64,000 nucleotides of DNA, from assembly GCA_973895155.1 (NCBI GenBank), contig OZ316891.1, forward strand, positions 25,295,899 through 25,359,898. The letters are read 5' to 3'. Position numbers and translations under genes: made by a program. This document shows, piece after piece, positions 1 to 64,000 of the stretch. The notes below the pieces were generated by a model that ran no database searches, was not told the DNA's origin, and saw only the letters and a list, made by a program, of their open reading frames with translations. Source of the stretch: Marsupella aquatica. Its lineage: Eukaryota; Plantae; Marchantiophyta. Within the stretch, counting starts at the first letter, position 1; each line of letters starts with the position of its first letter.

Positions 1-221
1 GTTCTAGCTATTCCACTCCCTTGTTTGTCACGGTGTTCTAGCTGTCGAATGAAGTTGTCGATAATCTTATCGGACTTTGCATTCCATGCTCTAGCTAGTT
101 TGTCATTACAATAATTTCAAAAAAAGATATCATTATAGCTTTGGAGAACAACATAGTCCCAGATGTTCATGACTGCGACCATCCTCATGGGAACGATAAC
201 CATTATAACTTAACCTTTACA
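1..221. mobile_element. Probable terminal part of an LTR, truncated by the window edge
   Basis: Ends in TTTACA exactly where the transposase ORF stops. Shares CATGGGAACGA near its end with the solo LTR at 48881-50661. No second LTR or TSD is visible. Confidence 0.3.
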
Positions 222-1844
222 CTAGCTTCTACTATCAACGACCATAGTGTCCATCATTGCATTTTGAATGATTCGTCTTGTTTGTACAAGGAGAGTACTA
301 TTTGCCAATAACGCAAAGTTATACGCATAAACGACAGTTTCTGCTAGGGACAATTCATCCTCCAATACTTTGCTAGACAAAGCTTCTTTCTCCGGATAAT
401 ATTTGCCTTCAATTGCAAACTCCTCTTTCGAATCCATTGCATACCAAGTGATTTTAATTTGCTCGGGGATGTCGTTAATTTTTGTGAGAATCTTAGTCAC
501 TTTTGCCATCAAGAATGGTCTTCCTGTTGGATCCTAATGGCCTGCTACACATATCATTGCAAATTTAGTATTCACCTCTAGATCCTTGAAGTCTCCAATT
601 TCTGTGACTTTTCTTCAACTTCTAGAATACATGACTGTCCTCACACCCGCTATTTTATCAACCAAGATAGGTTCCATTGCTCCTCCCGTAGGATTGGTCG
701 TAGGTTCCCTCTGTACGTTTACCTTGGGCCAACTCAAATCAAAACTCCATTGTGCAGGTTTCAGGTGGTGCTGAATCACTTCTTTTTGTTTGTCAAAAAA
801 ATGACCCCACCATAGCCGATCTTTGTCGTCAAAGTAATTGAATCCATCTTCAATTGCTCTCTGATACTTTTGAAGAGTCAAAAAATGATTTTGTGCCGCC
901 CGCTCGTCTTGTTCCTCAGTATCATTCTCTTGATCATCATTGTCTTCTGTCGCTCCTGTGGCCGACTTCAATGTCATTTGTGGTGCGACCCACATTCCAG
1001 ATGAAGGAATGTACCGAACAAATTCCACGGGCTCCCCCCAATCAGTTGTCGTTGAAAGATGTTTGGCATGGAAGACAGACCGAGCACTTCCATCTTTGAG
1101 TACTCTCGTAATCCAAAATTGTTTCTGAGCACTTATGTTGTGGAGAGTACGCAAAACCTGACCATCCATGTTGTTGTCATTTGCTTGATCCTTGTCAGAC
1201 ACAAAGTTTTTGAAATCGGCAACCTCATCGACAAAAAATATATTTGCCGTAGGATTGTAGGATTCCTCTATGATTGCGGAAAGAGTGTCCAACCAAAAAG
1301 CTTTTTGCTTGTTCAATTTTGAAGAAAACTTGCTAAATATTTGATCAATTTGATCATGGGTGTGCCCCACCAACAGAAAACCAACCTTTATTTTTTGGAA
1401 AACACCTATCTCCACCAACATGTTCAAATATGTCATAAGATATTTATTCTTGTTTTCCTGAGCAGTTATCAAGCTGGAGGTAAAGCATTGGAGGAAGCGG
1501 ACCTTCACATGTATTCAAAATATGCTAAATAACTTGGATGGTCAGGTTGCTATCATTGTGAATATTTGGATAGTTCAAAAAAACATTTGAACTCAATTCT
1601 TTGTTGAAGATCAAACAACCCACTACGTGCGGGACTACGTGTACAGGGATGAAATACTTCTCATCCATATTCTTCGGACACCGAATGAAATGAGGTAACT
1701 CTGTCTTATTTTGATCCATTCCATCAATACAAATACCCAAATATATCTCCGGACTCTTGTAACATTTGCTCCGGTGCTTTGCTAACTTCTCCCTCTCCAT
1801 TGCTTGTGCCTTCCGATGCTCGTTTAGCAATGTTGAGAATTTTC
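222..1844 (-). pseudogene. DUF7869/Sola-like DDD transposase copy 1, 3' exon (frameshifts and stops)
   Basis: Motifs GICIDGMDQNKT, ENKNKYLMTYL and FLLVGHTHDQIDQIFS across ORFs 1525-1830, 615-1508 and 222-512. Splice acceptor TTGTAG at 1850-1845 is at the same codon position as the intron in copy 2. Confidence 0.75.
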
Positions 1845-2109
1845 CTACAATAATAAAAATGTTTAGGACTTTGCTGGCCAGACAACGATAAATTTATGGG
1901 GTTCAGTATTCAAACACTTGATTTGATAACCATAATGTTAAACCGTGACAACAATAAATTTATCGGGATAAGTATTCAAACTGTTCAAATGATATATTCA
2001 CACACATTGACTCTCCCGTTGGTCACCCCTAGCCGCCGACGCTTAGCACGCCCTAACCCTAATTGTGTTCTCTCCCCCGGCGTCCTTACTTCCAGCCTCG
2101 GCCCGGGTG

Positions 2110-2519
2110 ACCTTGTAGCACACCCTCTGTTACTCCAAAGAAAGATTTATCGGGGTGTAACTTGAGACCTACCTCTCTACATCTCTTGAAGGTTTTCCTG
2201 AGGTATTTAGCATGTTTCGATGCCTTCCCAAATACTACAAAGTCATCAATGAAGATTTCCATGAATTTTCTCAAGTAGTCATAAAAAATGTTCACCATTA
2301 ATCGTTGGAACATAGTTGGTGCGTTACAGAGTTCAAATGGCATACGATTGAAGACATAGATCCTCCATTCCATGATGAAGGCTGTCTTGATTTGGTCCTC
2401 TTGCCTAATCCTGATTTGGTTATAACCAGAGTACCCATCCATGAATGAGTATAGTTCATGACTGGCTACCATGTCTAACACCATATCAGTAAAGGGTCAA
2501 GGAAAATGATCTTTCAATG
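2110..2519 (-). pseudogene. Ty3/gypsy reverse transcriptase fragment
   Basis: SFMDGYSGYNQI, MPFELCNAPTMFQR and FIDDF RT motifs. Confidence 0.85.
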
Positions 2520-4187
2520 TGTCAAACACTTGTCAAGGAGCTTAAGCGGCTTTTCTCCCCAAAAGACTACCTAATACCTGCTCCATATCATACCAGGGTC
2601 ACAAAGGATTGACAAAACTTCTGAAATGTGCCTACAATGACTAATCACTCCATACATAAGTAGTTTTAACTCTCCACTTCTAGAGAGGTAGTCCCCTTGA
2701 CTACTTTTGTACTCACACCCTTCCCCTCTCCTCTACTCCAAGGATCAGCAAGGGGGATCTCCGCTCCAAGCTGTCACCTTAGAGAAGAGTCTCACACAAA
2801 CACCCAAGAACCAAAGTACTTTCCTCTTCAAGCTTAAGTCTCCTCAAGACCCTCAAAGTAGTGTTACCCCTCAACCTTGCCCCCCTGCCCTTTGTTTGGG
2901 TCCACACATCCCCTTTGAGCTCTAGAGAAGGCTCCTCTATCTAAGGACTCTTCCTCTTGTTCTTACTTCTTGTTAACACCACACACCAAGCAAAATACTT
3001 TCCACCCTCAAGCTATAATCCTCTCTAAGTCTCAAAGTAGTGCTCTATCTTAACCTTGCCTCTTGGCCTTGGTTTTGTACTAGCACATCCCCTTCAAGCT
3101 TAGACCAAGATTACATCATAGCATGGACTCTTCTCTTGCTCTCATATGCTTCAAATGCACTCACACTTAATGGTCACAATGAAGATTGGCAAGTCTCCTT
3201 TTATTGCATCACCTTTACAACAAAAGTTCACTACAAATTCTCCACACTAAGCATGGACCACCTCTCCCTTCTCAAGCTTAGCCCTACCTTGGCAAGGTAG
3301 AGATTCCACTTAAGAGATGAGACTCCCGGTCCCTAACAAAGGAAAACTTTCTCCTTATATACTATTCTCCTTCCACACCACACCAAGCTTGACCTGAGGT
3401 CCAAGTACTCCTCCCCCAAGTCCTCCTAACACACAAAGTCCAACTCGATAGTTTGTAGCTCACTCTACAACCTATTGCTTGACTCCTTCCAAGCCCTGGA
3501 ATATGCCACACATGAGTTGCATGCTTTGACCTCCAAACCTGCTCTCACTTATGGTCCTCCTCACCAGCTTCCCAACCCACTTGAAAGCTCGCAAAAAGAG
3601 TGAGTGAGTCTCAAGTTGTGTCATGTCAAAGTTGGCTCCTTATTTACTAGTCCTTACTTACTACCCCGACCTATCAACTTACTTTCCTTACCCTAACGGC
3701 CTTGCACCTTTACCCTGAGGTACTCTCTTCTCCATGTATCCTAACTTGGGTGACACGGGTGCAAGAAGTGTCGGCCTAAAAACTTGGTCTTACTTCCCCC
3801 ATGCCGACTCCCATTTGCAAGCTACGGGGACCCCACGTGGCCTCCGCTAAAAATATATTTGAGTGATTATTTTTCTGGGTTTCCACCTTCATCAAGGGGT
3901 GCCTTACCTTCCCCTAACTCAGCACAAAAAACTTTGGGCCCCAACGGATACCCCTAGCCAAAGTTATGCCCATTCTCCCAAGGCCTATTTTTGGTCCTTA
4001 CCCCTCTCCTCCTCTGGTCTTCCCCTGTTGGTCACCCCTAGCCGCCGACGCTTAGCGCGCCCTAACCCTAATTGTGTTCTCTCCCCCGGCGTCCTTACTT
4101 CCGGCCTCAGCCCGGGTTCCATAGTCACCCTTAATTGTTTATATTTTCCTTGTTTTTGTTCCTATACTAAGGTGTTTCCAGGGTACA
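2520..4187. mobile_element. LTR-like non-coding insertion; its 4022-4117 segment is duplicated at about 2014-2108
   Basis: TGTCA...GTACA ends, about 95-bp near-identical direct repeat, adjacent gypsy RT fragment; no TSD found. Confidence 0.45.
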
Positions 4188-4214
4188 CTCCTGCTTTACC
4201 ATGTAAACCGGGCT

Positions 4215-4472
4215 AGTGATTCCTGGCTAGGCATCACAATTCCTTAGACAGAAATTATCACAACAGGGATACTTATAAATTTCTTTCATTTTGTTTCTAT
4301 TCAATTTATCATTTATCACATTGTCTATCCTAGTAATTTGATCTCTATCGTTTTTACTAGGCTCATTTGACTTCTCTATAGCCTGAAATCCGATGATAAC
4401 ATTGGCATTTTTGGGTCCTTCAGGTACCTCGTGAATAGATGCATCACTCTCTACTGAGCTACCATCCTCCAT
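4215..4472 (-). pseudogene. Probable 5' part of transposase copy 1, separated by the gypsy-derived insertion
   Basis: ATG at 4472, ORF MEDGSSVES...YKYPCCDNFCLRNC (Cys cluster), same strand as and upstream of the core. Confidence 0.45.
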
Positions 4473-4679
4473 ATATCTCCTTGACGCATTTAGAGGGGCA
4501 CTGAAAAGGCGACTATAACTATTAACACACTGACGGACCAAACGAGAAGTGTGACTACACTTCTCATTTTGCACGCGGCGAAAAAAGTTTCTAAGGCAAA
4601 AAAGTCTTGGATACGGAATTAGTATTCCCACTAAAAACTAGTTTTTCGAATTGAAAAAATGGGAAAAATTGACACGAAT

Positions 4680-5415
4680 ACGAAGATGGGATACAGCGTA
4701 TCCCATTTCGGATCCAACCGCGGAATTCCAAAAAAAAAAGCAACGTAGTAAAAGTGCCGATATTGGTTTAACCGACAAGAATATTCCAAAACAATTCTTC
4801 TCAACGGTAATATTTAACCGTCTGCGATGCAACTACAATCAAATACTAACCACGGTCAGTGAGAAAACTATAAATAGGAGATCATCGCTTGAGAATTTTA
4901 CGCTCATTTTTTCTCGTTCTGTGTACTCTTACTCTTGATGAATGCATACCGTCTATACAAACTCGTATTCCCCAAAAATCAGTTTTGACGAACAGGTGAG
5001 AATCTTCCTGAAATGGCGAGGACAAATCCCAAATGGGATACGGCGTATCCCGTTTGGGATTCAACCCTAAAATTTCAAGTTTTTGTTTTACATTAGCTAA
5101 AAAAGGAGGTTGGATGCAAAGTGGGATACGGGGTATCCCATGTCGCATCCAACCTCCGAATATGAAGTATCGTAGACTCCAAATATCAAAACCTCAACGT
5201 TGAATGCAAAATGGGATACGGCGTATCCCGTTTGGGATTCACTCTTCAAATGTCCAATTTGATTTCTCTTTAGCTAAAAAAGGAGGTTGGATGCAAAGTG
5301 GGGGTATCCCATGTCGCATCCAACTTACGAAAATGAAGCATCTTAGACTCCAAATGTCAAAACCTCAACGTTGAATGCAAAATGGGATACGGCATATCCC
5401 GTTTGGGATTCACTC
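4680..5415. repeat. Palindromic repeat family A, cluster 1 (core TGGGATAC-N3-GTATCCCA)
   Basis: Cores at 4687, 5034, 5122, 5212, about 5299 (partly deleted) and 5383; arms extend as TTGAATGCAAA...TTCGCATTCAA; about 88-90 bp spacing. Confidence 0.9.
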
Positions 5416-6114
5416 TTCAAATGTCCAGTTTTGATTGTCCATGTGGTATTTACCTAGAGTTTATTTGAATGATGGGAAAAACCTTATGGATTACTGATTG
5501 TTTTGCAGGCAAAGTTCAACTGAACTGTACGCACAAGCTCTTGCTGCCTTTCAGTGACCGACACCCACTCAAGCTTAAGCTTTCCTTGAAAAACAAAGTT
5601 TTCTCTTGTGAATCTAATGGCGGTCCAGAATCAAAACCTTGAGAAACGTGCTCGTCGATTGTATAAGCGATTAGTTGCACTCAAAGTTCTTTGTCCTGGC
5701 TTAGGCGCGCTATGGACGGGAGGCGTGGATCCACATGATAGTTTGAATCCACTCCAAATTGAGTTTTGTGAAAAAAATGAGGACGTAGTTCTGATTCAGT
5801 CGAGGATATGTTTGAGTGGTTGTCTGCACTCTGTTAATTCTTCTTGTAACTATTGTCGTGATGCCCAAAACAAATATCATCGATTGGCATATTTTTGTTG
5901 TCGGATTTGGAACAAAGATCCTTGGGTTAACTTATCGTGTTGAATTTTCTTGATTAGTGTGTAAGTGTTTAGGTGAACGTTCTTGGGTCAAACATTTTGT
6001 GAATATATTTTTCTTTTGATCAAAGAAATAAAATCAGTTTTTCCATCACTATTTTGTAGGTTGCTGAGAAAGAGCTCACCATCTCATTTATTACTCCAGG
6101 TATCCACTCTTGGA

Positions 6115-6951
6115 ATGGCAGTCACTGAGAACCCTGTCTTTACAAGGTTAGCGATGTCATTCGACAAAGAGAAGAAACAAATTCAACAAAAAAGTGGCCA
6201 AAGGGAATCCAGATTGCTTTTGGATGGATTTCCTGATGAGATTGTTGAAACGTTCATTTGGCCCATTTTGAAAGTTTGTTGTATAGAGGATGAGTTTGAT
6301 TCCTCCAAGAACCAAGCTGATGAAAGATTGATGCGATTAAAAACCATGGTGTGGCTTGGATGCACCTTCAAGAAATGGAATCAGCTCGTAATTTGTACAC
6401 GAGTCTGGGGTATTCTTAGACTAGCAAAAAGCCAGCTTGAGGAAGTAAATGAAATGCTGACAAGCATTCCCGATGGAAAACCCCTTCAAAATGTTCATAT
6501 TGAAGCTTTTGTTAGGATGGAAACAACAAATCTTCCTCCAATCGATTTCTTAGGTTTATTTTCAAGGTCTGACCTAAATTGATTTCAAGAAGACTGGCAC
6601 AATCTTGAGAAAGATGAGCAAGCGAGGCTCTTGGAAATGTATGGGGAAGCTTCTAGTCTGGTTTAGAGTCATCTTGAATGGGCTCTTTGTAAAGACTCTT
6701 TTTAAGAATATCAACTTAGTTTATTTTGTGGCACAATTCCGAATGAATAAAGAGTTTTGTGATTACCCTTGCATCAACCCGATTTGCTACGCGTAAAATC
6801 TATTTGGTTGAATACAAGGACTTGGGGATATGCCTTATCTCTAGTCCCATCAAGAGAAAAAAATATACATAGACATCCGGACTCCAACCCTACGCTTTTG
6901 GATACACATTATCGCCTGTGGAAATCTTATAGCCTGTGGATACGAAGGTGA
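6115..6951 (+). pseudogene. Degraded ORF with an F-box-like motif, possible cargo gene
   Basis: LLDGFPDEIVETFIWPIL...WLGCTFKKWNQLV resembles the F-box LPxEI...VCKxW pattern; broken into several ORFs. Confidence 0.35.
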
Positions 6952-7143
6952 TAAAGTATAAATAGGAGTGCCTGGTCAGAAAAATTACTCTCATTTCTGT
7001 TTCTTCTCAACTTTGTTTACCTTTGCGTTTTTCTTGGGCCGCAACATCTCTATAGCTTTTTGTATTTGCTCGAATCAAAACCAAAAACTAGGTAAAAACT
7101 GAAAAACTCTCCCCTCCTTGTTTGGTGAATTGTTGAATCCTGA

Positions 7144-10100
7144 TGTTAGATATTGCTCTAGTCTTGTAACTCTTGTGCTAACCACAGTTAGGCTAACTCG
7201 GGTTAGGACCTAGCTAAGGTTAGCGGTAGTGCTATTGTGCATATAGCCAGGGCTGATGCCAGACCCTGGTGGAACATAGGCTCATTGTTACGGAGCTAGT
7301 TGAGAGATAGGAAGAGCTTGTGCTGTGGATGCTTGGTATGGCCGGTCGGCCTAGAGTGCAGTAAAGCTCTTGTGTGTTCCCGTGGACGTAGCCTCATGTG
7401 GAGGTGAACCACGTATCTCTCTGTGTCAACTATTCTGCGTTGGATGGTTCATGGGCTTGCCGTTGCGAATGTCGTCTATGCTCAACAAGTGGTATCAGAG
7501 CAAGCCTGGGAGGTGACGTTGAGGTGATCAAATTTTTCGTGACGTGTTGGTGACGGTTTTTCCAGCGGTTAGAGTCGGTGGATTTCACGGAGTTCTGTCG
7601 CATGGAACTTGGAGGTGTTGGGCTCAACGGATAGATCGGGGCAAGGGCTTTCCGACGGTGCAAAGAAATCTCTGAACAAAGTTCGTGGTGCGGAGGAATT
7701 CATGTTTCCATCATTCTGGATTTTTTGTGATTCGTGTACGACGGTTTTCTTCGACGGTTCTTTTGGGGGGGAACTGAGATCGTTTTCTCGACGGTGTGAG
7801 CTTTGTGGTGCGCGAGGCGTCACAACCTTTAGCTCAAATCGTAGATCGGGCAAAGCTGATCGTTTCGGTAGCTGGATTGCTACCGAGTTGTTACCGAGTG
7901 CGACGTGACGAGTGAAGGAGGCGTTCAGGTTTTTTTTTTTTTCACAAGCTATGGAGCTTGTTCTCATCTGAACCGGGTTTCTCTTCGTGACGTCCGACTC
8001 GGTGGAAGAAATGCGAAGTGCTACGGCTCAACGATTTGCTCGCGGTGAGGCGGTTGTTTTGAGCCCGGGATTGGCACTTGATGCGGAGTGAAGGCGACGC
8101 GACGGAATTTTTTTTAATTCTGCTGGAGCAGTAGACTGCGCCGGTGCAATTCGGCAACATTTCCCGTCGGCGGCGTTCACTTTCCTCACTTAAAACAGCG
8201 GCGTTCAAGGTGTGTAAACGGCTTTTTTGTTTTAAAGTCCAATCTTGGCTTAGGTTAGGGCCACTTTTGGTGTGTATGCACACCCTCCCGGCCCTTGGTC
8301 CCCCATTGTTTCCCCTTGTACGCCCGACCCCCCCCCCCCGCACCTTGTTTTCCCCTCATCCTTCAGCTGCGGCGACGAGCTGTGCAACACCGGCCGGCAC
8401 TTTTTTGCGCGCTCGTACGCCCTCCGCCATACTGTGTCGGTCGCTACCGTGGCACCGCCCTGTCATCGTATGCCCAGCCCTTTGCGGCTCTACGCCGCTT
8501 GTACGCGGCTGTACCCTCGTCCCGCCCCGACGCCAGCCATACGCCCTTCGTACCCCCGGCCCTTTACGGGTTAGTTTAGGTTTTAAGGGGCTTCAAGCAC
8601 CCCCTTTAGTGCCCACTTTTAGCCTTTTTTCCCTCTCATTAGTTTGTCCCATGTGCCGGGACCTGCCGCCCTCCGTTTTAACCGCTTGGACAGGGGGAAT
8701 TGCCCCCTGTGAGACCTGTTGTACTATGTGAGAATATTCCCGAAAAATAGAGAGCTGTTTTTTGGCCGTCCGACAAAGATTCTGTCCGCCAAACGGTAAC
8801 TTTTTTGGTTCTTTTTCGGTGAGGACGTTGCCACTGGAGTTAGCAACGCGGCGCAACGATCACATCGCGATTCCGACGACGGGTTGTACTGGGTATTTTG
8901 GTTATTCTCTGAGGTGGTCAAAACGGGGGAGTTTCCCAAGGTTTTACCCACCCCGACCAAAATTTGAATAATTTTTCCGTCGAATTTTGATTTTGATTTC
9001 GGCTTTCAGTATTGGACTCCTAGCTTCATGGGCTACGCGGCGGTGTTGAGTTTTGAGTTTTATGAGAAGTTTCGAAAAAAGACATTTTTTTGTGATTGTT
9101 TCATATGAGTGACTCGGGGGATACTGGAAGAATTGGAGTCGGTGGAGCTTCAGGATCGCGACGGTCAAACAGTGAGTCTGAGGAGGAGCTGCTACCATTT
9201 GAGGAGGAACTTGTAACACCGGTACAATCACCGGTGCGACGTGCAGTGGAGGAAGCTGTACTACTACCAGAGCTGTCGGTAGTAGGGAAGAAGAGGGAGA
9301 TGGCTAGATTTGGAGGAGTGAAGTTTGAGGTGGAGAAGTACGATGGTCGTACTGATTACTTGCTCTGGGAGAAGCAAGTGAAGGGTGTTCTACGGGCCAT
9401 GGGCTTAGCTCATCTGCTTTCATCGCGAGAGCAGTATGATGGAGAGGAGGAGATTTCTTTGAGACAGTGGAGACAGGAGTAGGTGATTGCTGTCAATGCA
9501 GTGATTCTATATCTCAAGCCGCACATCATCAAGCAGCTGGATGATTATGCGGATTGCGCGTCACTGTTCAAGGCTCTAAGAGAGAAGTACTACCGAGAAG
9601 ATGCGTCAGACCGGCTGTACAAGAAGTCTCTCTTGATGAGCCTCAGACTCAAGGAAGGGAGCAAGATGCAGGATCAGCTAGATGAGTTTGACAGTCTAGC
9701 GGTTGATCTGTCAAACCTGGGAAAAGGAGTTGAAGATGAGGATAAGGCCTTGCTTTTGCTAAGCTCCTTACCGCCGTCATATCAGGGCTTGAAACAGGTG
9801 CTCTTGTACAAAGATCTGAAGTCCATTTCGTATAATGAGGTGGTAAGCTCTTTATTGTCTGATGATGCTCAGAAGAAGCTGGGTCAATCACAGACAACAT
9901 CTTCTTCTGGCATTGCGCTGAATGTGAAAAGGGGAAGAGCAGCGCAGCGCGCGAATGGACAGAACAGGTTTAGATCTACATCACGGGGGAGATCTAAATC
10001 CAGAGGGAAATCGCAAGAGAGGAAGCCTCTTGCATGTTGGAATTGTGGCAAGCCTGGCCACATGAAAAGGGATTGTCGAGTAAAGGTCCCTACTGCCTCT

Positions 10101-13100
10101 GCTAACGCGGCATCGAGCTCGCATGAGGTAGATTTACTCGATGATGATGACATATTGTGATGTCAAGGTTATGCTCTCAACGTAGTGTCAAATCCAGGTA
10201 GTGATGACTGGATTCTAGATAGTGCATGTACTTTTCACATTTGCTCTAGAAGAGATTGTTTCAGTTCTTACACGGTTTCCAACGGGTCAGTGTTGATAGG
10301 AAATGGAATCCCATGTCAAGTTGTTGGACTTGGATCTGTAAGATTTCAGATGTTTGATGGTGCTGTGAGAACATTGAGGAATGTGAGACATATTCCCAGC
10401 ATGATGAAAAATCTCATTTCACTTGGAGTTTTAGAGGCAAATGGCCATCAGTGGAGTTTTGCTAATGGTGTCCTTCAGGTTTCAACTGATACTAAAGTTG
10501 TATTGAAGGGAAAGAGACATTGCAATCTATACGTTTTGGAGGGCAGTGTAGTCTGTGATGAAGCCAATGTAACCTTATCTCATGAGGAGACGGCCCGGCT
10601 GTGGCACTTCCGTTTGGGCCACATGAGTGAAAAAGATTTGGTTATTCTTCAGAAGAAAGGATTACTTTCTAATTTGCAATCCTGTAAGTTGCAATTTTGT
10701 GAGCACTATGTGCTAGGGAAGCAGCACAGGAAACCCTTCGGAGTTGGAACTCACACCAGCAAGGAGGTACTTGAGTATGTACATAGTGATGTGTGGGGTC
10801 CAGCCCCTACTCCCTCACATTCTGGACGGTTATATATGTCACGTTCATAGACGATTACTCAAGGTATGTGTGGATATACTTTCTACACAATAAGTCTAAT
10901 GTTTTTGCCACTTTTAAGGAGTGGAAAGCCCAAGTTGAGAATCAGACTGGTAATAAGGTGAGATATCTTCGATTGGATAATGGCGGTGAATACAATTCCG
11001 GGGAATTTGGAACGTATTGTAAGGAGCAGGGGATTACCCGCCATCTCACAACAAGTTATACTCCTCAGCAGAATGGTGTTTCTGAGAGACTCAACCGAAC
11101 ACTATTGGACCGCTCGAGGAGTATGTTGAGTCAATCATGCTTACCACATGAGTTTTGGACTGAAGCTGTCAACACTGCAGCTTATTTGGTAAATTTTTCT
11201 CCATCCAGTTCTATTGGATTCAAGACGCCATTTGAAATGAGGTACGAGCGTCCAGCAGATTACTCACATCTGAGGATTTTTGGATGTGATGCTTATGTGC
11301 TTACACCTTCCCAGCTTCGATCCAAGTTGGAGTCCAAGTCGAAGAAGTGCATTTTCCTTGGTTATCAGAAAGGTGTGAAGGGTTATAGGTTATGGGATCC
11401 AGTAACCTGTAAGCTAATTGTCAGTAGAGATGTGTCCTTTAATGAATCCAGATCATCAAAGGAGGGGGAGAGTTCTCAGGACTCCCATACTGACAAGGGG
11501 AAATCTCCCATCCCGGACCGGGTTGAGGGGGAGATTAGTCATGATGCAGTTCATGACAGGAGAGATGGAGAAGCTCCGGGCTTGGAGCTGGTTCCTGTGA
11601 TGGAACAAGAGGAGCAGATTGTTGCTAGGGTACCTCAAATTCAACCAGCAGCAGCAGCAGATCAGCCTGAGTCATCTACTAGAAGAACTTCCAGTCATTC
11701 TACTAAAGCTCCTACCAGGTATGGTCAATGGGCAGACTCATCTAACCTGATGATGATGACATGGCTTTGATCTTGGAAGAAGGAGAGCCTTCTTCGTACA
11801 GTGAGGCTTGTGCTTCAGAGCAGAAGCATGAGTGGAATGCAGCAATGCAGAGGGAGTTGCAATCTTTGAGTGACAACAAGACATGGGAGCTGGTGGAGCT
11901 TCCAAGAGGTCAGCAAGTGATGGACAGCAAGTGGATTTACAAGTTGAAGGACAATCCTTCAGAGGGTGGAGATAAGATCTACAAGGCAAGGCTTGTTGCC
12001 AAGGGGTTCACTCAGGAGAAAGGAGTGGACTACAATGAGGTCTTTTCACCGGTGGCTAAGTATTCCACAATTCGGATCTTGTGTCAGCTTGTTGTATTTT
12101 TTGGTCTGGTGATGGATCAGATGGATGTTGTTACTGCCTTTCTCTATGGCAACTTGGAAGAGTTGATCTTCATGAGACAGCCACTAGGCTTTATGAAGAA
12201 GGGCCAAGAGAACTTAGTTTGCAGATTGCTCAAGTCCTTGTATGGATTGAAGCAGTCTCCCAGACAGTGGAACAAGCGGTTTGATGATTTCATGCTTGCT
12301 CAAGGTTTTACAAGGATGGTGTATGATCCTTGTGTGTATACGAAATCAGTCAAGAATGATGTATTTGGTTTCATCATTCTGGTGATCTATGTGGATGACA
12401 TGCTGATTGTGGCTAAAGATCAATCTGAGGTTGACAGTCTCAAGGCGAAATTGAGTGTTGAATTCAGGATGAAGGATCTTGGTAAGGCCAAGAGGATCTT
12501 AGGGATGGAGATTTTTAGGAACTCTGAGACTGGACAGTTGTGCTTGAGTCAAGGCCAGTATGCGAGGAAAGTACTTGCACGATTCAACATGGAGAACTGT
12601 AAGCCAGTGAGTATTCCTTTAGCTTCACATTTCAAGTTATCATCGGCTTTCTCTCCTACGGATGCTGTGGAGAAAGGTCTGATGGCTAAAATTCCTTATG
12701 AGAAGGTAGTTGGGAGTCTGATGTATTTGATGACTTGTACAAGGCTTGACTTGGCCCTAGCGATGGGCAAGGTTAGCAGATTCATGTCAAATCCATACAC
12801 TGGGAAGCTGTGAAGTGGATTCTTAGGTATGTGAGGGGAACACAGGACTATGGATTACTATTTGATAACAGATCAAATAGAACGTTAGTTGGCTATGTAG
12901 ATTCTGACTATGGACGCTGTTTGGATACAAGGAGATCTACAACTGGGTTTGTATACACTCTTGGAGGAGGATGTATCAGTTGGAAATCTACCTTGCATAA
13001 GTGTATATCTCAGTCTACTACAGAAGCCGAGTATGTTGCAGCAGCAGAAGCAGCAAAGGAAGCAATTTGGTTGGATAAGTTGATCGCGGAGATGGGTTTA

Positions 13101-13900
13101 GAGCATGGAAAAATGACTCTAAACTGTGATAGTCAGAGTGCTCTTCACTTGGCTGCTAACCAGGTGATGGATAGCAGGGTGAAGCACATTGATATCAGGT
13201 ACCATTTTATCAGGCAAGCAGTGGCTGATAAAACTTTTGAGCTAGTCAAGATTGATGGAAAGCTCAATCCCGCTGATGCTTTTACCAAAGTGATTCCTTT
13301 GGAGAGTCTCTCAAGACACCGTGCTACTTTGCAGGTTTTGCAGTTGTAGTGCAAGTAGAGTTATTTAACAATGTGTGACTATTTGTATATGGATTACTCA
13401 TTCCTGTTAGGCTACGGCTTAGTTCTAGTTAACCCTTAGTTAACCCTTGTGGTTTTTAGGGGGAGACCTGGTTTGGTGATTGTCTAGAACTTCCCGCTGA
13501 GGATTCCATATGGTAGTATTTAGTCCAGTCCCCAAGACAAGAGTCAAGGGGGAGTTTGTTAGATATTGCTCTAGTCTTGTAACTCTTGTGCTAACCACAG
13601 TTAGGCTAACTTGGGTTAGGACCTAGCTAAGGTTAGCGGTAGTGCTATTGTGCATATAGCCAGGGCTGATGCCAGACCCTAGTGGAACATAGGCTCATTG
13701 TTACGGAGCTAGTTGAGAGATAGGAAGAGCTTGTGCTGTGGATGCTTGGTATGGCCGGTCGGCCTAGAGTGCAGTAAAGCTCTTGTGTGTTCCCGTGGAC
13801 GTAGCCTCATGTGGAGGTGAACCACGTATCTCTCTGTGTCGACTATTCTGCGTTGGATGGTTCATGGGCTTGCCATTGCGAATGTCGTCTATGCTCAACA
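7144..13900 (+). mobile_element. Full-length Ty1/copia LTR retrotransposon (Tork/Tnt1-like)
   Basis: 344-bp LTRs (7144-7487, 13557-13900; TG...CA; 4 transitions seen), TSD CCTGA, PBS TGGTATCAGAGC (tRNA-iMet) 7490-7501, PPT AAGGGGGAG 13546-13554. Confidence 0.97.
9105..13349 (+). pseudogene. Copia gag-pol (Gag, zinc knuckle, PR, INT, RT, RNase H) with stops and frameshifts
   Basis: CWNCGKPGHMKRDC, WILDSACTFH, LWHFRLGH, VHSDVWGP, TPQQNGVSER, YGLKQSPRQW, YVDDML, GYVDSD, KHIDIRYHF. Confidence 0.95.
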
Positions 13901-13905
13901 CCTGA

Positions 13906-14270
13906 GAGGGATACGCCGTATCCCCATTTGTATTCAACTCTATTATTTGGCCTTCTTTTCAATATTGAATACGAGATGGGATACCGCGTATCCCATCTTG
14001 CATTGAACACCCTCTTCCATCCAAACCTCCTCGCTCTTTCTTGACTTTGAATACGAACTGGGATACCGCGTATCCCATTTCGCATTCAACTCTCTCTTTT
14101 TCGTTAATTGCATCAGACTCTGGACATTTGTTGTTGTTGGATGCGAAGTGGGATACCGCGTATCCCATTTCACATTCAACTCCCTCTTTTTCATTCTTTG
14201 CATCAGACTTGGCAATTGTTGATGTTGGATGCAAAGTGGGATACCGCGTATTCCATCTCACATTCAACTA
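13906..14270. repeat. Palindromic repeat family A, cluster 2
   Basis: Cores near 13908, 13977, 14059, 14149 and 14237; the left arm of the first unit lies across the copia at 7131-7143. Confidence 0.9.
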
Positions 14271-15339
14271 CTTTTGGTCTGGTTCTAAGTGTGTCAATCT
14301 TTTTCAGGATCATGTCAAACAAATCAAAGTCGTCTGGTTTGACCCAGTCTTCATGGACATCCATCATCGATGAGATTTGGAAGAAAGACCTTTACACGGA
14401 GGAGAAACTCGTGAGGAATAGGTGGTACTTCAGGGATGCTCGGGCGATGGATATTCACAGAGCCTATGAAGGTCCAGCGGTGTGGTTGGTTATAGTTAAG
14501 GGTAAAGACCATTGCCATTATGGATTAGTCGTGGACACTGGGGAGGCGGATATCACCGACTCAAAAACAAAACAGCTGAAGAAAATTCCAATGTACCTTT
14601 GCATTCTTCTGAACAAAGCCTTCACTGTAGTTGTCCTCAACTATTAGAAACTTGATCAGGTCTCGATGAACACATTTCCTGATGACCCGATCTGCCAGCT
14701 AATTTCGGAAGTGCCAGAGATTGAGGACTTTTCTTATTGGTGTTTGAAATTTGTCTTGAAGTCTTGGAGGGTTGTTGAGGATTTTATGAAGGTAGTGTAT
14801 AGGTCCGTTGTTGGAGCCGACTTTGGCGTCAAAGAGTGGCCTTTGAAGTTGAAAGTGACAAAGCCTACCGATCCGGCTTCAAAGTCAGGGGAGATGTCTG
14901 GAACACCCTTGACAAAGGAGAAATCTGCCACAATTTCTTTTAAGGAACCGGCAAAGAGGAAGCTTGCAGATTAACTCTCTGGGGAAGGTTCTAAAGTAGC
15001 GGTGTCAGGAGAAGCTATTGTCAAGAAAAAATTGGATCGACGTGACATCCAGAAGCGGGCGCCTTTGCACCAGGAAGTGTTGTCTCATCTTTGGTCCCAC
15101 CAATTTCACAGACACCTTCTCAGATTCCTTCAACTTCGTCAGGTGGGCTTTCTTTATCATCTAGGGGAGCTGTTAAAGAAAAGAAAGACGATTCAACAGA
15201 TATCACCACAGCTTTGTAGCGGGAAGAGACACTTGTGGTTTGTGAAGAAGTGTCTCGGTTGATGGAGACTAAGCGAGTTCAAAAGACAACAGTTATTCTG
15301 AAAACAACTAACCTGCTTCTTGTTGACAATATTGATGAC

Positions 15340-15720
15340 GAGAACTCAACGTTGGTTTGAACAATTGATTAGTTGCATGTGGAGAACATCAAGACTTTGA
15401 TGAAAATGAATCCAACAAATTTCACGACGTCATTGGTCTTGTTTGTGATCCCCAAAGACTGCCCAACAGTGACAGACTGGGACCCAGAAAAGGCAACAAG
15501 CTGGAGATATCGAGTGATTGGAAGTAATCACGGTGCTCGGGCTAAGAGAGAATTGTATCAGGCTTATGGGAGAGAGATCTTCAATGAACTCCAAGCTTGG
15601 GTGTATGCTGGTCTCACAAGGGAGGACATTCAGAAACTTAGCATCCAACATAATATTGATCAGGAGTACAGGAAAAAAATGAACAACATTGATCAAATCC
15701 GAACAATGCATAAGATTTTC
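15340..15720 (+). CDS. ParB/Sulfiredoxin-like domain (part of gene A)
   Basis: HVENIKTLMKMNP...LVLFV...YRVIGSNHGARAKREL...AWVYAGLT...LSIQHN fits the ParB/Srx (Y)x(V/I)(I/V)xGxHRxxA pattern. Confidence 0.6.
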
Positions 15721-16319
15721 CTTGCCAGAGGAATGGCAAAAACCAAGGAGACTAGAGAAGCGTGTGCGATGGAGGTTTGCCTCGACGGGTTTTTTCCGGG
15801 GGACGCCACAAGCCTGAAGAAGCATGAGCCTCTCTTCCAAATTGCATTTAGGTTGGGTAAAGTGTGGGAACTCCAAGACCAGATCTTTGAGATGTGGAAC
15901 AAGTTGGAGATCAAAGGGCAGAATAAGCAGAAGTCACCGATCAAGAAACTCAAGAAAGGAAAGGGAAAAGTGCAATCGATTCCAAAAGCTTTGAATAAGC
16001 TTGCAGGGGGCCTTACCTTGACACCTTGGAGAGCAATCTAGGGAATTGAACACGACCAATTTTTGGAGTCCCTTCTTCTCCGAGTGAAGGACCGGATGAT
16101 CTCTTTGGAGTAGATGGCAAAAGAAGCCAAGAGTTACAAGAAACTTGTGAAAATTAGCAAGCTTTTTGTTCAGTTGTTAGGGCAAAAAGATTGGGCGACT
16201 TGCAAACGAATGTTTCCAAAAGAAACAGAATCTGCCGAGCTTGAAAGATGGAGTGGGAAATTGTCCGATGTGGTATGTTCTCCCGTTCCACTGATTGGAC
16301 TTTTCTATTTGTTTCGCCA

Positions 16320-16670
16320 TGTTTGGATGTTTCAATGCAGTTTTTTCTTGGTTGAATGCAAAGTGGGATACGCGGTATCCCATCTTGTATTCACTTGTGG
16401 TTATTTGACGTTTGTGATGTTTCAATGTGGTTTTTGCTTGGTTGAATTCAAAGTGGGATACGCGGTATCCCATCTCGTATTCAATGTGGTTATTTGACGT
16501 TTGTGATGTTTCAATGTGGTTTTTGCTTGGTCGAATGCGAAGTGGGATACGGGGTATCCCATCTCGGATTCACTTGTGGTTATTTGACGGTGGTGATGTT
16601 TGACTGTGGTTTTTGCTTGGTTGAATACAAACTAGGATACGGAGTATCCCATGTCGCATTCGTCGTCCAG
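16320..16670. repeat. Palindromic repeat family A, cluster 3, inside a predicted intron of gene A
   Basis: Four tandem units of about 90 bp, cores near 16364, 16454, 16543 and 16633. Confidence 0.9.
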
Positions 16671-16970
16671 ATTCGATTGTTTGAATTCCTAAATGGTTAT
16701 CTCCCATTATCTTTCCTCCAGATTCTTTTAACAAGTTTGCATTTGCAGTTGAAAGCTTTTTCGAAGAAGAAGAACAAGGATGCAATTGGTGCCAATGCGG
16801 TTGAGAAGCCTACGGAGGAGCTGACTTTGAGTGTTATTCCCCCGAGGTTTAAGAATTACGTTCAAGAAGCAATTGAGAACTACAACCGTCGTCGTGGGAT
16901 TGAAACGATTGAAGCAGAGTCGAGTGACCATTGATGGAAAAACGCTGATGGAAATTTTATCAGATATACA

Positions 16971-17640
16971 TTGCATTGTGGAGATGTCAGGGCGCTGGAT
17001 AAGTTTGTAGAGAAAAGGAATTACACACTTGCAATTGTAGACATTCCTTATGGATTCAATGCGCCTGGCTCTGAAAATGATGAGGTCTCATTTTCAGAGA
17101 GTGATATTGTGGTTATGGTGAAGTGTTTTGCCAAGGTGACAAGTTCAAAGATGTGGAGGTTTGTTGTGATTCACTCTTTGCAGCAAACTTGGTCTGTGAT
17201 GAATGCTCTTGGAAAAACTTGTGACGCAGGTGTAGAGGCTGGAATTTGGGAGAAGCCAAATGTACATGCTCATCCTTTCGGGAATCGATTGGCTTGGGCT
17301 TTTGAAAACTGGTCAATCGAATATTATCACGAGAGTGGGATTAGGACCAGAGACATGTACAATTTTGAACATGATGAGAAAAGGGTAAACATCATAAAAG
17401 TCCCTTGTGTTACAAAGAAATGTGTAACACCATTGGGAGAAATAGTGAACCCTTACCAGAAACCGATAGCTTTAGCAGATTGGTTTGTTCAACATTTTAG
17501 TGAAGCAGGGGATTGGGTTGCTGATTTATGTGCGGGGAGTGGTTTGACCTCATGCGCTGCCTTGTTAGGGAAACGTCCGGTGACAACCATGGAGCTCAGT
17601 GCAAGCTAGGTGGATTGTATCCGGACCCGACTTGTCACAC
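16971..17640 (+). CDS. Beta-class amino DNA methyltransferase domain (part of gene A)
   Basis: HCGD; motif IV LAIVDIPYG (DPPY-like); then NPYQKPIALADWFV and SAM motif I SEAGDWVADLCAGSGLTSCAA; IV-before-I order. Confidence 0.85.
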
Positions 17641-18017
17641 TTGATGAATCGTGAGACTTGAATGATGAAGCAACCGAGGAGGGTACAGGACCTGTGAGCT
17701 TTGAGGTTCAACCACCTATTGGTGGTACTACGAGCACCCTCACCACTGGAACTTGCATTATTACAACCGCGGAGGAGAATGACAATGATGAGGATGAAGA
17801 GGATGAAGTGGAACATGAAGCTCCGGCACTTGATCTTGGCTCATTCCTTGAGGTGTAGACTTAAGTTTGATTAGTTCTCTCATGTTGTATGTATTGATCC
17901 AAACTTGTGAAATATTGAGGAAGATTATGATTGGACTATGTTCTTATTTCACAAAGTAATGTCTTTGCAGGAACCAAAGGAGGATTTTGTATTAAAACAT
18001 GTTCTGCATAGATTCTC

Positions 18018-18655
18018 GGCCTCATTCACAATTGGGTGTACCTCGCAGGAACCACTTTCAGGACTCAAAAATATGCTTTTTTAGTGAAAAATAACTTTCG
18101 TAACATGAAAAAAGGTTCATCATGATTTTATCTCAAGACATTTAAGTCTAATTTTTTCACAAGAATATTTTACATGGTGTAACCTACCTCACCATGTAGA
18201 TACATCAAGTTTTCAACTGTTTTAAGGGATCCTGTTATTGATGGCCCTAAATAAGCCAAAATTACTGATTATTTTTGTCCTGTACATAAAGGTTTAGTGT
18301 GTGTCACTATTTAAGTTTTGAAATATAAGATTATGCTATTAGTATGCATGCTTTGGTAAAATTTCATTGTCTAAAATGCATTTTTTAGAGTCCTTTTGAG
18401 TCTTGAAATGATGTGACCCGTTGCGTGACAAGTCCTTTTATCAATCTTTGAAGGACATATAAGGAAAGCTTCAAAGTCTCAAATGCTAGATAGTTTAATG
18501 AATGTTACCAACCTATAGGATGTTTATTAAGTATAGTACATCAAATTTTCTATATCATCTCATTACACCCTAAAAATGATATCCTAAAGCATAATAAACT
18601 ATGGTCACTTTTGAGTGTGACGTTCCTTTTGGGTCCTCCAATTGTGAATGAGGCC
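18018..18655. mobile_element. Non-autonomous TIR element (MITE), 638 bp
   Basis: 18-bp perfect TIR GGCCTCATTCACAATTGG / CCAATTGTGAATGAGGCC, flanked by TCTC on both sides; excision restores the Ulp1 frame. Confidence 0.85.
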
Positions 18656-18659
18656 TCTC

Positions 18660-19536
18660 ACACAATCCTTCTAGTGGATTTCTTTTGGACAATAAAACAT
18701 TGAGCCAACTTGAACCCGGTCAATATTTGGGTGATGAAATAATGGAATTTTACCCCCCGTTTTACCCGCAATTAATAACCGAGGAACATGGAGATCTGGC
18801 TCCCTCAGTAAACACATTATCCTCTTTTTTTTACCCTTGGCTTGTTTCAAGGATTGAAACAGAACCAGCTGAGACCTTGTTGGAATCAATTCAAAAGATG
18901 CAGAATTATTACAAGCCACCATTTTCCCAAATTGAGGTCATTCTCATGCCAATTCACATGAGCATGCACTGGAGTCTGGTTGTAATATGTTTGGATCGGA
19001 TTGAATCTTCGATCAAAATATATCATCTAGACTCTCTCGCTGGTCTACACTCAACCCATGTAATTGGATCAATACTGAGCAGGTACGTATATATTCTATT
19101 ACATTTTTTCAATTTGAATTTATTTATGTGGTACATAAATATAAACACTTTGGACTAAGAACTTTGAATGATAATTTGCAGATATTTTACAATGGAATGG
19201 GAACTATTTTTGGGAAAAGTTCCAATGGGAGTTGTGGAGATATACAATCCAATGGTAAGGATTTGAAAAGGTATTTCAACTTTTATTTAGTTCAATTATT
19301 AAACACTTTGGACTAACTTTAAGATTCTTTCTCAGGTAGCTCAACAACCAAACAATTCAGATTGTGGTCTATTTGTTCTTCAAAATATGGACAAAATCAG
19401 AATTCAATGGCATATTACACAATGCCTTGATGCACAGTCTTTATTTACTGAAAAATGGTACAATTGTAAAAGAGCATGTAACCTTATAAAATTCATTCGA
19501 GATCAAATTCTAAAATTGATGCATGTACCTGTTTAA
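18660..19536 (+). CDS. Ulp1/C48 SUMO-like protease domain (exons to 19082, 19182-19254, 19336-19536)
   Basis: YLGDEIMEFY, SSFFY, PIHMSMHWSL, HLDSL, QQPNNSDCGLFVL: H-D-C triad and oxyanion Q intact; GT-AG introns in frame. Confidence 0.9.
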
Positions 19537-19590
19537 GGACATCAATCTCAATCCTCTGAGTGTGCAGAACCTCTCTAATATAGCAGACTC

Positions 19591-22500
19591 TGTTTCATTC
19601 AATGTATTCACCAACAATGATCACGCTTCTCTTAGGAGTGTAAGAATATATGGGTTACATTGATGGGCAGTTATGTAACTGCCCTAACTCCTAATTGTCA
19701 CTTAGAGTGTAATCTACATCTTATAACACTCCCCCTTGGTTCTTTGAAGTGATTAGAAAAAGAACCACTCTATGGAGATTGTAACTCTAAGTGTTAATTA
19801 TTTGATCCTTATAAGTAGTATGGCCTCATTAAAACTTTCCCACTTTCTTCTGGAAGAAAGAGTGCCACTACTGTACAAGTAATAAGGTCATCGAAATACA
19901 TTTAGGGTAATCTAATGAGAATTTTATAGTGAAAGTTTCGTGCAGTTTCGAGAGTTTTAGTTCTAGCTGTGAGTTTGTAGTAGAGTAGATAGACGACGTA
20001 TCCCGATACCATGTGTGTGATCGTGGTGAACTGAAGGTGGGAGGGGCTTAGTGAAGAGATCTGCGCGATTATCTTTACTTGCAATCCAATGAACTTGAAT
20101 CTGATCGCCATGCTGTTCGTGAGTGTAGAAAAATTTGGGGGCAATATGCTTTATCCGATCTCATTTGATAAAGCCTTGTGTAACTTGATCGATGCAAGGG
20201 CGATTGTCCTCGTAGATAGTTGTTGGAGCGTTGAGAAGTGGACGACCTGTATGCTGATTAATGTGATCAATGAGTTGTCTGAGCCAGATGCATTCATGAC
20301 TTGCTTCGTAAAGGGCAATGATTTCTGCATGGTTCGAGGACGTTGTCGTGAGGGTCTGTTTGGAGCTTCGCCAAGATATCGCGGTGCTGCCTTGGAGAAA
20401 TACATACCCGGTTTGCGATTTAGCGTCATCCGGGTCCGAAAGGTATCCAGCATCAGCAAATCCGATGAGTTCAGAAGGAGCATCGTTGGGAAAGAACAAT
20501 CCCAAGTCAAGTGTGCCCTGTATGTATCGAAAAATTTGCTTTACGCCATTCCAGTGTCTTATTGTTGGTTGCGAACTATGACGAGCAAGAAGGTTAACAG
20601 CGAATGAAATGTCAGGGCGTGTGTGATTCGCTAAGTACATGAGCGCACCAATTGCTGAAAGATAGGGTTTTTCTGCTCCAAGTATCTGCTCTGTTTCTGT
20701 GCGTTTCTTGAATGTATCTCGATTCGGGTCCAGAGATCTCAGTTCCATTGGAGTGCTCACTGGATGAGCTTTATCCATGTTGAACTGCTTTACAATCTTT
20801 CTTGCATAAGTCGCTTGATTAATAAGTATGCCGCCCTGCACATAGTCAAATTGAAGTCCAAGACAGTACTTGGGTTCTCCTAGATCTCGCATTTGAAATG
20901 TTGTTTTCAATGTTGCCATTGTTTCTTTAACTATTGTAGGTGTACCGAAGATGTTAATATCGTCTACATAAATAGCGACGATTATGTAATCTGTGTCATG
21001 TTGTTTAAGAAAAAGACAGGGAGCAATGTCGTTATTGACAAAGTTCAGAGCTAGCATCTCTGCCTTAAATCTTTTATACCAGGTTCGGCCACTTTGTTTG
21101 AGCCCATATAGGGATCGCAGTACTTGGACTGCCAATTGTTTTGTCTATATAGCAGATCTGGGAAGTCGACTTCTCGCTTGATGTGCACTCGGCACCTGTA
21201 ATTCATGAAGAACTGAAGGTTCGTTTTCATGTGCATGCTTTAGAAGGTACTCTATAGGAGTTTTCCTTGTTAACCCTGATTGTAGATCAGGGTTTGTATT
21301 ATGTTTATTCTCCCCCTGAATTCGAAATGTCATTCGTGTGATTAACTCAGGAGGAGCCTTCATGTAGATTGTAGTGTCCAATATGCCATAAAGGTAGGCT
21401 GTGATAACATCTAGTATGTTTAGTGTCAATTTGTGCGTAAGTGCAAACGCTATCATGTATCTATAAGTTATCAAATCCATCACGGGTGAGTAAGTAAGGT
21501 CAAAGTCACGTCCTGGGATTTGCGTATAGCCTTTAGCAACCAGTCGTGCTTTGTACCGAATTATCTCTCCTTGAGCGTTTCTTTTCCGTGTGAAAATGAA
21601 TTTATATCCGATAAGTGATGTGTGTAGAGGGGCAGGAATGACCGGACCAAAGACTTCTCGTTGAATTAATGAGTCCAATTCAGAATTAAGTGCTATCTCC
21701 CACTGGGGCCAATCAGGCCGCTGCTGTGCCTCGTGGACTGACAGGGGATCTGGGGTGTCATTGGTGATATCCTGAGATATATCGAATGCAAATATATCAT
21801 CTATAATTGTATCCTTTCGATGCCATAATCGACCAGTATGCATATAATTGATGGATATTTCTTGATTTTCTTCTGGCTGAGTGAGAGAGTGGGTAGATGG
21901 TACCGGTGGAGGTGGCACATTCGTTGGGTTAGCTGGTGGTCGTCGTTGGCGAGGTTGGCTGTCTCTAGAGCCCAGTGGTCGACCTCGTTTTGCTCTTGGG
22001 GCAGCTTCACTGGCAAGTTGGTCTGGTATTAGTATTCGGGCTGGAGTATTGGCCGCCTCTATGTGTGAACGGGTTACTTCAGCTGCATCATTAAAAGCGT
22101 CCGGGAGCTTTTCCAGCATCTGATGGAGATGTAATATGCGTCTGACTTCTGCATCAGCTTGTCTGGTACGTGGATCAAGTCCCACCGGTAGGATGGTCTG
22201 CCATTGTAATAATTGTTTTCTGCCATTCTCATCGGATGGATGTGTAGTTAGTTTCGGAAATTCGTCTTCGAAAAAGGTACAGTCAAGGAATCTGGCCTTG
22301 AACACATCTGTTGTGGATGGTTCCAGGAACCGAATAATGGAGGGTGAGTCAAAACCAACATAAATCCCTCGTTGGCGCTGGGGGCCCATCTTGGTGCGTT
22401 TTGGGCCTAGGATAGGGACAAGGACTAAACACCCAAACGTCCGCAAGTGAGAAATGTTAGGTGGTATACCAAATGCAAGGTAATGCGGAGTATGGGTATT

Positions 22501-24956
22501 AAATGCGGAAGGTCTATATTTTAGGAGAGCAGCTGCATGCAATATTGCATGTCCCCATGCTGTAGGAGGAAGTTGTGTTTGCATGAGGAGTGGCCGAGCT
22601 ATCATTTGTAGTCTTTTAATGAGAGATTCTGCTATGCCGTTCTGAAAATGAACGTGCGGTACCGAATATTGGGTTTCTATGCCGGCAGTCTCACAAAAAT
22701 CATCGAATGTTTTCGACGTGAACTCCCCGGCATTATCAACCCTGAGTGTCTTTATTGGATTGTCAGGGAACTGTAGCTTTAACTTGAGGATGTGTGATAA
22801 AATCCGTGGGAATACTAGGTTCCGGGTCGAGATCAGTGAAACTTGGGACCATTTTGATGAAGCATCAATAATGGCCAAGTAAAACCGGAATGGACCAAAT
22901 GGCGGGTCAATCGGGCCACATACGTCAGCGTGAAGCCTTTCGAGGAATTTAGGAATGGAGTGAATTGTTTTAGATGTGGCTGGTCTGGTGATTAACTTTC
23001 CCTGTGAACACGCAAGACAGGGGCTCTTCAGAGATGATGGGCGCACCCCTTGGGGTATGCCTATCGTATCCCGGATTATATTATGGTACATGTTGGTACC
23101 AGGGTGGCCTAGCCGATTGTGCCAGCGCTCTGTGGGAGTTGGAGGAACTATTTCTACATGTAATGCGTGTATGGTGGTGATGTATAACCCGGGAGGGTGG
23201 ATAGGCAAGGTTTCACAGATTTTCATTCCAGGTGGAGAATGGTCAATAATGTGTAGGACTTCACCCTCATTGGTCTTGCTTGTATATATGTGAAAGTTGT
23301 TAGCTCTTATGTCTTGGAAACTAATTAAATTTCGTGTGGCTTTAGGTGCGTATATTGCCGAGGAGATGTTGATTACTGTGCCCTGGGGGAAACAAACTGA
23401 TGCGGGGCCGTGCCCTTCCTCAATATGATTCTGTCCTGTGATGGTAGTTATGGCTCTGTGAGAAGCTATAATTGTTCGAAAAAAATGTCGATTTCTTAGG
23501 ATGGAGTGGGAGGTCCCACTATCTACTATGCAATTAGATGGTGTTAATTTGCCTTGTGATTGTGCATCCATGTGAGCAACGTGGGTTTCTGGAAGGGGTG
23601 TATCATGTGTATAAGCATGTATGTCTTCAGGAATTTCCATAAAATTGCCTTGTGCATCTTCTGTTTGCCTGTTTATACTTTCTTTATAGAGCTTGACCAA
23701 GTGTGCAGGAGCCCGACATTCTTTTTGTAAATGTCCTTTTGTACCGCATCGGAAACAAGAGGGTGTAATAAACTTATCTCTTGGTTGTGCTTGGTAGCCT
23801 CTTCCTCGATTCCGTCCGCCACCTCCGCGTTGATTCCAAGTGGGGTCTCGCTGGAATTCTTGGGATTGTTGTCGGAAGCTCCCACTGCCTCTGTATCCTT
23901 GGTAAGTTCCTCTTCCAAATGCACGTCCTCGGCTCCCCCTGAAGTTGCCACGTCCGCGCCCCCGGAATCTTGAGGCCATAAGATGAGTTTCTGGTCTGGC
24001 TGGAGGGGCTGCACTCCCTGGTGGTCTTGTTTTAGCATTGTTGAGCAGTATTATCTGATGCTTCTCAGCGAGGAGCATATGTGATATCAATTGAGAATAC
24101 CGCGTGAAATTCATGTTTCGATATTGAGAGGCTAGAACTATGTTAGTTACATGAAAAGTGGACAGAGTCTTTTCGATCTGCTCTTCATCATCCACTGGAT
24201 TACCGCAGACAGCTAATTGGGAGGTAATTCGGAATAGTTCGTTGTTATAACTCGCAATTGTGCTGTAATCTTGTACTCGCAGGTTTATCCAATCGTGGCG
24301 GGCTGTCGCGAGTGATATGGTCCGCATATGATCGAAGCGTAATTGTAGTTCGTCCCATAGGACCCTTGGGTTGTAGTGATTGAGATATTGAGTCTTAAGC
24401 GGTTCAGCAAGATGGTGCCTGATTAGTATCAAGGCCTGAGCCTTCTGTTGTAATGTAGTACCTGCATCGGTTAAGGTTGTGTCTTGCAGGTCTTTAGATG
24501 CTAGATGTGCCTCCACATCTAAAGACCAAGACAAGTAATTTGCGCCATCGATCGCGAGAGCTTTGAAATGTAATTTCTCCATGATTGATCAATGCTGCAA
24601 TTGGAAGTTCCGATGCTGGCTAGCTTGTAATAAGGTTCTTTGATAATGCAATCGTTTATGGCTAAGGAGATGGTATCGTTCAAAACCTGATGGATTTCTC
24701 TCACCGAGTTCCAAGAATCAGTTCCAATCGAGGAATAGTGCTGCTGAAGTTTAACTGCGCGTCATCTGCCTCTATCTAAAAAAAAATTTGTCACACACAT
24801 CAGCTCGTGCTGATAACGTGTTTCATTCAATGTATTCACCAACAATGATCACGCTTCTCTTAGGAGTGTAAGAATATATGGGTTACATTGATGGGCAGTT
24901 ATGTAACTGCCCTAACTCCTAATTGTCACTTAGAGTGTAATCTACATCTTATAACA
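19591..24956 (-). mobile_element. Full-length Ty1/copia, Bianca lineage
   Basis: 138-bp LTRs (19591-19728, 24819-24956) that read as identical, TSD GACTC, PBS CGTTATCAGCACG typical of Bianca, PPT CAAGGGGGAG. Confidence 0.95.
19963..24582 (-). pseudogene. Bianca gag-pol, single frame with two premature stops (near 21145 and 20161)
   Basis: GANYLSWSLD, CFRCGTKGHLQKEC, VDSGTSH, WHNRLGHP, HADVCGP, YGLKQSGRTWY, YVDD, GFADAGY, KHIAPKFF. Confidence 0.95.
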
Positions 24957-26975
24957 GACTCTATAATTTTTTTAGTTTTTGCTGCTATTTGATTAGTACT
25001 TAAAAACACAAAGTTGTATGTATACACCGTTGTTGATGATAAAAGTAGTTCATCTTGGAGAAGTCGATTAGATATATTATCTTTCTCTGGAAAATATTTC
25101 CCATCAATAGCAGACTCAGCACTTGCCTCAGTTGTGTACCATGTGATTTTGATTCTCTCAGGAATGTCTGCAGTTCTTGTCAAAATCTTTGACACCTTTG
25201 CCATCCAAAACAACTTGCCTTCTGGATCCTTGTGGGCCGCTACACATATCATGGACCACTTATTGTTAACTTCCATATCTCTGAAATCTCCAAATTCAGC
25301 TTGCTTTCGTCAAGGTCCGGAGTACATAATTCTCTGTGGTCCAGCAACTTTGTCAACCAAAGTTGGATCAACACCTTCTTCAACAAGTTCATTTCTCACC
25401 CTTGGAAGTAGTTGTGCACCTTGATTTTGTTGCGGCCAAATCCACTCAAATAACCACTCACCTTCCTCTAGGTGGTTTTTGATAATATCTTTTTGTTTCT
25501 CTAAAAAACTCATCCACCAAAGTTTATCTTCATTGTCAAAGTAATTGAAACCTTCCTGGATAGCTTTTTCATATTTCACCAGAGTAGTTAATGCACCATT
25601 TGTATTGGAAGAATCATGGACATCATCCCTCTCAACACCTTTTGCTGACTTTAGTGACATTTGTGCAGCAACCCACATTCTTGAAGTTGGAATGTAATTG
25701 ACGAACGTCACTGCATCTCCCCAATCCTGGGTCGTGGAAAGATGTTTCCCGTGAAATGTTGTCTCTTCGTTTCCATCCTCCATGACTCGTTTGAATCTGA
25801 ATTGCCTTTGAAAAGTTATGAGATTGAGATCTCTCAAGACTCTACCTAAGACTCCCTTCTCATTTGGCTGGTTGTTTTCATTGACAAATTTTCAAAAATC
25901 GGCTACTTCATCCACAAATATGATCAAAGCTTCAGGTGAATATGCTCGTTGAATAATATCCTCAAGAGTCTCCAAGCAAAATGCTTTGTGCTTGTTTAAC
26001 CTAGACAAAAATTTACTAAACATCTGATCTATCTGGTCATGTGTATGACCGACCAACAAGAAACCCACTTTAATCTTGTCAAAAATCTTCAAATCTACTA
26101 ACATGTGAAGATAAGCCATCAAGAATTTATTCTTGTTTTCCCGAGTGGTATTATCTAATTGAAGATATAACACTCTTGGTAATGTCCCATCCCATGTATT
26201 CAATACATTTTGAATAACATGTATGGTCAAGTTTGCATCATTATGGATATTGGGATATGTCAAAAATACTTTTGCTACAAGGTTCCTGTTGAAGATGAGA
26301 CAACCTACAACATGTATTGGAATGAAATACTTTTCATCCATGTTCTTTGGACAACAAAAAAATGTGGTAGCTCTGTTTTCTTTTGATCCATACCATCTAT
26401 ACAAATACCCAAATACTTGTTGGGCTCATCATAGCATTTTTTACAATGCTTGGCTAACTTCATCCTTTCCAATGATTGTACTTTTTGATGCTCCATAAGG
26501 GCATTGATATACTTTCCTGAAATGATACAATAGCAATGAATTAAAAATCAATAACTAAGGATAAACTTTGACAAATATTGAATTACATGTCATCAAATTA
26601 AAGTTGAAGGTTATAGTTAGTGGAACTTACTTTTATCCTCTTCAGTTGTTGCTTTGTCCCGAAGAGCCTTGAATTCAGTACAAGGACCACAAGTAGAAAA
26701 TCGACTCCTTTTCGGAATTCGTACATTTGGAAAAAAAAAATTCCAAACACGCAAAAAATAAGAATATGTAACTTGTTGTTCTTCTCGCAACATTGTTTCA
26801 ACTTCAAAGATTCCATGTATTTCTTGCTTTGTCCAATTGTCTGGCAAGTGATGAATCTCTTTATGGGAAAGACTATCCATATTTTTTTGGAAAAAATCTT
26901 TCAACCATTCCACCAAGTTTAGAAATGAAGGTGAGTCTTCCTTACAAAAGGTATCTCGTTCAATCCTTGTAAACA
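24957..26975 (-). pseudogene. DUF7869/Sola-like DDD transposase copy 2 (5' end lost, 3' tip displaced by Bianca)
   Basis: RIPKRSRFSTCGPC, GICIDGMDQKKT, LYLQLDNTTRENKN, FLLVGHTHDQIDQMFS; in-frame GT-AG intron 26630-26517; C-terminal region homologous to copy 1. Confidence 0.8.
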
Positions 26976-27879
26976 TGTTTGTGTGGTGCGTCCCATGGCT
27001 CCCTGAACCCAAGAAACCCCCCCAGCACAAGCCGATTCCCGCAGGTTTCGCGCTTGGCGGGGCCGTTTCCGTGGCTTAGCGGCATGGGACACTGCTAACC
27101 TCTTCTACATCTATTAACATTTTACACACATATACTGGACAGATCCTTCATCGGGTCATGAGATATGAAGCCGGCCTTCCCTTGTCTACCTCTCCTTCTT
27201 GTTAGGTATGTTTGGATTCCGCCGCTGGAATAATCCCCAATAGGCTTGGTTAAGCCGCTAAGACCTCTCTCAGCTCGACACATCCAACTCTCACTCCCTT
27301 GCTTACTTTCCTTCCCTATTAGTTGATGTGGGCACTCTTCACACAAGTTAATGCGACACACAAATAGTAAAATGACTCCTTCTGACTGAGTCATACCATG
27401 CACTTGCCATACAAACAGTACATCTCATACACAAGCTCTGCGAACTAAGCCGTGAGGCCAACTCTATTCAGCTCTTAGGCATGAGGAAACATGAATATAC
27501 ACAAGGTCACGGTATAACTAACCGAGAGCTTCTCTTACTACTTGATCCCAGCCCGGCTGGTGCAAACTAAAAACTTGCTAAAGAAGAGGCCCTGAGCTCC
27601 CCGCTGCCCAGGTACTTATCCTGGTAGTGGATCCGCCTAATTCTTTGCAGCGTAAGCCTAATCTATCTGACAGTAATCTACTTGCCCGAATCTACCTATG
27701 TACAGCAAGGTAGGAGCACAAGTGTTTCTCCTACCAGTGGAACCGCAATCCCACTAAGCTAAGTGTCAGGGCCGCTCAGGGTACATTCTGCACGTCGTGG
27801 TCTTGAAAGTCCCATCGTGCGGGCCCACAATCCCTCATGCGGGCCCGATCCCCTCTTTGCCCTACATCAACTTTTTATC

Positions 27880-29150
27880 CATACTACTCGGCGAGGGTCT
27901 CTGAGATCTATTCGGGACTCCTGGGGCCCACACTCCTGTGCAAGCTCGAGTTTCACAGTAGGAAATTTGTTGACTTTTCAACATTGACTGTTCAACATCG
28001 ACTCTCCGAGTCGGAGCATCATCGACTTTTGATTCCGTCTCTTACTCGGCGAGGGTCTCTGAGATGGATTTGGATGTAGGATTCCAAGATTGCCTCCTTG
28101 GCGCAGGTCTACTTCAGAGTTTGGTGTCGGTTGTTTGGAGTGCATATCATACTCGGCGAGCCTCTCTGAGATATATTCGAGCATTGTAAAAGAGAGAAAA
28201 CGCCGGTCTGTACGGATATTTGCAAAAAAAATTGGATTCATGGTACGGAGAAGCGTTTCTAGTTCCATAATCCCATTTGGGCGAGGGTCTCCGAGATATA
28301 TTCGAGCATTGTAGAGGAAAAAATGCCCAATTTGGAGTTGCCGAGTTGTTTTGTACGGATAATTGTAAAAAGTTTATGGATTTATGGTACGGAGAAGTGT
28401 TTCTAGTTCCATAGTCCCATTTCGGCGAGGGTCTCCAACATCTTGGGTCCCACGACAGGGGACTAGTGCCTCTCAATTCCATCTCGGAGAGGGTCTCCGA
28501 GAGACACGATGCCTGATCTGCCTTACCTTTCCTCCCGTGATATGGTCCAAGAGTTTAGAGGCATTGCCATTTCATGCACACTACTCCTTCTCGAAGAGGG
28601 TCTCCGAGAGTACAAGGTGTCTGAAGTTCTTCATCTCCTAGATAAAGTGAAGACATTTGGGGCACGCCTTTCTATGTTGGTGAGGGTCTCTGACATGGAG
28701 CAGGGGTCTTTTGGATTTAGATTGTCAACTTCCTTGTCCACAATCCTCTTTTGCGAGTGTCTCAAAACAGGATGACTGCCAGATGTGGCACACCACGCCA
28801 TCTCGGAGAGGGTCTCTGAGATCTATCGGTGTTGTCTCATTGCAGCTTTGTATACCCCACCCAAGGGTATATAGGTTTAGGGTTTAGAGGTCTTTGTCAA
28901 TCCCGCTATCCATTCTCGGCGAGGGTCTTTGAGATTTGGACTTGTATTGTGGGCCCCCATTCCCTCTTTGGGATGAGGCTCCGAGATGTTGACACGTCTC
29001 AGTATTGGCCCGCTATCCATTCTCGGCGAGGGTCTTTGAGATTTGGACTCGTATTGTGGGCCCCCATTCCCTCTTTGGGACGAGGCTCTGAGATGTTGAC
29101 ACGTCTCAGTATGGGCCGCAATTAATTGTTGGCGAGGGTCTTTGAGATTT
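27880..29150. repeat. Palindromic repeat family B, dispersed cluster (consensus ATCTCGGCGAG-N-CTCGCCGAGAT)
   Basis: More than 10 variants such as ACTCGGCGAGGGTCTCTGAGAT near 27886, 28044, 28151, 28482, 28801, 28914 and 29021; about 107-bp tandem duplication at 28900-29150. Confidence 0.85.
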
Positions 29151-32100
29151 GGACCCTAAATCTCATACCCCCGTACTGGGCCGTAAACCCTAGAACCTTA
29201 TGTACTTTCTTGTTTGGCCGCGTACTTTCTTGTTTGGCCCGTTAATTAACAAGATGTATGTTCTCTAGTATAGTTTGGATCTCCCGTATCCATGTACTTG
29301 TGTGCGGTGCGGTACTGGGGATCTCTCGTATCCATGGAGTACTTCCGTGCGGTGCGGTACGTGCGGTACGAGGGTCCTTCTTCCTTACTCTTCCTCGTCA
29401 CTCTTGCTCTTCATGCTTCGTTAGGGCTTTCAACGTTGTTCTCACTTATCCTTGCGCTTCCTCACTCTTCATCATTCACTCCCCGTCTCATTCACTCACC
29501 GTTATTCCTCACGCATCCTCGCTCTTCCTAGGTCCCCTCCGCTCTTTGTCCCAGTCTTCCAATCACGTTGGCTTTCCTCTCTTCCACTTATTCTCGGCAA
29601 GTGTGGCCGTGTGCCCTGGTTTGCGAAGGTGTTTTGAAGGCTTCACTTTGGCGGCGGTCGAGTCTCGTAGTTTCAAGCTCTGTGCTGGTTGGCAAAGGTG
29701 ATTTGAAGGTCTCAGTTTGGTTTGAGCTCGGCAGCGGTCGACTCTCGAAGTTTCAAGCTTTGTGCTGCAAAGGGTGATTTGAAGGTCTCAGTCGGCGGTG
29801 GTCGAATCACTCTCAGCGGGTTGTAGTTTTAAGCGCGGCGCTTCACCCATCTCCGAGGTTGGATCTTTTGTTCACTGCATGATTGTCTACACGATTTGAA
29901 TGTATGTTGCAAGCTCGACATGTCAAAACTTTTGCTCGGCGGGGCTCGCCAAGATGTATGGTTATTGTGAAGTAATTCTTGAATGTTTTCTCATGTAATC
30001 TTAGATCACAATGGTGAAGAGGAAAGACTCGGCTGGTTCTGTCGCTGGACCTGTTGATAGCGGAACTTCTCAACGGAGTAAGAAACAACGGTCTTTGTCC
30101 CCTTCGCCAGTGACATCTCGACTAACACGCTCACAAGGTGGTCCCCTTGTGGAGTCAGTGGACTCAGGGAGGAAGTTTGAGCCAAAGCAAATATCGTTCA
30201 AGCCAATAGAAGCAGCGGAATTAGCAGATATTGCAGAGAAGGGAGCTTGGGAGTTGATCGTCTCCAAGTATGAGACGAAGTTTGAAAAGGATCCTCCCCG
30301 GATCCCCTTATGCCGGCTCATGCCAATGGAGGCCGTCAGGAATCTTCATGATGAGTCAGTGGTCAAACTAAAAAAAGGATTCAGAGAGAGCGGCTATGTT
30401 GTAAAGCTCAGCGAGTTCCACATCACTGAGTTCAATGAAGCAGGGGAGACGAGGACAGTGGCAGAGTTCAAGCCCTATTGGGACTCGCTGTGGACTGAAA
30501 TCAATGAGCAGTTTGAGCAAGAGTGCGATGCGTCAGAGGACTTCAAAATGCTCAAGGACAAGATGTTTTGGGTTTTTGACGGAAACCATAGGTACACAGC
30601 TTGGTCTGCAGTTGCGGAGGAGTTTCCAGATCAACCGCAGTACCATCCGTGTGTCAGATTCTCTCTTTTGAACGCTGGAAAGGACGGATTCAAGAAGGTT
30701 GAGCAAGCAATGCACGCTCTGAACTCGTAAGTAACTCACATTTTGCAACAACAGGTATACAATATCGTTTCCCTTGTGTGAATACCCTATTGGCAATCTG
30801 TCAAAGATTGCCCTGTTTGAATGTTAGACCTAAGAACATTCTTTGCCGTGTCCAGGATAAGCGTGACTGTCATGAGGACGTCATGGTTTAATGACGCCGA
30901 TCGGGTGGCGAAGCTGTTGAACACTCCATTGGAGGAGTACAGTTTGCTTATGTCCAAGGAGACGCTGGAGGGTTTCCTCAAGGCTCGAAATCGTGGCCAC
31001 GGGAAGACTTGGTACTCCAAGAACATGACAAAAGAGGCAGCTGTGTACATCATGAGCTGGTCAAACATTGAAGCGGGGCGAATCAATATTTCGAAGGAAA
31101 TGGCACAAGATGCAGGTCGTGGGCACCCGTGGAATGCCAAGAGACTTGAGCATGAGACTGAGGCAATGATTACTGCTGCGTGCAAGAGCTGGGACACTAA
31201 GTTCCCCAAGCTCGTGGCCTGCATGAATCCAGCCAATGGTTTGGAATTAATCCCGGCATGTCGACAGCTCTATCACAAGTTGGCAAAGGAGGCCAAGCAG
31301 GGTGTCATGAATGTGCAGGTTGGATTGGATCGGATCCACTTGTTTTCTGGGGCTTGGTTAACTGCAGAGTGCAGATTAAAACTCTTGAAGGCTCATTTTG
31401 GAACGGAGGAAGATAGGAGTAGGTATCACCATCCACGTAGCAATAGTGATTCAGCGGTTAGATCATGGCTAGCAGTGTGGTCAATGTGGTGTTACATCGA
31501 CTACGTTGGTTGTATCTTGTTGACCAATTTTGCTGAGAAGGCCTACCAGCCTAGCAATTTTAGCGGAACGCAAGAGGAATTTGCTGAGCTTTATAGAAAG
31601 CTTTACCGATCTTATGTGCAAGAGAAATCCTTAAAAGTAGGCGGTGACATTTGGAATGAAGGGAATACCAAATTGGCGTTTTGGGAAGCGTGGATTAAGC
31701 GAACAAAGCGGTGCATGACAAGATTTCTCATACATCAGGAGAACATGAATGCAACAATGTTGAAACAACTACCATTGGCGATTAGATCTTGGATGGAGGC
31801 TACAGGTAGCCTTAGCATGTATCCATGTGATGGTCGCATGCCTCATGGCAGAGTATTCTCGGATTGGGAACGGAGGAACTGCCCATGGTACATGGAGTAT
31901 GACAATTGGAACACTTTTCTCGAGGTTGTCGAGAAGGATAGTGCAGACCTGCTCAAAGAAGCACAGGAACCTAGTAATTACTACGATATAACAAAGTTGC
32001 GACAACTGTCAGATTCAGTAACGGAGGCAACAGAGGTGGAGACCCTTATCCCAACTGACCCTGCTGTCACACCATTCTGAGTAGTGTAGGAGTGTATCGT

Positions 32101-32652
32101 ACTATCTAGGTCCGTATGTTTGGTATGTGTGCTATATGAGCCGATAAGGTTCCGTCAGGTTTGTGTGAGAGGGTACTTCTCACTTGTGAGGCATTGAAAG
32201 GTCATCTTTCAATGTTGAGCCTTGGAGAGAGAGGAGCTTGAGTGTGGCTATGGTGGCTGTGAGCTCCGCTTGTGTAACGTGGATTCCTTGAGTAGTGCAA
32301 GGTGCGTTGGCTTGACATACGTGTGTGATCGGATCGGTGCGGGATTGATGGGGTATTGTTGACTGGGATCATTGTGCCGATTGTATTGAGATTACATTGA
32401 AAGATCACATTCGAAATCTGTTGTACGGACAGAAGTTCGATTGATTGAGTTATCGACGGTTTGTGGTAGCTCGGATTGTGTGTTGTTATCGAACAGATCG
32501 TTGGTATCTTGACCTGTATTGTTGTTGTCCGATCGGCCTGCTTCCCGATCGATGTACAGATCTATGATTGGTGACAGGTTTTGAGTTGGAGGTTGATTGA
32601 TGATTCGTGGAGGAAAGCGAATGTTGAGTAGATGTTGGACAGTGGAAGTCGA

Positions 32653-33195
32653 TCCGTGAGGCTTCAGATCCGATTGCCGGCTACTGTGAGGCTTCAGATC
32701 TGATTGTCGGCTACCGTGGGGCTTTAGATCTGATTGCCGGCTATTGTTGGACGATGTTGGCAAGGCGCAGGTGAAGCGACGGCTCTTTTCCTAAAGAAAC
32801 GGAGCTGCCAATTCATCGTTTCAATGAAAGAAACGAGGGTCAAAGGTGTTGAATCAAGCTGCTGCCAATTCTGTGGAAGGGCTGCATTTTTCATGAAGGA
32901 AATCGACAATTTTCGGGAGCTTTTTGTGAAGGAAGTAATCGTTTTTGGGGTCAGGTGCGAGGCGACGCGCGAGGTCACCCATCCCGAAAGTGCTCACGCG
33001 AGGCGACGCGTGAGGTCACCCATCCCGAAAGTGCTCCCAACCACGAGCACGAAGTCACCCATCGCGAGCGCAGGCAGGCGCGAGGTCGAGGTCACCCATC
33101 CCGGGGCTATTCTGGGCCGTGAGCGCGCGAGGGGAGGCACGAGGTCGAGCGCGAGGAGGTCACCCATCCCGGGGCTATTCCCAGCCGCGAGCGCT
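32653..33195. repeat. Short tandem repeats in the gypsy 5' leader
   Basis: About three 30-bp units GTGAGGCTTCAGATCCGATTGCCGGCTAC, and five GAGGTCACCCATC-type motifs. Confidence 0.75.
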
Positions 33196-33965
33196 TAACT
33201 GGCAAGTTCTCATCCCACCTTGTGTACACACAAGCTTTGACAACTTGTTGTTTAGATTCAAGCGCCAGGGGCCTTTATACACCTCCCAGTTTGTTTAGAG
33301 GTCTATTCTAGGCCAAATCAGAGGCTGTTTTAGGGTTTTTGATACTTCTGAGTCCATCTAAACTCACAGATTGAACCAATTTTGCCTTGGTTCTCATCTA
33401 CAACATTGGAGTGCCATTGTGAAGCCTATTATGAAGGCTCTTCCTTGAACCTTATGCACATTGTCATATTGATTTGCATTTGCTTTTGTGTGGAGAGTTG
33501 AATGGTATCCATTCTTGTTTCTGGATCCTCTTCACACATGTTTCCTGTTTATGCGCCATGTTAGTTTGGTGTGGGCGCTTGATTCCATAGGAGTGATCCA
33601 GGTTTGCAACTGGACACTCTAGTGTGCTCTGTATTTCTTTCCTAGTGATGTTGGAGTGATGCCCAACACACCATGGTGAGTGCTTGTGGTGCTGACAGGG
33701 ATAGATTGCCCTTAGGGTTAGCACATAGATTAGGTTAGGGTTGGTCACCACGGATTCTTCTGGTGCTGCAGGGTTACCCGATGGACGACGGACCGGTTTC
33801 ACTCGGAGTGGGGCGCAGTTTTGGCCAGCGGCATTGGTAGCAGTCAGCAGTGCAGCTTCAGACAGTGATTCCGACGAGGACTCAGTGATCAGTTCTCCTC
33901 GTCATCAGGTGGTTGCACCTTTGTTATGGGATATGGACGAGATGTACGGGGCTACAAAGGGCCCA

Positions 33966-36260
33966 TGACGATACTCTGGTGCAGTTGGCACAATTGATCT
34001 GGATGACTTCATCCAGGAGTTTGATACGTGGTGCGATATGCAAACATTGCGTAACGCCACGTTGTTTACCCCTTTCATGGCATGGAAGGGATTATTTCAG
34101 CATTTGGAGGGGCCACCCATGGATGACTACCATGAGTTTCAGAAGGCTCATTTGGTTGAGATTGAGGCATGGAGGCAGCATTGGTCACCTAATTACGTGT
34201 CCATCACCTATGGCACTAGTGCGGCTACCCAACCCATTGCCACAGCTGCTGCCTCTTCTAGCAGCACTAGCCAGAGTGGCACACCATCCACCAGCAGCAC
34301 TCCAGCAGCATCCACCGCTACTCCTGCCGGTGTGATTGTGACAGGAACTGGAGTTGCGCCAGCATTTAATCCTGTGGTGGAATTCTTTGAGGTACTGAAG
34401 CAGAACTATCAGGGTGTGAGAACTGATAAGTTGAAGGGTCTCCAGGAGTTCCAGCGCAAGACTAGAGAGAGTCTACGTGAGGCATACACTCGTATGCGCA
34501 GATTGATCACTGTCACCAAGGGAGTGACAGAGGCTCAAGCAGTCCAGTTTTGGTATGCAATTTTGGATAGAGAATTGCGACGCAGAGTGAGAGATGTCAC
34601 TCTGCTTAGGGATGCAGATCCCACATTAGCAGTTGTTTTCACCCTTTCTGAGCGCATTGAGCTCAATATGGTGAATGAGAAGGTGGTGACTTCCGGATTT
34701 GCCAAGGAAGCACCAAAGGCTGCATCTACATCTACACCACAGCCTACTGCACGGAAGAGCCAGAGGGAGAAGCCTACTGCACGAGAGTCTACCAGCCAGA
34801 GACCTATGCCCTCTTATGCTGGACAGCAGTCAGGATGTTGGACCTGTGGTGGGGATCATGCACAGAGATATTGCCCAGATCACAGAGGATCAGGAGGAGC
34901 AGCAGCACCTGATCAGCGACAGTGTGATCATTGTGGAGCTCCTGGACACACTAAGGATAGGTGTTTCTCACTCCATCCTGAGTTACGGAGAGGAGGATCC
35001 CGTACACATGATCAGGGAAGAGGAGGAGGAGGTAGAGGTGGTGGACGTGGTCGTGGCATGCCACATGCAGGGAGACAGGGAGGTGACGCTGCCCCTGCTG
35101 TAACCATAGATCCAAAGGATGCTAAGATTGCTCAATTGGAGCAACAGCTAGCTGCCATGGCTAGTTCCCAGGTGAGACCTACTTCTGGTGATGGGGCATC
35201 TACATCCTATGGACCTTCCACATCCCATGGTCCTTCCACATCTTATGGAGCTGATGGAGATCTTGCCACCATGGGATTCATGTGTGGCACTGCACATATT
35301 GATGCATCAGCAGCGTTGACACATGGGGCAGCCAAAGCTCTTGAGCCCCGAGGAGCAGTAGTGGAGCTAGATCCACAGAGGGGGGATGCACGTCGGCAGA
35401 CAAAGCTTCCTCAGTCTTTTACATTGTCAGAGATAGTTCAGACTGCCTCTATGAACCCGGTTCGGATAAACCCTAGCGTGGGTAAGTTGGCAGAATTAGG
35501 TAGTGATGTAGCAGGGATGACAGGTACCCTGCTGGGGGCGGCTACTACCATGGTACGCACCCCATTATTTTCAGCGACAGACATGCTGAACTTGGGAGTT
35601 GGTCCTGCATAAGTGTTCAGATTGGCAGCAACACTCTGTGAGGACACTCCAATGGTTGCTTCCCATGCAGAAGCAGCTTGCAGTGTTGAAGCAGTGAAGA
35701 CCATGCCACCTACTACTAGTGAGACATGGCATGCAGCAGCAGCGAGGTTGGTGGATTTACCAGCACGCCCTGCATTTGAGCGGACTAGGTTTAAACCTAG
35801 TGTTGTGTCATTGGATAATCGGAGTGGTATCTTCCGATTAGTTGGGCCTTCTGGAGCAGTATACTAGCCAGAGAGAGTGTTACTGGATACTGGTGCTCAG
35901 CCCTTGATGTTGGGAAAGTCTGCCATACGTGGATTGGGATTGCGCCCAGAGAATTTGGAGGATTGTCCCTTTCCCATTCAGACTTCATTGGGGGGACCTA
36001 CACCTACACAACACATTACCAGGAGACCTCTTGATTTGAGGATTTAGGAAGGTCATACCACAGATAGCTCACAGATACAGGCACGAGCTATTTTGACTAA
36101 GGCAGAGTCATATGATGTGTTGGTGGGATGTACAGTGCTCTACCCCATGGGATTTATTCTTGATTTTTGGGAGGAATCAGTGTCATATAGACCTGATTGG
36201 CAGTCAGGAGATGCTCGATTGAGCAAATTGCCAGTGAGATTTAGTGGACCTATGGGAGGC
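33966..36260 (+). pseudogene. Gypsy Gag and aspartic protease
   Basis: FIQEFDTWCD, ESLREAYTRMRRL, CDHCGAPGHTKDRC knuckle, RVLLDTGAQP near 35880, YDVLVG. Confidence 0.85.
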
Positions 36261-36579
36261 CCTAAATCCACACCATTGTCTTTGGCAGCATTTAGTGGTG
36301 TAATTGCTGGACCTGATGATTTGATAGAAGGTAATGCGCATGCAGCCAATGTTCCACCATTGGAGGAGTCTCATGAGGAACACATCATGCGAGGATTACC
36401 TGTTGGCAGTGTTGTGCCACCAGTGTGGGGCACTGCACAAGCCTTGCCACAGGCAGCAGCACGATTGGTACATGATGCATGGCGTCATGCTTTACCACAA
36501 TCAGGAGCAGAGCAGTCTCTTGCAGATGGACCTATGACTCTTTCCCCATTGGATACCACTCCTATTGCTTGGCAGTATC

Positions 36580-37560
36580 CACCAGAGGGTATTTGTTTGT
36601 TGGATCTTTTTGGTGGGATTAGCATTGGATTGGCTGCTGTTCTTCAGGCAGGAATTCCTGTACGTCGTTATTTATATGTGGAGATAGATGAGACAGCACG
36701 GAGGGTCTCATTGCGACATGTGGCTATGTTGGTGGATAGATATCCACAGTTGTTGCCAGTGGATGCTGTTCGTGGTTATCAGCATGCACTACCTGCTGAT
36801 ATTTCATTGTTGGGGGCGGATCATCTGCATCGTGTTGGCCCCATTGATTTGGTGATTGCTGGTTGGCCATGTCAGGGCCAATCTTGAGCTGGCGTTGGGC
36901 ATGGACTTCATGATCCACGCTCTGCATTGTTTTGGGAGATGTTACGGGTGCTACGTCATCTCCAGCTACATCAGACACAGTCTCCAGCATACATTTTGGA
37001 GAATGTGCCATTGTTAGGTGATGATCGTAGTCGGATTGTTGTCAGTGTTCATCAGGTGAGGTCTTGGATTGGACCTGCTGTGTTATTGGATGCTGCACAT
37101 GTGGGTTCTCGTGCACATCGTCCACGCTTGTGGTGGACTAATTTGATCCCATGTGAGGTGCTGAAGCGCGCATTTGACAGCATTCCACGCTCACCAGCCT
37201 TAGTGGTGGATGATATTTTGGATCTAGGGCGTCGTGCACAGGGTGTGACCCAACCTAATAGACCTCCATTGGCAATGGTCAATGCAGTTGGGTGCCCACG
37301 TTGTGCATTACCCACTCTTGTAAGCCACTCTGCTTCATATGCATTCAGAGCAGGTGGCCCTGGACTTGTGTGGGACACAGCTCTCCAACAGTTAGTGGAG
37401 CCTACTGCTGATGAGAGAGAGCGTGCTATGGGATTTTTGACTGGCACCACTGCAGTTGCCTCTATGTCAGAGGATTTGCGGCGCCAGGTTCTTGGTCAAG
37501 CAATGGACCTGAATTGTTTGACTTGGATTATCAGCTTGGGAGTAGCTGAACAGTTGCGGA
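36580..37560 (+). CDS. C5 cytosine DNA methyltransferase domain within pol (one in-frame TGA at 36885)
   Basis: Motif I LLDLFGGI, II VEID, IV AGWPCQG, VI ILENVP, VIII AHRPRLWWTN, IX ERERAMGF, X LGQAM, in canonical order. Confidence 0.92.
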
Positions 37561-37772
37561 TGCACTCTGCTGGAATTACTGATTGTCCCTTGGTGAGCTT
37601 GCGGTCCACTGAGACAGTATTGACCACAGCTGGGGGCGAGCAGACAGTCCATGGACCTATGGCAAGATTGGCCAAGGCTGGACAGATTGTTGAGCAGGAA
37701 GGGACTGCTCAATCTACTGCTAAATAGCAATCATCGGCTATCTCTTCTACCCTACAAAGAGATATTAGGGAT

Positions 37773-39593
37773 TTGGTGGAGAGTTGGGAACCACAGCTTG
37801 GCCCTAAGTTAACAGGGGAGGAGAGATGTCGCATGCATCGATTCCTGAAGAGTTATTGGAATTGTTTTGCATTCAGCATGAAGGATTTGGGGACATTGAA
37901 GGGCCCTGGTATTCAAATTGAATTGGCTAGTGATACGCCAATCTTTCGTAGATCATACCGTTATAGTGACATGGAGAGAGCTCTGATTCAAAGCAGAACT
38001 CGAGATTTATTGGAGGCTGGATTGGTGGAGATTTCATATGGGGAGTATGCATCTACCACAATGATGCCAGCCAAGAAGGATGTGCATGGCAATTACATAG
38101 ATAGGCGCATGTGTGGTGATTACAGACCTATTAATCGCCAGACAAAATCTGATCGATATGCCATGCCCACACCTGAGGAGATCTTTGATGCTGTGGGGCA
38201 TGCAAAGGTTTTCAGTTCATTGGATCTGAGCGCAGGATACCATCAGCTTCCAATTAGGCATGCTGACAGGTCCAAGACAACATTCTGGGGGATTGATTCT
38301 TATGGCAAAGATCGTTTGTATCAATGGTTATTCTTACCATTTGGGTTGAAGAATGCACCAGCTGAGTTCCAGAGAGTCATGGATCGAATCCTTGCAGGTT
38401 TGGATTTTGTCAGATGTTATATTGATGATATTTTGGTCTATTCTTCTACTGTGGAAGAACATCAACAACACTTGCAGATTGTGTTGGAGAGATTGAGAGC
38501 ACATGGGTTGAAGCTCCATCCTGGCAAGTGTAAGTTCTTCCAAGACCAGATTGAGTATTTGGGCCACACTATATACCCAGGGGGATTGGGTGTACAGCAG
38601 ACTAAAGTGGAGACCATTACACAGATTCCTCATCCTACTGATGTGAGTAGAGTTCGTGCATTCTTGGGATTGGCGAGCTACTACAGGAGGTATGTTAAAG
38701 GATTTAGCCAGCTTGCTAAACCTTTAACCATACTCACTAAGTTGGATCAGGAATGGACTTGGGGTGATGACCAAGAGCATGCCTTTCAGGAGTTGAAGCA
38801 AAGGTTGGCATCATCCCCTATTTTGAGAAGACCCATTTCAGGCAGACCATTTCAGCTACACACTGATTGGAGTGGAGTAGGACTTGGAGCAGTGCTGACT
38901 CAGAAGGATGATGAGGGGAATGAGTTTGTTGTGGCTTATGCCAGTAGATCAAACAATGCAACAGAGGCTAAGTATAGCTCTTATGAGGGAGAGTATTTGG
39001 CAGCAGTGTGGGCTGTTGCACACTTTCGTTGCTACTTGTTTGGTAACCCCTTTACCTTGATCACTGATCATCAGCCTCTTAAGTGGTTAATGGAGTCTGA
39101 CAAGCTTACAGGGAAGCTTGCACGATGGGCATTGTTGTTACAGGAGTATGATTTCCAGGTGGTGCATAGGCCTGGAAAAGTGAACTTGGATGTAGATGGA
39201 TTAAGCCGCAATCCATGTACCAGTCAGCAAGATGAGACTGGAGTCAGATGGCATGATGAGTCAGATAAGGAGATGGTGCCAGGATGGCATGCATCTACCT
39301 TTCTTTGTTGGGTGCCAGCATACAGTGGATCTGTGGACTCTACCTCATTGGATGGAGTGGATGATGAGTCTTCAGATGTAGATGTTGGTGAGGTAACTTC
39401 TGGACAACAAGATATTCACAATGATGTGAGAGTGTTGGAATATCTGCACAGTGGTTCTATTGTTGGCAGTGTTGATGCCAAGGAACGTGACAGGGTTCTA
39501 CAGAGAGCCAAGAGGTTTCGATGGGAGGGAAACCATCTTTTGAGAGTACTGCATGATGGTAGGATGTTGGTGGTACCAAAACCATCACAATGA
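37773..39593 (+). CDS. Gypsy reverse transcriptase and RNase H
   Basis: RMCGDYRPIN, LDLSAGYHQ, PFGLKNAP, YIDDIL, LHTDWS, TDHQPLKWL. Confidence 0.97.
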   Translation: MVESWEPQLGPKLTGEERCRMHRFLKSYWNCFAFSMKDLGTLKGPGIQIELASDTPIFRRSYRYSDMERALIQSRTRDLLEAGLVEISYGEYASTTMMPAKKDVHGNYIDRRMCGDYRPINRQTKSDRYAMPTPEEIFDAVGHAKVFSSLDLSAGYHQLPIRHADRSKTTFWGIDSYGKDRLYQWLFLPFGLKNAPAEFQRVMDRILAGLDFVRCYIDDILVYSSTVEEHQQHLQIVLERLRAHGLKLHPGKCKFFQDQIEYLGHTIYPGGLGVQQTKVETITQIPHPTDVSRVRAFLGLASYYRRYVKGFSQLAKPLTILTKLDQEWTWGDDQEHAFQELKQRLASSPILRRPISGRPFQLHTDWSGVGLGAVLTQKDDEGNEFVVAYASRSNNATEAKYSSYEGEYLAAVWAVAHFRCYLFGNPFTLITDHQPLKWLMESDKLTGKLARWALLLQEYDFQVVHRPGKVNLDVDGLSRNPCTSQQDETGVRWHDESDKEMVPGWHASTFLCWVPAYSGSVDSTSLDGVDDESSDVDVGEVTSGQQDIHNDVRVLEYLHSGSIVGSVDAKERDRVLQRAKRFRWEGNHLLRVLHDGRMLVVPKPSQ

Positions 39594-39602
39594 GTACATT
39601 TA

Positions 39603-40853
39603 GTGCGACATGCGCACGAGGAGTTGGGTCACTTTGGTGTGAAGCGCACTTACAGCTTGTTGCAAACACAGTATTGGTGGCGTGGTATGCACACTCATGT
39701 CCAGCAGTTGATAGCTAAGTGTGTGGTATGTGATAGAGTGAGAGCATCATTTAATGCTCCCACTCCCCAGTTGCACCCGTTGCCGATCATGGGTTTGGGA
39801 TATCGTTGGAGTTTGGATTTTGTTGGTCCATTACCTCTTACCCAACGTCATAATCGGTATGTTTTGGTCATGGTGGAGCACTTCTCCAAGTGGATTGAGC
39901 TAGTGGTGTTGCCAGATAAAGCCAGTGGAGGAGTTGCTACTACATTTTTGGATCGTGTACTCAGTCATTTTGGAGCACCAGCTGAGGTGTTGACTGATCA
40001 GGGAACTGAGTTCCGTGGAGAGTTTGAGAGTTTGTGTGAAAAAGCTCTGATTGATCATCGTACTACCTCTCGTGATCATCCTAAGGCAGATGGATTAGCT
40101 GAGAGAGTTGTGCAAACTGTGAAGAGAGGATTGCATAAGTATGGCTTGCAGGTTGGTCATCTGGGAGATTGGGATCTCCAGCTACCTTGGTTAGCTATGG
40201 GCTACTGTTTCAGTCGGCAAGCATCACTCGCATCCTTCTCACCTTACTTTTTGCTCTATGGTAGAGAGCCAGATTTGCCAGTAGCTATTCGTCGTGATGC
40301 TGCATCAGTTGTGAACTTGGATGATCTTGATGTTTGGGTCAAGGTGTGTTCAGAGAGAGCACGGGTATTTCAGCGAGTGATGCCCATGGCTTTTGACAAC
40401 CTTGCCATTGCCCAACATCGTGATACTTTGAGGTATGCCACTATTCGTGGAGGAGGTTACCGTGCCAGCATTCGACGATTTCATCCTGGTGATTATGTTT
40501 ATTTGCAGCAGACAACACCCACCACACTTGATGTAACCGCAGGCCGGACAATCTTACGTGTGCGTGAAGTGTTGCCTTCTGGTGTCCTGATGTTGGAGGG
40601 ACGCGATGGTATGGTTTGGAAGGATCATGTGCGCAACTATGCACCATGTCACCTTCCCAACATTGATGGCACTGTAGATCCAAGTTTGGCACATGTTCGT
40701 GCTGGCTTGAAATGTATGTTGTGTGGATCTGCTCACGGAGCAGCTACTATGTTGATTTATGATCAGTGTTCTAGAGGATGGCACATGTCATGTTTGACAC
40801 CACCATTGCAGGTGATTCCTAGTGGATCATGGTTGTGTCCTCACTGTCGATGA
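39603..40853 (+). CDS. Gypsy DDE integrase with C-terminal PHD finger
   Basis: HEELGHFG...CVVC, SLDFVGPLP, LTDQGTEF, DGLAER; PHD CMLC...xDQCSRGWHMSCLTPPL...WLCPHC. Confidence 0.95.
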   Translation: MRHAHEELGHFGVKRTYSLLQTQYWWRGMHTHVQQLIAKCVVCDRVRASFNAPTPQLHPLPIMGLGYRWSLDFVGPLPLTQRHNRYVLVMVEHFSKWIELVVLPDKASGGVATTFLDRVLSHFGAPAEVLTDQGTEFRGEFESLCEKALIDHRTTSRDHPKADGLAERVVQTVKRGLHKYGLQVGHLGDWDLQLPWLAMGYCFSRQASLASFSPYFLLYGREPDLPVAIRRDAASVVNLDDLDVWVKVCSERARVFQRVMPMAFDNLAIAQHRDTLRYATIRGGGYRASIRRFHPGDYVYLQQTTPTTLDVTAGRTILRVREVLPSGVLMLEGRDGMVWKDHVRNYAPCHLPNIDGTVDPSLAHVRAGLKCMLCGSAHGAATMLIYDQCSRGWHMSCLTPPLQVIPSGSWLCPHCR

Positions 40854-41854
40854 AGCCGACTAGTTATCATTTGTGTTCTCTTGGCAGATATAGATTGCAG
40901 GTAGGTGATTGATGGGGCTCATTTGCACCCGGCCTCCTGATCTTCACACCTAAAAAGGTGTATATCAACCTTGTAGAACTCATGGCTAGCTAGAGTTAGG
41001 GGACCTTACTCCCAGCTAGGGGGGCGATTGTGGGTTTTGGACATGTGTGGACATGAGTTCCACTTGTATTCCATTCTCTTGTGTTTGTGATGTGGCAGTG
41101 TGACTATGTCTGGATGTATGTGACAAGCGATGTATGTTGTGTAGCGATATGTATGCGCACGACAGCTGTCACACCATTCTGAGTAGTGTAGGAGTGTATC
41201 ATACTATCTAGGTCCGTATGTTTGGTATATGTGCTATATGAGCTGATAAGGTTCCGTCAGGTTTGTGTGAGAGGGTACTTCTCACTTGTGAGGCATTGAA
41301 AGGTCATCTTTCAATGTTGAGCCTTGGAGAGAGAGGAGCTTGAGTGTGGCTATGGTGGCTGTGAGCTCCGCTTGTGTAACGTGGATTCCTTGAGTAGTGC
41401 AAGGTGCGTTGGCTTGACATACGTGTGTGATCGGATCGGTGCGGGATCGATGGGGTATTGTTGACTGGGATCATTGTGCCGATTGTATTGAGATTATTGT
41501 GGGTTTTGGACATGTGTGGACATGAGTTCCACTTGTATTCCATTCTCTTGTGTTTGTGATGTGGCAGTGTGACTATGTCTGGATGTATGTGACAAGCGAT
41601 GTATGTTGTGTAGCGATATGTATGCGCACAACACTGCCTATGACGGGAAGAAGGCCAGAAAAGAAGGTGAACGGAAGGTTGAGAAGGAACCATCGAGCGA
41701 CATCAGTCAGTCTGACTCGCTAACCAGTCCAAGAAAAACATCAGGTATTACTCGATTCCTTTCGCACTGCATAGTGGTTTCATTTGGAACTACATCTTGG
41801 CTGGGTTTGCTAACATAGTACTGAACCAATTTCGGGGTCGTTGAGATAGACTGC

Positions 41855-42030
41855 ATCTCATCTCGGCGAGGCTCGCTGAGAACAAACAAGTTTCAGTCGC
41901 ATCTCGTTCGAACCCTTGGATCTCATCTCGGCGAGGCTCGTTGAGAAGAATAGCCAAATGTCGTCCGGACCTTTGCAGATGAAGTATAATGTCAAGTGTC
42001 TGGATATCATGTCGGTGAGGCTCGCGGAGA
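41855..42030. repeat. Family B palindromes inside predicted intron 41745-42071
   Basis: ATCTCGGCGAGGCTCGCTGAGA-type copies near 41860, 41925 and 42010. Confidence 0.8.
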
Positions 42031-43844
42031 AGCTTAGGATCAATAACCCCATTGCTTTGCAATCTATCCAGGTATGAAGGAGATACCGGAGGAACCAGGT
42101 TCTGTAAAAAGCAAGGCTGTAGAAGTGGCTTCAAAGCCAATTATAGAGAAGGCTCCACAGCCAACAATAGAGTCGGCTACAGAACCAACTGCAGAACCAA
42201 CGATAGAGCCGGCTACACTACAACAAGGCAACCAGCAAGTGGAGCAACAAAGCGTGCAGCCTTCGATAGAGCCAATGGTAGACCAGCCTCTGGACCAACA
42301 AAGCAAGCAGGAACAAGAGCATGATGCATCCCAAGGAGAGAACGCAACCCAAGGAGGGGATCATTCAGACGACGTACGGGTAGATAACGAAGGAGAAGAT
42401 GAACGGGTAGAGGACGAAGGAGAAGACGAACGGGTAGAGGACGAAGGAGAAGACAAACAAGAGGGGTGTGAGTCTGATACTCCGGCGCCAAAACGGATGC
42501 CATTATCCTCAAGGCCAAAGACAAAGGCTGCAAAAAAGACCAAAACAACGAGGCCCAAACCTCACCGCGCAAAAGCACGTGACACTGAGCTTGAAGACAT
42601 TCCGCCCAGCCCCATAGAGCAACCCCCGCCTAGCACCATACCACAACCCCCGCCCAGCCCAATAGAGGTTCTGCCCACGACAATCCAACATGAGGCCCCA
42701 ATGGATGGCCCAAATTACGAAGAGGACGTTGAAGGCGAACCGGAGTCGGATGGCACAGAGGTGGTTGGAGTTCGGCGTTCAAGCGCCGATAACTTTTCTT
42801 CCCCGCTCAGGCATTGTTATTTTAAATGGTCTCCGTATCTTTTCAAAACTTACTTTGACGCTGCCAATGACAGTAAAGAACCGGCTGTGGTACTCCGTAA
42901 CTTTAGAGACTAGTGTAGAAAGCTTAGGCGGGGTGGTTTGGCTGTAGAAGGCTGGCTAAAGAACGGGAAGCCTGCAAGGTCTGGTGCAAATCTGATTCTG
43001 ATTCAAATGGGATCAGACACCCGCATGCACGCGGATGGGACCATCCCATTGTGGAATTTGTTCCGGCCAGACGACCTCAATCGGGTTGAGGATTTTGCGC
43101 GAGTTTTCCTCGATGATGAGGGATTGTTTGGCATAGTGCACAGTGCTTCGGTTGCCCACTCCGCAGTACTTTGTGACAGTCTCAATTACGAAGAGACCAA
43201 TTGGGTGCTGAAAGACACCTTTTTCATCTGGAACGCCACACCCACCTTCGACTTCACGACTCGAAAGTGGGTAAGTCTAATAGATTTAACTCCATTCTTG
43301 TCTTATGTTCTTTCGATGACTTGTACTCAGAAAGACTCATCACTGACTTTGTTCTATACGTCCAGAGTGAATATCTCAAGCTGGACCTTTGGGGATTTAA
43401 ATCGTCTGCCGAGGTATGCCCAAAGGATGACGTGAAGCCAATCAGTGTCGAGCTTGATATGAAGTTGAGGAACGGGCTAACTAACTATACAACGGGTCAG
43501 AATGAGACCATTGATGATTTTGGTGGCACCTTGTCTCCAGCTACACTCCAATGTATAATAGAATATACAACTAAGCCAGGGGAACTGTTGTCACGTTCAA
43601 TGCACACTTCGGGGCTATCTTTAAGGCTGGTGAGAACTGTGGGCGGATGGTCTTTGGGACCGAATCCTATCCGTACTTCAAATCTTATGCGGAAGACACG
43701 ATGACAGAGTTCGTTGGAGTGCCTCTAACGGAGCAAGAGGAGGCAATGGATCGTCGAAAATCCAATCCAGAAAAGCGCAAGAATAAAAAGCCTTCATGTG
43801 AGTTTACTACCGTTTCCCTTCAATGATTTTAATATTGTCCCATA

Positions 43845-44420
43845 GTATTTCAGCGGACTCTCCGAGATGGCTCTCCATCTGGGCAAATCCATCTCGGCTG
43901 ACCTCTTCGAGATGCATGTCGGCCGGCCTAGCCGAGAGGATCGCATCTGGCCCGGGCACTTTGAGATTTGCTGGAAAGTCCCTCTCAGCTGGCCTCTCCG
44001 AGATGCATGTCGGCGGGCCTCGCCGAGAGGAATCGCATCTGGCCCGGGCATATTCAGATTTCCAGGCAAGTCCATCTCGGCTGGCCTCTCCAAGATGCAT
44101 GTCGGCGGGCCTCGCCGAGAGGAATCGCATCTGGCCTGGGCATATTCAGATTTCCAGGCAAGTCCATCTCGGCTGGCCTCTCCGAGATGCATGTCGGCGG
44201 GCCTCGCCGAGAGGAATCGCATCTGGCCCGGGCATATTCAGATTTCCAGGCAAGACCATCTCAGCGGGCCTCTCTAAGATGCATTCAGCGGGCCTCGCCC
44301 AGATGAATCCCGGGTGGCCTGGCCACGTCAACTTCTACTGGCAAGTCCACGTAGGGCCTTAGATGCATCTGGAGGGACAAAAATACATCTTGGCTAGCCT
44401 CTCTGAGATCTATCTCGAAA
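43845..44420. repeat. Family B tandem array of about 92-bp units, two palindromes per unit, in predicted intron 43798-44539
   Basis: Equivalent positions at 43909, 44000, 44092 and 44184. Confidence 0.9.
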
Positions 44421-44856
44421 GGCGACTCAATGGATTATCTGGGGTGTCCACATCGGCTCACTTGCCTCACAAATTTGTTCTTGTGATCCGTCTATTCCGG
44501 CGCAATACATGATTCGATTTAAGTATAACTTAGTAGCAGTTCCCGACAGGACCACCGAGTCGGCAACCGAGGAATGGGACACACAGGACAGACGACTTGT
44601 GAAGCTCGCTTGGGAGGAAGCTTCGGCATTATTCTCTCCGGAGAAGTCAAGCCTACCGTGCTACGCTGATACGTATCATGAAGAAAGAGTTGCTCATTTT
44701 GTGAAAGAGAGAACAAGGAAGACTCTCAAATTTGTCGATGATAGGGCAGAAGAGGCTGAATCGGATGAGAGTAGCTCGGTAGGAAGTGATAGTGATAGTC
44801 TCCAAACTCACCATGCAAGCATAAGTTTGTCAAGCTCCAATTCCGAAGAGTAATTT

Positions 44857-45681
44857 TTGGGTGAATTTACCTTCATTGCAGCTCAGAAGCAAACTGAGCC
44901 ACAACAACCAGTCGACAAGGTAGTGACTGCCCAGCAAGGAGTCAATCAGGGGGTGCCTGTGCACCAACGACCAAATCAGGGGGTGCCTGCACAACGACAT
45001 CAACCCGCCATACTTGCGACCATAGTCAAAGAAGCATTGGACTCCAACAGGGACCAAGATGAAGTCCTAGTCAGCCTCGGCGACTTAAAATTGAAGAGAA
45101 AAGATTTCAAATGCTTGAGGGCAAAAAAATGGCTCACTTGTGACATCATCAATGCTTACATTCCTCTATTGGAGCGTAGAGCAGAGGTCATTGCAAAACC
45201 CAAATGCATGCTTTTGCCCACACATTTTGACAATGTCTTGACGCATCCTGCGTACAGCTTCAACACAGCGTTGGCATTTGTGAAGGGCATTGACGTCTTT
45301 TCATTCGACCTCATTCTAATCCCCATCCACAGGCCAAAACATTGGGTACTAGCTGTGGTCGATTTTACTTTGCAGCAACTACATTTGCTCGATCCCATTG
45401 GAGGCGAAGCATCGGAATGCGACAATTTGGTGAATGTCGGTCGGTTTCTCCATGACCTGTCCCGCTTGCGCAGTTGTCCCCACTTATCGCCATTACAATG
45501 GCAACGCATCGTCCGCGACAATATTCCAGCCCAACCCGATAGTTACAATTGTGGAGTATATGTCATAATGTACATGGAGCGTCTTTCTAGAGGCTCTATA
45601 TTGGCGGTTGACCCTAAACATGTACTGCTTATACGACAAAAGATTATTGTAGACCTAATCTGCCAGATGATCAGTTTGTAG
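44857..45681 (+). CDS. Ulp1/C48 protease domain of gene B
   Basis: WLTCDIINAYI, LIPIHRPKHWVL, LLDPIG, AQPDSYNCGVYV. Confidence 0.92.
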   Translation: MGEFTFIAAQKQTEPQQPVDKVVTAQQGVNQGVPVHQRPNQGVPAQRHQPAILATIVKEALDSNRDQDEVLVSLGDLKLKRKDFKCLRAKKWLTCDIINAYIPLLERRAEVIAKPKCMLLPTHFDNVLTHPAYSFNTALAFVKGIDVFSFDLILIPIHRPKHWVLAVVDFTLQQLHLLDPIGGEASECDNLVNVGRFLHDLSRLRSCPHLSPLQWQRIVRDNIPAQPDSYNCGVYVIMYMERLSRGSILAVDPKHVLLIRQKIIVDLICQMISL

Positions 45682-45982
45682 ATAGAGGATCGATGGATTG
45701 CCTTTGTGAATTCAATTTGTGAATATTTCACAACAGAGCAACATGTTGTATACGAAGTAAAATAAAAATTTCCTCCAAAGGTTATTTTCTACGCTGGACC
45801 CCGTGTTGTTCTTCAATGTCATGCCGAGCTCTCCTGGATAAGTCGGCGAGGGTCTTTGAGATGAGTCTTTGAAAGGGACGTGTTGTATGGACTCTGTTGT
45901 ACGATGTGTTGTATGGATCCTTTTTGAGATTTAGTAGCGACACCCCATGATATATCGAAGACCCTGTGTGAGAAGTTTTTTT

Positions 45983-46045
45983 TTTCCTCGAATTTCAGTT
46001 GAATCTCGGCGGGGCTCGCTGAGATTCAACTGAACTTCGAGGAAA
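45983..46045. repeat. Extended family B hairpin
   Basis: 25-bp arms with one mismatch around the core GGCGGGGCTCGCT. Confidence 0.85.
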
Positions 46046-46299
46046 TCTCAGAGAGGCCGCCAAGATTGAAACTTTATATTCTCCTTTAATGTCAGAGAGG
46101 CAGCCGACATAAGAAATGGTCGAAGTAAAGTACCCGATCCAACCTCAAAGAGGCGCCGACAATGGCGCGGACTGCGATTGGGTTGTGGATTGGGTTGTGC
46201 CCCAGAAGAATTCATCTCAGCTGATTCGCTGAGTTCCGGTGTTGGACTGATATCAGTCACTGATGAAACTCACTGATAACTGATGAAGTACACGACCCC

Positions 46300-49200
46300 T
46301 CTTCCAGGTATAAATCCAGTTTCTTGCGAGCTAATAATCATGTGTAGAATCGGTTTGAGTCGTATAGCGAGGATCTTGGCAATGAGCTTGTATATAGTAT
46401 TTAACATTATCAAAGGTCGCCAGTCCCTTAAAAACCGTTTGTCAGGTTTCTTGGGTATGAACTTCACAATTCCTTCACAGATTCCAGCGTCCAGAGCCCT
46501 TGTAAGCCAGAACTCCTGTATCATATCCACCAGATCTTGCCCGAGAAACTCCCAACATGCTCTGTAGACCTCAGCTGTCATGCCATCAGGTCCCGGTGTT
46601 TTGCCACAAGGCAGGAGCCACAGCACCTCCTTCACCTCCTGGTATGATGGGAGCCTCTCCATCCTCAAAATCTCCGCTCCAGAGAGCGCACACCTCGTGT
46701 TGCCAAGCAGCCTGTCTCTGGCCACACAAACCTCTTCCAACTCCGCTTCCAATCACGGCTCAGGCAAGTATAATGTTTGGCAGAACCTTTCAACCTCCTT
46801 CAGGATTCCTCCAGGGTCAGATACAGTACTCCCGTCCTCCCTACTCAGGGAAGGCATGGACTGACGCAATCTCTTAGCCTTCACTGTGGCAAAGAAAAAC
46901 TTTGTTGATTTGTCTCCTTCACTTAACCACTTAATTGTGGCTAGCCGCCGTCCTCTGTGTGCTTCCTCCAACTCTAAAGCATGTAGAGTGTCTTCCGCGT
47001 CCATGAACTCTGCAATGTCTCCCTCTGAATGGTGGTCTATAATGGCCATCTTAAGAACTCGCAACTGAGCTTGCTGAGCTGCCATCTCCATCTCACTTGT
47101 CCTTGGTTGGGCTTGAATTTCCTTTAGTGTTTGACGCATTTTCCAGCTGCCCTTAGCAAAGTGCAGCCGCGGGTCCATAAAATCTCCCCGTCCCACCCTG
47201 CAAGTAGCCTCCAGCCGTAGAATGTCCTCCCTTCTCCGCAGAAATGTCGGGTTGGCCATGAAAAGATGAACTTTGCCTCTCTCCACAGTCTCTGTCAATC
47301 CAGAGAACTGCACATTCAGCATTACTAGATCATGATCCAAAAGGGCTGAGCCCCCGTCATGTAGGAGTTCCACCTCTCGAAGCCATTCTCCTCTTTCACT
47401 AACATAAATCCTGTCAAGTCAAGACTATGATATCTCTCCATTACGATTCCTTCTCCACGTGAAGCGCGGGCCAGCAGCTCCTCCCCGAATGTCCCACACG
47501 TTTGTCAAATTAAATCTCATCTTCAAAAATCTCCAAAACTCGGCCTCTCTACCGCGGATCAGCAGCAATGAACCAGTCGAGTCCGGTCTTAATTTGTTCC
47601 GTCATATTGAAGTCACCACACAGCACCCAGTCATTGTGTGGCAGCATCACCTTTAGATCATTCCATAGCAGAGCTCTTAATAGTCTAGCTGAATTGGGAG
47701 CATATATACACGCAACTCCAAAATTCACCGCACACTTCTCGATCACATCCCAAACAGCCCTTCCCATATCAAGTGTTCCCAAGCCCACCACCCTCAGCTC
47801 AGGGTGTACCAGCAGTGTCATTCCCCCCTTTCCCTCATCCGGCTTAGAAGAAAAGTGCTGATATGAAGGGAGAATGGCCCGTAGAGCCATATCAAGTCTA
47901 AATTGATCAGCTTTCACTTCTTGAAGGGCCAGAATCCCCAGCGGTACCTTCAGCAATCTTACCCAATTCTTAACAATATGCTTACGGTTAGGCTCACAAA
48001 GTCCACAAACGTTCCAAGACGCCACTTTGAGCCTTCTGTCCATCCTCCTGCTATGCCAAAATTATATCTTGGCACAACCACCCCCATCCTTGCGTCTCAT
48101 AGTCTATTCCGTCCCTCGGGAGACATCCCCGTCACATCCCTACCCATAGCTCCACTCATATAACCATTAATAGAGCCTGCAAGAGAGACACGCATGGGGG
48201 ATGCAATATTCACCACTCCACAGCCAAAAGGAGCAATCCCCTGGACCCGCGCATCACAATCGCTCCCGCCTGGAAGGGTGAGCAGCAGTTGCTTGTGCAT
48301 CGTAATCCCATCCACACTGCCTACATCAGACATGGCACCACGTGAGAATCTAATTGATCTTTGCTTCTTGGCCTCACCTTTGGCCTTCTCAGTCCTTTCA
48401 GAAGGCGGTGTGCGAAGTTCTTGCTTGCGGGCTCTAGCTTTGAATTTACTGTGTGAAATATAAGCTTCATATTCAGACATCTCAGCATCAGATTCTTCAT
48501 GAAAGGAGAAGGTCTCATCATTTCCATCACGCGAATTGGGAGTAGTAAGGTCTTCAATTCCTTTGTCCGCTGAATCTCTCTGAGTAGTCCGCCGCCCAAT
48601 TGACGGGACAACGTCAGCCAGCAGTGGAATCCTGGCAGCTGCTATATCTTGTGAGTCCCCGATGCAGCCAACCTGCCCAAGCGACAGGAACAAATCTGCT
48701 CTTCTCTCTCTGGATCCCAATTAAAGAGAAAGCCTCCACCCGCACTTCTGGGTTCACCCGCTGCATCGGAACCGAGCCCCGCACCGCCATCTCCCCAGGA
48801 ACCGGACTAACTATTAGCAACTCCACCTGAGCAATATCCTCCTCCACTGAAAAGGGTACCTCCAGCACGGGAGGCACCATTGTAATACAGTACATTAGTT
48901 AGAAATGATAGAAAAATTATAAAATTTTGAACTTTTTCTAAGTCAAAGGTGCAATATAGTTACCTTTTGTAGCAATTTAGACCAACTGAACACTTTACCT
49001 AATGTCATGCTACACCGGAGACTACTTCCCATTCTAAATGCTGAACGACAAATCAGGTCTCTTCCATTTTCTTGACATGATACACAGGGTATGGATTTCC
49101 TTTGAGAGGTGATTCAAACCGAGACATTCAGGAGTTTTCAACAACCGGACCAGTCAGCACTACTTCAAGAGGATTGACCTACTTCATCCTTCGAGTCAGG

Positions 49201-52200
49201 ATTAGTCAATCTCCATCATTTTTGTTAAATAGTTATCATAGTTAAAAAAAGTCCCATACTTTTTCAGGAGATAGCCCTTATGTAGAAGAATCTCCCCTGA
49301 AAGTATCGGCTTAAACCGATATGTCGTTTAGAAGATATGACATTTTTAGTTTTACAGAAGTGTGAGTGCGCAAAGGCGCAACGGCGCTAGTGCTCCAAAG
49401 CGCAAAGGCGCAACGACGCTTCCGACACTTAGAAAAATTTTCCGGAATAGTGTATTTTTTATCCGACAGCACTTTTTGCCGATTTTATTAAGGCACTTAG
49501 ACACCTCATAAAAGTCTAAAATTTTGCCAGCATGTAGCATGTATATAAATCTTCCACCTAGGAAAGTTTCACCCCATTTTGACTTTTATGTTAGAAATTA
49601 AAATTCTGATAAACTCACTATTTATTAGTTTTATCACAAAAGTGCAAAAAACACTTTTACTCCAGTTTACACTAGGGATAACTTTTGGTTAGTTTTTCAT
49701 TTGAGTAACATTTTAGTGAACCTTGAGTACTCTTATAGCATATTTTCATACTTTTTACTTTAGTTTATGACCCTTAAGATATGAAAGGGCATGTCCTTTC
49801 ATTATCTCTTTTCCCTTTAGCTCCTACTAGCCTATATGTAGTTGAATGTATGTCACTTTTAGTGTGAAGAAATTTCATGAGCGCTCAGTTGCAAGGTTAC
49901 AACTTTGTTACCTCCATTTGTAGCAAGCACTCCATTGCTACGAGTACTTAATACAAAGGAATTCTTCCCCCTTCAAGTCTAAATGAATGAGAAGTTTGGA
50001 CCCTTGAAGTAAAATTATTGTGATTGTTAAATCTTTTGAGTATGTGTAAATAGATTCCTTGTTGGTGATGTTTCACATATTCCTTAGTTCTTGATGCATA
50101 GTTTTTGGCGTGACATTGCTTGGGCATGGGATGCAAAGATTGTTACTTACCAATTACTTATGGCTTCAAATTTGATTCTGATGGTGTCTCTTATTTGTGA
50201 CACAAAGTACCGATTGGATACAGAAGTGATTGATTACTAGTCTCCACTCAGTACCTTGGAAGGAAAAGTTGAGACATGTTGACGGCATTTTAGTAATCAT
50301 CCTAGTACCGTAATCCTTTCCAGAAATGTTCTTGCGGATATACCACCTAAATCATATCAAATGAAGTTATGTTGAGGAGTCACCTTGGTTGTTTCCTAAC
50401 TCCCTCACCATACCTCAAGGTTTTTGTTGTGTTTTATTAATTGTTTCCATTTTGTTAATTTTATTTTTAATGTTAAGCAAACATTTAAAACTATGCCTTG
50501 CTGAGCAACCATAGTAAAAGGCTCAACCTTTGTGTTTTTGTTACCTTATTCATTCATAAGTACTAAATCATAGAAAATCATTCATTACATGTTCTTCCAT
50601 GGGAACGAATACCGAGTTTTGGATCTTAAATGTTCATTTATGTCCCTAGTGTGATACTACAACCGTGGCTCCCCGGAAAATAGCACGTGCTTCAGCATTT
50701 TCTTTAGCCCTCAACACCTCCTCCTGATCTGCCTTTGAGTGTCTCTCATCGTCTTTCTCGTCCGGCGGGTTCGCTCCCGTCCATAGAGCACCAGCAGTCT
50801 GCAAGATTTCTTTACATTCACGGGCCAGGTGACCTCTTTGGTTGCATCAAAAACAGTGATAGGGGATATTTTTAAATGTCACAGGTTGCCAGATGATAAT
50901 GTCATCACGAAGTTGAATCTTCACACTTGCAGGGACTTCCCTGTCCGTGTCCCAAAGGATGCAAGCTCGATCGTGGGGATACAAACTGAATTCGTTCCCC
51001 TGAATGTAGTACAGTAGAGTCCCTAAAGAGCAAGCAATCTTTCTTCTGCAGCCCTCTAGTGCCAGGTCCCTAAACGGTATCTCAATCCAAACTGGGAGTT
51101 TAGTAAAGTTCTCACATTTTACATCAAAGGATGGATCCCATGGAAACGTGTATATAAATTGTCTCTCCATATACCATGGTGCGTAGTTGAGTGCCAGATC
51201 TCTGTGATTAGGATCCTCAAACACTATCATGTAAAAGTTCTTCCGTATGAATTTAACCTGAAGTACCGGCCATCCCTCCTGGTTTGTCATCACTTCGTCT
51301 ACCCATGCTCTAAAATCTGCGAGGAGCCGTGTTCTTCCCATGAAGTAGCATATGAGAGCGCAATTATATAGTTGCCTCACATTACGAGCTGCTTCCGGTA
51401 GGTTCCATTCCACTTCTGCAAAGAATCTCTTGTCAAGATCACCTTTGGACCTGATCGCAATCTCTCGCAGGATCTTGATACACTCAGGTTCAGATTCGTC
51501 ATCCTCCACGGGCGTGTCCTGCATCTCCACATTTTCTTGTGACACCTCCCTCCCCACCTTTGCATCCTGGTTAACAGCATTCGCCCCTCTTCCAAGTGCT
51601 CCACGCCCCCCGGGCAGAGCTTCGCCTTCATTCTCCCCTGCTCCATCCATCTCCTGCAGGGTCTGAGGCAATTCCATTCCTCTCACCGATCGCAACACCG
51701 GTCCCGGTCCCTTCACTAGACGCTCATTCCCACTCAAATTATACATCTGAGATCTGGCCGTAGTTGTCTCTTCCAAGTTTGGGTCGATCCTCCCAGAGCG
51801 TGCATCTTGTGCAGAGAATCATATTGCAGGTCCACTGACCATAACACCCCGCGCAGGTGATCGCCCCACAGCTTCCCCGGGTACCCCCCTAACCTCTAGC
51901 CTTGCAGCCGGCTCCCCCTGGGTCCACCGATCTACTGTCCACCAGCTAGTCGTCCCCCCCTTGCGCTCCTGCGGCTCAAGGGTCCATAGTAGTCTATCCC
52001 GTGTTCCTCCATGATACAAGCGGCCTTTGTTGACTCTACAATCTTTGCATCCAATTAAAAATAAAAGAGTCAAGGTCTTCTTGTACTCACCAGAAGTTCA
52101 GACGATGGCTCGAAGTCCCGCTGCCACTCCAGACATCCCCATCTCCCCGGTGCACCAAGGTCTGTCCTCCTTTTCTCCAATGTGTATGCCCGCCCCTTAT

Positions 52201-52260
52201 ATTCGCAGGTTACAACGTTGAAACAGCTCTCAGCTTGTCCCTATTCTCCCTCCTCTCGCT
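46300..52260 (-). mobile_element. L1/Tx1-type LINE, 3'-truncated within RT and degraded
   Basis: ORF1 50847-51776 (PVWIEIP, zinc knuckle CFxCNQRGHLAREC). ORF2 APE endonuclease (SWNVCGL, LQEVK, CGDFN), then GDKSTKFF, KTPGPDG, DWRPL and TGFIPGR. Confidence 0.9.
48881..50661. mobile_element. Solo LTR inserted in LINE ORF1
   Basis: TGTAAT...ACTACA ends, near-perfect TSD ACCAT/ACCGT, AT-rich and non-coding. Confidence 0.75.
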
Positions 52261-52261
52261 G

Positions 52262-53227
52262 CACTAGTAGAAACCGGGGTGTTTTATGACTAAGTGTTAC
52301 GACTGCCCATGACTCCTTGTGACTAAAGTTTGGGGGGTATCAAGCCAGTCGTAATTTTGACATAGAGTCTTATTTAAAGTGACTGAAATCGAGTGGTCAT
52401 TTATGTGACTAGGGTTTAAGACACATTTTGTGACTAATAATGACCACATCCGTACTTGGGCATTTTGGGATTAGGAGAAGGTGTAGTCTTATACATGACT
52501 GCAAAGTAGTCATTTGTATGACTCAAAATGAGGTATGAATTAGTCACAAAGAGTCAGTGAGGAAGAGTAGCCTTTCGCATATATGACTGGTGCTATGGTT
52601 CAATATCGGAATATAGGTGACTGATTATGACTACCTGGTCTTAAAAGTTTAGAGTATATGGGCACATTAGGAGAGATTTGCTTGGTGGGACCCCAAATGA
52701 AAATGTTTTACTTAATTGGACCCTTGAAAGTTTAGGTCCGTCTATTCAAGGTAAATCAACGGTGTGGATCACTCAGGGGTCCTATCAAGTAAAACATTTT
52801 CATTTGGGGTCCCACCAAGCAAATCCCTTGCACATTAGTGACCGATGATGACTACAGATGACTAATCATTCTTAAAAATCTTGAGATTGGGCTAGACTGG
52901 TTGGTCTTATTGGGGACCACGATGTAATATATTACTTGATATCTTAATGACCCAAAATGACTCATTAGTCTAGTTCACAATTGGATTCTTTGACCCTTTT
53001 GGTCAAAGATTTTGACCAAAAGGGTGAGGCAATTGCAGCCTGCACATAGCACTAGAACCATGACTAATAGTCAACTGAAGCATACAAGCATACATTCAAG
53101 CACTCAAGCAAACAAGTACACAAGTCTTACATGAAAACATGAGAGACAACATAGTTCTATTAGAATCTTAGAACTCATATTAACTATTGAACACACATGC
53201 ATAATTTCATACAAACAAAGTTGTCAC
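52262..53227. mobile_element. CACTA/EnSpm element end with subterminal repeats
   Basis: Starts CACTAGTAGAAA; many ATGACT/AGTCA short motifs; other end not seen. Confidence 0.65.
52671..52829. mobile_element. Mutator-like foldback MITE, 159 bp
   Basis: Long TIR GATTTGCTTGGTGGGACCCCAAATGAAAATGTTTTACTT; 9-bp TSD GCACATTAG. Confidence 0.85.
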
Positions 53228-53376
53228 TGTTGAACGTGAACTACAATCATACTTCCTTCATCCTTGAGTAAATACATATAGGTTCCTTAAGGAGGAACGG
53301 TTAAGGTAGTTATCCTTAACCCTAGTAGAGTATACTTAACCTGGTTCTAACCTGGGTTATAACACTCCCCCTTGGG

Positions 53377-55990
53377 TGTAACATTTGGGGGAAAATGTGG
53401 CAGCCATTGTAAGTGTACTCTAATGTGAACTCTATCCCATGTAGTATGGTGTTTTTTTTTTGGGGTGTGACGCAAATGACATGGTTCTTATTTTGTAATC
53501 TGATTAAGTAGGTTGCTGTATGCAAGGAGTAGCTATTGATATTGCATAACAATTAGCACGATGGCAAGAATAAGGGCAATCATGGCGTTAAGAGTAGGGA
53601 AATAAAAGCTATGTCGCGGGTGATTGATGATCATATCTCTTTCAATATGTCACCAAATCCGGATCTGTAAAGAGCATTGGAAATATCTGGTCAAGGCGAG
53701 TAAAATCGATATAAAATACTCGAGAAACGGAGGTGTATTAAGAAAGATACGACCTGATTAGTGTGACGGGTTAACTTGTGGCCGAAATTAGCGGATTCGG
53801 CTTCAGTTTCGGGTTAACCCAAGCTCGACCACGGCTTAGCTTATGTGAGCACGGCTTCAGCTTAGCTCAGGTCAGCACGGCTTCAGCTTAGCTCAAGTAA
53901 GCACGGCTTCAGCTTAGCTCAGGTCAGCACAGCTTCAACTTAGCTCAGGTCCGCACGGCTTCAGCTTAGCTCAGGTAAGCACGGCTTCAGCTTAGGCTTA
54001 ACCCGGGTTCGGACTAGATTGATCCCGGGTTAGACTTAACGCGGGTTAGCCTAAACTCGGGCTCAGGTTAGCATAGGTAAGCTCGGGTTCGGGCTCAGCT
54101 TAGGCTAGGATAGCGGATAGCGGGTAGCGGGTAGCGGGTAGCGACCTAACCCGAGACCACGGGTTAGCTCTACTCGGGTTAGATAGGATAGCTAGGTTAG
54201 CCGAACTCGGGCTAGCTATGTAACTCGGGTTAGTGCAGCAGTGAGTACCCCCTCTCGGTTGCGGGGGCATAACTCTCTGTGTATTTGACCAAATCGGCTA
54301 TAATTGACCTCGTTGGAAAGAGGAGCTCAAGCCGCTTCCAATGCTGCTATCCACGCAGCAAATGGTTGAATAGATAAATCAGGAGAGGAGGCGCAAGCTC
54401 GCAAAAACCATGGAGGAGGGCCAAATCCAAAGTACATAGCCAATTTGAGATAGAAATAAAGCTGCGAGTTAGGGTTCAGTAGTTAGAGATAGTGGCGGCT
54501 CTGTTAGGGCTGGGATGGGGCTCCAGCAACATAGCATCCACCCATTTGGGCTCAAGGAGAGAGTATATAGAGCAGCCCCCCGGTAGAGGCAGGGGGGACT
54601 TCAGTTGTGTGATCTCACTTAGACTGAGCAGCAGGGAGGAGCTCTGTGCAAGCAAGGCTGGACTTGGACGCTGCGTGTTGGGGAGAGCTTGGTTGTGCTA
54701 TTACTTAGGGAGTAATCAGCCAAGCTTCACAGCAACGGGTTGCTAGGTTTGCGAGCTGGATTGTGGCTCTTTCTAGTGGGTAGCACAACTGGGTTCTTTT
54801 CCCCCGATACAGAGCCTTGGTGATAGGTGATGTATTGGTGATTGTAAACTGTGGGGAGGATGTCAATTTGATTTGTGGTGAGCACATTAGGGAGGCTGAG
54901 ACATTGATTGAGGGGCAGCAGGAGGAGCATTTACAGTTTAGTCTGGCAAGGCTACGTGATCCATGGGGAGTCCCGGCCTTTGTCTGGTGGAGAGCACTAA
55001 GGGATCTATGGCCAGAGTGGAGCTTGCAGGGCAAGCGTGAGGCCGGGCCTCATTGCAGTCTGGGGTAGATCGTCGTTAGGCCTGGTACCAGCTTTGAAGT
55101 CGAGTCAACTATGTATGCGTAACTTGACGTTCTGAATTGGAGGTGTGAGATCTGTATGTGCCCCCAAGAATGAAGTGCAGTGAAGGAGGTTGAGTTCAGG
55201 ATTGAGTTTGCAAGGCAAGTACGGGATTGGTTCGAGTCCAATCTGCCGTCGCAATCTGGAGTGAGCCGGGCTCAGGTTCAGGATTGAGCTTGCATGGCAA
55301 GCATGGGGCTTGCAGGGCAAGCACGTCGTAATCTGGAGGAGACAGCCTTCGGGCCTAGTGTTCGGATCAAGTGTTCTCAGTGAACTATTGTGCACATCTT
55401 TGAATCTAACTGAGTTTTCCTCTCAGGCCTCATTTCTCTCATGGATGTGTGTGTGTGTGAGGCAATCTGAGTGTATGATGGGACTAGCAGCGCCACTGAG
55501 AGGTGTACAGGGTGCATTGAAGTGGGCTAGGTGAGGACTGTCATAGCTCTGATTGCTGAGAGTGGAATGGCAGAGTGGTGGGGCAATGGCTTAGAAGTCC
55601 CTAAGCCGGGAATCAGTCAGGAGTCACTGGTTTATGGGTACATTCCGGCGGCAGAATAGAAACATACCTATGACAATAAGCATACGTATAGACCTATGCG
55701 CACCATAGCGCTAGGCCCTGTGTGTACAGGCCCAATATGAAGACCCCTTCTCACCAGAACTATCATGAGCGTAGACCTGATCCCCAACCTTGGTTCCTTG
55801 GGATTCAGCTTGGGTGATGTGTGATAGAGTCTTGCTATGATAGTCTGGTATTAAGGGCATAAATTGGTGTTTACCGGCCTTCACAACATCCCTTCGTGAT
55901 CCTCAGGTACAAGGAGATGGTTTTGGCACCCATAGTGATGTTTTTGGTGTTAAGACCCATGTCAATCGCCTGACATGGGGGGGGATGTAA
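53377..55990. mobile_element. LTR-like non-coding insertion in the Bianca 3' UTR
   Basis: Starts TGTAAC and ends with PPT-like GGGGGGGA followed by TGTAA; no TSD established. Confidence 0.4.
53830..53995. repeat. 26-bp minisatellite GCACGGCTTCAGCTTAGCTCAGGTCA, about 6 copies
   Basis: Direct tandem units visible. Confidence 0.85.
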
Positions 55991-58900
55991 TCTCATTAAA
56001 ACCTCCCCTTCGCACTTGTGGGAGGAAAGAGTATCACCATCCCTCTCCAATCGTGGGTAGAGTTAATCTATAGTGTGAAATGTACACAGTAGGTACTGAA
56101 AAATGTTTGTAATCGTTTAGTTCTATTTATCTTATTGCTGGACTAAAGTATTGAAGTGGTACTCTAATTTATGCTAAGTCCCGTAAGTCGTAGGTGTATG
56201 TCGAGCGATTTGTTGGGTTGATACTGTCTTCGTCTCCATCCGCTTGTAGCTGGTGTTCCTCTTCACTGGTTCGTGAGTGCTAGGTCAATTTGAGTCTCCC
56301 CCATGATCGATGTTCGTGTCTTGTGTTCGTGAAGTGGCCGGATCCATCGAAATGCGCTCTTTGTTGTTTTTGTCTGCTGCTCGTTCATGTGCATTCAGGT
56401 TCGTTCCTGCAGCAATGTTGAAAGTCTACGCATGCCTATGGAGTATGAGAGTTCTTTGTGGAGCGTGGGCGGTAGTGACTTAGTAAAGAGGTCTGCGCAG
56501 TTATTTTGTGATGGGATCCATTGGACGTCTATCTGTTTTCCCTGTTGCTCATGTGCGAAAAAGAACTTAGGAGCAATGTGCTTTGTGCGATCACCTTTTA
56601 TAAATCCAGCGGCTACTTGTTGCACACAGGGTCGATTGTCTTCAAAGATAACAGTTGGAATGTCTAATGTCGGTTTACCTGTGTGTGTTGAGATACGATC
56701 GATGACATTACGGAGCCAGAGGCATTCTCTGTTTGCCTCATAAAGCGCGATAATTTCCGAGTGGTTGGAAGAAGTCATGGTGAGTGTTTGTTTGCTACTC
56801 TTCCATGAGATTGTTGTGGCTTCGATGAGGAAGACGTATCCAGTTTGCGATTTTGCATCTGCAGGGTCAGAGAGGTAACCTGCATCAGCGTATCCAGTTA
56901 GTATGTGTGCTTTGCTTGCCGGGAAATGTAGTCCCATGTCAATGGTGCCACTTAGGTAATGGAGGATTCTCTTTACTCCGTTCCAGTGCCGAATTGTGGG
57001 CTATGCGCTATGGCAAGCTAGCAGGCTCACTGCAAATGCAATATCAGGCCTCGTCTGATTTGCAAGGAACATCAATGCTCCGATGGCGGATAGATAAGGT
57101 TTTTTGCTGCCAAGTAGCGGCTCTCCCTCTGATTTCTTACGGAAAATGTCTTTGTCCTTATCCAAGGATCGTAGATCCATTGGTGATGTTACTGCCTTTG
57201 TCTTCTCCATATGAAATTGCTTAAGGACTTTGCTCGTGTAGGTTGATTGATGGAGGAAAACACCAGTGGGGAGGTGTTCGAATGGTAATCCGAGGCAGTA
57301 TGTAGTCTGCCCCAAGTCCCGCATTTCAAAGACACGTTTAAGTAGCTGGATTGTTTCCAGGAGTATTCGGCTGGTGCCGAATAGGTTTAAGTCATCTACG
57401 TATATGGCCACGATGACGAATTTGCTGTCTTCTTGCTTAATGAAGAGGCAGGGTGCGATGTCAGAATTCTTGAACCCTAATGCTGTCATTTCTGCCTTGA
57501 AGCGGTGGTACCATGTTCGCCCGCTTTGCTTCAATCCATACATCGATCAAAGCACTTTCACAGCATATCGTCTTGGTCTTCCTGAGGTATGGTTGTTCTG
57601 TGTTGAATGAGCCGGAAGTGCTATTGCTTGTGAGGTTGTTCAAAGGACTTCCGTGTTCGTATGCTCAAAAGTGGAGTTTTGTGCCTTGATTCGGGGTGTT
57701 TTCTCCCCCTAACAGTGGTAGTCAACGCGCTGGATCAGTTCTGGGGGGGCTTCCATATGTATGATGACGTCCAGGTGCCCATAGAGGTAAGCCGTGACCA
57801 CATCAAGTTGGTGCATCGTCAGTCCATAGTATAGTGAGAAGGCTATCAGGTACCGATAAGTGATTACATCCATTACTGGGGAGTAAGTTAAATCATAATC
57901 TCGTCCCTGAATTTGTGTGAATCCTTGGCTACGAGCCGTGCTTTGTGGCGGATAACTTTGCCCTTAGAGTTTCTATTCTTGACGAATGTCCACTTGTATC
58001 CGTGTGACGCCGCCGGTACGGCGAGTAATGAGTAATTTGGTCTAAACTATGCCTAGCACGCGCGTTAGGGGTATCTTAGGCCGCTATGATTAGCATAACA
58101 ATAGTATTTAGGTAGCCATTATGAGTAGGAAATCATTAGTCAATAAGGGGAATTCATGTTCGGGCTGGCGGCGCGTCCCCATTTGCACGCCCGGGTTACG
58201 AGCGTGGAGGGGCCCTCCCTCGGGTCCGTATAACAAACTTCGGGAGGCATCCGCTGACACGCGGTGACTCAGACCGGCGGAGTGGCCGGTACACTACAAG
58301 CGTGAACGGTTAGCCTATGGGCAGCAAGGAGATGACGGGGGATTGGCAAGCCCTCAAGGTATAAAGAGGGAGCCGACCCTTTGGAGTGCACCAGTCCATC
58401 AGTCCACGAGCCAGCTTTGATCCCAGCTCTCTCGTTCTCTCTAAGTCGCCACTACTATCTCCTCTGAATGTCGCGCACGATCCTCTCCAGTTCGGCCATT
58501 CGATTCTGGACGCAGTTCCTATCTACCAGAAGGCACTTGGCCGACTCATTGAAACATGCCAACCCGCGCCGATACAAAATAGAACGCGAGTACGAGAGAG
58601 CCATCCGCCTAGCAGGATGACACCACTACATCCTTAACTTTGACTACCCATCCCAGAGCGAGCTTTACCGACCAGCTGAGGTATCTAGGTACTTCTTCAA
58701 CGGAGACAAATATATCAGGTTTTGGGAAGCATTGCTTTGGCTTCCGGACGAGGTCTTCAATATCCCGGGGACGATCGACTTGCAACGACATCACTTTGAC
58801 CACATCCCTGCTCAGGTCGGGCTATCATCAACAGTGAGTCTAGTACTAACCGTTCGACAAGGTCGTCCGCACTTGTTTCGGAGAACTTCTACCAGCACCT

Positions 58901-59066
58901 GCAGAGCTTCATGGGAACTAGACCCGCAACCACCGGCGCCAGCCCGATGGACCCCATACCCGTATCCATACCAATGCAGACTTAGGTTCAGCCTCAGCCT
59001 CAGCCTAGCCAACCCCCACCGCCGATCGTCCCGCCAGTAGTACAAGTACGCTCCGTTATCAACGCT

Positions 59067-61091
59067 GTGGACCTTAGCGACGACGACGAACCTACCCCAC
59101 CCTTGCTCAGGCGGCCAAGAGGAGCAAGCACTCGGGGGGCTGACACTACATCGTCCCCTCCTCGGACCCACGGAGTGGCTCCAACAGACAACACGGTGAC
59201 CGTGGCTGCCCCGGGCCCATTACTAACGGCGGTAGCACTACCTGTGCCCGCTAGAGAGGATGGGGAGGTGTCACCATCCTTGAGCCAGCCACGGGGGAAG
59301 AAGAGGAAGGAACCCACCACTGCATCCGGGTTACCATTGGCCACGGTAGCCGTGGCCAAGGTGACAATGCACCGCATGGGGGAAAACATGCATAACAACA
59401 TCCTCCATCCCAAGCATGCGGTGTACCTGAAGACTCAGGGATTTGAGCACCTCACCTCTCTCCCCTGGAACACTTGCAGGTACTACGGGGAGGACATGAC
59501 AGAATTCATCAAGAATTATGACGACGTACGTCAACAGACTCGGCTGCGGGGAAGGAATATGTCCCTCACGGAAGAACGGCTCAAGATGATCTTCGGACTA
59601 CCCGAAGGTGACCATCGAGTCGAATCACGGGCTCCCGGGGGCAAGGGAGCCAAGTACCAATCCTCAAGTTTTCCTTCGGAGGGAGCAGTGGACAACGGGT
59701 TCGTGATGAGGACCTGCCTCATGCCCGAGATAGCTGAGCGGCTGGAGTTCCAAAGGTACGCTCTCCACATGATGGAACCCCGGGGGGAGATCTCCGCCGC
59801 CCAGGTTATCCAGGTCAAGAACTATCGACCCAGGAGGTGGGCGTCGTACTTCGCTAAGAAATTCCATGAAGAGATGGAGCGGCGAAAGAAGACGCTATAT
59901 ATTGGCGGGAAGGCATATTTCGCTAGCCACATCGAGATCATTCTTGAGTGGTACGCTCGGTTTGATCGACGAACCCTTCCCCGTGTCAACGTTGCAAGGC
60001 TGGTCCCCGCTAGGTGGGTGTTCCCGGCCTTGGAGAGATGGCCCCAACCCGAGGCACGAAGTCCAACGGACACACAGGCTTCACCCACCCCACCCCCGCA
60101 AGTAGCTGTAGTCGTGACCGAGGAGGTACCGGATGGGTCAGTTATCGCAACCGTAGATGCGATCCAACAGGTCGGGCTAAGTACAGAAGTTAGTACAACG
60201 GAGGTCTTACTCAAGCCCGGACCTTCCAATGACCCGGCGGTGGCTATTCTGGAGAACCGGACACCGCAGCAGCAGGACACTCCAGCCCCTTCCAACGCGT
60301 CACCAGGGCTGGATGTCACTGCCCCGGCCCCCGCGCGTGTTGACGTCTGCCCGTGCCCAACTCCGGACAGGCACAACCTGGACCACCCAGAACTCTTCGT
60401 ACCGGGCACATTTCTGAATGGGCTCCTGAGAGATTTCTCTCATCAAATTGCCCGGGATACCGGGGAGTTCATGGCCCGAAAGGTAGCCTGTTTCTTCAAT
60501 CAGGAGTTGGTTGCCGTAGTAAAAGCCGGTCAGGCCCAGTCGGAGGCCCTTCAGAGGATAGAGCGATACCGGGAGGAGTCCGTATACTTAAAGAATGAGG
60601 TTGCGGCTAAGGAGGCGGAGCTTCTACAACTATGACCCAAGGTCGCAGCCGCCGACAAGTCGTTAGCAAAGGCGCACGCCCTTACCGCCCTAGCCGAGCA
60701 GGCCAAAGCAGGGAACGAGGCCGAGATTTCACGGCTCCGATCCCAGATTGACAGTTTGAAGAAACAAACTGTCATCTGGCAGAAAGACTTGGAGGAGGCC
60801 AAAGAACGAGCCCAGCGGGACACTACGGAAATAGCCACGCTACAAGCCGAAGTAACGCGGCTTCAGACAAAAGCCGATAAGCAGGACCAGTTGGTAGGCA
60901 AGCTGACGAGCGACGCCCAGCAGCTGGAGGAGGCATGCCAGGAGGCAGCGGAGGAGACGGACGCGGCGAAGCGAGAGAACGAATCTCTGCTAGACCAAGT
61001 CCAGCTCCTCAAGTCGGACAACGACAGGCTTTGCAGACAGCGGGAAGACCGCTCCCACTCGGGTGGCTCTGGCAAGCGTGCCAGACATTAG
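59067..61091 (+). pseudogene. Accessory ORF upstream of gag (Pro-rich and coiled-coil), one in-frame TGA at 60633
   Basis: 522-aa and 111-aa ORFs in one frame; heptad-rich C-terminus; no enzyme motif recognised. Confidence 0.55.
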
Positions 61092-62236
61092 CGGCGGAGT
61101 AGGAATAGAATAGGGTTAGGAGTAGCTAAAGTCAGGCTATTGGGACAGGCACCTACCTTAGTTACAGCAGCACTGCTGTGCTGTCCAGCCTGCGTAGATT
61201 AGGATCTTCTAATAAGACACGGCCGTTTTTTGGCCTGACGGTCAGATTAGTTAGGACCTAAGTCAGCGGATCTTCGGGCGGGAGGACACTCCGTTCCCCG
61301 GCCCTTAGTATTTAGTGCACCCCTCGGTAGAGGCAAGGGGGGGGGTTTTTAGTCTCAGAGTTGGACATCCGTGGTATGTGCGGGGAGTCCCGACCTCTGG
61401 GAATGAAAGAGTACCAAGGGGAGGGGGTAGGACTAAGCTCGCCGGGTGAGTGCGGAGCCGGGCTCCGTTGTAGTATACTCTCTCGGCCTTGAACCTATTC
61501 ATTCTGGAGTTAACAGGTCAACCAAGTGTACACACATGTCCCCTATGTAGTAAAATCCTTTCCCATTATTTCCTTTGTGTAAATCGAGATTGTATGCTTG
61601 TGCGCGTGTATGTGTGTGTGTGAATCTTGTGTATAGGTGACAATGCCGGGCCGAACGCACTACCTGAGTCGTGCACGGGGTGCAGCCTGCGGGTATGTGG
61701 TTGCGAGCACGGGTTGAGGACCTATATCATAGAATCCGGATCGAAGGCGGACAACACGAAGGCTTAGAAGTCCTTAAGCCGGGGTCGATCCTATTATCGA
61801 CTAAGGTATGTTCCGGCAGCGGAACACAAACCATACCTAGGAGATGTCCGTATCTAACAGTAGGCGCACTTAGTGCTAGTTTTTGTGAATTAGGTGCATG
61901 ACGCGCTTCCCTCCCTGCCCGAACCCTCATTTTTACAAAGGAGATGCCCGTTTAAAGCTGAAGCCTGAGTTACGGCCAAGGCGGATGATGTGACATAGCC
62001 TTTGTTTTTGGCGCTAGATGGAGGGGGCACTCTACATATTGTAGAGGGGGACCGTGGGCGTATTCACCTGGGCAAAAGACATCAGGCCCTAGTACTAGTC
62101 ATCGCATTTACATGAGTAAATGCCCGTCACTCGTTCGCAAGCAGCTTACTTGAGAAGATTGACCAGCGAAGGAGAAGGTGCGACCACAACAAGCTCCGAT
62201 TCGTCGGGCTCGGAGGACTCGCAGTCGCCCCGACGA

Positions 62237-64000
62237 ATGAACATACCACCGGGACCTTCGGGGTCCGGTGCGACCGGTCCTACTGCGGTTCCTGCACCAC
62301 CACCGCCTCCACCTATGGCAGCCGCACCACCGATGGCCCATGTTGCCCAAGCTCCTCCACAAATTTTGCAACGATTGCAATTTCATTATCGACCTTTTAA
62401 AGGGTGTCACGGGGATGATCCGGATGAATGGTTGGATGAGTTTGAGGCCACTGCTAAAGCTAACGGGGAAGACGCCATTAAGCTAACCGTCCTCCCCGGA
62501 GTGATGCGGGGAGAAGCTCGTCCATGGTACAACTTGCTGCCACCCGGGACTACATGTGCACAATTCCAAGCTGCGTTGCTGCAAGAATTTTGTGCTATTG
62601 GATCCGAGCAACGTTCTTTATTAAAGATCGGCCAGCTTCGCATGGGAAAAAAGGAGTCCCTGCAAAAGTTCATCCAGAAATTTCAGAAGCTTGCGGCCAA
62701 GATACGGCCCAGGCCGGGTGACGCACTCCAGCTTACATGGTTCCTCCATGGCTTGCCCACGAATATTCAATTCTGGGTGCGCCAGAATAATCCAATTTCA
62801 ATGCAAGCGGCCATAGCGTGCGCCGAAACATACCGGGAGTCCACATATAACTCCCGACGGAGCCAGCGGGCACGCCGCAAGAAGGGAAAGTACGAGACCT
62901 TTAGTGACAGTGACTCTGAAACGGATGACGAGAAGAAGAAAAAATGCAAAAAGAAGAAGAAACATTGTTTGACCTCGTCCTGTTCGGAGACGGAGTCTAG
63001 TTCAGATTCAACTTTGAACAGCGGGACCTCCGCCTCCAGCTCATCAGGAAGTGATTCGGAAAGTGAGAGCCGGAGCAAGAAGAAGAAAAGGCGGGTTAAG
63101 AAGGAAGGGAAAATCAAACCCCGTACTCCAAGAACGATACCCGATCCAAAGGCTTCCGAAGCAGACAAGCTTAACAAAATCACGGATCGCCTCAAAGCAC
63201 TGTCAGTACATCTCGCGGAAAAGCCGGTGGAGAAGAAGAAGCCATCTGAGATTCGAGCCCATGCATGGTGTTCAAAGTGCTTCCAATTCGGGCATGTCAT
63301 GCAGGAATGCCCAAGATGGAAGAACCGAGTTCACCAGGTGGAATTAGATGATGTCGACAACCCGGGACCTGAAGCGGAGTCCACGGAGTATTTCTTTGAA
63401 GACCCTCCTGATTTGGTGTATCAGATTTCAACGGTGGGTCCGCGTAATTTAGCAGGTAGAACTGCATACCCCTACCCAAACAATGGCCGAGGCGTCCAAG
63501 TTATCAGTAACCCTAGCATTCCACCCAAACCAGGGATTTGGCGATCCCCGGTTTGTTACAACTGTGAGAAGCCAGGCCATTTCGCGAGGGAATGCACAGA
63601 ACCAAGACGCCAGGGGGATGGCCGTGGCACGCCACTTTGTCAAGTCTGCAAAACGGAAGCTCATTCCACGGCCAACTGTCCATTGGTAATGGCCGCTCGA
63701 ACAAATGCAGCAAGACCAGCCCAGGGCGGACCGGCCTCGAGTGATGCGGTCGTCCAAATGATTGCGGTGGAATGGCAAGATGACAATACCAAGTGGGTGA
63801 TTCTGGTGGACGTGGCGGAGCACCCTAATCCATCTGACGAGGCGGAGTGCTATCGTGTGTCAACAAGAGCCGAACGGAAGGAAGAGAAGCAGGAAGAGAA
63901 GCAGGAAGAGAAACGCAGGAAAAAGCAAGATACTACTCCGGTGCAGCCAGTGATAGACATACCCCCGGAGAAGGACAATGACTACCGAAGGGACGACCCG
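62237..64000 (+). pseudogene. Retrotransposon Gag with several zinc knuckles (frameshifted)
   Basis: DDPDEWLDEFE, GEARPWY, WFLHGLP, CSKCFQFGHVMQEC, CYNCEKPGHFAREC. Confidence 0.85.

What the first reader, a model, noticed from the sequence alone, without database searches (positions are those of the whole stretch)
222..46299. Candidate large DNA transposon system: DDD transposase + ParB-methyltransferase-SUMO protease fusion + module-specific palindrome arrays, present twice
Seen: with younger insertions removed, the backbone reads Tnp(-), palindromes A, ParB-MTase-Ulp1(+), Tnp(-), palindromes B, ParB-MTase-like-Ulp1(+). The two fusion genes are strongly diverged yet share domain order, and each sits among its own palindrome family. 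Known: Ulp1 capture occurs in Mutator-like (KAONASHI) and Zisupton elements, and ParB-MTase fusions occur in prokaryotic mobile elements. Inference: this is a family of large eukaryotic elements that carries its own DNA-marking and deSUMOylating, possibly anti-silencing, toolkit. I do not know of this combination being described.
Basis: partly seen in the sequence, partly recalled or inferred. Interest (0 to 1): 0.88.

Follow-up and report, generated by a model that had tools for sequence, protein, structure and literature searches.

The report
Plant transposon relics carrying ParB-methyltransferase genes
This stretch holds broken, many-copy plant DNA transposon relics that pair a Sola-like transposase with a bacterial-style ParB-plus-DNA-methyltransferase gene, SUMO-protease-like genes and two private sets of palindromes, which likely let the element find and mark its own DNA, a design recently noted in algae but never tested.

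Summary
The parts are real. There are two DUF7869 (Sola-like, DDD) transposases that are 54% identical, 14 copies of palindrome A and 26 of palindrome B in separate zones (0 of 40 in my modelled exons), and two Ulp1-type proteases. Gene A is a ParB/sulfiredoxin-fold plus beta-class N6/N4 methyltransferase with relatives in Chara and Ginkgo. Gene B is only a weak, motif-level look-alike with a degenerate active site. All coding parts are broken, but the backbone is multi-copy. An independent contig links this transposase family to the same methyltransferase and a related palindrome. (1) The Ulp1 fusion is doubtful for A: close relatives stop where A stops, and none carries Ulp1. (2) The 'two units' are different families, and transposase 2 is cut off from module B by a solo LTR with unmatched flanks. 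(3) No termini or target-site duplications were found. The core design (Sola1 + ParB-methyltransferase; ParB + palindrome arrays) is published for brown and red algae. New here, as far as my searches reach: a plant family with Ulp1 cargo and family-specific palindromes. Verdict: new variant of a known kind.

The parts
222..4637 (-). Transposase 1 (DUF7869, Sola-like DDD), broken. N-terminal exon with CCxxxC near 4230-4471, core and C-terminus 222-1893, middle exon lost
   Evidence: Pfam E 6e-28; tblastn to L004
2012..4189 (-). LTR-retrotransposon remnant (RT fragment, 97-bp repeats) inside transposase 1; ends approximate
4675..5414 (.). Palindrome A, 5 copies upstream of transposase 1
5977..6582 (+). 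Multi-copy ORF of unknown function; F-box-like by eye only, no Pfam hit
7144..13900 (+). Copia insertion, 344-bp LTRs 98.8% alike, TSD CCTGA, inserted inside a palindrome A copy
13901..14268 (.). Palindrome A, 5 copies upstream of gene A
14312..17859 (+). Gene A: ParB/sulfiredoxin-fold domain, helical region, beta-class amino-methyltransferase (DIPY, DLCAGSG), acidic tail; intron ~16273-16748 holds 4 palindrome A copies; several stops and frameshifts
17959..19536 (+). Ulp1-A (Peptidase C48; His, Asp, Gln, Cys motifs present), spliced, with an in-frame ATG at 17959; interrupted by a MITE
18018..18655 (.). 638-bp MITE, 18-bp TIR, TSD TCTC, inside Ulp1-A
   Evidence: empty-site joint in runs X4 and X5
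19591..24956 (-). Copia insertion, identical 138-bp LTRs, TSD GACTC, in the last codons of transposase 2
24957..26981 (-). Transposase 2 (DUF7869), 5'-truncated; its C-terminal frame continues left of the copia and meets the Ulp1-A 3' end
26982..27785 (.). Very high-copy solo LTR with unmatched flanks; probable deletion joint
27885..29955 (.). Palindrome B, 10 copies upstream of gene B
30014..43826 (+). Gene B: ParB-like motif (FDGNHR), long helical exon, acidic linker, degenerate MTase-like end; GT-AG introns, one holding 3 palindrome B copies; split by the gypsy element; broken
   Evidence: weak homology only
32065..41633 (+). Gypsy insertion with C5 DNA-methyltransferase-like segment, PHD finger and split repeats; TSD CTGC
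43882..44409 (.). Palindrome B array in 92-bp tandem units; possibly an intron between gene B and Ulp1-B
44407..45681 (+). Ulp1-B (SENP1/2-like; His, Asp, Gln, Cys motifs present), one in-frame stop upstream of the domain
   Evidence: Pfam E 1.5e-20; SENP2 E 3e-23
45840..46045 (.). Palindrome B, 2 copies downstream of Ulp1-B

Best explanation
The region is a pile of broken copies of large plant DNA transposons whose Sola-like transposase travels with a ParB-fold/amino-methyltransferase accessory gene, and that protein likely binds its own family's palindromes and likely methylates adenine nearby to mark the element as self. SHOWN: the domains of gene A, the palindromes and their exclusion from modelled exons, multi-copy status, and the transposase-MTase-palindrome link in a second, unrelated contig. 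INFERRED: (1) a dimer of the ParB-like part reads the two half-sites, each family with its own palindrome (about 65%); (2) the MTase then writes 6mA rather than 4mC on the element, keeping its promoters usable or marking it for the transposase (about 45%); (3) Ulp1 is added cargo, most likely a separate reading frame in module A, that would remove SUMO from the element's proteins or local silencing factors (about 35%); (4) module B is a distant cousin cassette whose MTase has probably lost catalysis and which reached its place beside transposase 2 through a deletion at the solo LTR. On layout, transposase 1 and gene A share palindrome A and appear joined head to head, while gene A/Ulp1-A meets transposase 2 tail to tail, as in L002. 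The family may occur in clusters that give both junctions; the true ends were not found.
For: Gene A profile hits. AlphaFold model of homolog P0011 (pLDDT 78) matches CcrM (Z 23.9, rmsd 2.6, 217 aligned) and, over residues 98-234, the ParB-like PadC (Z 9.1, rmsd 2.5, 95 aligned), with KorB (Z 8.1) and sulfiredoxin (Z 7.4) next. Catalytic DIPY and SAM-binding DLCxGxG motifs are conserved in close relatives. Homologs are named from Chara braunii and Ginkgo biloba. L002 has the transposase (53% to Tnp1) then the MTase (50% to gene A) on the other strand, 476 bp apart, with GCGAGAC-CG-GTATCGC palindromes between them and in the transposase intron; L004 and L005 carry related GATAC/GTATC palindromes beside their transposases. 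Contigs of 5 runs from 4 studies cover the laid backbone stretches with up to 31 variant contigs at one site; nearly all lack the stop at 16932. Synonymous sites are saturated while pN is 0.28-0.36, so the genes were long under selection. The same design is described in algae.
Against: No binding, methylation or expression data. No TIR/TSD found, so transposition as one unit is not shown. Only 1 of 9 transposase loci shows the MTase; the others are short or show other sequence. Summed contig depth is not a copy number (tool caveat). The ParB fold was shown on a homolog, not on the window's broken gene, and its Z of 9.1 is modest. Gene B's assignment rests on motifs. Sola membership could not be tested against a reference sequence.
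Confidence: 0.68

Rival explanations
1. One reading: two parallel units [Tnp(-), palindromes, ParB-MTase-Ulp1 fusion(+)], each making one three-domain protein.
For: In-phase splice options exist. A: GAG|GT at 17853 to CAG| at 17970, a 118-bp intron. B: a consensus GTGAGT donor at 43798 and AG acceptors at 44533/44536/44539, which would put the palindrome array in an intron like the other arrays. Only 100 bp separate the A stop from the Ulp1 ATG, little room for a promoter. Transposase 1 and gene A share palindrome A, and no element end showed between them in the listed loose ends.
Against: Five close protein relatives (P0001, P0002, P0004, P0005, P0012) end in register with A's stop after a D/E-x-x-x-x-L-x-x motif, and L002 and Ginkgo P0010 end within a few residues. 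0 of 49 MTase hits scanned have Peptidase_C48, and 0 of 171 stored proteins match the window's Ulp1 pieces; many of these are intron-unaware predictions, which weakens this. L002 has no Ulp1 after the MTase. A's donor is weak. Transposase 2 is cut from module B by an unmatched solo LTR. Genes A and B are not detectably homologous.
Confidence: 0.2
2. The real unit is convergent: [palindromes, gene A ->, Ulp1-A ->, <- transposase 2], and transposase 1 with its upstream palindromes is the end of a neighbouring element whose accessory gene lies left of the window.
For: After removing the copia, transposase 2's frame runs into the Ulp1-A 3' end, leaving little room for two termini. L002 is convergent. 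A copia-free joint 19573->24956 exists in one X2 contig. Depth over transposase 2 resembles module A more than B in X4 and X5.
Against: That joint has only 30 letters on its short side and does not reach Ulp1 coding sequence. Transposases 1 and 2 are only 54% identical, yet palindrome A flanks transposase 1 and none lies in or near what is left of transposase 2. Joints 4673->5639 and 5138->5472 and continuous depth tie transposase 1's upstream region to the sequence leading to gene A. Depth is inflated over conserved genes.
Confidence: 0.35
3. The palindromes are binding sites for the transposase (subterminal-type repeats), and the ParB-MTase is passive cargo or acts elsewhere.
For: Related palindromes sit in transposase introns and just downstream of transposase genes in L002, L004 and L005. 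Many DNA transposons have internal transposase-binding repeats (recalled).
Against: In the window the arrays cluster upstream of and inside the ParB-like genes, including introns far from any plausible end, and switch sequence with the accessory gene. The same ParB-palindrome pairing is reported with an unrelated Plavaka transposase.
Confidence: 0.17
4. A chance heap of independent repeats in a transposon-dense region.
For: The window is almost all nested elements; no shared termini were found; at least one junction (26982) is a rearrangement.
Against: The transposase-MTase-palindrome link recurs in L002, the palindromes track the genes, and the same design is known in algae.
Confidence: 0.06

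Closest known systems
Sola1-1_Ec32 of Ectocarpus (PMC12477816; passages and one supplementary table row read, figure not seen)
   Same: Sola-type DNA transposon with an accessory gene on the strand opposite the transposase, encoding a ParB-like domain plus an N4/N6 DNA methyltransferase; proposed to bind and modify its own sequence.
   Different: Brown alga; 21.5 kb with 282-bp TIRs and 4-bp TSD, whereas no ends were found here. The passages read mention no palindrome arrays or Ulp1. I could not compare sequences.
Plavaka elements of Bostrychia with PAG2/PAG3 (10.1101/2025.02.11.637652; passages read, supplements closed)
   Same: ParB-like accessory gene beside tandem arrays of inverted repeats; a PF01555 methylase on the same element; self-binding proposed.
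   Different: EnSpm/Plavaka transposase; ParB is fused to a 2OG oxygenase and the methylase to SET, in separate genes; 'Ulp1' has 0 occurrences in the main text.
Kaonashi MULEs (PMC6117577, passages) and Zisupton (Ulp1 content recalled; F-box content from PMC12062965 passages)
   Same: Peptidase C48/Ulp1-like cargo on DNA transposons.
   Different: Other transposase superfamilies; no ParB-MTase. The Kaonashi proteases are described as barely expressed and unlikely to act on SUMO.
Beta-class amino-methyltransferases: CcrM, M.BceJIV, bdelloid N4CMT, Marchantia DN4MT1
   Same: Fold and motif order.
   Different: MpDN4MT1 has TSPPY (10.1101/2021.02.12.428880, passages); gene A has DIPY, which points to N6-adenine but does not prove it. 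Gene A is fused to ParB and transposon-borne.
VANDAL/VANC anti-silencing (as cited in 10.1101/2025.02.11.637652 and PMC12973397, passages)
   Same: A transposon accessory protein acting on the element's own motif arrays; the functional analogy for what this may work like.
   Different: Unrelated protein; causes loss of methylation; experimentally shown, unlike this case.

Membership tests
Sola (Sola1) DNA transposons | DDD transposase | tested here: met
   CIDGMDQ, QLDN and GHTHDQID aspartates are conserved across 12 aligned sequences and readable in both window copies. Which three are catalytic is inferred.
Sola (Sola1) DNA transposons | Sequence affinity to reference Sola1 transposases | not testable with these tools
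   No named Sola reference was returned. Pfam gives DUF7869; equating it with Sola1 is recalled, plus an unchecked earlier AI note.
Sola (Sola1) DNA transposons | Terminal inverted repeats and 4-bp TSD (PMC10741241) | tested here: inconclusive
   None found in the backbone; one end may lie outside the window and the copies are rearranged.
ParB-like + N4/N6 MTase transposon accessory genes (Ectocarpus type) | ParB/sulfiredoxin-fold domain N-terminal to the MTase in one protein (gene A) | tested here: met
   Contiguous profile match; homolog P0011 matches PadC Z 9.1 and CcrM Z 23.9.
ParB-like + N4/N6 MTase transposon accessory genes (Ectocarpus type) | Linked to a transposase on the opposite strand | tested here: met
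   Window (both neighbours) and L002.
ParB-like + N4/N6 MTase transposon accessory genes (Ectocarpus type) | Same architecture in gene B | tested here: inconclusive
   phrog_1033 ParB-like E 0.023; 4 of 500 and 25 of 500 shuffles score as high; single-sequence model pLDDT 39.
Beta-class amino-methyltransferase | Catalytic motif IV before SAM-binding motif I, both intact (gene A) | tested here: met
   DIPY then DLCAGSG; PF01555 above cutoff.
Beta-class amino-methyltransferase | Intact motifs in gene B | tested here: not met
   The aligned positions read LIQMG and TFNAHFG; the alignment itself is weak.
Beta-class amino-methyltransferase | Methyl transfer to DNA; N6-A versus N4-C | not testable with these tools
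   Needs an enzyme assay.
Ulp1/SENP (C48) proteases | C48 domain with His-Asp-Cys triad and oxyanion Gln | tested here: met
   motifs read in both copies.
Ulp1/SENP (C48) proteases | SUMO specificity | not testable with these tools
   C48 also includes deNEDDylases (PMC6117577).
Kaonashi MULE / Zisupton-KDZ | MULE or KDZ transposase domain | tested here: not met
   Pfam finds only DUF7869 in the transposase pieces and in 8 related transposases.
Bacterial ParABS | ParA ATPase partner | tested here: not met
   No ATPase hit among the 57 ORFs scanned. This lowers 'is a ParABS system', not 'reads palindromes like ParB'.
Bacterial ParABS | Sequence-specific, CTP-dependent loading at palindromes | not testable with these tools
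   Needs binding and CTPase assays.

The most novel reading that the evidence does not exclude
A plant transposon family, still abundant in its host, encodes a ParB-type clamp that loads at family-specific palindromes and carries an active N6-adenine methyltransferase, coupled by splicing or co-expression to a SUMO protease. It would write a private bacterial-type mark on its own DNA while stripping SUMO-dependent silencing, with reader and palindrome diverging together between families (A, B, L002-type).
Probability: 0.22. Interest if true: 0.85.

Novelty: new variant of a known kind. Interest (0 to 1): 0.5.

Why it matters
Only VANDAL elements are shown to modify their own chromatin (as stated in 10.1101/2025.02.11.637652). 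The ParB-methyltransferase idea raised for algal elements is untested. This family gives it a sharp test in plants: several families with different palindromes (A, B, L002/L004, L005), an MTase with intact motifs in other copies, and a dead-looking cousin as a control. If true, it would be a transposon-encoded, sequence-addressed source of 6mA or 4mC in plant genomes, and a parS-like reader working in a nucleus. The copies in this window are dead, and the core design is already in print.

Tried and rejected
No whole genome is held, so genome-wide co-occurrence and end mapping could not be run. Gene B homologs: none among longer proteins; the Atlas had no usable hit for the MTase-like piece and did not answer for the ParB piece; plasmid tblastn gave only E 0.3; viral contigs none; NCBIfam none; Pfam at E 5 gave only DUF1015 E 0.09. 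The single-sequence fold of B was unusable and was not searched. Transposase searches of viral and prokaryotic contigs found nothing, nor did the MTase in prokaryotic genomes or palindrome A in viral contigs. The 5 viral MTase loci are stand-alone 221-245-aa ORFs at 23-26% identity and say nothing about this element. No solved structure resembles the transposase by sequence. No RNA holder was listed, so splicing was not tested. The idea that the two palindrome A arrays are arms of a TIR was rejected: they align equally well in both orientations and the flanks do not match. CpG o/e (0.35-0.79) did not separate backbone from young insertions. Bao 2009, Yuan and Wessler 2011 and Iyer 2014 were not held. 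Only 49 of the 150 listed MTase hits were Pfam-scanned. Identity with Marchantia DN4MT1 was considered and set aside on the catalytic motif; no sequence comparison was made.

Full report
Observation. The window is a nest of plant-type repeats. Self-comparison and LTR inspection delimit two copia elements with perfect 5-bp TSDs, a gypsy element with a 4-bp TSD, an LTR remnant inside transposase 1, a solo LTR and a MITE. Both minus-strand genes are DUF7869 proteins with the motifs CIDGMDQ, QLDN and GHTHDQID. They are 54% identical over 358 codons with saturated synonymous sites, so they are two old families, not one element twice. Palindrome A occurs 14 times, only in 4688-16634, and palindrome B 26 times, only in 27885-46003; shuffles give means of 0.02 and 0.08. 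None of the 40 lies in my exon models, which cover 63% of the 20.6-kb backbone.

Gene A. The MTase exon finds 233 representatives at E<=0.001. The long ones carry an N-terminal domain that matches window 15343-16251. A profile of 23 such sequences hits gene A in two blocks that are contiguous in the profile, so the palindrome array between them is an intron. Named members come from Chara braunii and Ginkgo biloba. A model of the intact homolog P0011 gives a beta-class amino-methyltransferase (CcrM Z 23.9) and a ParB/sulfiredoxin fold at residues 98-234 (PadC Z 9.1, KorB Z 8.1, sulfiredoxin Z 7.4). The catalytic DIPY and SAM-binding motifs are intact. This copy has several stops and frameshifts; the stop at 16932 is absent from nearly all laid contigs.

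Gene B. It has clean GT-AG introns, a ParB-like FDGNHR motif and an end that aligns loosely with the SAM-binding region but lacks the key residues. Statistical support is thin: phrog_1033 E 0.023, 4 of 500 shuffles as high for the ParB part and 25 of 500 for the MTase part, and nothing by hhalign or database search. I call it a probable distant cousin with a dead active site, not a shown homolog.

Is Ulp1 fused? Both Ulp1 domains are real and keep their catalytic motifs. For A, an in-frame 118-bp intron is possible, but the donor is weak, an in-frame ATG opens the Ulp1 frame, and five close protein relatives stop in register with A, with L002 and Ginkgo ending within a few residues. No C48 domain was found in 49 of 150 listed hits scanned by Pfam, or in any of 171 stored proteins by phmmer; many of these are intron-unaware predictions. 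For B, a consensus donor and three in-phase acceptors would splice out the 92-bp array, which fits the habit of arrays sitting in introns. I put fusion at about 25% for A and 50% for B.

Is it a mobile unit? No genome is held. Contigs from 5 runs of 4 studies were laid on 13901-32062 (X2, X4, X5, X6) and 4100-7210 (X2, X3, X4, X5). All 30 bins are covered in each run, with many variant contigs per site (up to 31), so the backbone is multi-copy; summed depth is not a copy number. Of 9 metagenome loci with the transposase, 5 are close relatives. Only L002 runs far enough to show the next gene: the gene A-type MTase on the opposite strand, tail to tail, with no Ulp1, and with its own GCGAGAC-CG-GTATCGC palindromes. 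L004 and L005 carry related palindromes that keep the GATAC/GTATC core of palindrome A with a 2-base spacer. The link of transposase, MTase and palindrome is thus independent of this window.

Layout. Transposase 1 shares palindrome A with gene A, and joints in other copies tie its upstream region to the sequence leading to gene A, which supports a head-to-head unit. But Ulp1-A ends where transposase 2's frame ends, like L002, and transposase 2 is cut at the solo LTR, whose flanks do not match and beyond which its N-terminus is absent. Its pairing with module B is therefore not established. The copia-free joint at 19573->24956 is one contig and does not reach Ulp1 coding sequence. No TIR with TSD was found. 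The ends remain open.

Mechanism. Most likely the ParB-like part binds the family's palindrome as a dimer (inferred from the fold, the twofold symmetry, the intronic and promoter placement, and the change of palindrome between families). The fused enzyme would then methylate adenine on the element (DIPY favours N6; the Marchantia N4 enzyme has TSPPY), keeping it expressible or marking it for mobilisation. Ulp1 would add removal of SUMO. None of these steps is shown.

Known systems. Sola1-1_Ec32 carries a 1104-aa ParB-like + N4/N6 MTase gene opposite its transposase, with self-modification proposed (PMC12477816, passages; table row). Bostrychia Plavaka elements have a ParB-like gene beside inverted-repeat arrays and a PF01555 gene (10.1101/2025.02.11.637652, passages). 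Ulp1-like cargo is known in Kaonashi MULEs (PMC6117577, passages). Iyer 2016 describes other ParB-linked eukaryotic N6-MTases (PMC4738411, passages). Full-text searches (listings and abstracts seen) returned no paper joining a Sola-type transposase, ParB-MTase and Ulp1 in plants; subscription journals, Repbase reports and unseen supplements are not covered. Earlier AI notes from this scan describe similar ParB-palindrome transposons in other eukaryotes; they are unchecked and are not counted as support.

Verdict. A real but decayed example of a recently described, untested kind of transposon, extended to a plant lineage and with Ulp1 cargo: new variant of a known kind, interest 0.5.

Noticed in passing
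window 32065-41633: Gypsy element with a C5 DNA-methyltransferase-like segment before RT (PF00145 only E 0.011, motifs by eye), a PHD finger after integrase (E 2e-8) and split repeats (B...A-B-A, 99% alike). This fits KnitGypsy-Dnmt3 of Klebsormidium (PMC5890265, passages; 'PHD' has 0 occurrences there) and may extend that type to another plant lineage.
   Followed up: partly
window 5977-6582 (+): Multi-copy ORF between the palindrome A arrays; F-box-like by eye, no Pfam, PHROG or NCBIfam hit of note. Possibly a further accessory gene.
   Followed up: partly
window 18018-18655: 638-bp MITE with 18-bp TIR and 4-bp TSD TCTC; empty sites seen in two runs; superfamily not determined.
   Followed up: partly
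window 7132-7143 and 13901-13938: The copia element inserted inside one palindrome A copy; the arms rejoin across it.
   Followed up: yes
window 26982-27785: Solo LTR with depth about 50-100 times its flanks and unmatched flanks; a likely recombination scar.
   Followed up: partly
window 46270-51818 (-): LINE remnants (RT, endonuclease, DUF4283 ORF1) right after the last palindrome B; they may hide the right end of module B.
   Followed up: no
window 52672-52828, 53834-53995, 54111-54143: A 56-bp-arm hairpin, a 26-bp tandem array and a TAGCGGG repeat.
   Followed up: no
window 56395-57963 and 58986-64000: A second copia remnant, a 549-aa ORF with coiled-coil tail and no Pfam family, and a gypsy-type gag at the window end.
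   Followed up: no
L008 3228-3449: A more distant DUF7869 transposase followed by a 25-bp tandem array of self-complementary units, a different palindrome family.
   Followed up: no
protein P0006 (Chara braunii GBG86584.1): Annotated protein holding two ParB-MTase units in tandem.
   Followed up: no

What the first reader, a model, noticed from the sequence alone, without database searches (positions are those of the whole stretch)
14312..19536. Intron-containing gene for a prokaryote-type beta-class amino-methyltransferase fused to ParB-like and Ulp1 domains
Seen: DIPY motif IV, QKP and DLCAGSG motif I in beta order. The same frame continues through two stops into an acidic linker. A phase-0 intron plus MITE excision then joins it to an intact Ulp1 triad. 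Known: eukaryotic 4mC writers of bacterial origin are rare (bdelloid N4CMT, Marchantia DN4MT1). Inference: a mobile source of 4mC or 6mA writers in plants. This copy is a pseudogene, and the 17853 donor (GTGTAG) is weak.
Basis: partly seen in the sequence, partly recalled or inferred. Interest (0 to 1): 0.82.

Follow-up and report, generated by a model that had tools for sequence, protein, structure and literature searches.

The report
Plant transposon carrying a ParB-guided methyltransferase
This is a broken copy of a plant jumping-gene family whose cargo gene joins a bacterial-type DNA-binding fold (ParB) to a bacterial-type DNA methyltransferase; in intact relatives the protein likely binds the element's own palindromic repeats and likely marks them with methyl-adenine, which would be a new way for transposons to tag their own copies.

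Summary
The beta-class amino-methyltransferase is real (Pfam PF01555 above cut-off; fold like CcrM/M.RsrI), and so is its spliced fusion to a ParB/Noc-like module with NTPase-fold and HTH domains. The Ulp1 fusion is not supported as the normal product. In 6 of 6 close loci the MTase frame ends at a TAG in register with 17856-58. In the 4 that extend far enough, a convergent DUF7869 (Sola-like) transposase follows within 320-470 bp, with no room for Ulp1. The Ulp1 gene is real (intact triad once a MITE is removed) but is extra cargo here. The gene sits in a multi-copy ~22.6-kb DNA element (4524 to about 27099, two Copia insertions). Its noncoding parts carry 14 palindromes TGGGATAC-N3-GTATCCCA; relatives carry other, family-specific palindromes in the same kinds of places. 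Motif IV is D-x-P-Y-like (D first in 96 of 100 homologues, S in 0), so 6mA is likelier than 4mC. Homologues occur in Chara, Adiantum and Ginkgo. This copy is dead (10 stops, 1 frameshift); relatives have open frames. Best reading: a parS-like, VANC-like self-marking system. Enzyme activity and DNA binding are untested.

The parts
4524..27099 (.). Multi-copy DNA element carrying the gene; left end firm, right end tentative; no terminal inverted repeat found
   Evidence: 9 and 18 contigs (runs X2, X4) start at 4524 with unlike flanks (agreement 0.45, 0.43). The first 10 letters of the empty-site continuation occur once in the window, at 27100. Best end-to-end inverted match is only 12 bp.
4687..5401 (.). 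Palindrome array 1, 5 copies of TGGGATAC-N3-GTATCCCA near the left end
5620..6582 (+). Unassigned cargo ORFs (117 and 201 codons stop to stop), no Pfam hit
7144..13900 (+). Copia-type LTR retrotransposon inserted into the element (344-bp LTRs 98.8% alike, CCTGA duplication)
   Evidence: class read from the ORF translations by recall
13907..14255 (.). Palindrome array 2, 5 copies just upstream of the ATG
14312..15261 (+). 5' part of the long gene: unassigned N-terminal domain and low-complexity linker; stops at 14645, 14972, 15217; frameshift near 15040
   Evidence: tblastn to L003 exon 1, 25% identity, E 7e-8
15262..16272 (+). ParB/Noc-like module (ParB/sulfiredoxin fold with GSNH/GGNH motif, then HTH-type DNA-binding domain); stops at 15358, 15370, 16039, 16111
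   Evidence: 45-47% identity to L003, L004, L006. Model of the L006 exon, pLDDT 84.9: all 9 Foldseek hits at E<=1e-3 are Noc/ParB; VIA Z 10.8 PadC, 9.3 KorB. HTH_ParB E 8e-4, below cut-off.
16273..16748 (+). Phase-0 intron holding palindrome array 3 (4 copies)
   Evidence: homologue P0165 runs through the same junction in one frame
16749..17858 (+). Beta-class amino-methyltransferase exon with acidic tail; DIPY, NPYQKP, DLCAGSG; premature stops 16932, 17607, 17652; natural stop TAG 17856-58
17859..17970 (+). 112-bp spacer or 3' part of an intron; canonical acceptor at 17970; in-frame ATGs at 17938 and 17959
17971..19536 (+). Ulp1/C48 protease gene (exons 17971-18017 + 18660-19082, 19182-19254, 19336-19536); extra cargo, its link to the MTase unresolved
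18018..18655 (.). MITE with ~18-bp terminal inverted repeats (GGCCTCATTCACAATTGG) and TCTC duplication, inserted in the Ulp1 exon
19591..24956 (-). Second Copia-type LTR retrotransposon (138-bp LTRs identical, GACTC duplication), inserted in the last codons of the transposase
24957..26977 (-). DUF7869 transposase-like gene, convergent with the MTase gene (IDGMDQ, QLDNTTRENKN, GHTHDQIDQ motifs), broken by stops
   Evidence: PF25273 E 3.4e-45; 45-68% identity to L002, L004, L006, L007

Best explanation
This is a dead copy of the cargo gene of a plant DUF7869 DNA transposon, a spliced ParB/Noc-like module joined to a beta-class amino-methyltransferase, whose intact relatives likely bind the element's own palindromic repeats and likely write N6-methyladenine on their own copies. 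Shown: gene anatomy, both folds, linkage to the transposase, palindrome arrays outside exons that differ between families, many insertion sites. Inferred: (1) the HTH domain dimerises on the palindromes as ParB does on parS (about 0.75); (2) intact copies are catalytically active (about 0.65); (3) the target is adenine rather than cytosine (about 0.7 if active); (4) the mark keeps cognate copies expressed or mobile against host 5mC silencing, as VANC does by another chemistry (about 0.5). Ulp1 is accessory cargo in this lineage, most likely a separate or alternative product.
For: Linkage: 4 of 6 close loci reach a convergent DUF7869 transposase 319-472 bp after the MTase stop; the other 2 contigs end 302-357 bp after it. 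Mobility: diverse flanks at 4524, and 733-2102 contigs per run on a 2.9-kb stretch. Fusion: P0011, P0037, P0089, P0104 and P0121 hold both modules in one ORF; P0165 spans the junction. ParB fold with DNA-binding domain. ParB and Noc bind palindromes as dimers with evolvable specificity (PMC7383237). Palindromes: 68 copies in 7 elements, 67 outside my approximate exon limits, one motif type per element, shuffle means 0-0.6. Same layout as VANC targets (PMC5735166). Adenine: D first in 96 of 100 homologues covering motif IV, S in 0; DPPY in distant branches; family profile matches 6mA enzymes at 1e-14 to 1e-16 and PvuII/N4CMT at 1e-4. All 6 close MTase frames are open.
Against: No biochemical or expression data. 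The first proline of DPPY is replaced (DIPY 34, DAPY 9, DVPY 9, DPPY 9 of 100), which could mean lost or changed activity. The fold search does not separate 6mA from 4mC enzymes (N4CMT rank 6, E 4.5e-12, against CcrM 1.3e-14). The ParB motif is GGNH-G/S/T and lacks the arginine recalled as needed for CTP binding, so clamp sliding is unproven. No TIR or TSD was established. The six close loci come from one metagenome assembly, and only three motif types were seen, too few to show co-evolution. Retrotransposon DAMs gave no 6mA gain in E. coli (bioRxiv 2026.05.21.726589). No variant row appeared at stop 17607, so many close copies may share that defect.
Confidence: 0.5

Rival explanations
1. One reading: one ParB-MTase-Ulp1 polypeptide made by splicing 17852 to 17971, analogous to the VANC-Ulp1 (KIU) fusions of VANDAL elements.
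For: Acceptor 17970 is canonical and in phase 0. The Ulp1 frame is intact without the MITE, and the spacer and exon start are shared by other copies (record X1-4 spans 17643-18017). KIU is a precedent (PMC13317346).
Against: TAG 17856-58 lies in register with the stop of 6 of 6 loci and of P0001, P0002, P0004, P0005 and P0012. Weak donor, 3 of 7. 0 of 62 homologues carry PF02902. In-frame ATGs at 17938 and 17959 and the strong phase-0 donor at 16273 offer other routes to Ulp1.
Confidence: 0.2
2. The MTase fold is a catalytically dead scaffold or base-flipping reader; the ParB module alone targets the element.
For: Motif IV is variable (DIPY, DLPR, DIPH, DFPC). DIRS MTases are described as likely inactive (PMC4738411). 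A second ParB-like element in the window has no detectable MTase.
Against: N-x-x-QKP, the D-x-x-x-G-x-G SAM motif and D..PY are kept across Chara, Ginkgo and unnamed distant homologues. The model has pLDDT 91.5 and a full beta-class fold.
Confidence: 0.2
3. The palindromes are binding sites for the DUF7869 transposase (subterminal-type repeats), not for the ParB module.
For: One array lies within 200-900 bp of the left end. Subterminal transposase sites are common in DNA transposons (recalled).
Against: Most copies are internal: upstream of and inside the introns of the ParB-MTase gene and in its 3' region. Two-fold symmetry fits a ParB/Noc dimer.
Confidence: 0.2
4. The enzyme writes N4-methylcytosine and is the mobile source or a sister of Marchantia DN4MT1.
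For: Same beta-class fold as N4CMT and PvuII. Motif IV does not fix the target absolutely (recalled).
Against: 0 of 100 homologues have S at motif IV. N4CMT has SPPY and MpDN4MT1 has TSPPY; MpDN4MT1 is described as lacking extra domains. Profile matches to 4mC enzymes are ten orders weaker.
Confidence: 0.12
5. Bacterial or phage contamination, or a recent one-off insertion.
For: Domains are prokaryote-type; PHROG DNA-methyltransferase hits to 5e-14 for the L002 MTase.
Against: GT-AG introns, nested LTR elements and a MITE. Named homologues in Chara, Adiantum and Ginkgo. 0 of 78 candidate stretches in GTDB genomes encode a relative; 1 weak hit of 39 in viral contigs.
Confidence: 0.02

Closest known systems
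Beta-class N6-adenine MTases CcrM, M.RsrI, M.MboIIA, M1.HpyAVI, M.BceJIV
   Same: Motif IV before motif I, QKP, fold
   Different: 15-19% identity; D-I/V/A/F-P-Y in place of DPPY; spliced eukaryotic gene fused behind a ParB/Noc-like module and carried by a transposon
Bdelloid N4CMT and Marchantia DN4MT1
   Same: Prokaryote-derived beta-class amino-MTases in eukaryotes
   Different: They have SPPY and write 4mC as host genes (chromodomain fusion, or no extra domain). This family has D-x-P-Y, ParB, and is transposon cargo. Orthology could not be tested.
ParB/Noc/KorB with parS/NBS palindromes
   Same: N-terminal fold plus HTH-type domain; clustered two-fold symmetric sites
   Different: Canonical arginine motif altered (recalled); no ParA; fused to an MTase; in a plant nuclear element; binding untested
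VANDAL/VANC and KIU (Arabidopsis MULEs)
   Same: Accessory gene, family-specific motif arrays in introns and upstream regions, optional Ulp1, poorly defined TIRs
   Different: No DUF1985/DUF287 or MULE transposase hit; VANC removes 5mC, whereas this protein has a methyl-writer fold
Transposon-borne DNA modifiers: DAM-DIRS/DAM-LTR, DNMT-retrotransposons, TET-DNA transposons
   Same: TEs carrying DNA-modifying enzymes
   Different: Those DAMs are NPP-motif enzymes in retrotransposons; the text read has no mention of ParB or land plants, and one general mention of DNA transposons. Here a beta-class MTase with its own targeting module sits in a DNA transposon.
Iyer et al. 2016 eukaryotic N6A-MTase clades (chlorophyte-type Dam with ParB-HTH; clade 6 from phage ParB-Tls loci)
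   Same: ParB-associated amino-MTases that entered eukaryotes
   Different: Described as group-2 (M.TaqI-like) or unpermuted enzymes in chlorophytes, chytrids and haptophytes; no permuted streptophyte transposon clade in the passages read; supplement not read
Sola DNA transposons
   Same: Putative acidic-triad transposase; Sola reported from moss. The DUF7869-Sola link is recalled, not tested.
   Different: No TIR or 4-bp TSD established; about 10 kb without nested elements; cargo genes

Membership tests
Beta-class amino-MTase (PF01555) | Motif IV precedes motif I; Pfam cut-off; Rossmann-like permuted fold | tested here: met
N4-cytosine MTase (N4CMT/DN4MT1 type) | SPPY motif IV | tested here: not met
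   DIPY here; S first in 0 of 100 homologues covering the motif
N4-cytosine MTase (N4CMT/DN4MT1 type) | Orthology with DN4MT1 in a tree | not testable with these tools
   No tool returned DN4MT1 or N4CMT as a usable sequence
Beta-class N6-adenine DNA MTase | DPPY-type motif IV | tested here: inconclusive
   D first in 96 of 100, exact DPPY/DPPW in 10 of 100; window DIPY
Beta-class N6-adenine DNA MTase | Methyl transfer to adenine in DNA | not testable with these tools
   needs an assay
ParB/Noc CTP clamps | ParB/sulfiredoxin N-terminal fold | tested here: met
   L006 orthologue model: VIA Z 10.8, rmsd 2.7, 98 aligned to PadC; Noc/ParB top in Foldseek
ParB/Noc CTP clamps | HTH DNA-binding domain after the N-terminal fold | tested here: met
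   Foldseek alignments of 283-310 columns span both domains; HTH_ParB E 8e-4 in 5 of 33 members, below cut-off; DBD-only Z 4.2-5.3 is weak alone
ParB/Noc CTP clamps | GxxR CTP-binding motif | tested here: inconclusive
   GGNH-G/T/S-x-x-A in the family, GSNHG here; canonical motif recalled
ParB/Noc CTP clamps | Specific binding to a palindromic site | not testable with these tools
   candidate sites found
Sola DNA transposons | DDD transposase | tested here: inconclusive
   DUF7869 with three conserved acidic motifs; no Sola profile available
Sola DNA transposons | Terminal inverted repeats and 4-bp TSD | tested here: inconclusive
   No TIR between 4524 and 27099, but the right end is tentative
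VANDAL/VANC | MULE transposase and VANC domains (DUF1985, DUF287) | tested here: not met
   Pfam gives DUF7869 and PF01555, no such families
VANDAL/VANC | Family-specific motif arrays in noncoding regions | tested here: met
   67 of 68 palindromes outside exons, one motif type per element
Ulp1/C48 protease | His-Asp-Cys triad with Gln, PF02902 | tested here: met
MTase-Ulp1 fusion (KIU-like) | One spliced reading frame through 17852/17971 | tested here: inconclusive
   Not found in any relative; weak donor; no transcript data

The most novel reading that the evidence does not exclude
A streptophyte-wide group of DNA transposons uses a bacterial ParB/parS-like system: a ParB clamp loads on family-specific palindromes in the element's own introns and ends and delivers a beta-class MTase that writes 6mA (or 4mC) as a self mark. 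This would be an unrecognised, sequence-targeted source of amino-methylation in plant genomes and a reprogrammable methyl writer.
Probability: 0.35. Interest if true: 0.9.

Novelty: new variant of a known kind. Interest (0 to 1): 0.72.

Why it matters
6mA is thought to have been lost from multicellular lineages (bioRxiv 2026.05.21.726589), and few transposon counter-silencing systems are known in plants. A transposon family from Chara to ferns and Ginkgo that carries its own palindrome-targeted amino-methyltransferase predicts where to look for real 6mA or 4mC in plant DNA: on young copies, near the arrays. It also gives matched pairs of protein and candidate site (three motif types so far) that can be tested in vitro, and would bring ParB/parS logic into the eukaryotic nucleus.

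Tried and rejected
No whole genome is held for the window. No RNA holder listed, so expression and splicing were not tested. A 'longer' search with the MTase gave 1 protein of 478 candidates, and with the Ulp1 exon 0 of 341; both are weak negatives. The local phmmer test for Ulp1 is discarded: the second query was out of frame, so the control was void; the Pfam scans (62 of the 151 MTase homologues, the longest) are used instead. The exon check had a coordinate slip, corrected. The L004 ParB rows were out of frame and are ignored. GTDB scan: 0 of 78 candidates; viral scan: 1 weak generic MTase of 39; both are pattern-limited. The protein Atlas gave no answer, so the transposase fold was not checked. 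No TIR was found. The second ParB-like element's 42914-43270 exon did not match the MTase profile (probability 0.3; no hit). The tree is the quick version, 53 of 157 rows kept (rows under 75% coverage dropped), midpoint-rooted, without DN4MT1 or N4CMT; it shows grouping only, not a donor. Earlier scan findings: none. Literature searches that did not show this system. The original Sola paper was not held, and Repbase and the journal version of the Marchantia paper could not be searched. No complex prediction was run.


Full report
1. Setting. The window is repeat-rich eukaryotic DNA with LTR and LINE elements (classes read from translations by recall). No genome is held and the host was not identified. 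Named homologues of the gene come from Chara braunii, Ginkgo biloba and Adiantum nelumboides, so a plant host is inferred.

2. The methyltransferase. Frame 16935-17606 holds VDIPY, NPYQKP and DLCAGSG in beta order and passes Pfam PF01555 (29.3 bits, cut-off 26.7). phmmer found 233 clusters at E<=1e-3, of which 150 were listed. A model of the intact orthologue in L002 has pLDDT 91.5. Its best Foldseek matches are CcrM (1.3e-14) and M.BceJIV, then N4CMT (4.5e-12), M.RsrI and PvuII, so the fold does not tell adenine from cytosine. Sequence does lean one way. Of 151 homologues, 100 cover motif IV: 96 start with D, none with S; DIPY 34, DAPY 9, DVPY 9, DPPY 9. In a quick tree (53 of 157 rows) DPPY rows lie outside the group that holds Chara, Ginkgo and the window; the window sits in a 10-row clade with support 100. 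A family profile matches 6mA enzymes at 1e-14 to 1e-16 and PvuII/N4CMT at 1e-4. N4CMT is defined by SPPY against DPPY for bacterial 6mA enzymes (PMC8885841, passages), and MpDN4MT1 has TSPPY (bioRxiv 2021.02.12.428880, main text part 1). Adenine is therefore the likelier target. The lost first proline leaves activity open.

3. The ParB fusion is real. The exon 15262-16272 is 45-47% identical to exons in L003, L004 and L006. The L006 exon folds at pLDDT 84.9. All 9 Foldseek hits at E<=1e-3 are Noc or ParB, aligned over both the N-terminal and the DNA-binding domain. VIA-align ranks PadC (Z 10.8, rmsd 2.7, 98 aligned) and KorB (9.3, rmsd 10.4, 137 aligned) first. Pfam HTH_ParB hits 5 of 33 members, best E 8e-4, below cut-off. 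Five homologues carry both modules in a single ORF, and P0165 reads through the junction that intron 16273-16748 predicts (whether it is from RNA or an intronless copy is not known). The family motif is GGNH-G/T/S, which lacks the arginine that I recall as needed for CTP binding.

4. The Ulp1 fusion is doubtful. A metagenome scan gave 9 relatives among 249 candidates, 6 of them close (61-65%; all from one assembly). All 6 MTase frames are open and end at TAG after a D-x-x-x-x-L-type tail, in register with DLGSFLEV-TAG at 17856-58; P0001, P0002, P0004, P0005 and P0012 end likewise. In L002, L004, L006 and L007 a DUF7869 gene on the opposite strand ends 319-472 bp later, leaving no room for Ulp1; L003 and L005 end too soon to tell. 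None of the 62 longest homologues has PF02902. The proposed donor scores 3 of 7 on my simple consensus count, against 5, 6 and 5 for donors 16273, 19083 and 19255. Against this: acceptor 17970 is canonical and in phase, the Ulp1 frame is intact (247 codons, triad present), the MITE-free form exists in other copies (3 of 4 runs), and VANC-Ulp1 fusions are a precedent (PMC13317346, passages). Ulp1 could come from ATG 17959, from exon skipping 16272 to 17971, or from the weak donor. This cannot be decided without transcripts.

5. The element. Contigs of two runs begin at 4524 with unrelated flanks (9 and 18 contigs), which marks a left end used at many sites. The start of the empty-site continuation occurs once in the window, at 27100, just beyond the transposase 5' end, a tentative right end. 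Two Copia-type elements with 5-bp duplications and a MITE are nested inside. Without them the element is about 10 kb. It carries unassigned ORFs, the ParB-MTase gene, Ulp1 and the DUF7869 gene (E 3.4e-45). No TIR was found. Sola elements have a DDD transposase, TIRs and 4-bp TSDs (PMC10741241, passages), so membership stays open; the DUF7869-Sola link is my recall.

6. Palindromes. TGGGATAC-N3-GTATCCCA occurs 14 times (up to 2 mismatches), all inside the element and outside exons: left end, upstream of the ATG, and in the intron; 0 in 5 shuffles. L002-L005 and L007 carry GCGAGAC-N2-GTCTCGC (6, 12, 8, 5, 3 copies) and L006 carries CCGAT-N6-ATCGG (20 copies), upstream, in introns and 3' of the gene. 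No element holds another's motif; 67 of 68 copies lie outside my approximate exon limits; shuffle means are 0-0.6. The motifs were chosen from these same sequences, so the shuffles show enrichment, not function. ParB and Noc bind palindromes as dimers with switchable specificity (PMC7383237, abstract and passages). VANC targets form family-specific tandem arrays in introns and upstream regions (PMC5735166, abstract and section 9).

7. State of this copy. Ten premature stops and one frameshift. Four stops face Q or R in L006, as C-to-T decay would give, and CpG is lower here than in the loci (0.61 against 0.79-0.83). TGA 17652 is private: other copies read TGG in all 4 runs. TAG 17607 shows no variant row at the 20% cut, though one diverged loose end has CAG; many close copies may be defective. 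This is unexplained.

8. Mechanism. Shown: anatomy, folds, linkage, arrays, many insertion sites. Inferred: the HTH domain binds the family palindromes, the tethered MTase writes 6mA nearby, and the mark protects or activates cognate copies; Ulp1 may add de-SUMOylation in some lineages. Joint confidence 0.5. A caution from a parallel case: retrotransposon DAMs gave no 6mA gain in E. coli.

9. What is known. TE-borne DNA modifiers are a known kind: DAMs in DIRS and LTR elements (bioRxiv 2026.05.21.726589, part 1 of 5 and passages; supplements closed), DNMTs in retrotransposons (PMC5890265, search listing only), TETs in fungal DNA transposons (PMC12730594, passages). Iyer et al. list ParB-linked MTases of other classes and hosts (PMC4738411, passages and section 8; supplement not read and could hold this clade). 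PMC5751038 and PMC12973397 were seen as passages on Sola only. Ten literature searches and two look-ups of earlier findings showed no description of a ParB-beta-MTase on a plant DNA transposon. Subscription papers and Repbase were not covered.

10. Verdict. Observation partly confirmed; interpretation partly supported. New variant of a known kind, interest 0.72. The copy is dead, but the family is real, wide and testable, and the ParB/palindrome architecture is more surprising than the Ulp1 fusion first proposed.

Noticed in passing
window 27800-46050: A second, different element: ParB-like DGNHR exon (30011-30727; hhalign to the family probability 26, E 7e-4), its own palindromes (CTCGG..CCGAG arrays near 27880-29150, 41850-42030, 43880-44400, 45820-46050), an Ulp1 domain (44854-45678, E 1.5e-20) and a Gypsy-type insertion 32063-41496. 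No MTase detected. Suggests a wider class of ParB-plus-palindrome elements.
   Followed up: partly
window 225-1893 (- strand): Another DUF7869 transposase fragment, 65% DNA identity to the element's own, interrupted upstream by retrotransposon pieces.
   Followed up: partly
window 6115-6582: Cargo ORF with an LLDGFPDEIVETFIWPIL...LGCTFKKWNQL stretch that resembles an F-box by eye (recalled); no Pfam hit.
   Followed up: partly
window 17607-17609: Premature TAG with no variant row among close copies, unlike the private TGA at 17652; a defective master copy may have spread.
   Followed up: partly
window 13907-14268 and 16364-16664; L004, L005: Palindrome spacing is about 88-90 bp in the window and about 45 bp in L004 and L005 introns.
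   Followed up: no
L008, L009, L010: Distant MTase relatives (29-34%) with introns inside the MTase domain, so intron positions vary across the family.
   Followed up: no
P0006 (Chara braunii GBG86584.1): Annotated protein holds two tandem ParB-MTase units.
   Followed up: no
window 46273-51818 (- strand), 52672-52828, 53795-54002: A LINE-like element (DUF4283 hit), a 56-bp inverted repeat and a 26-bp tandem array.
   Followed up: no
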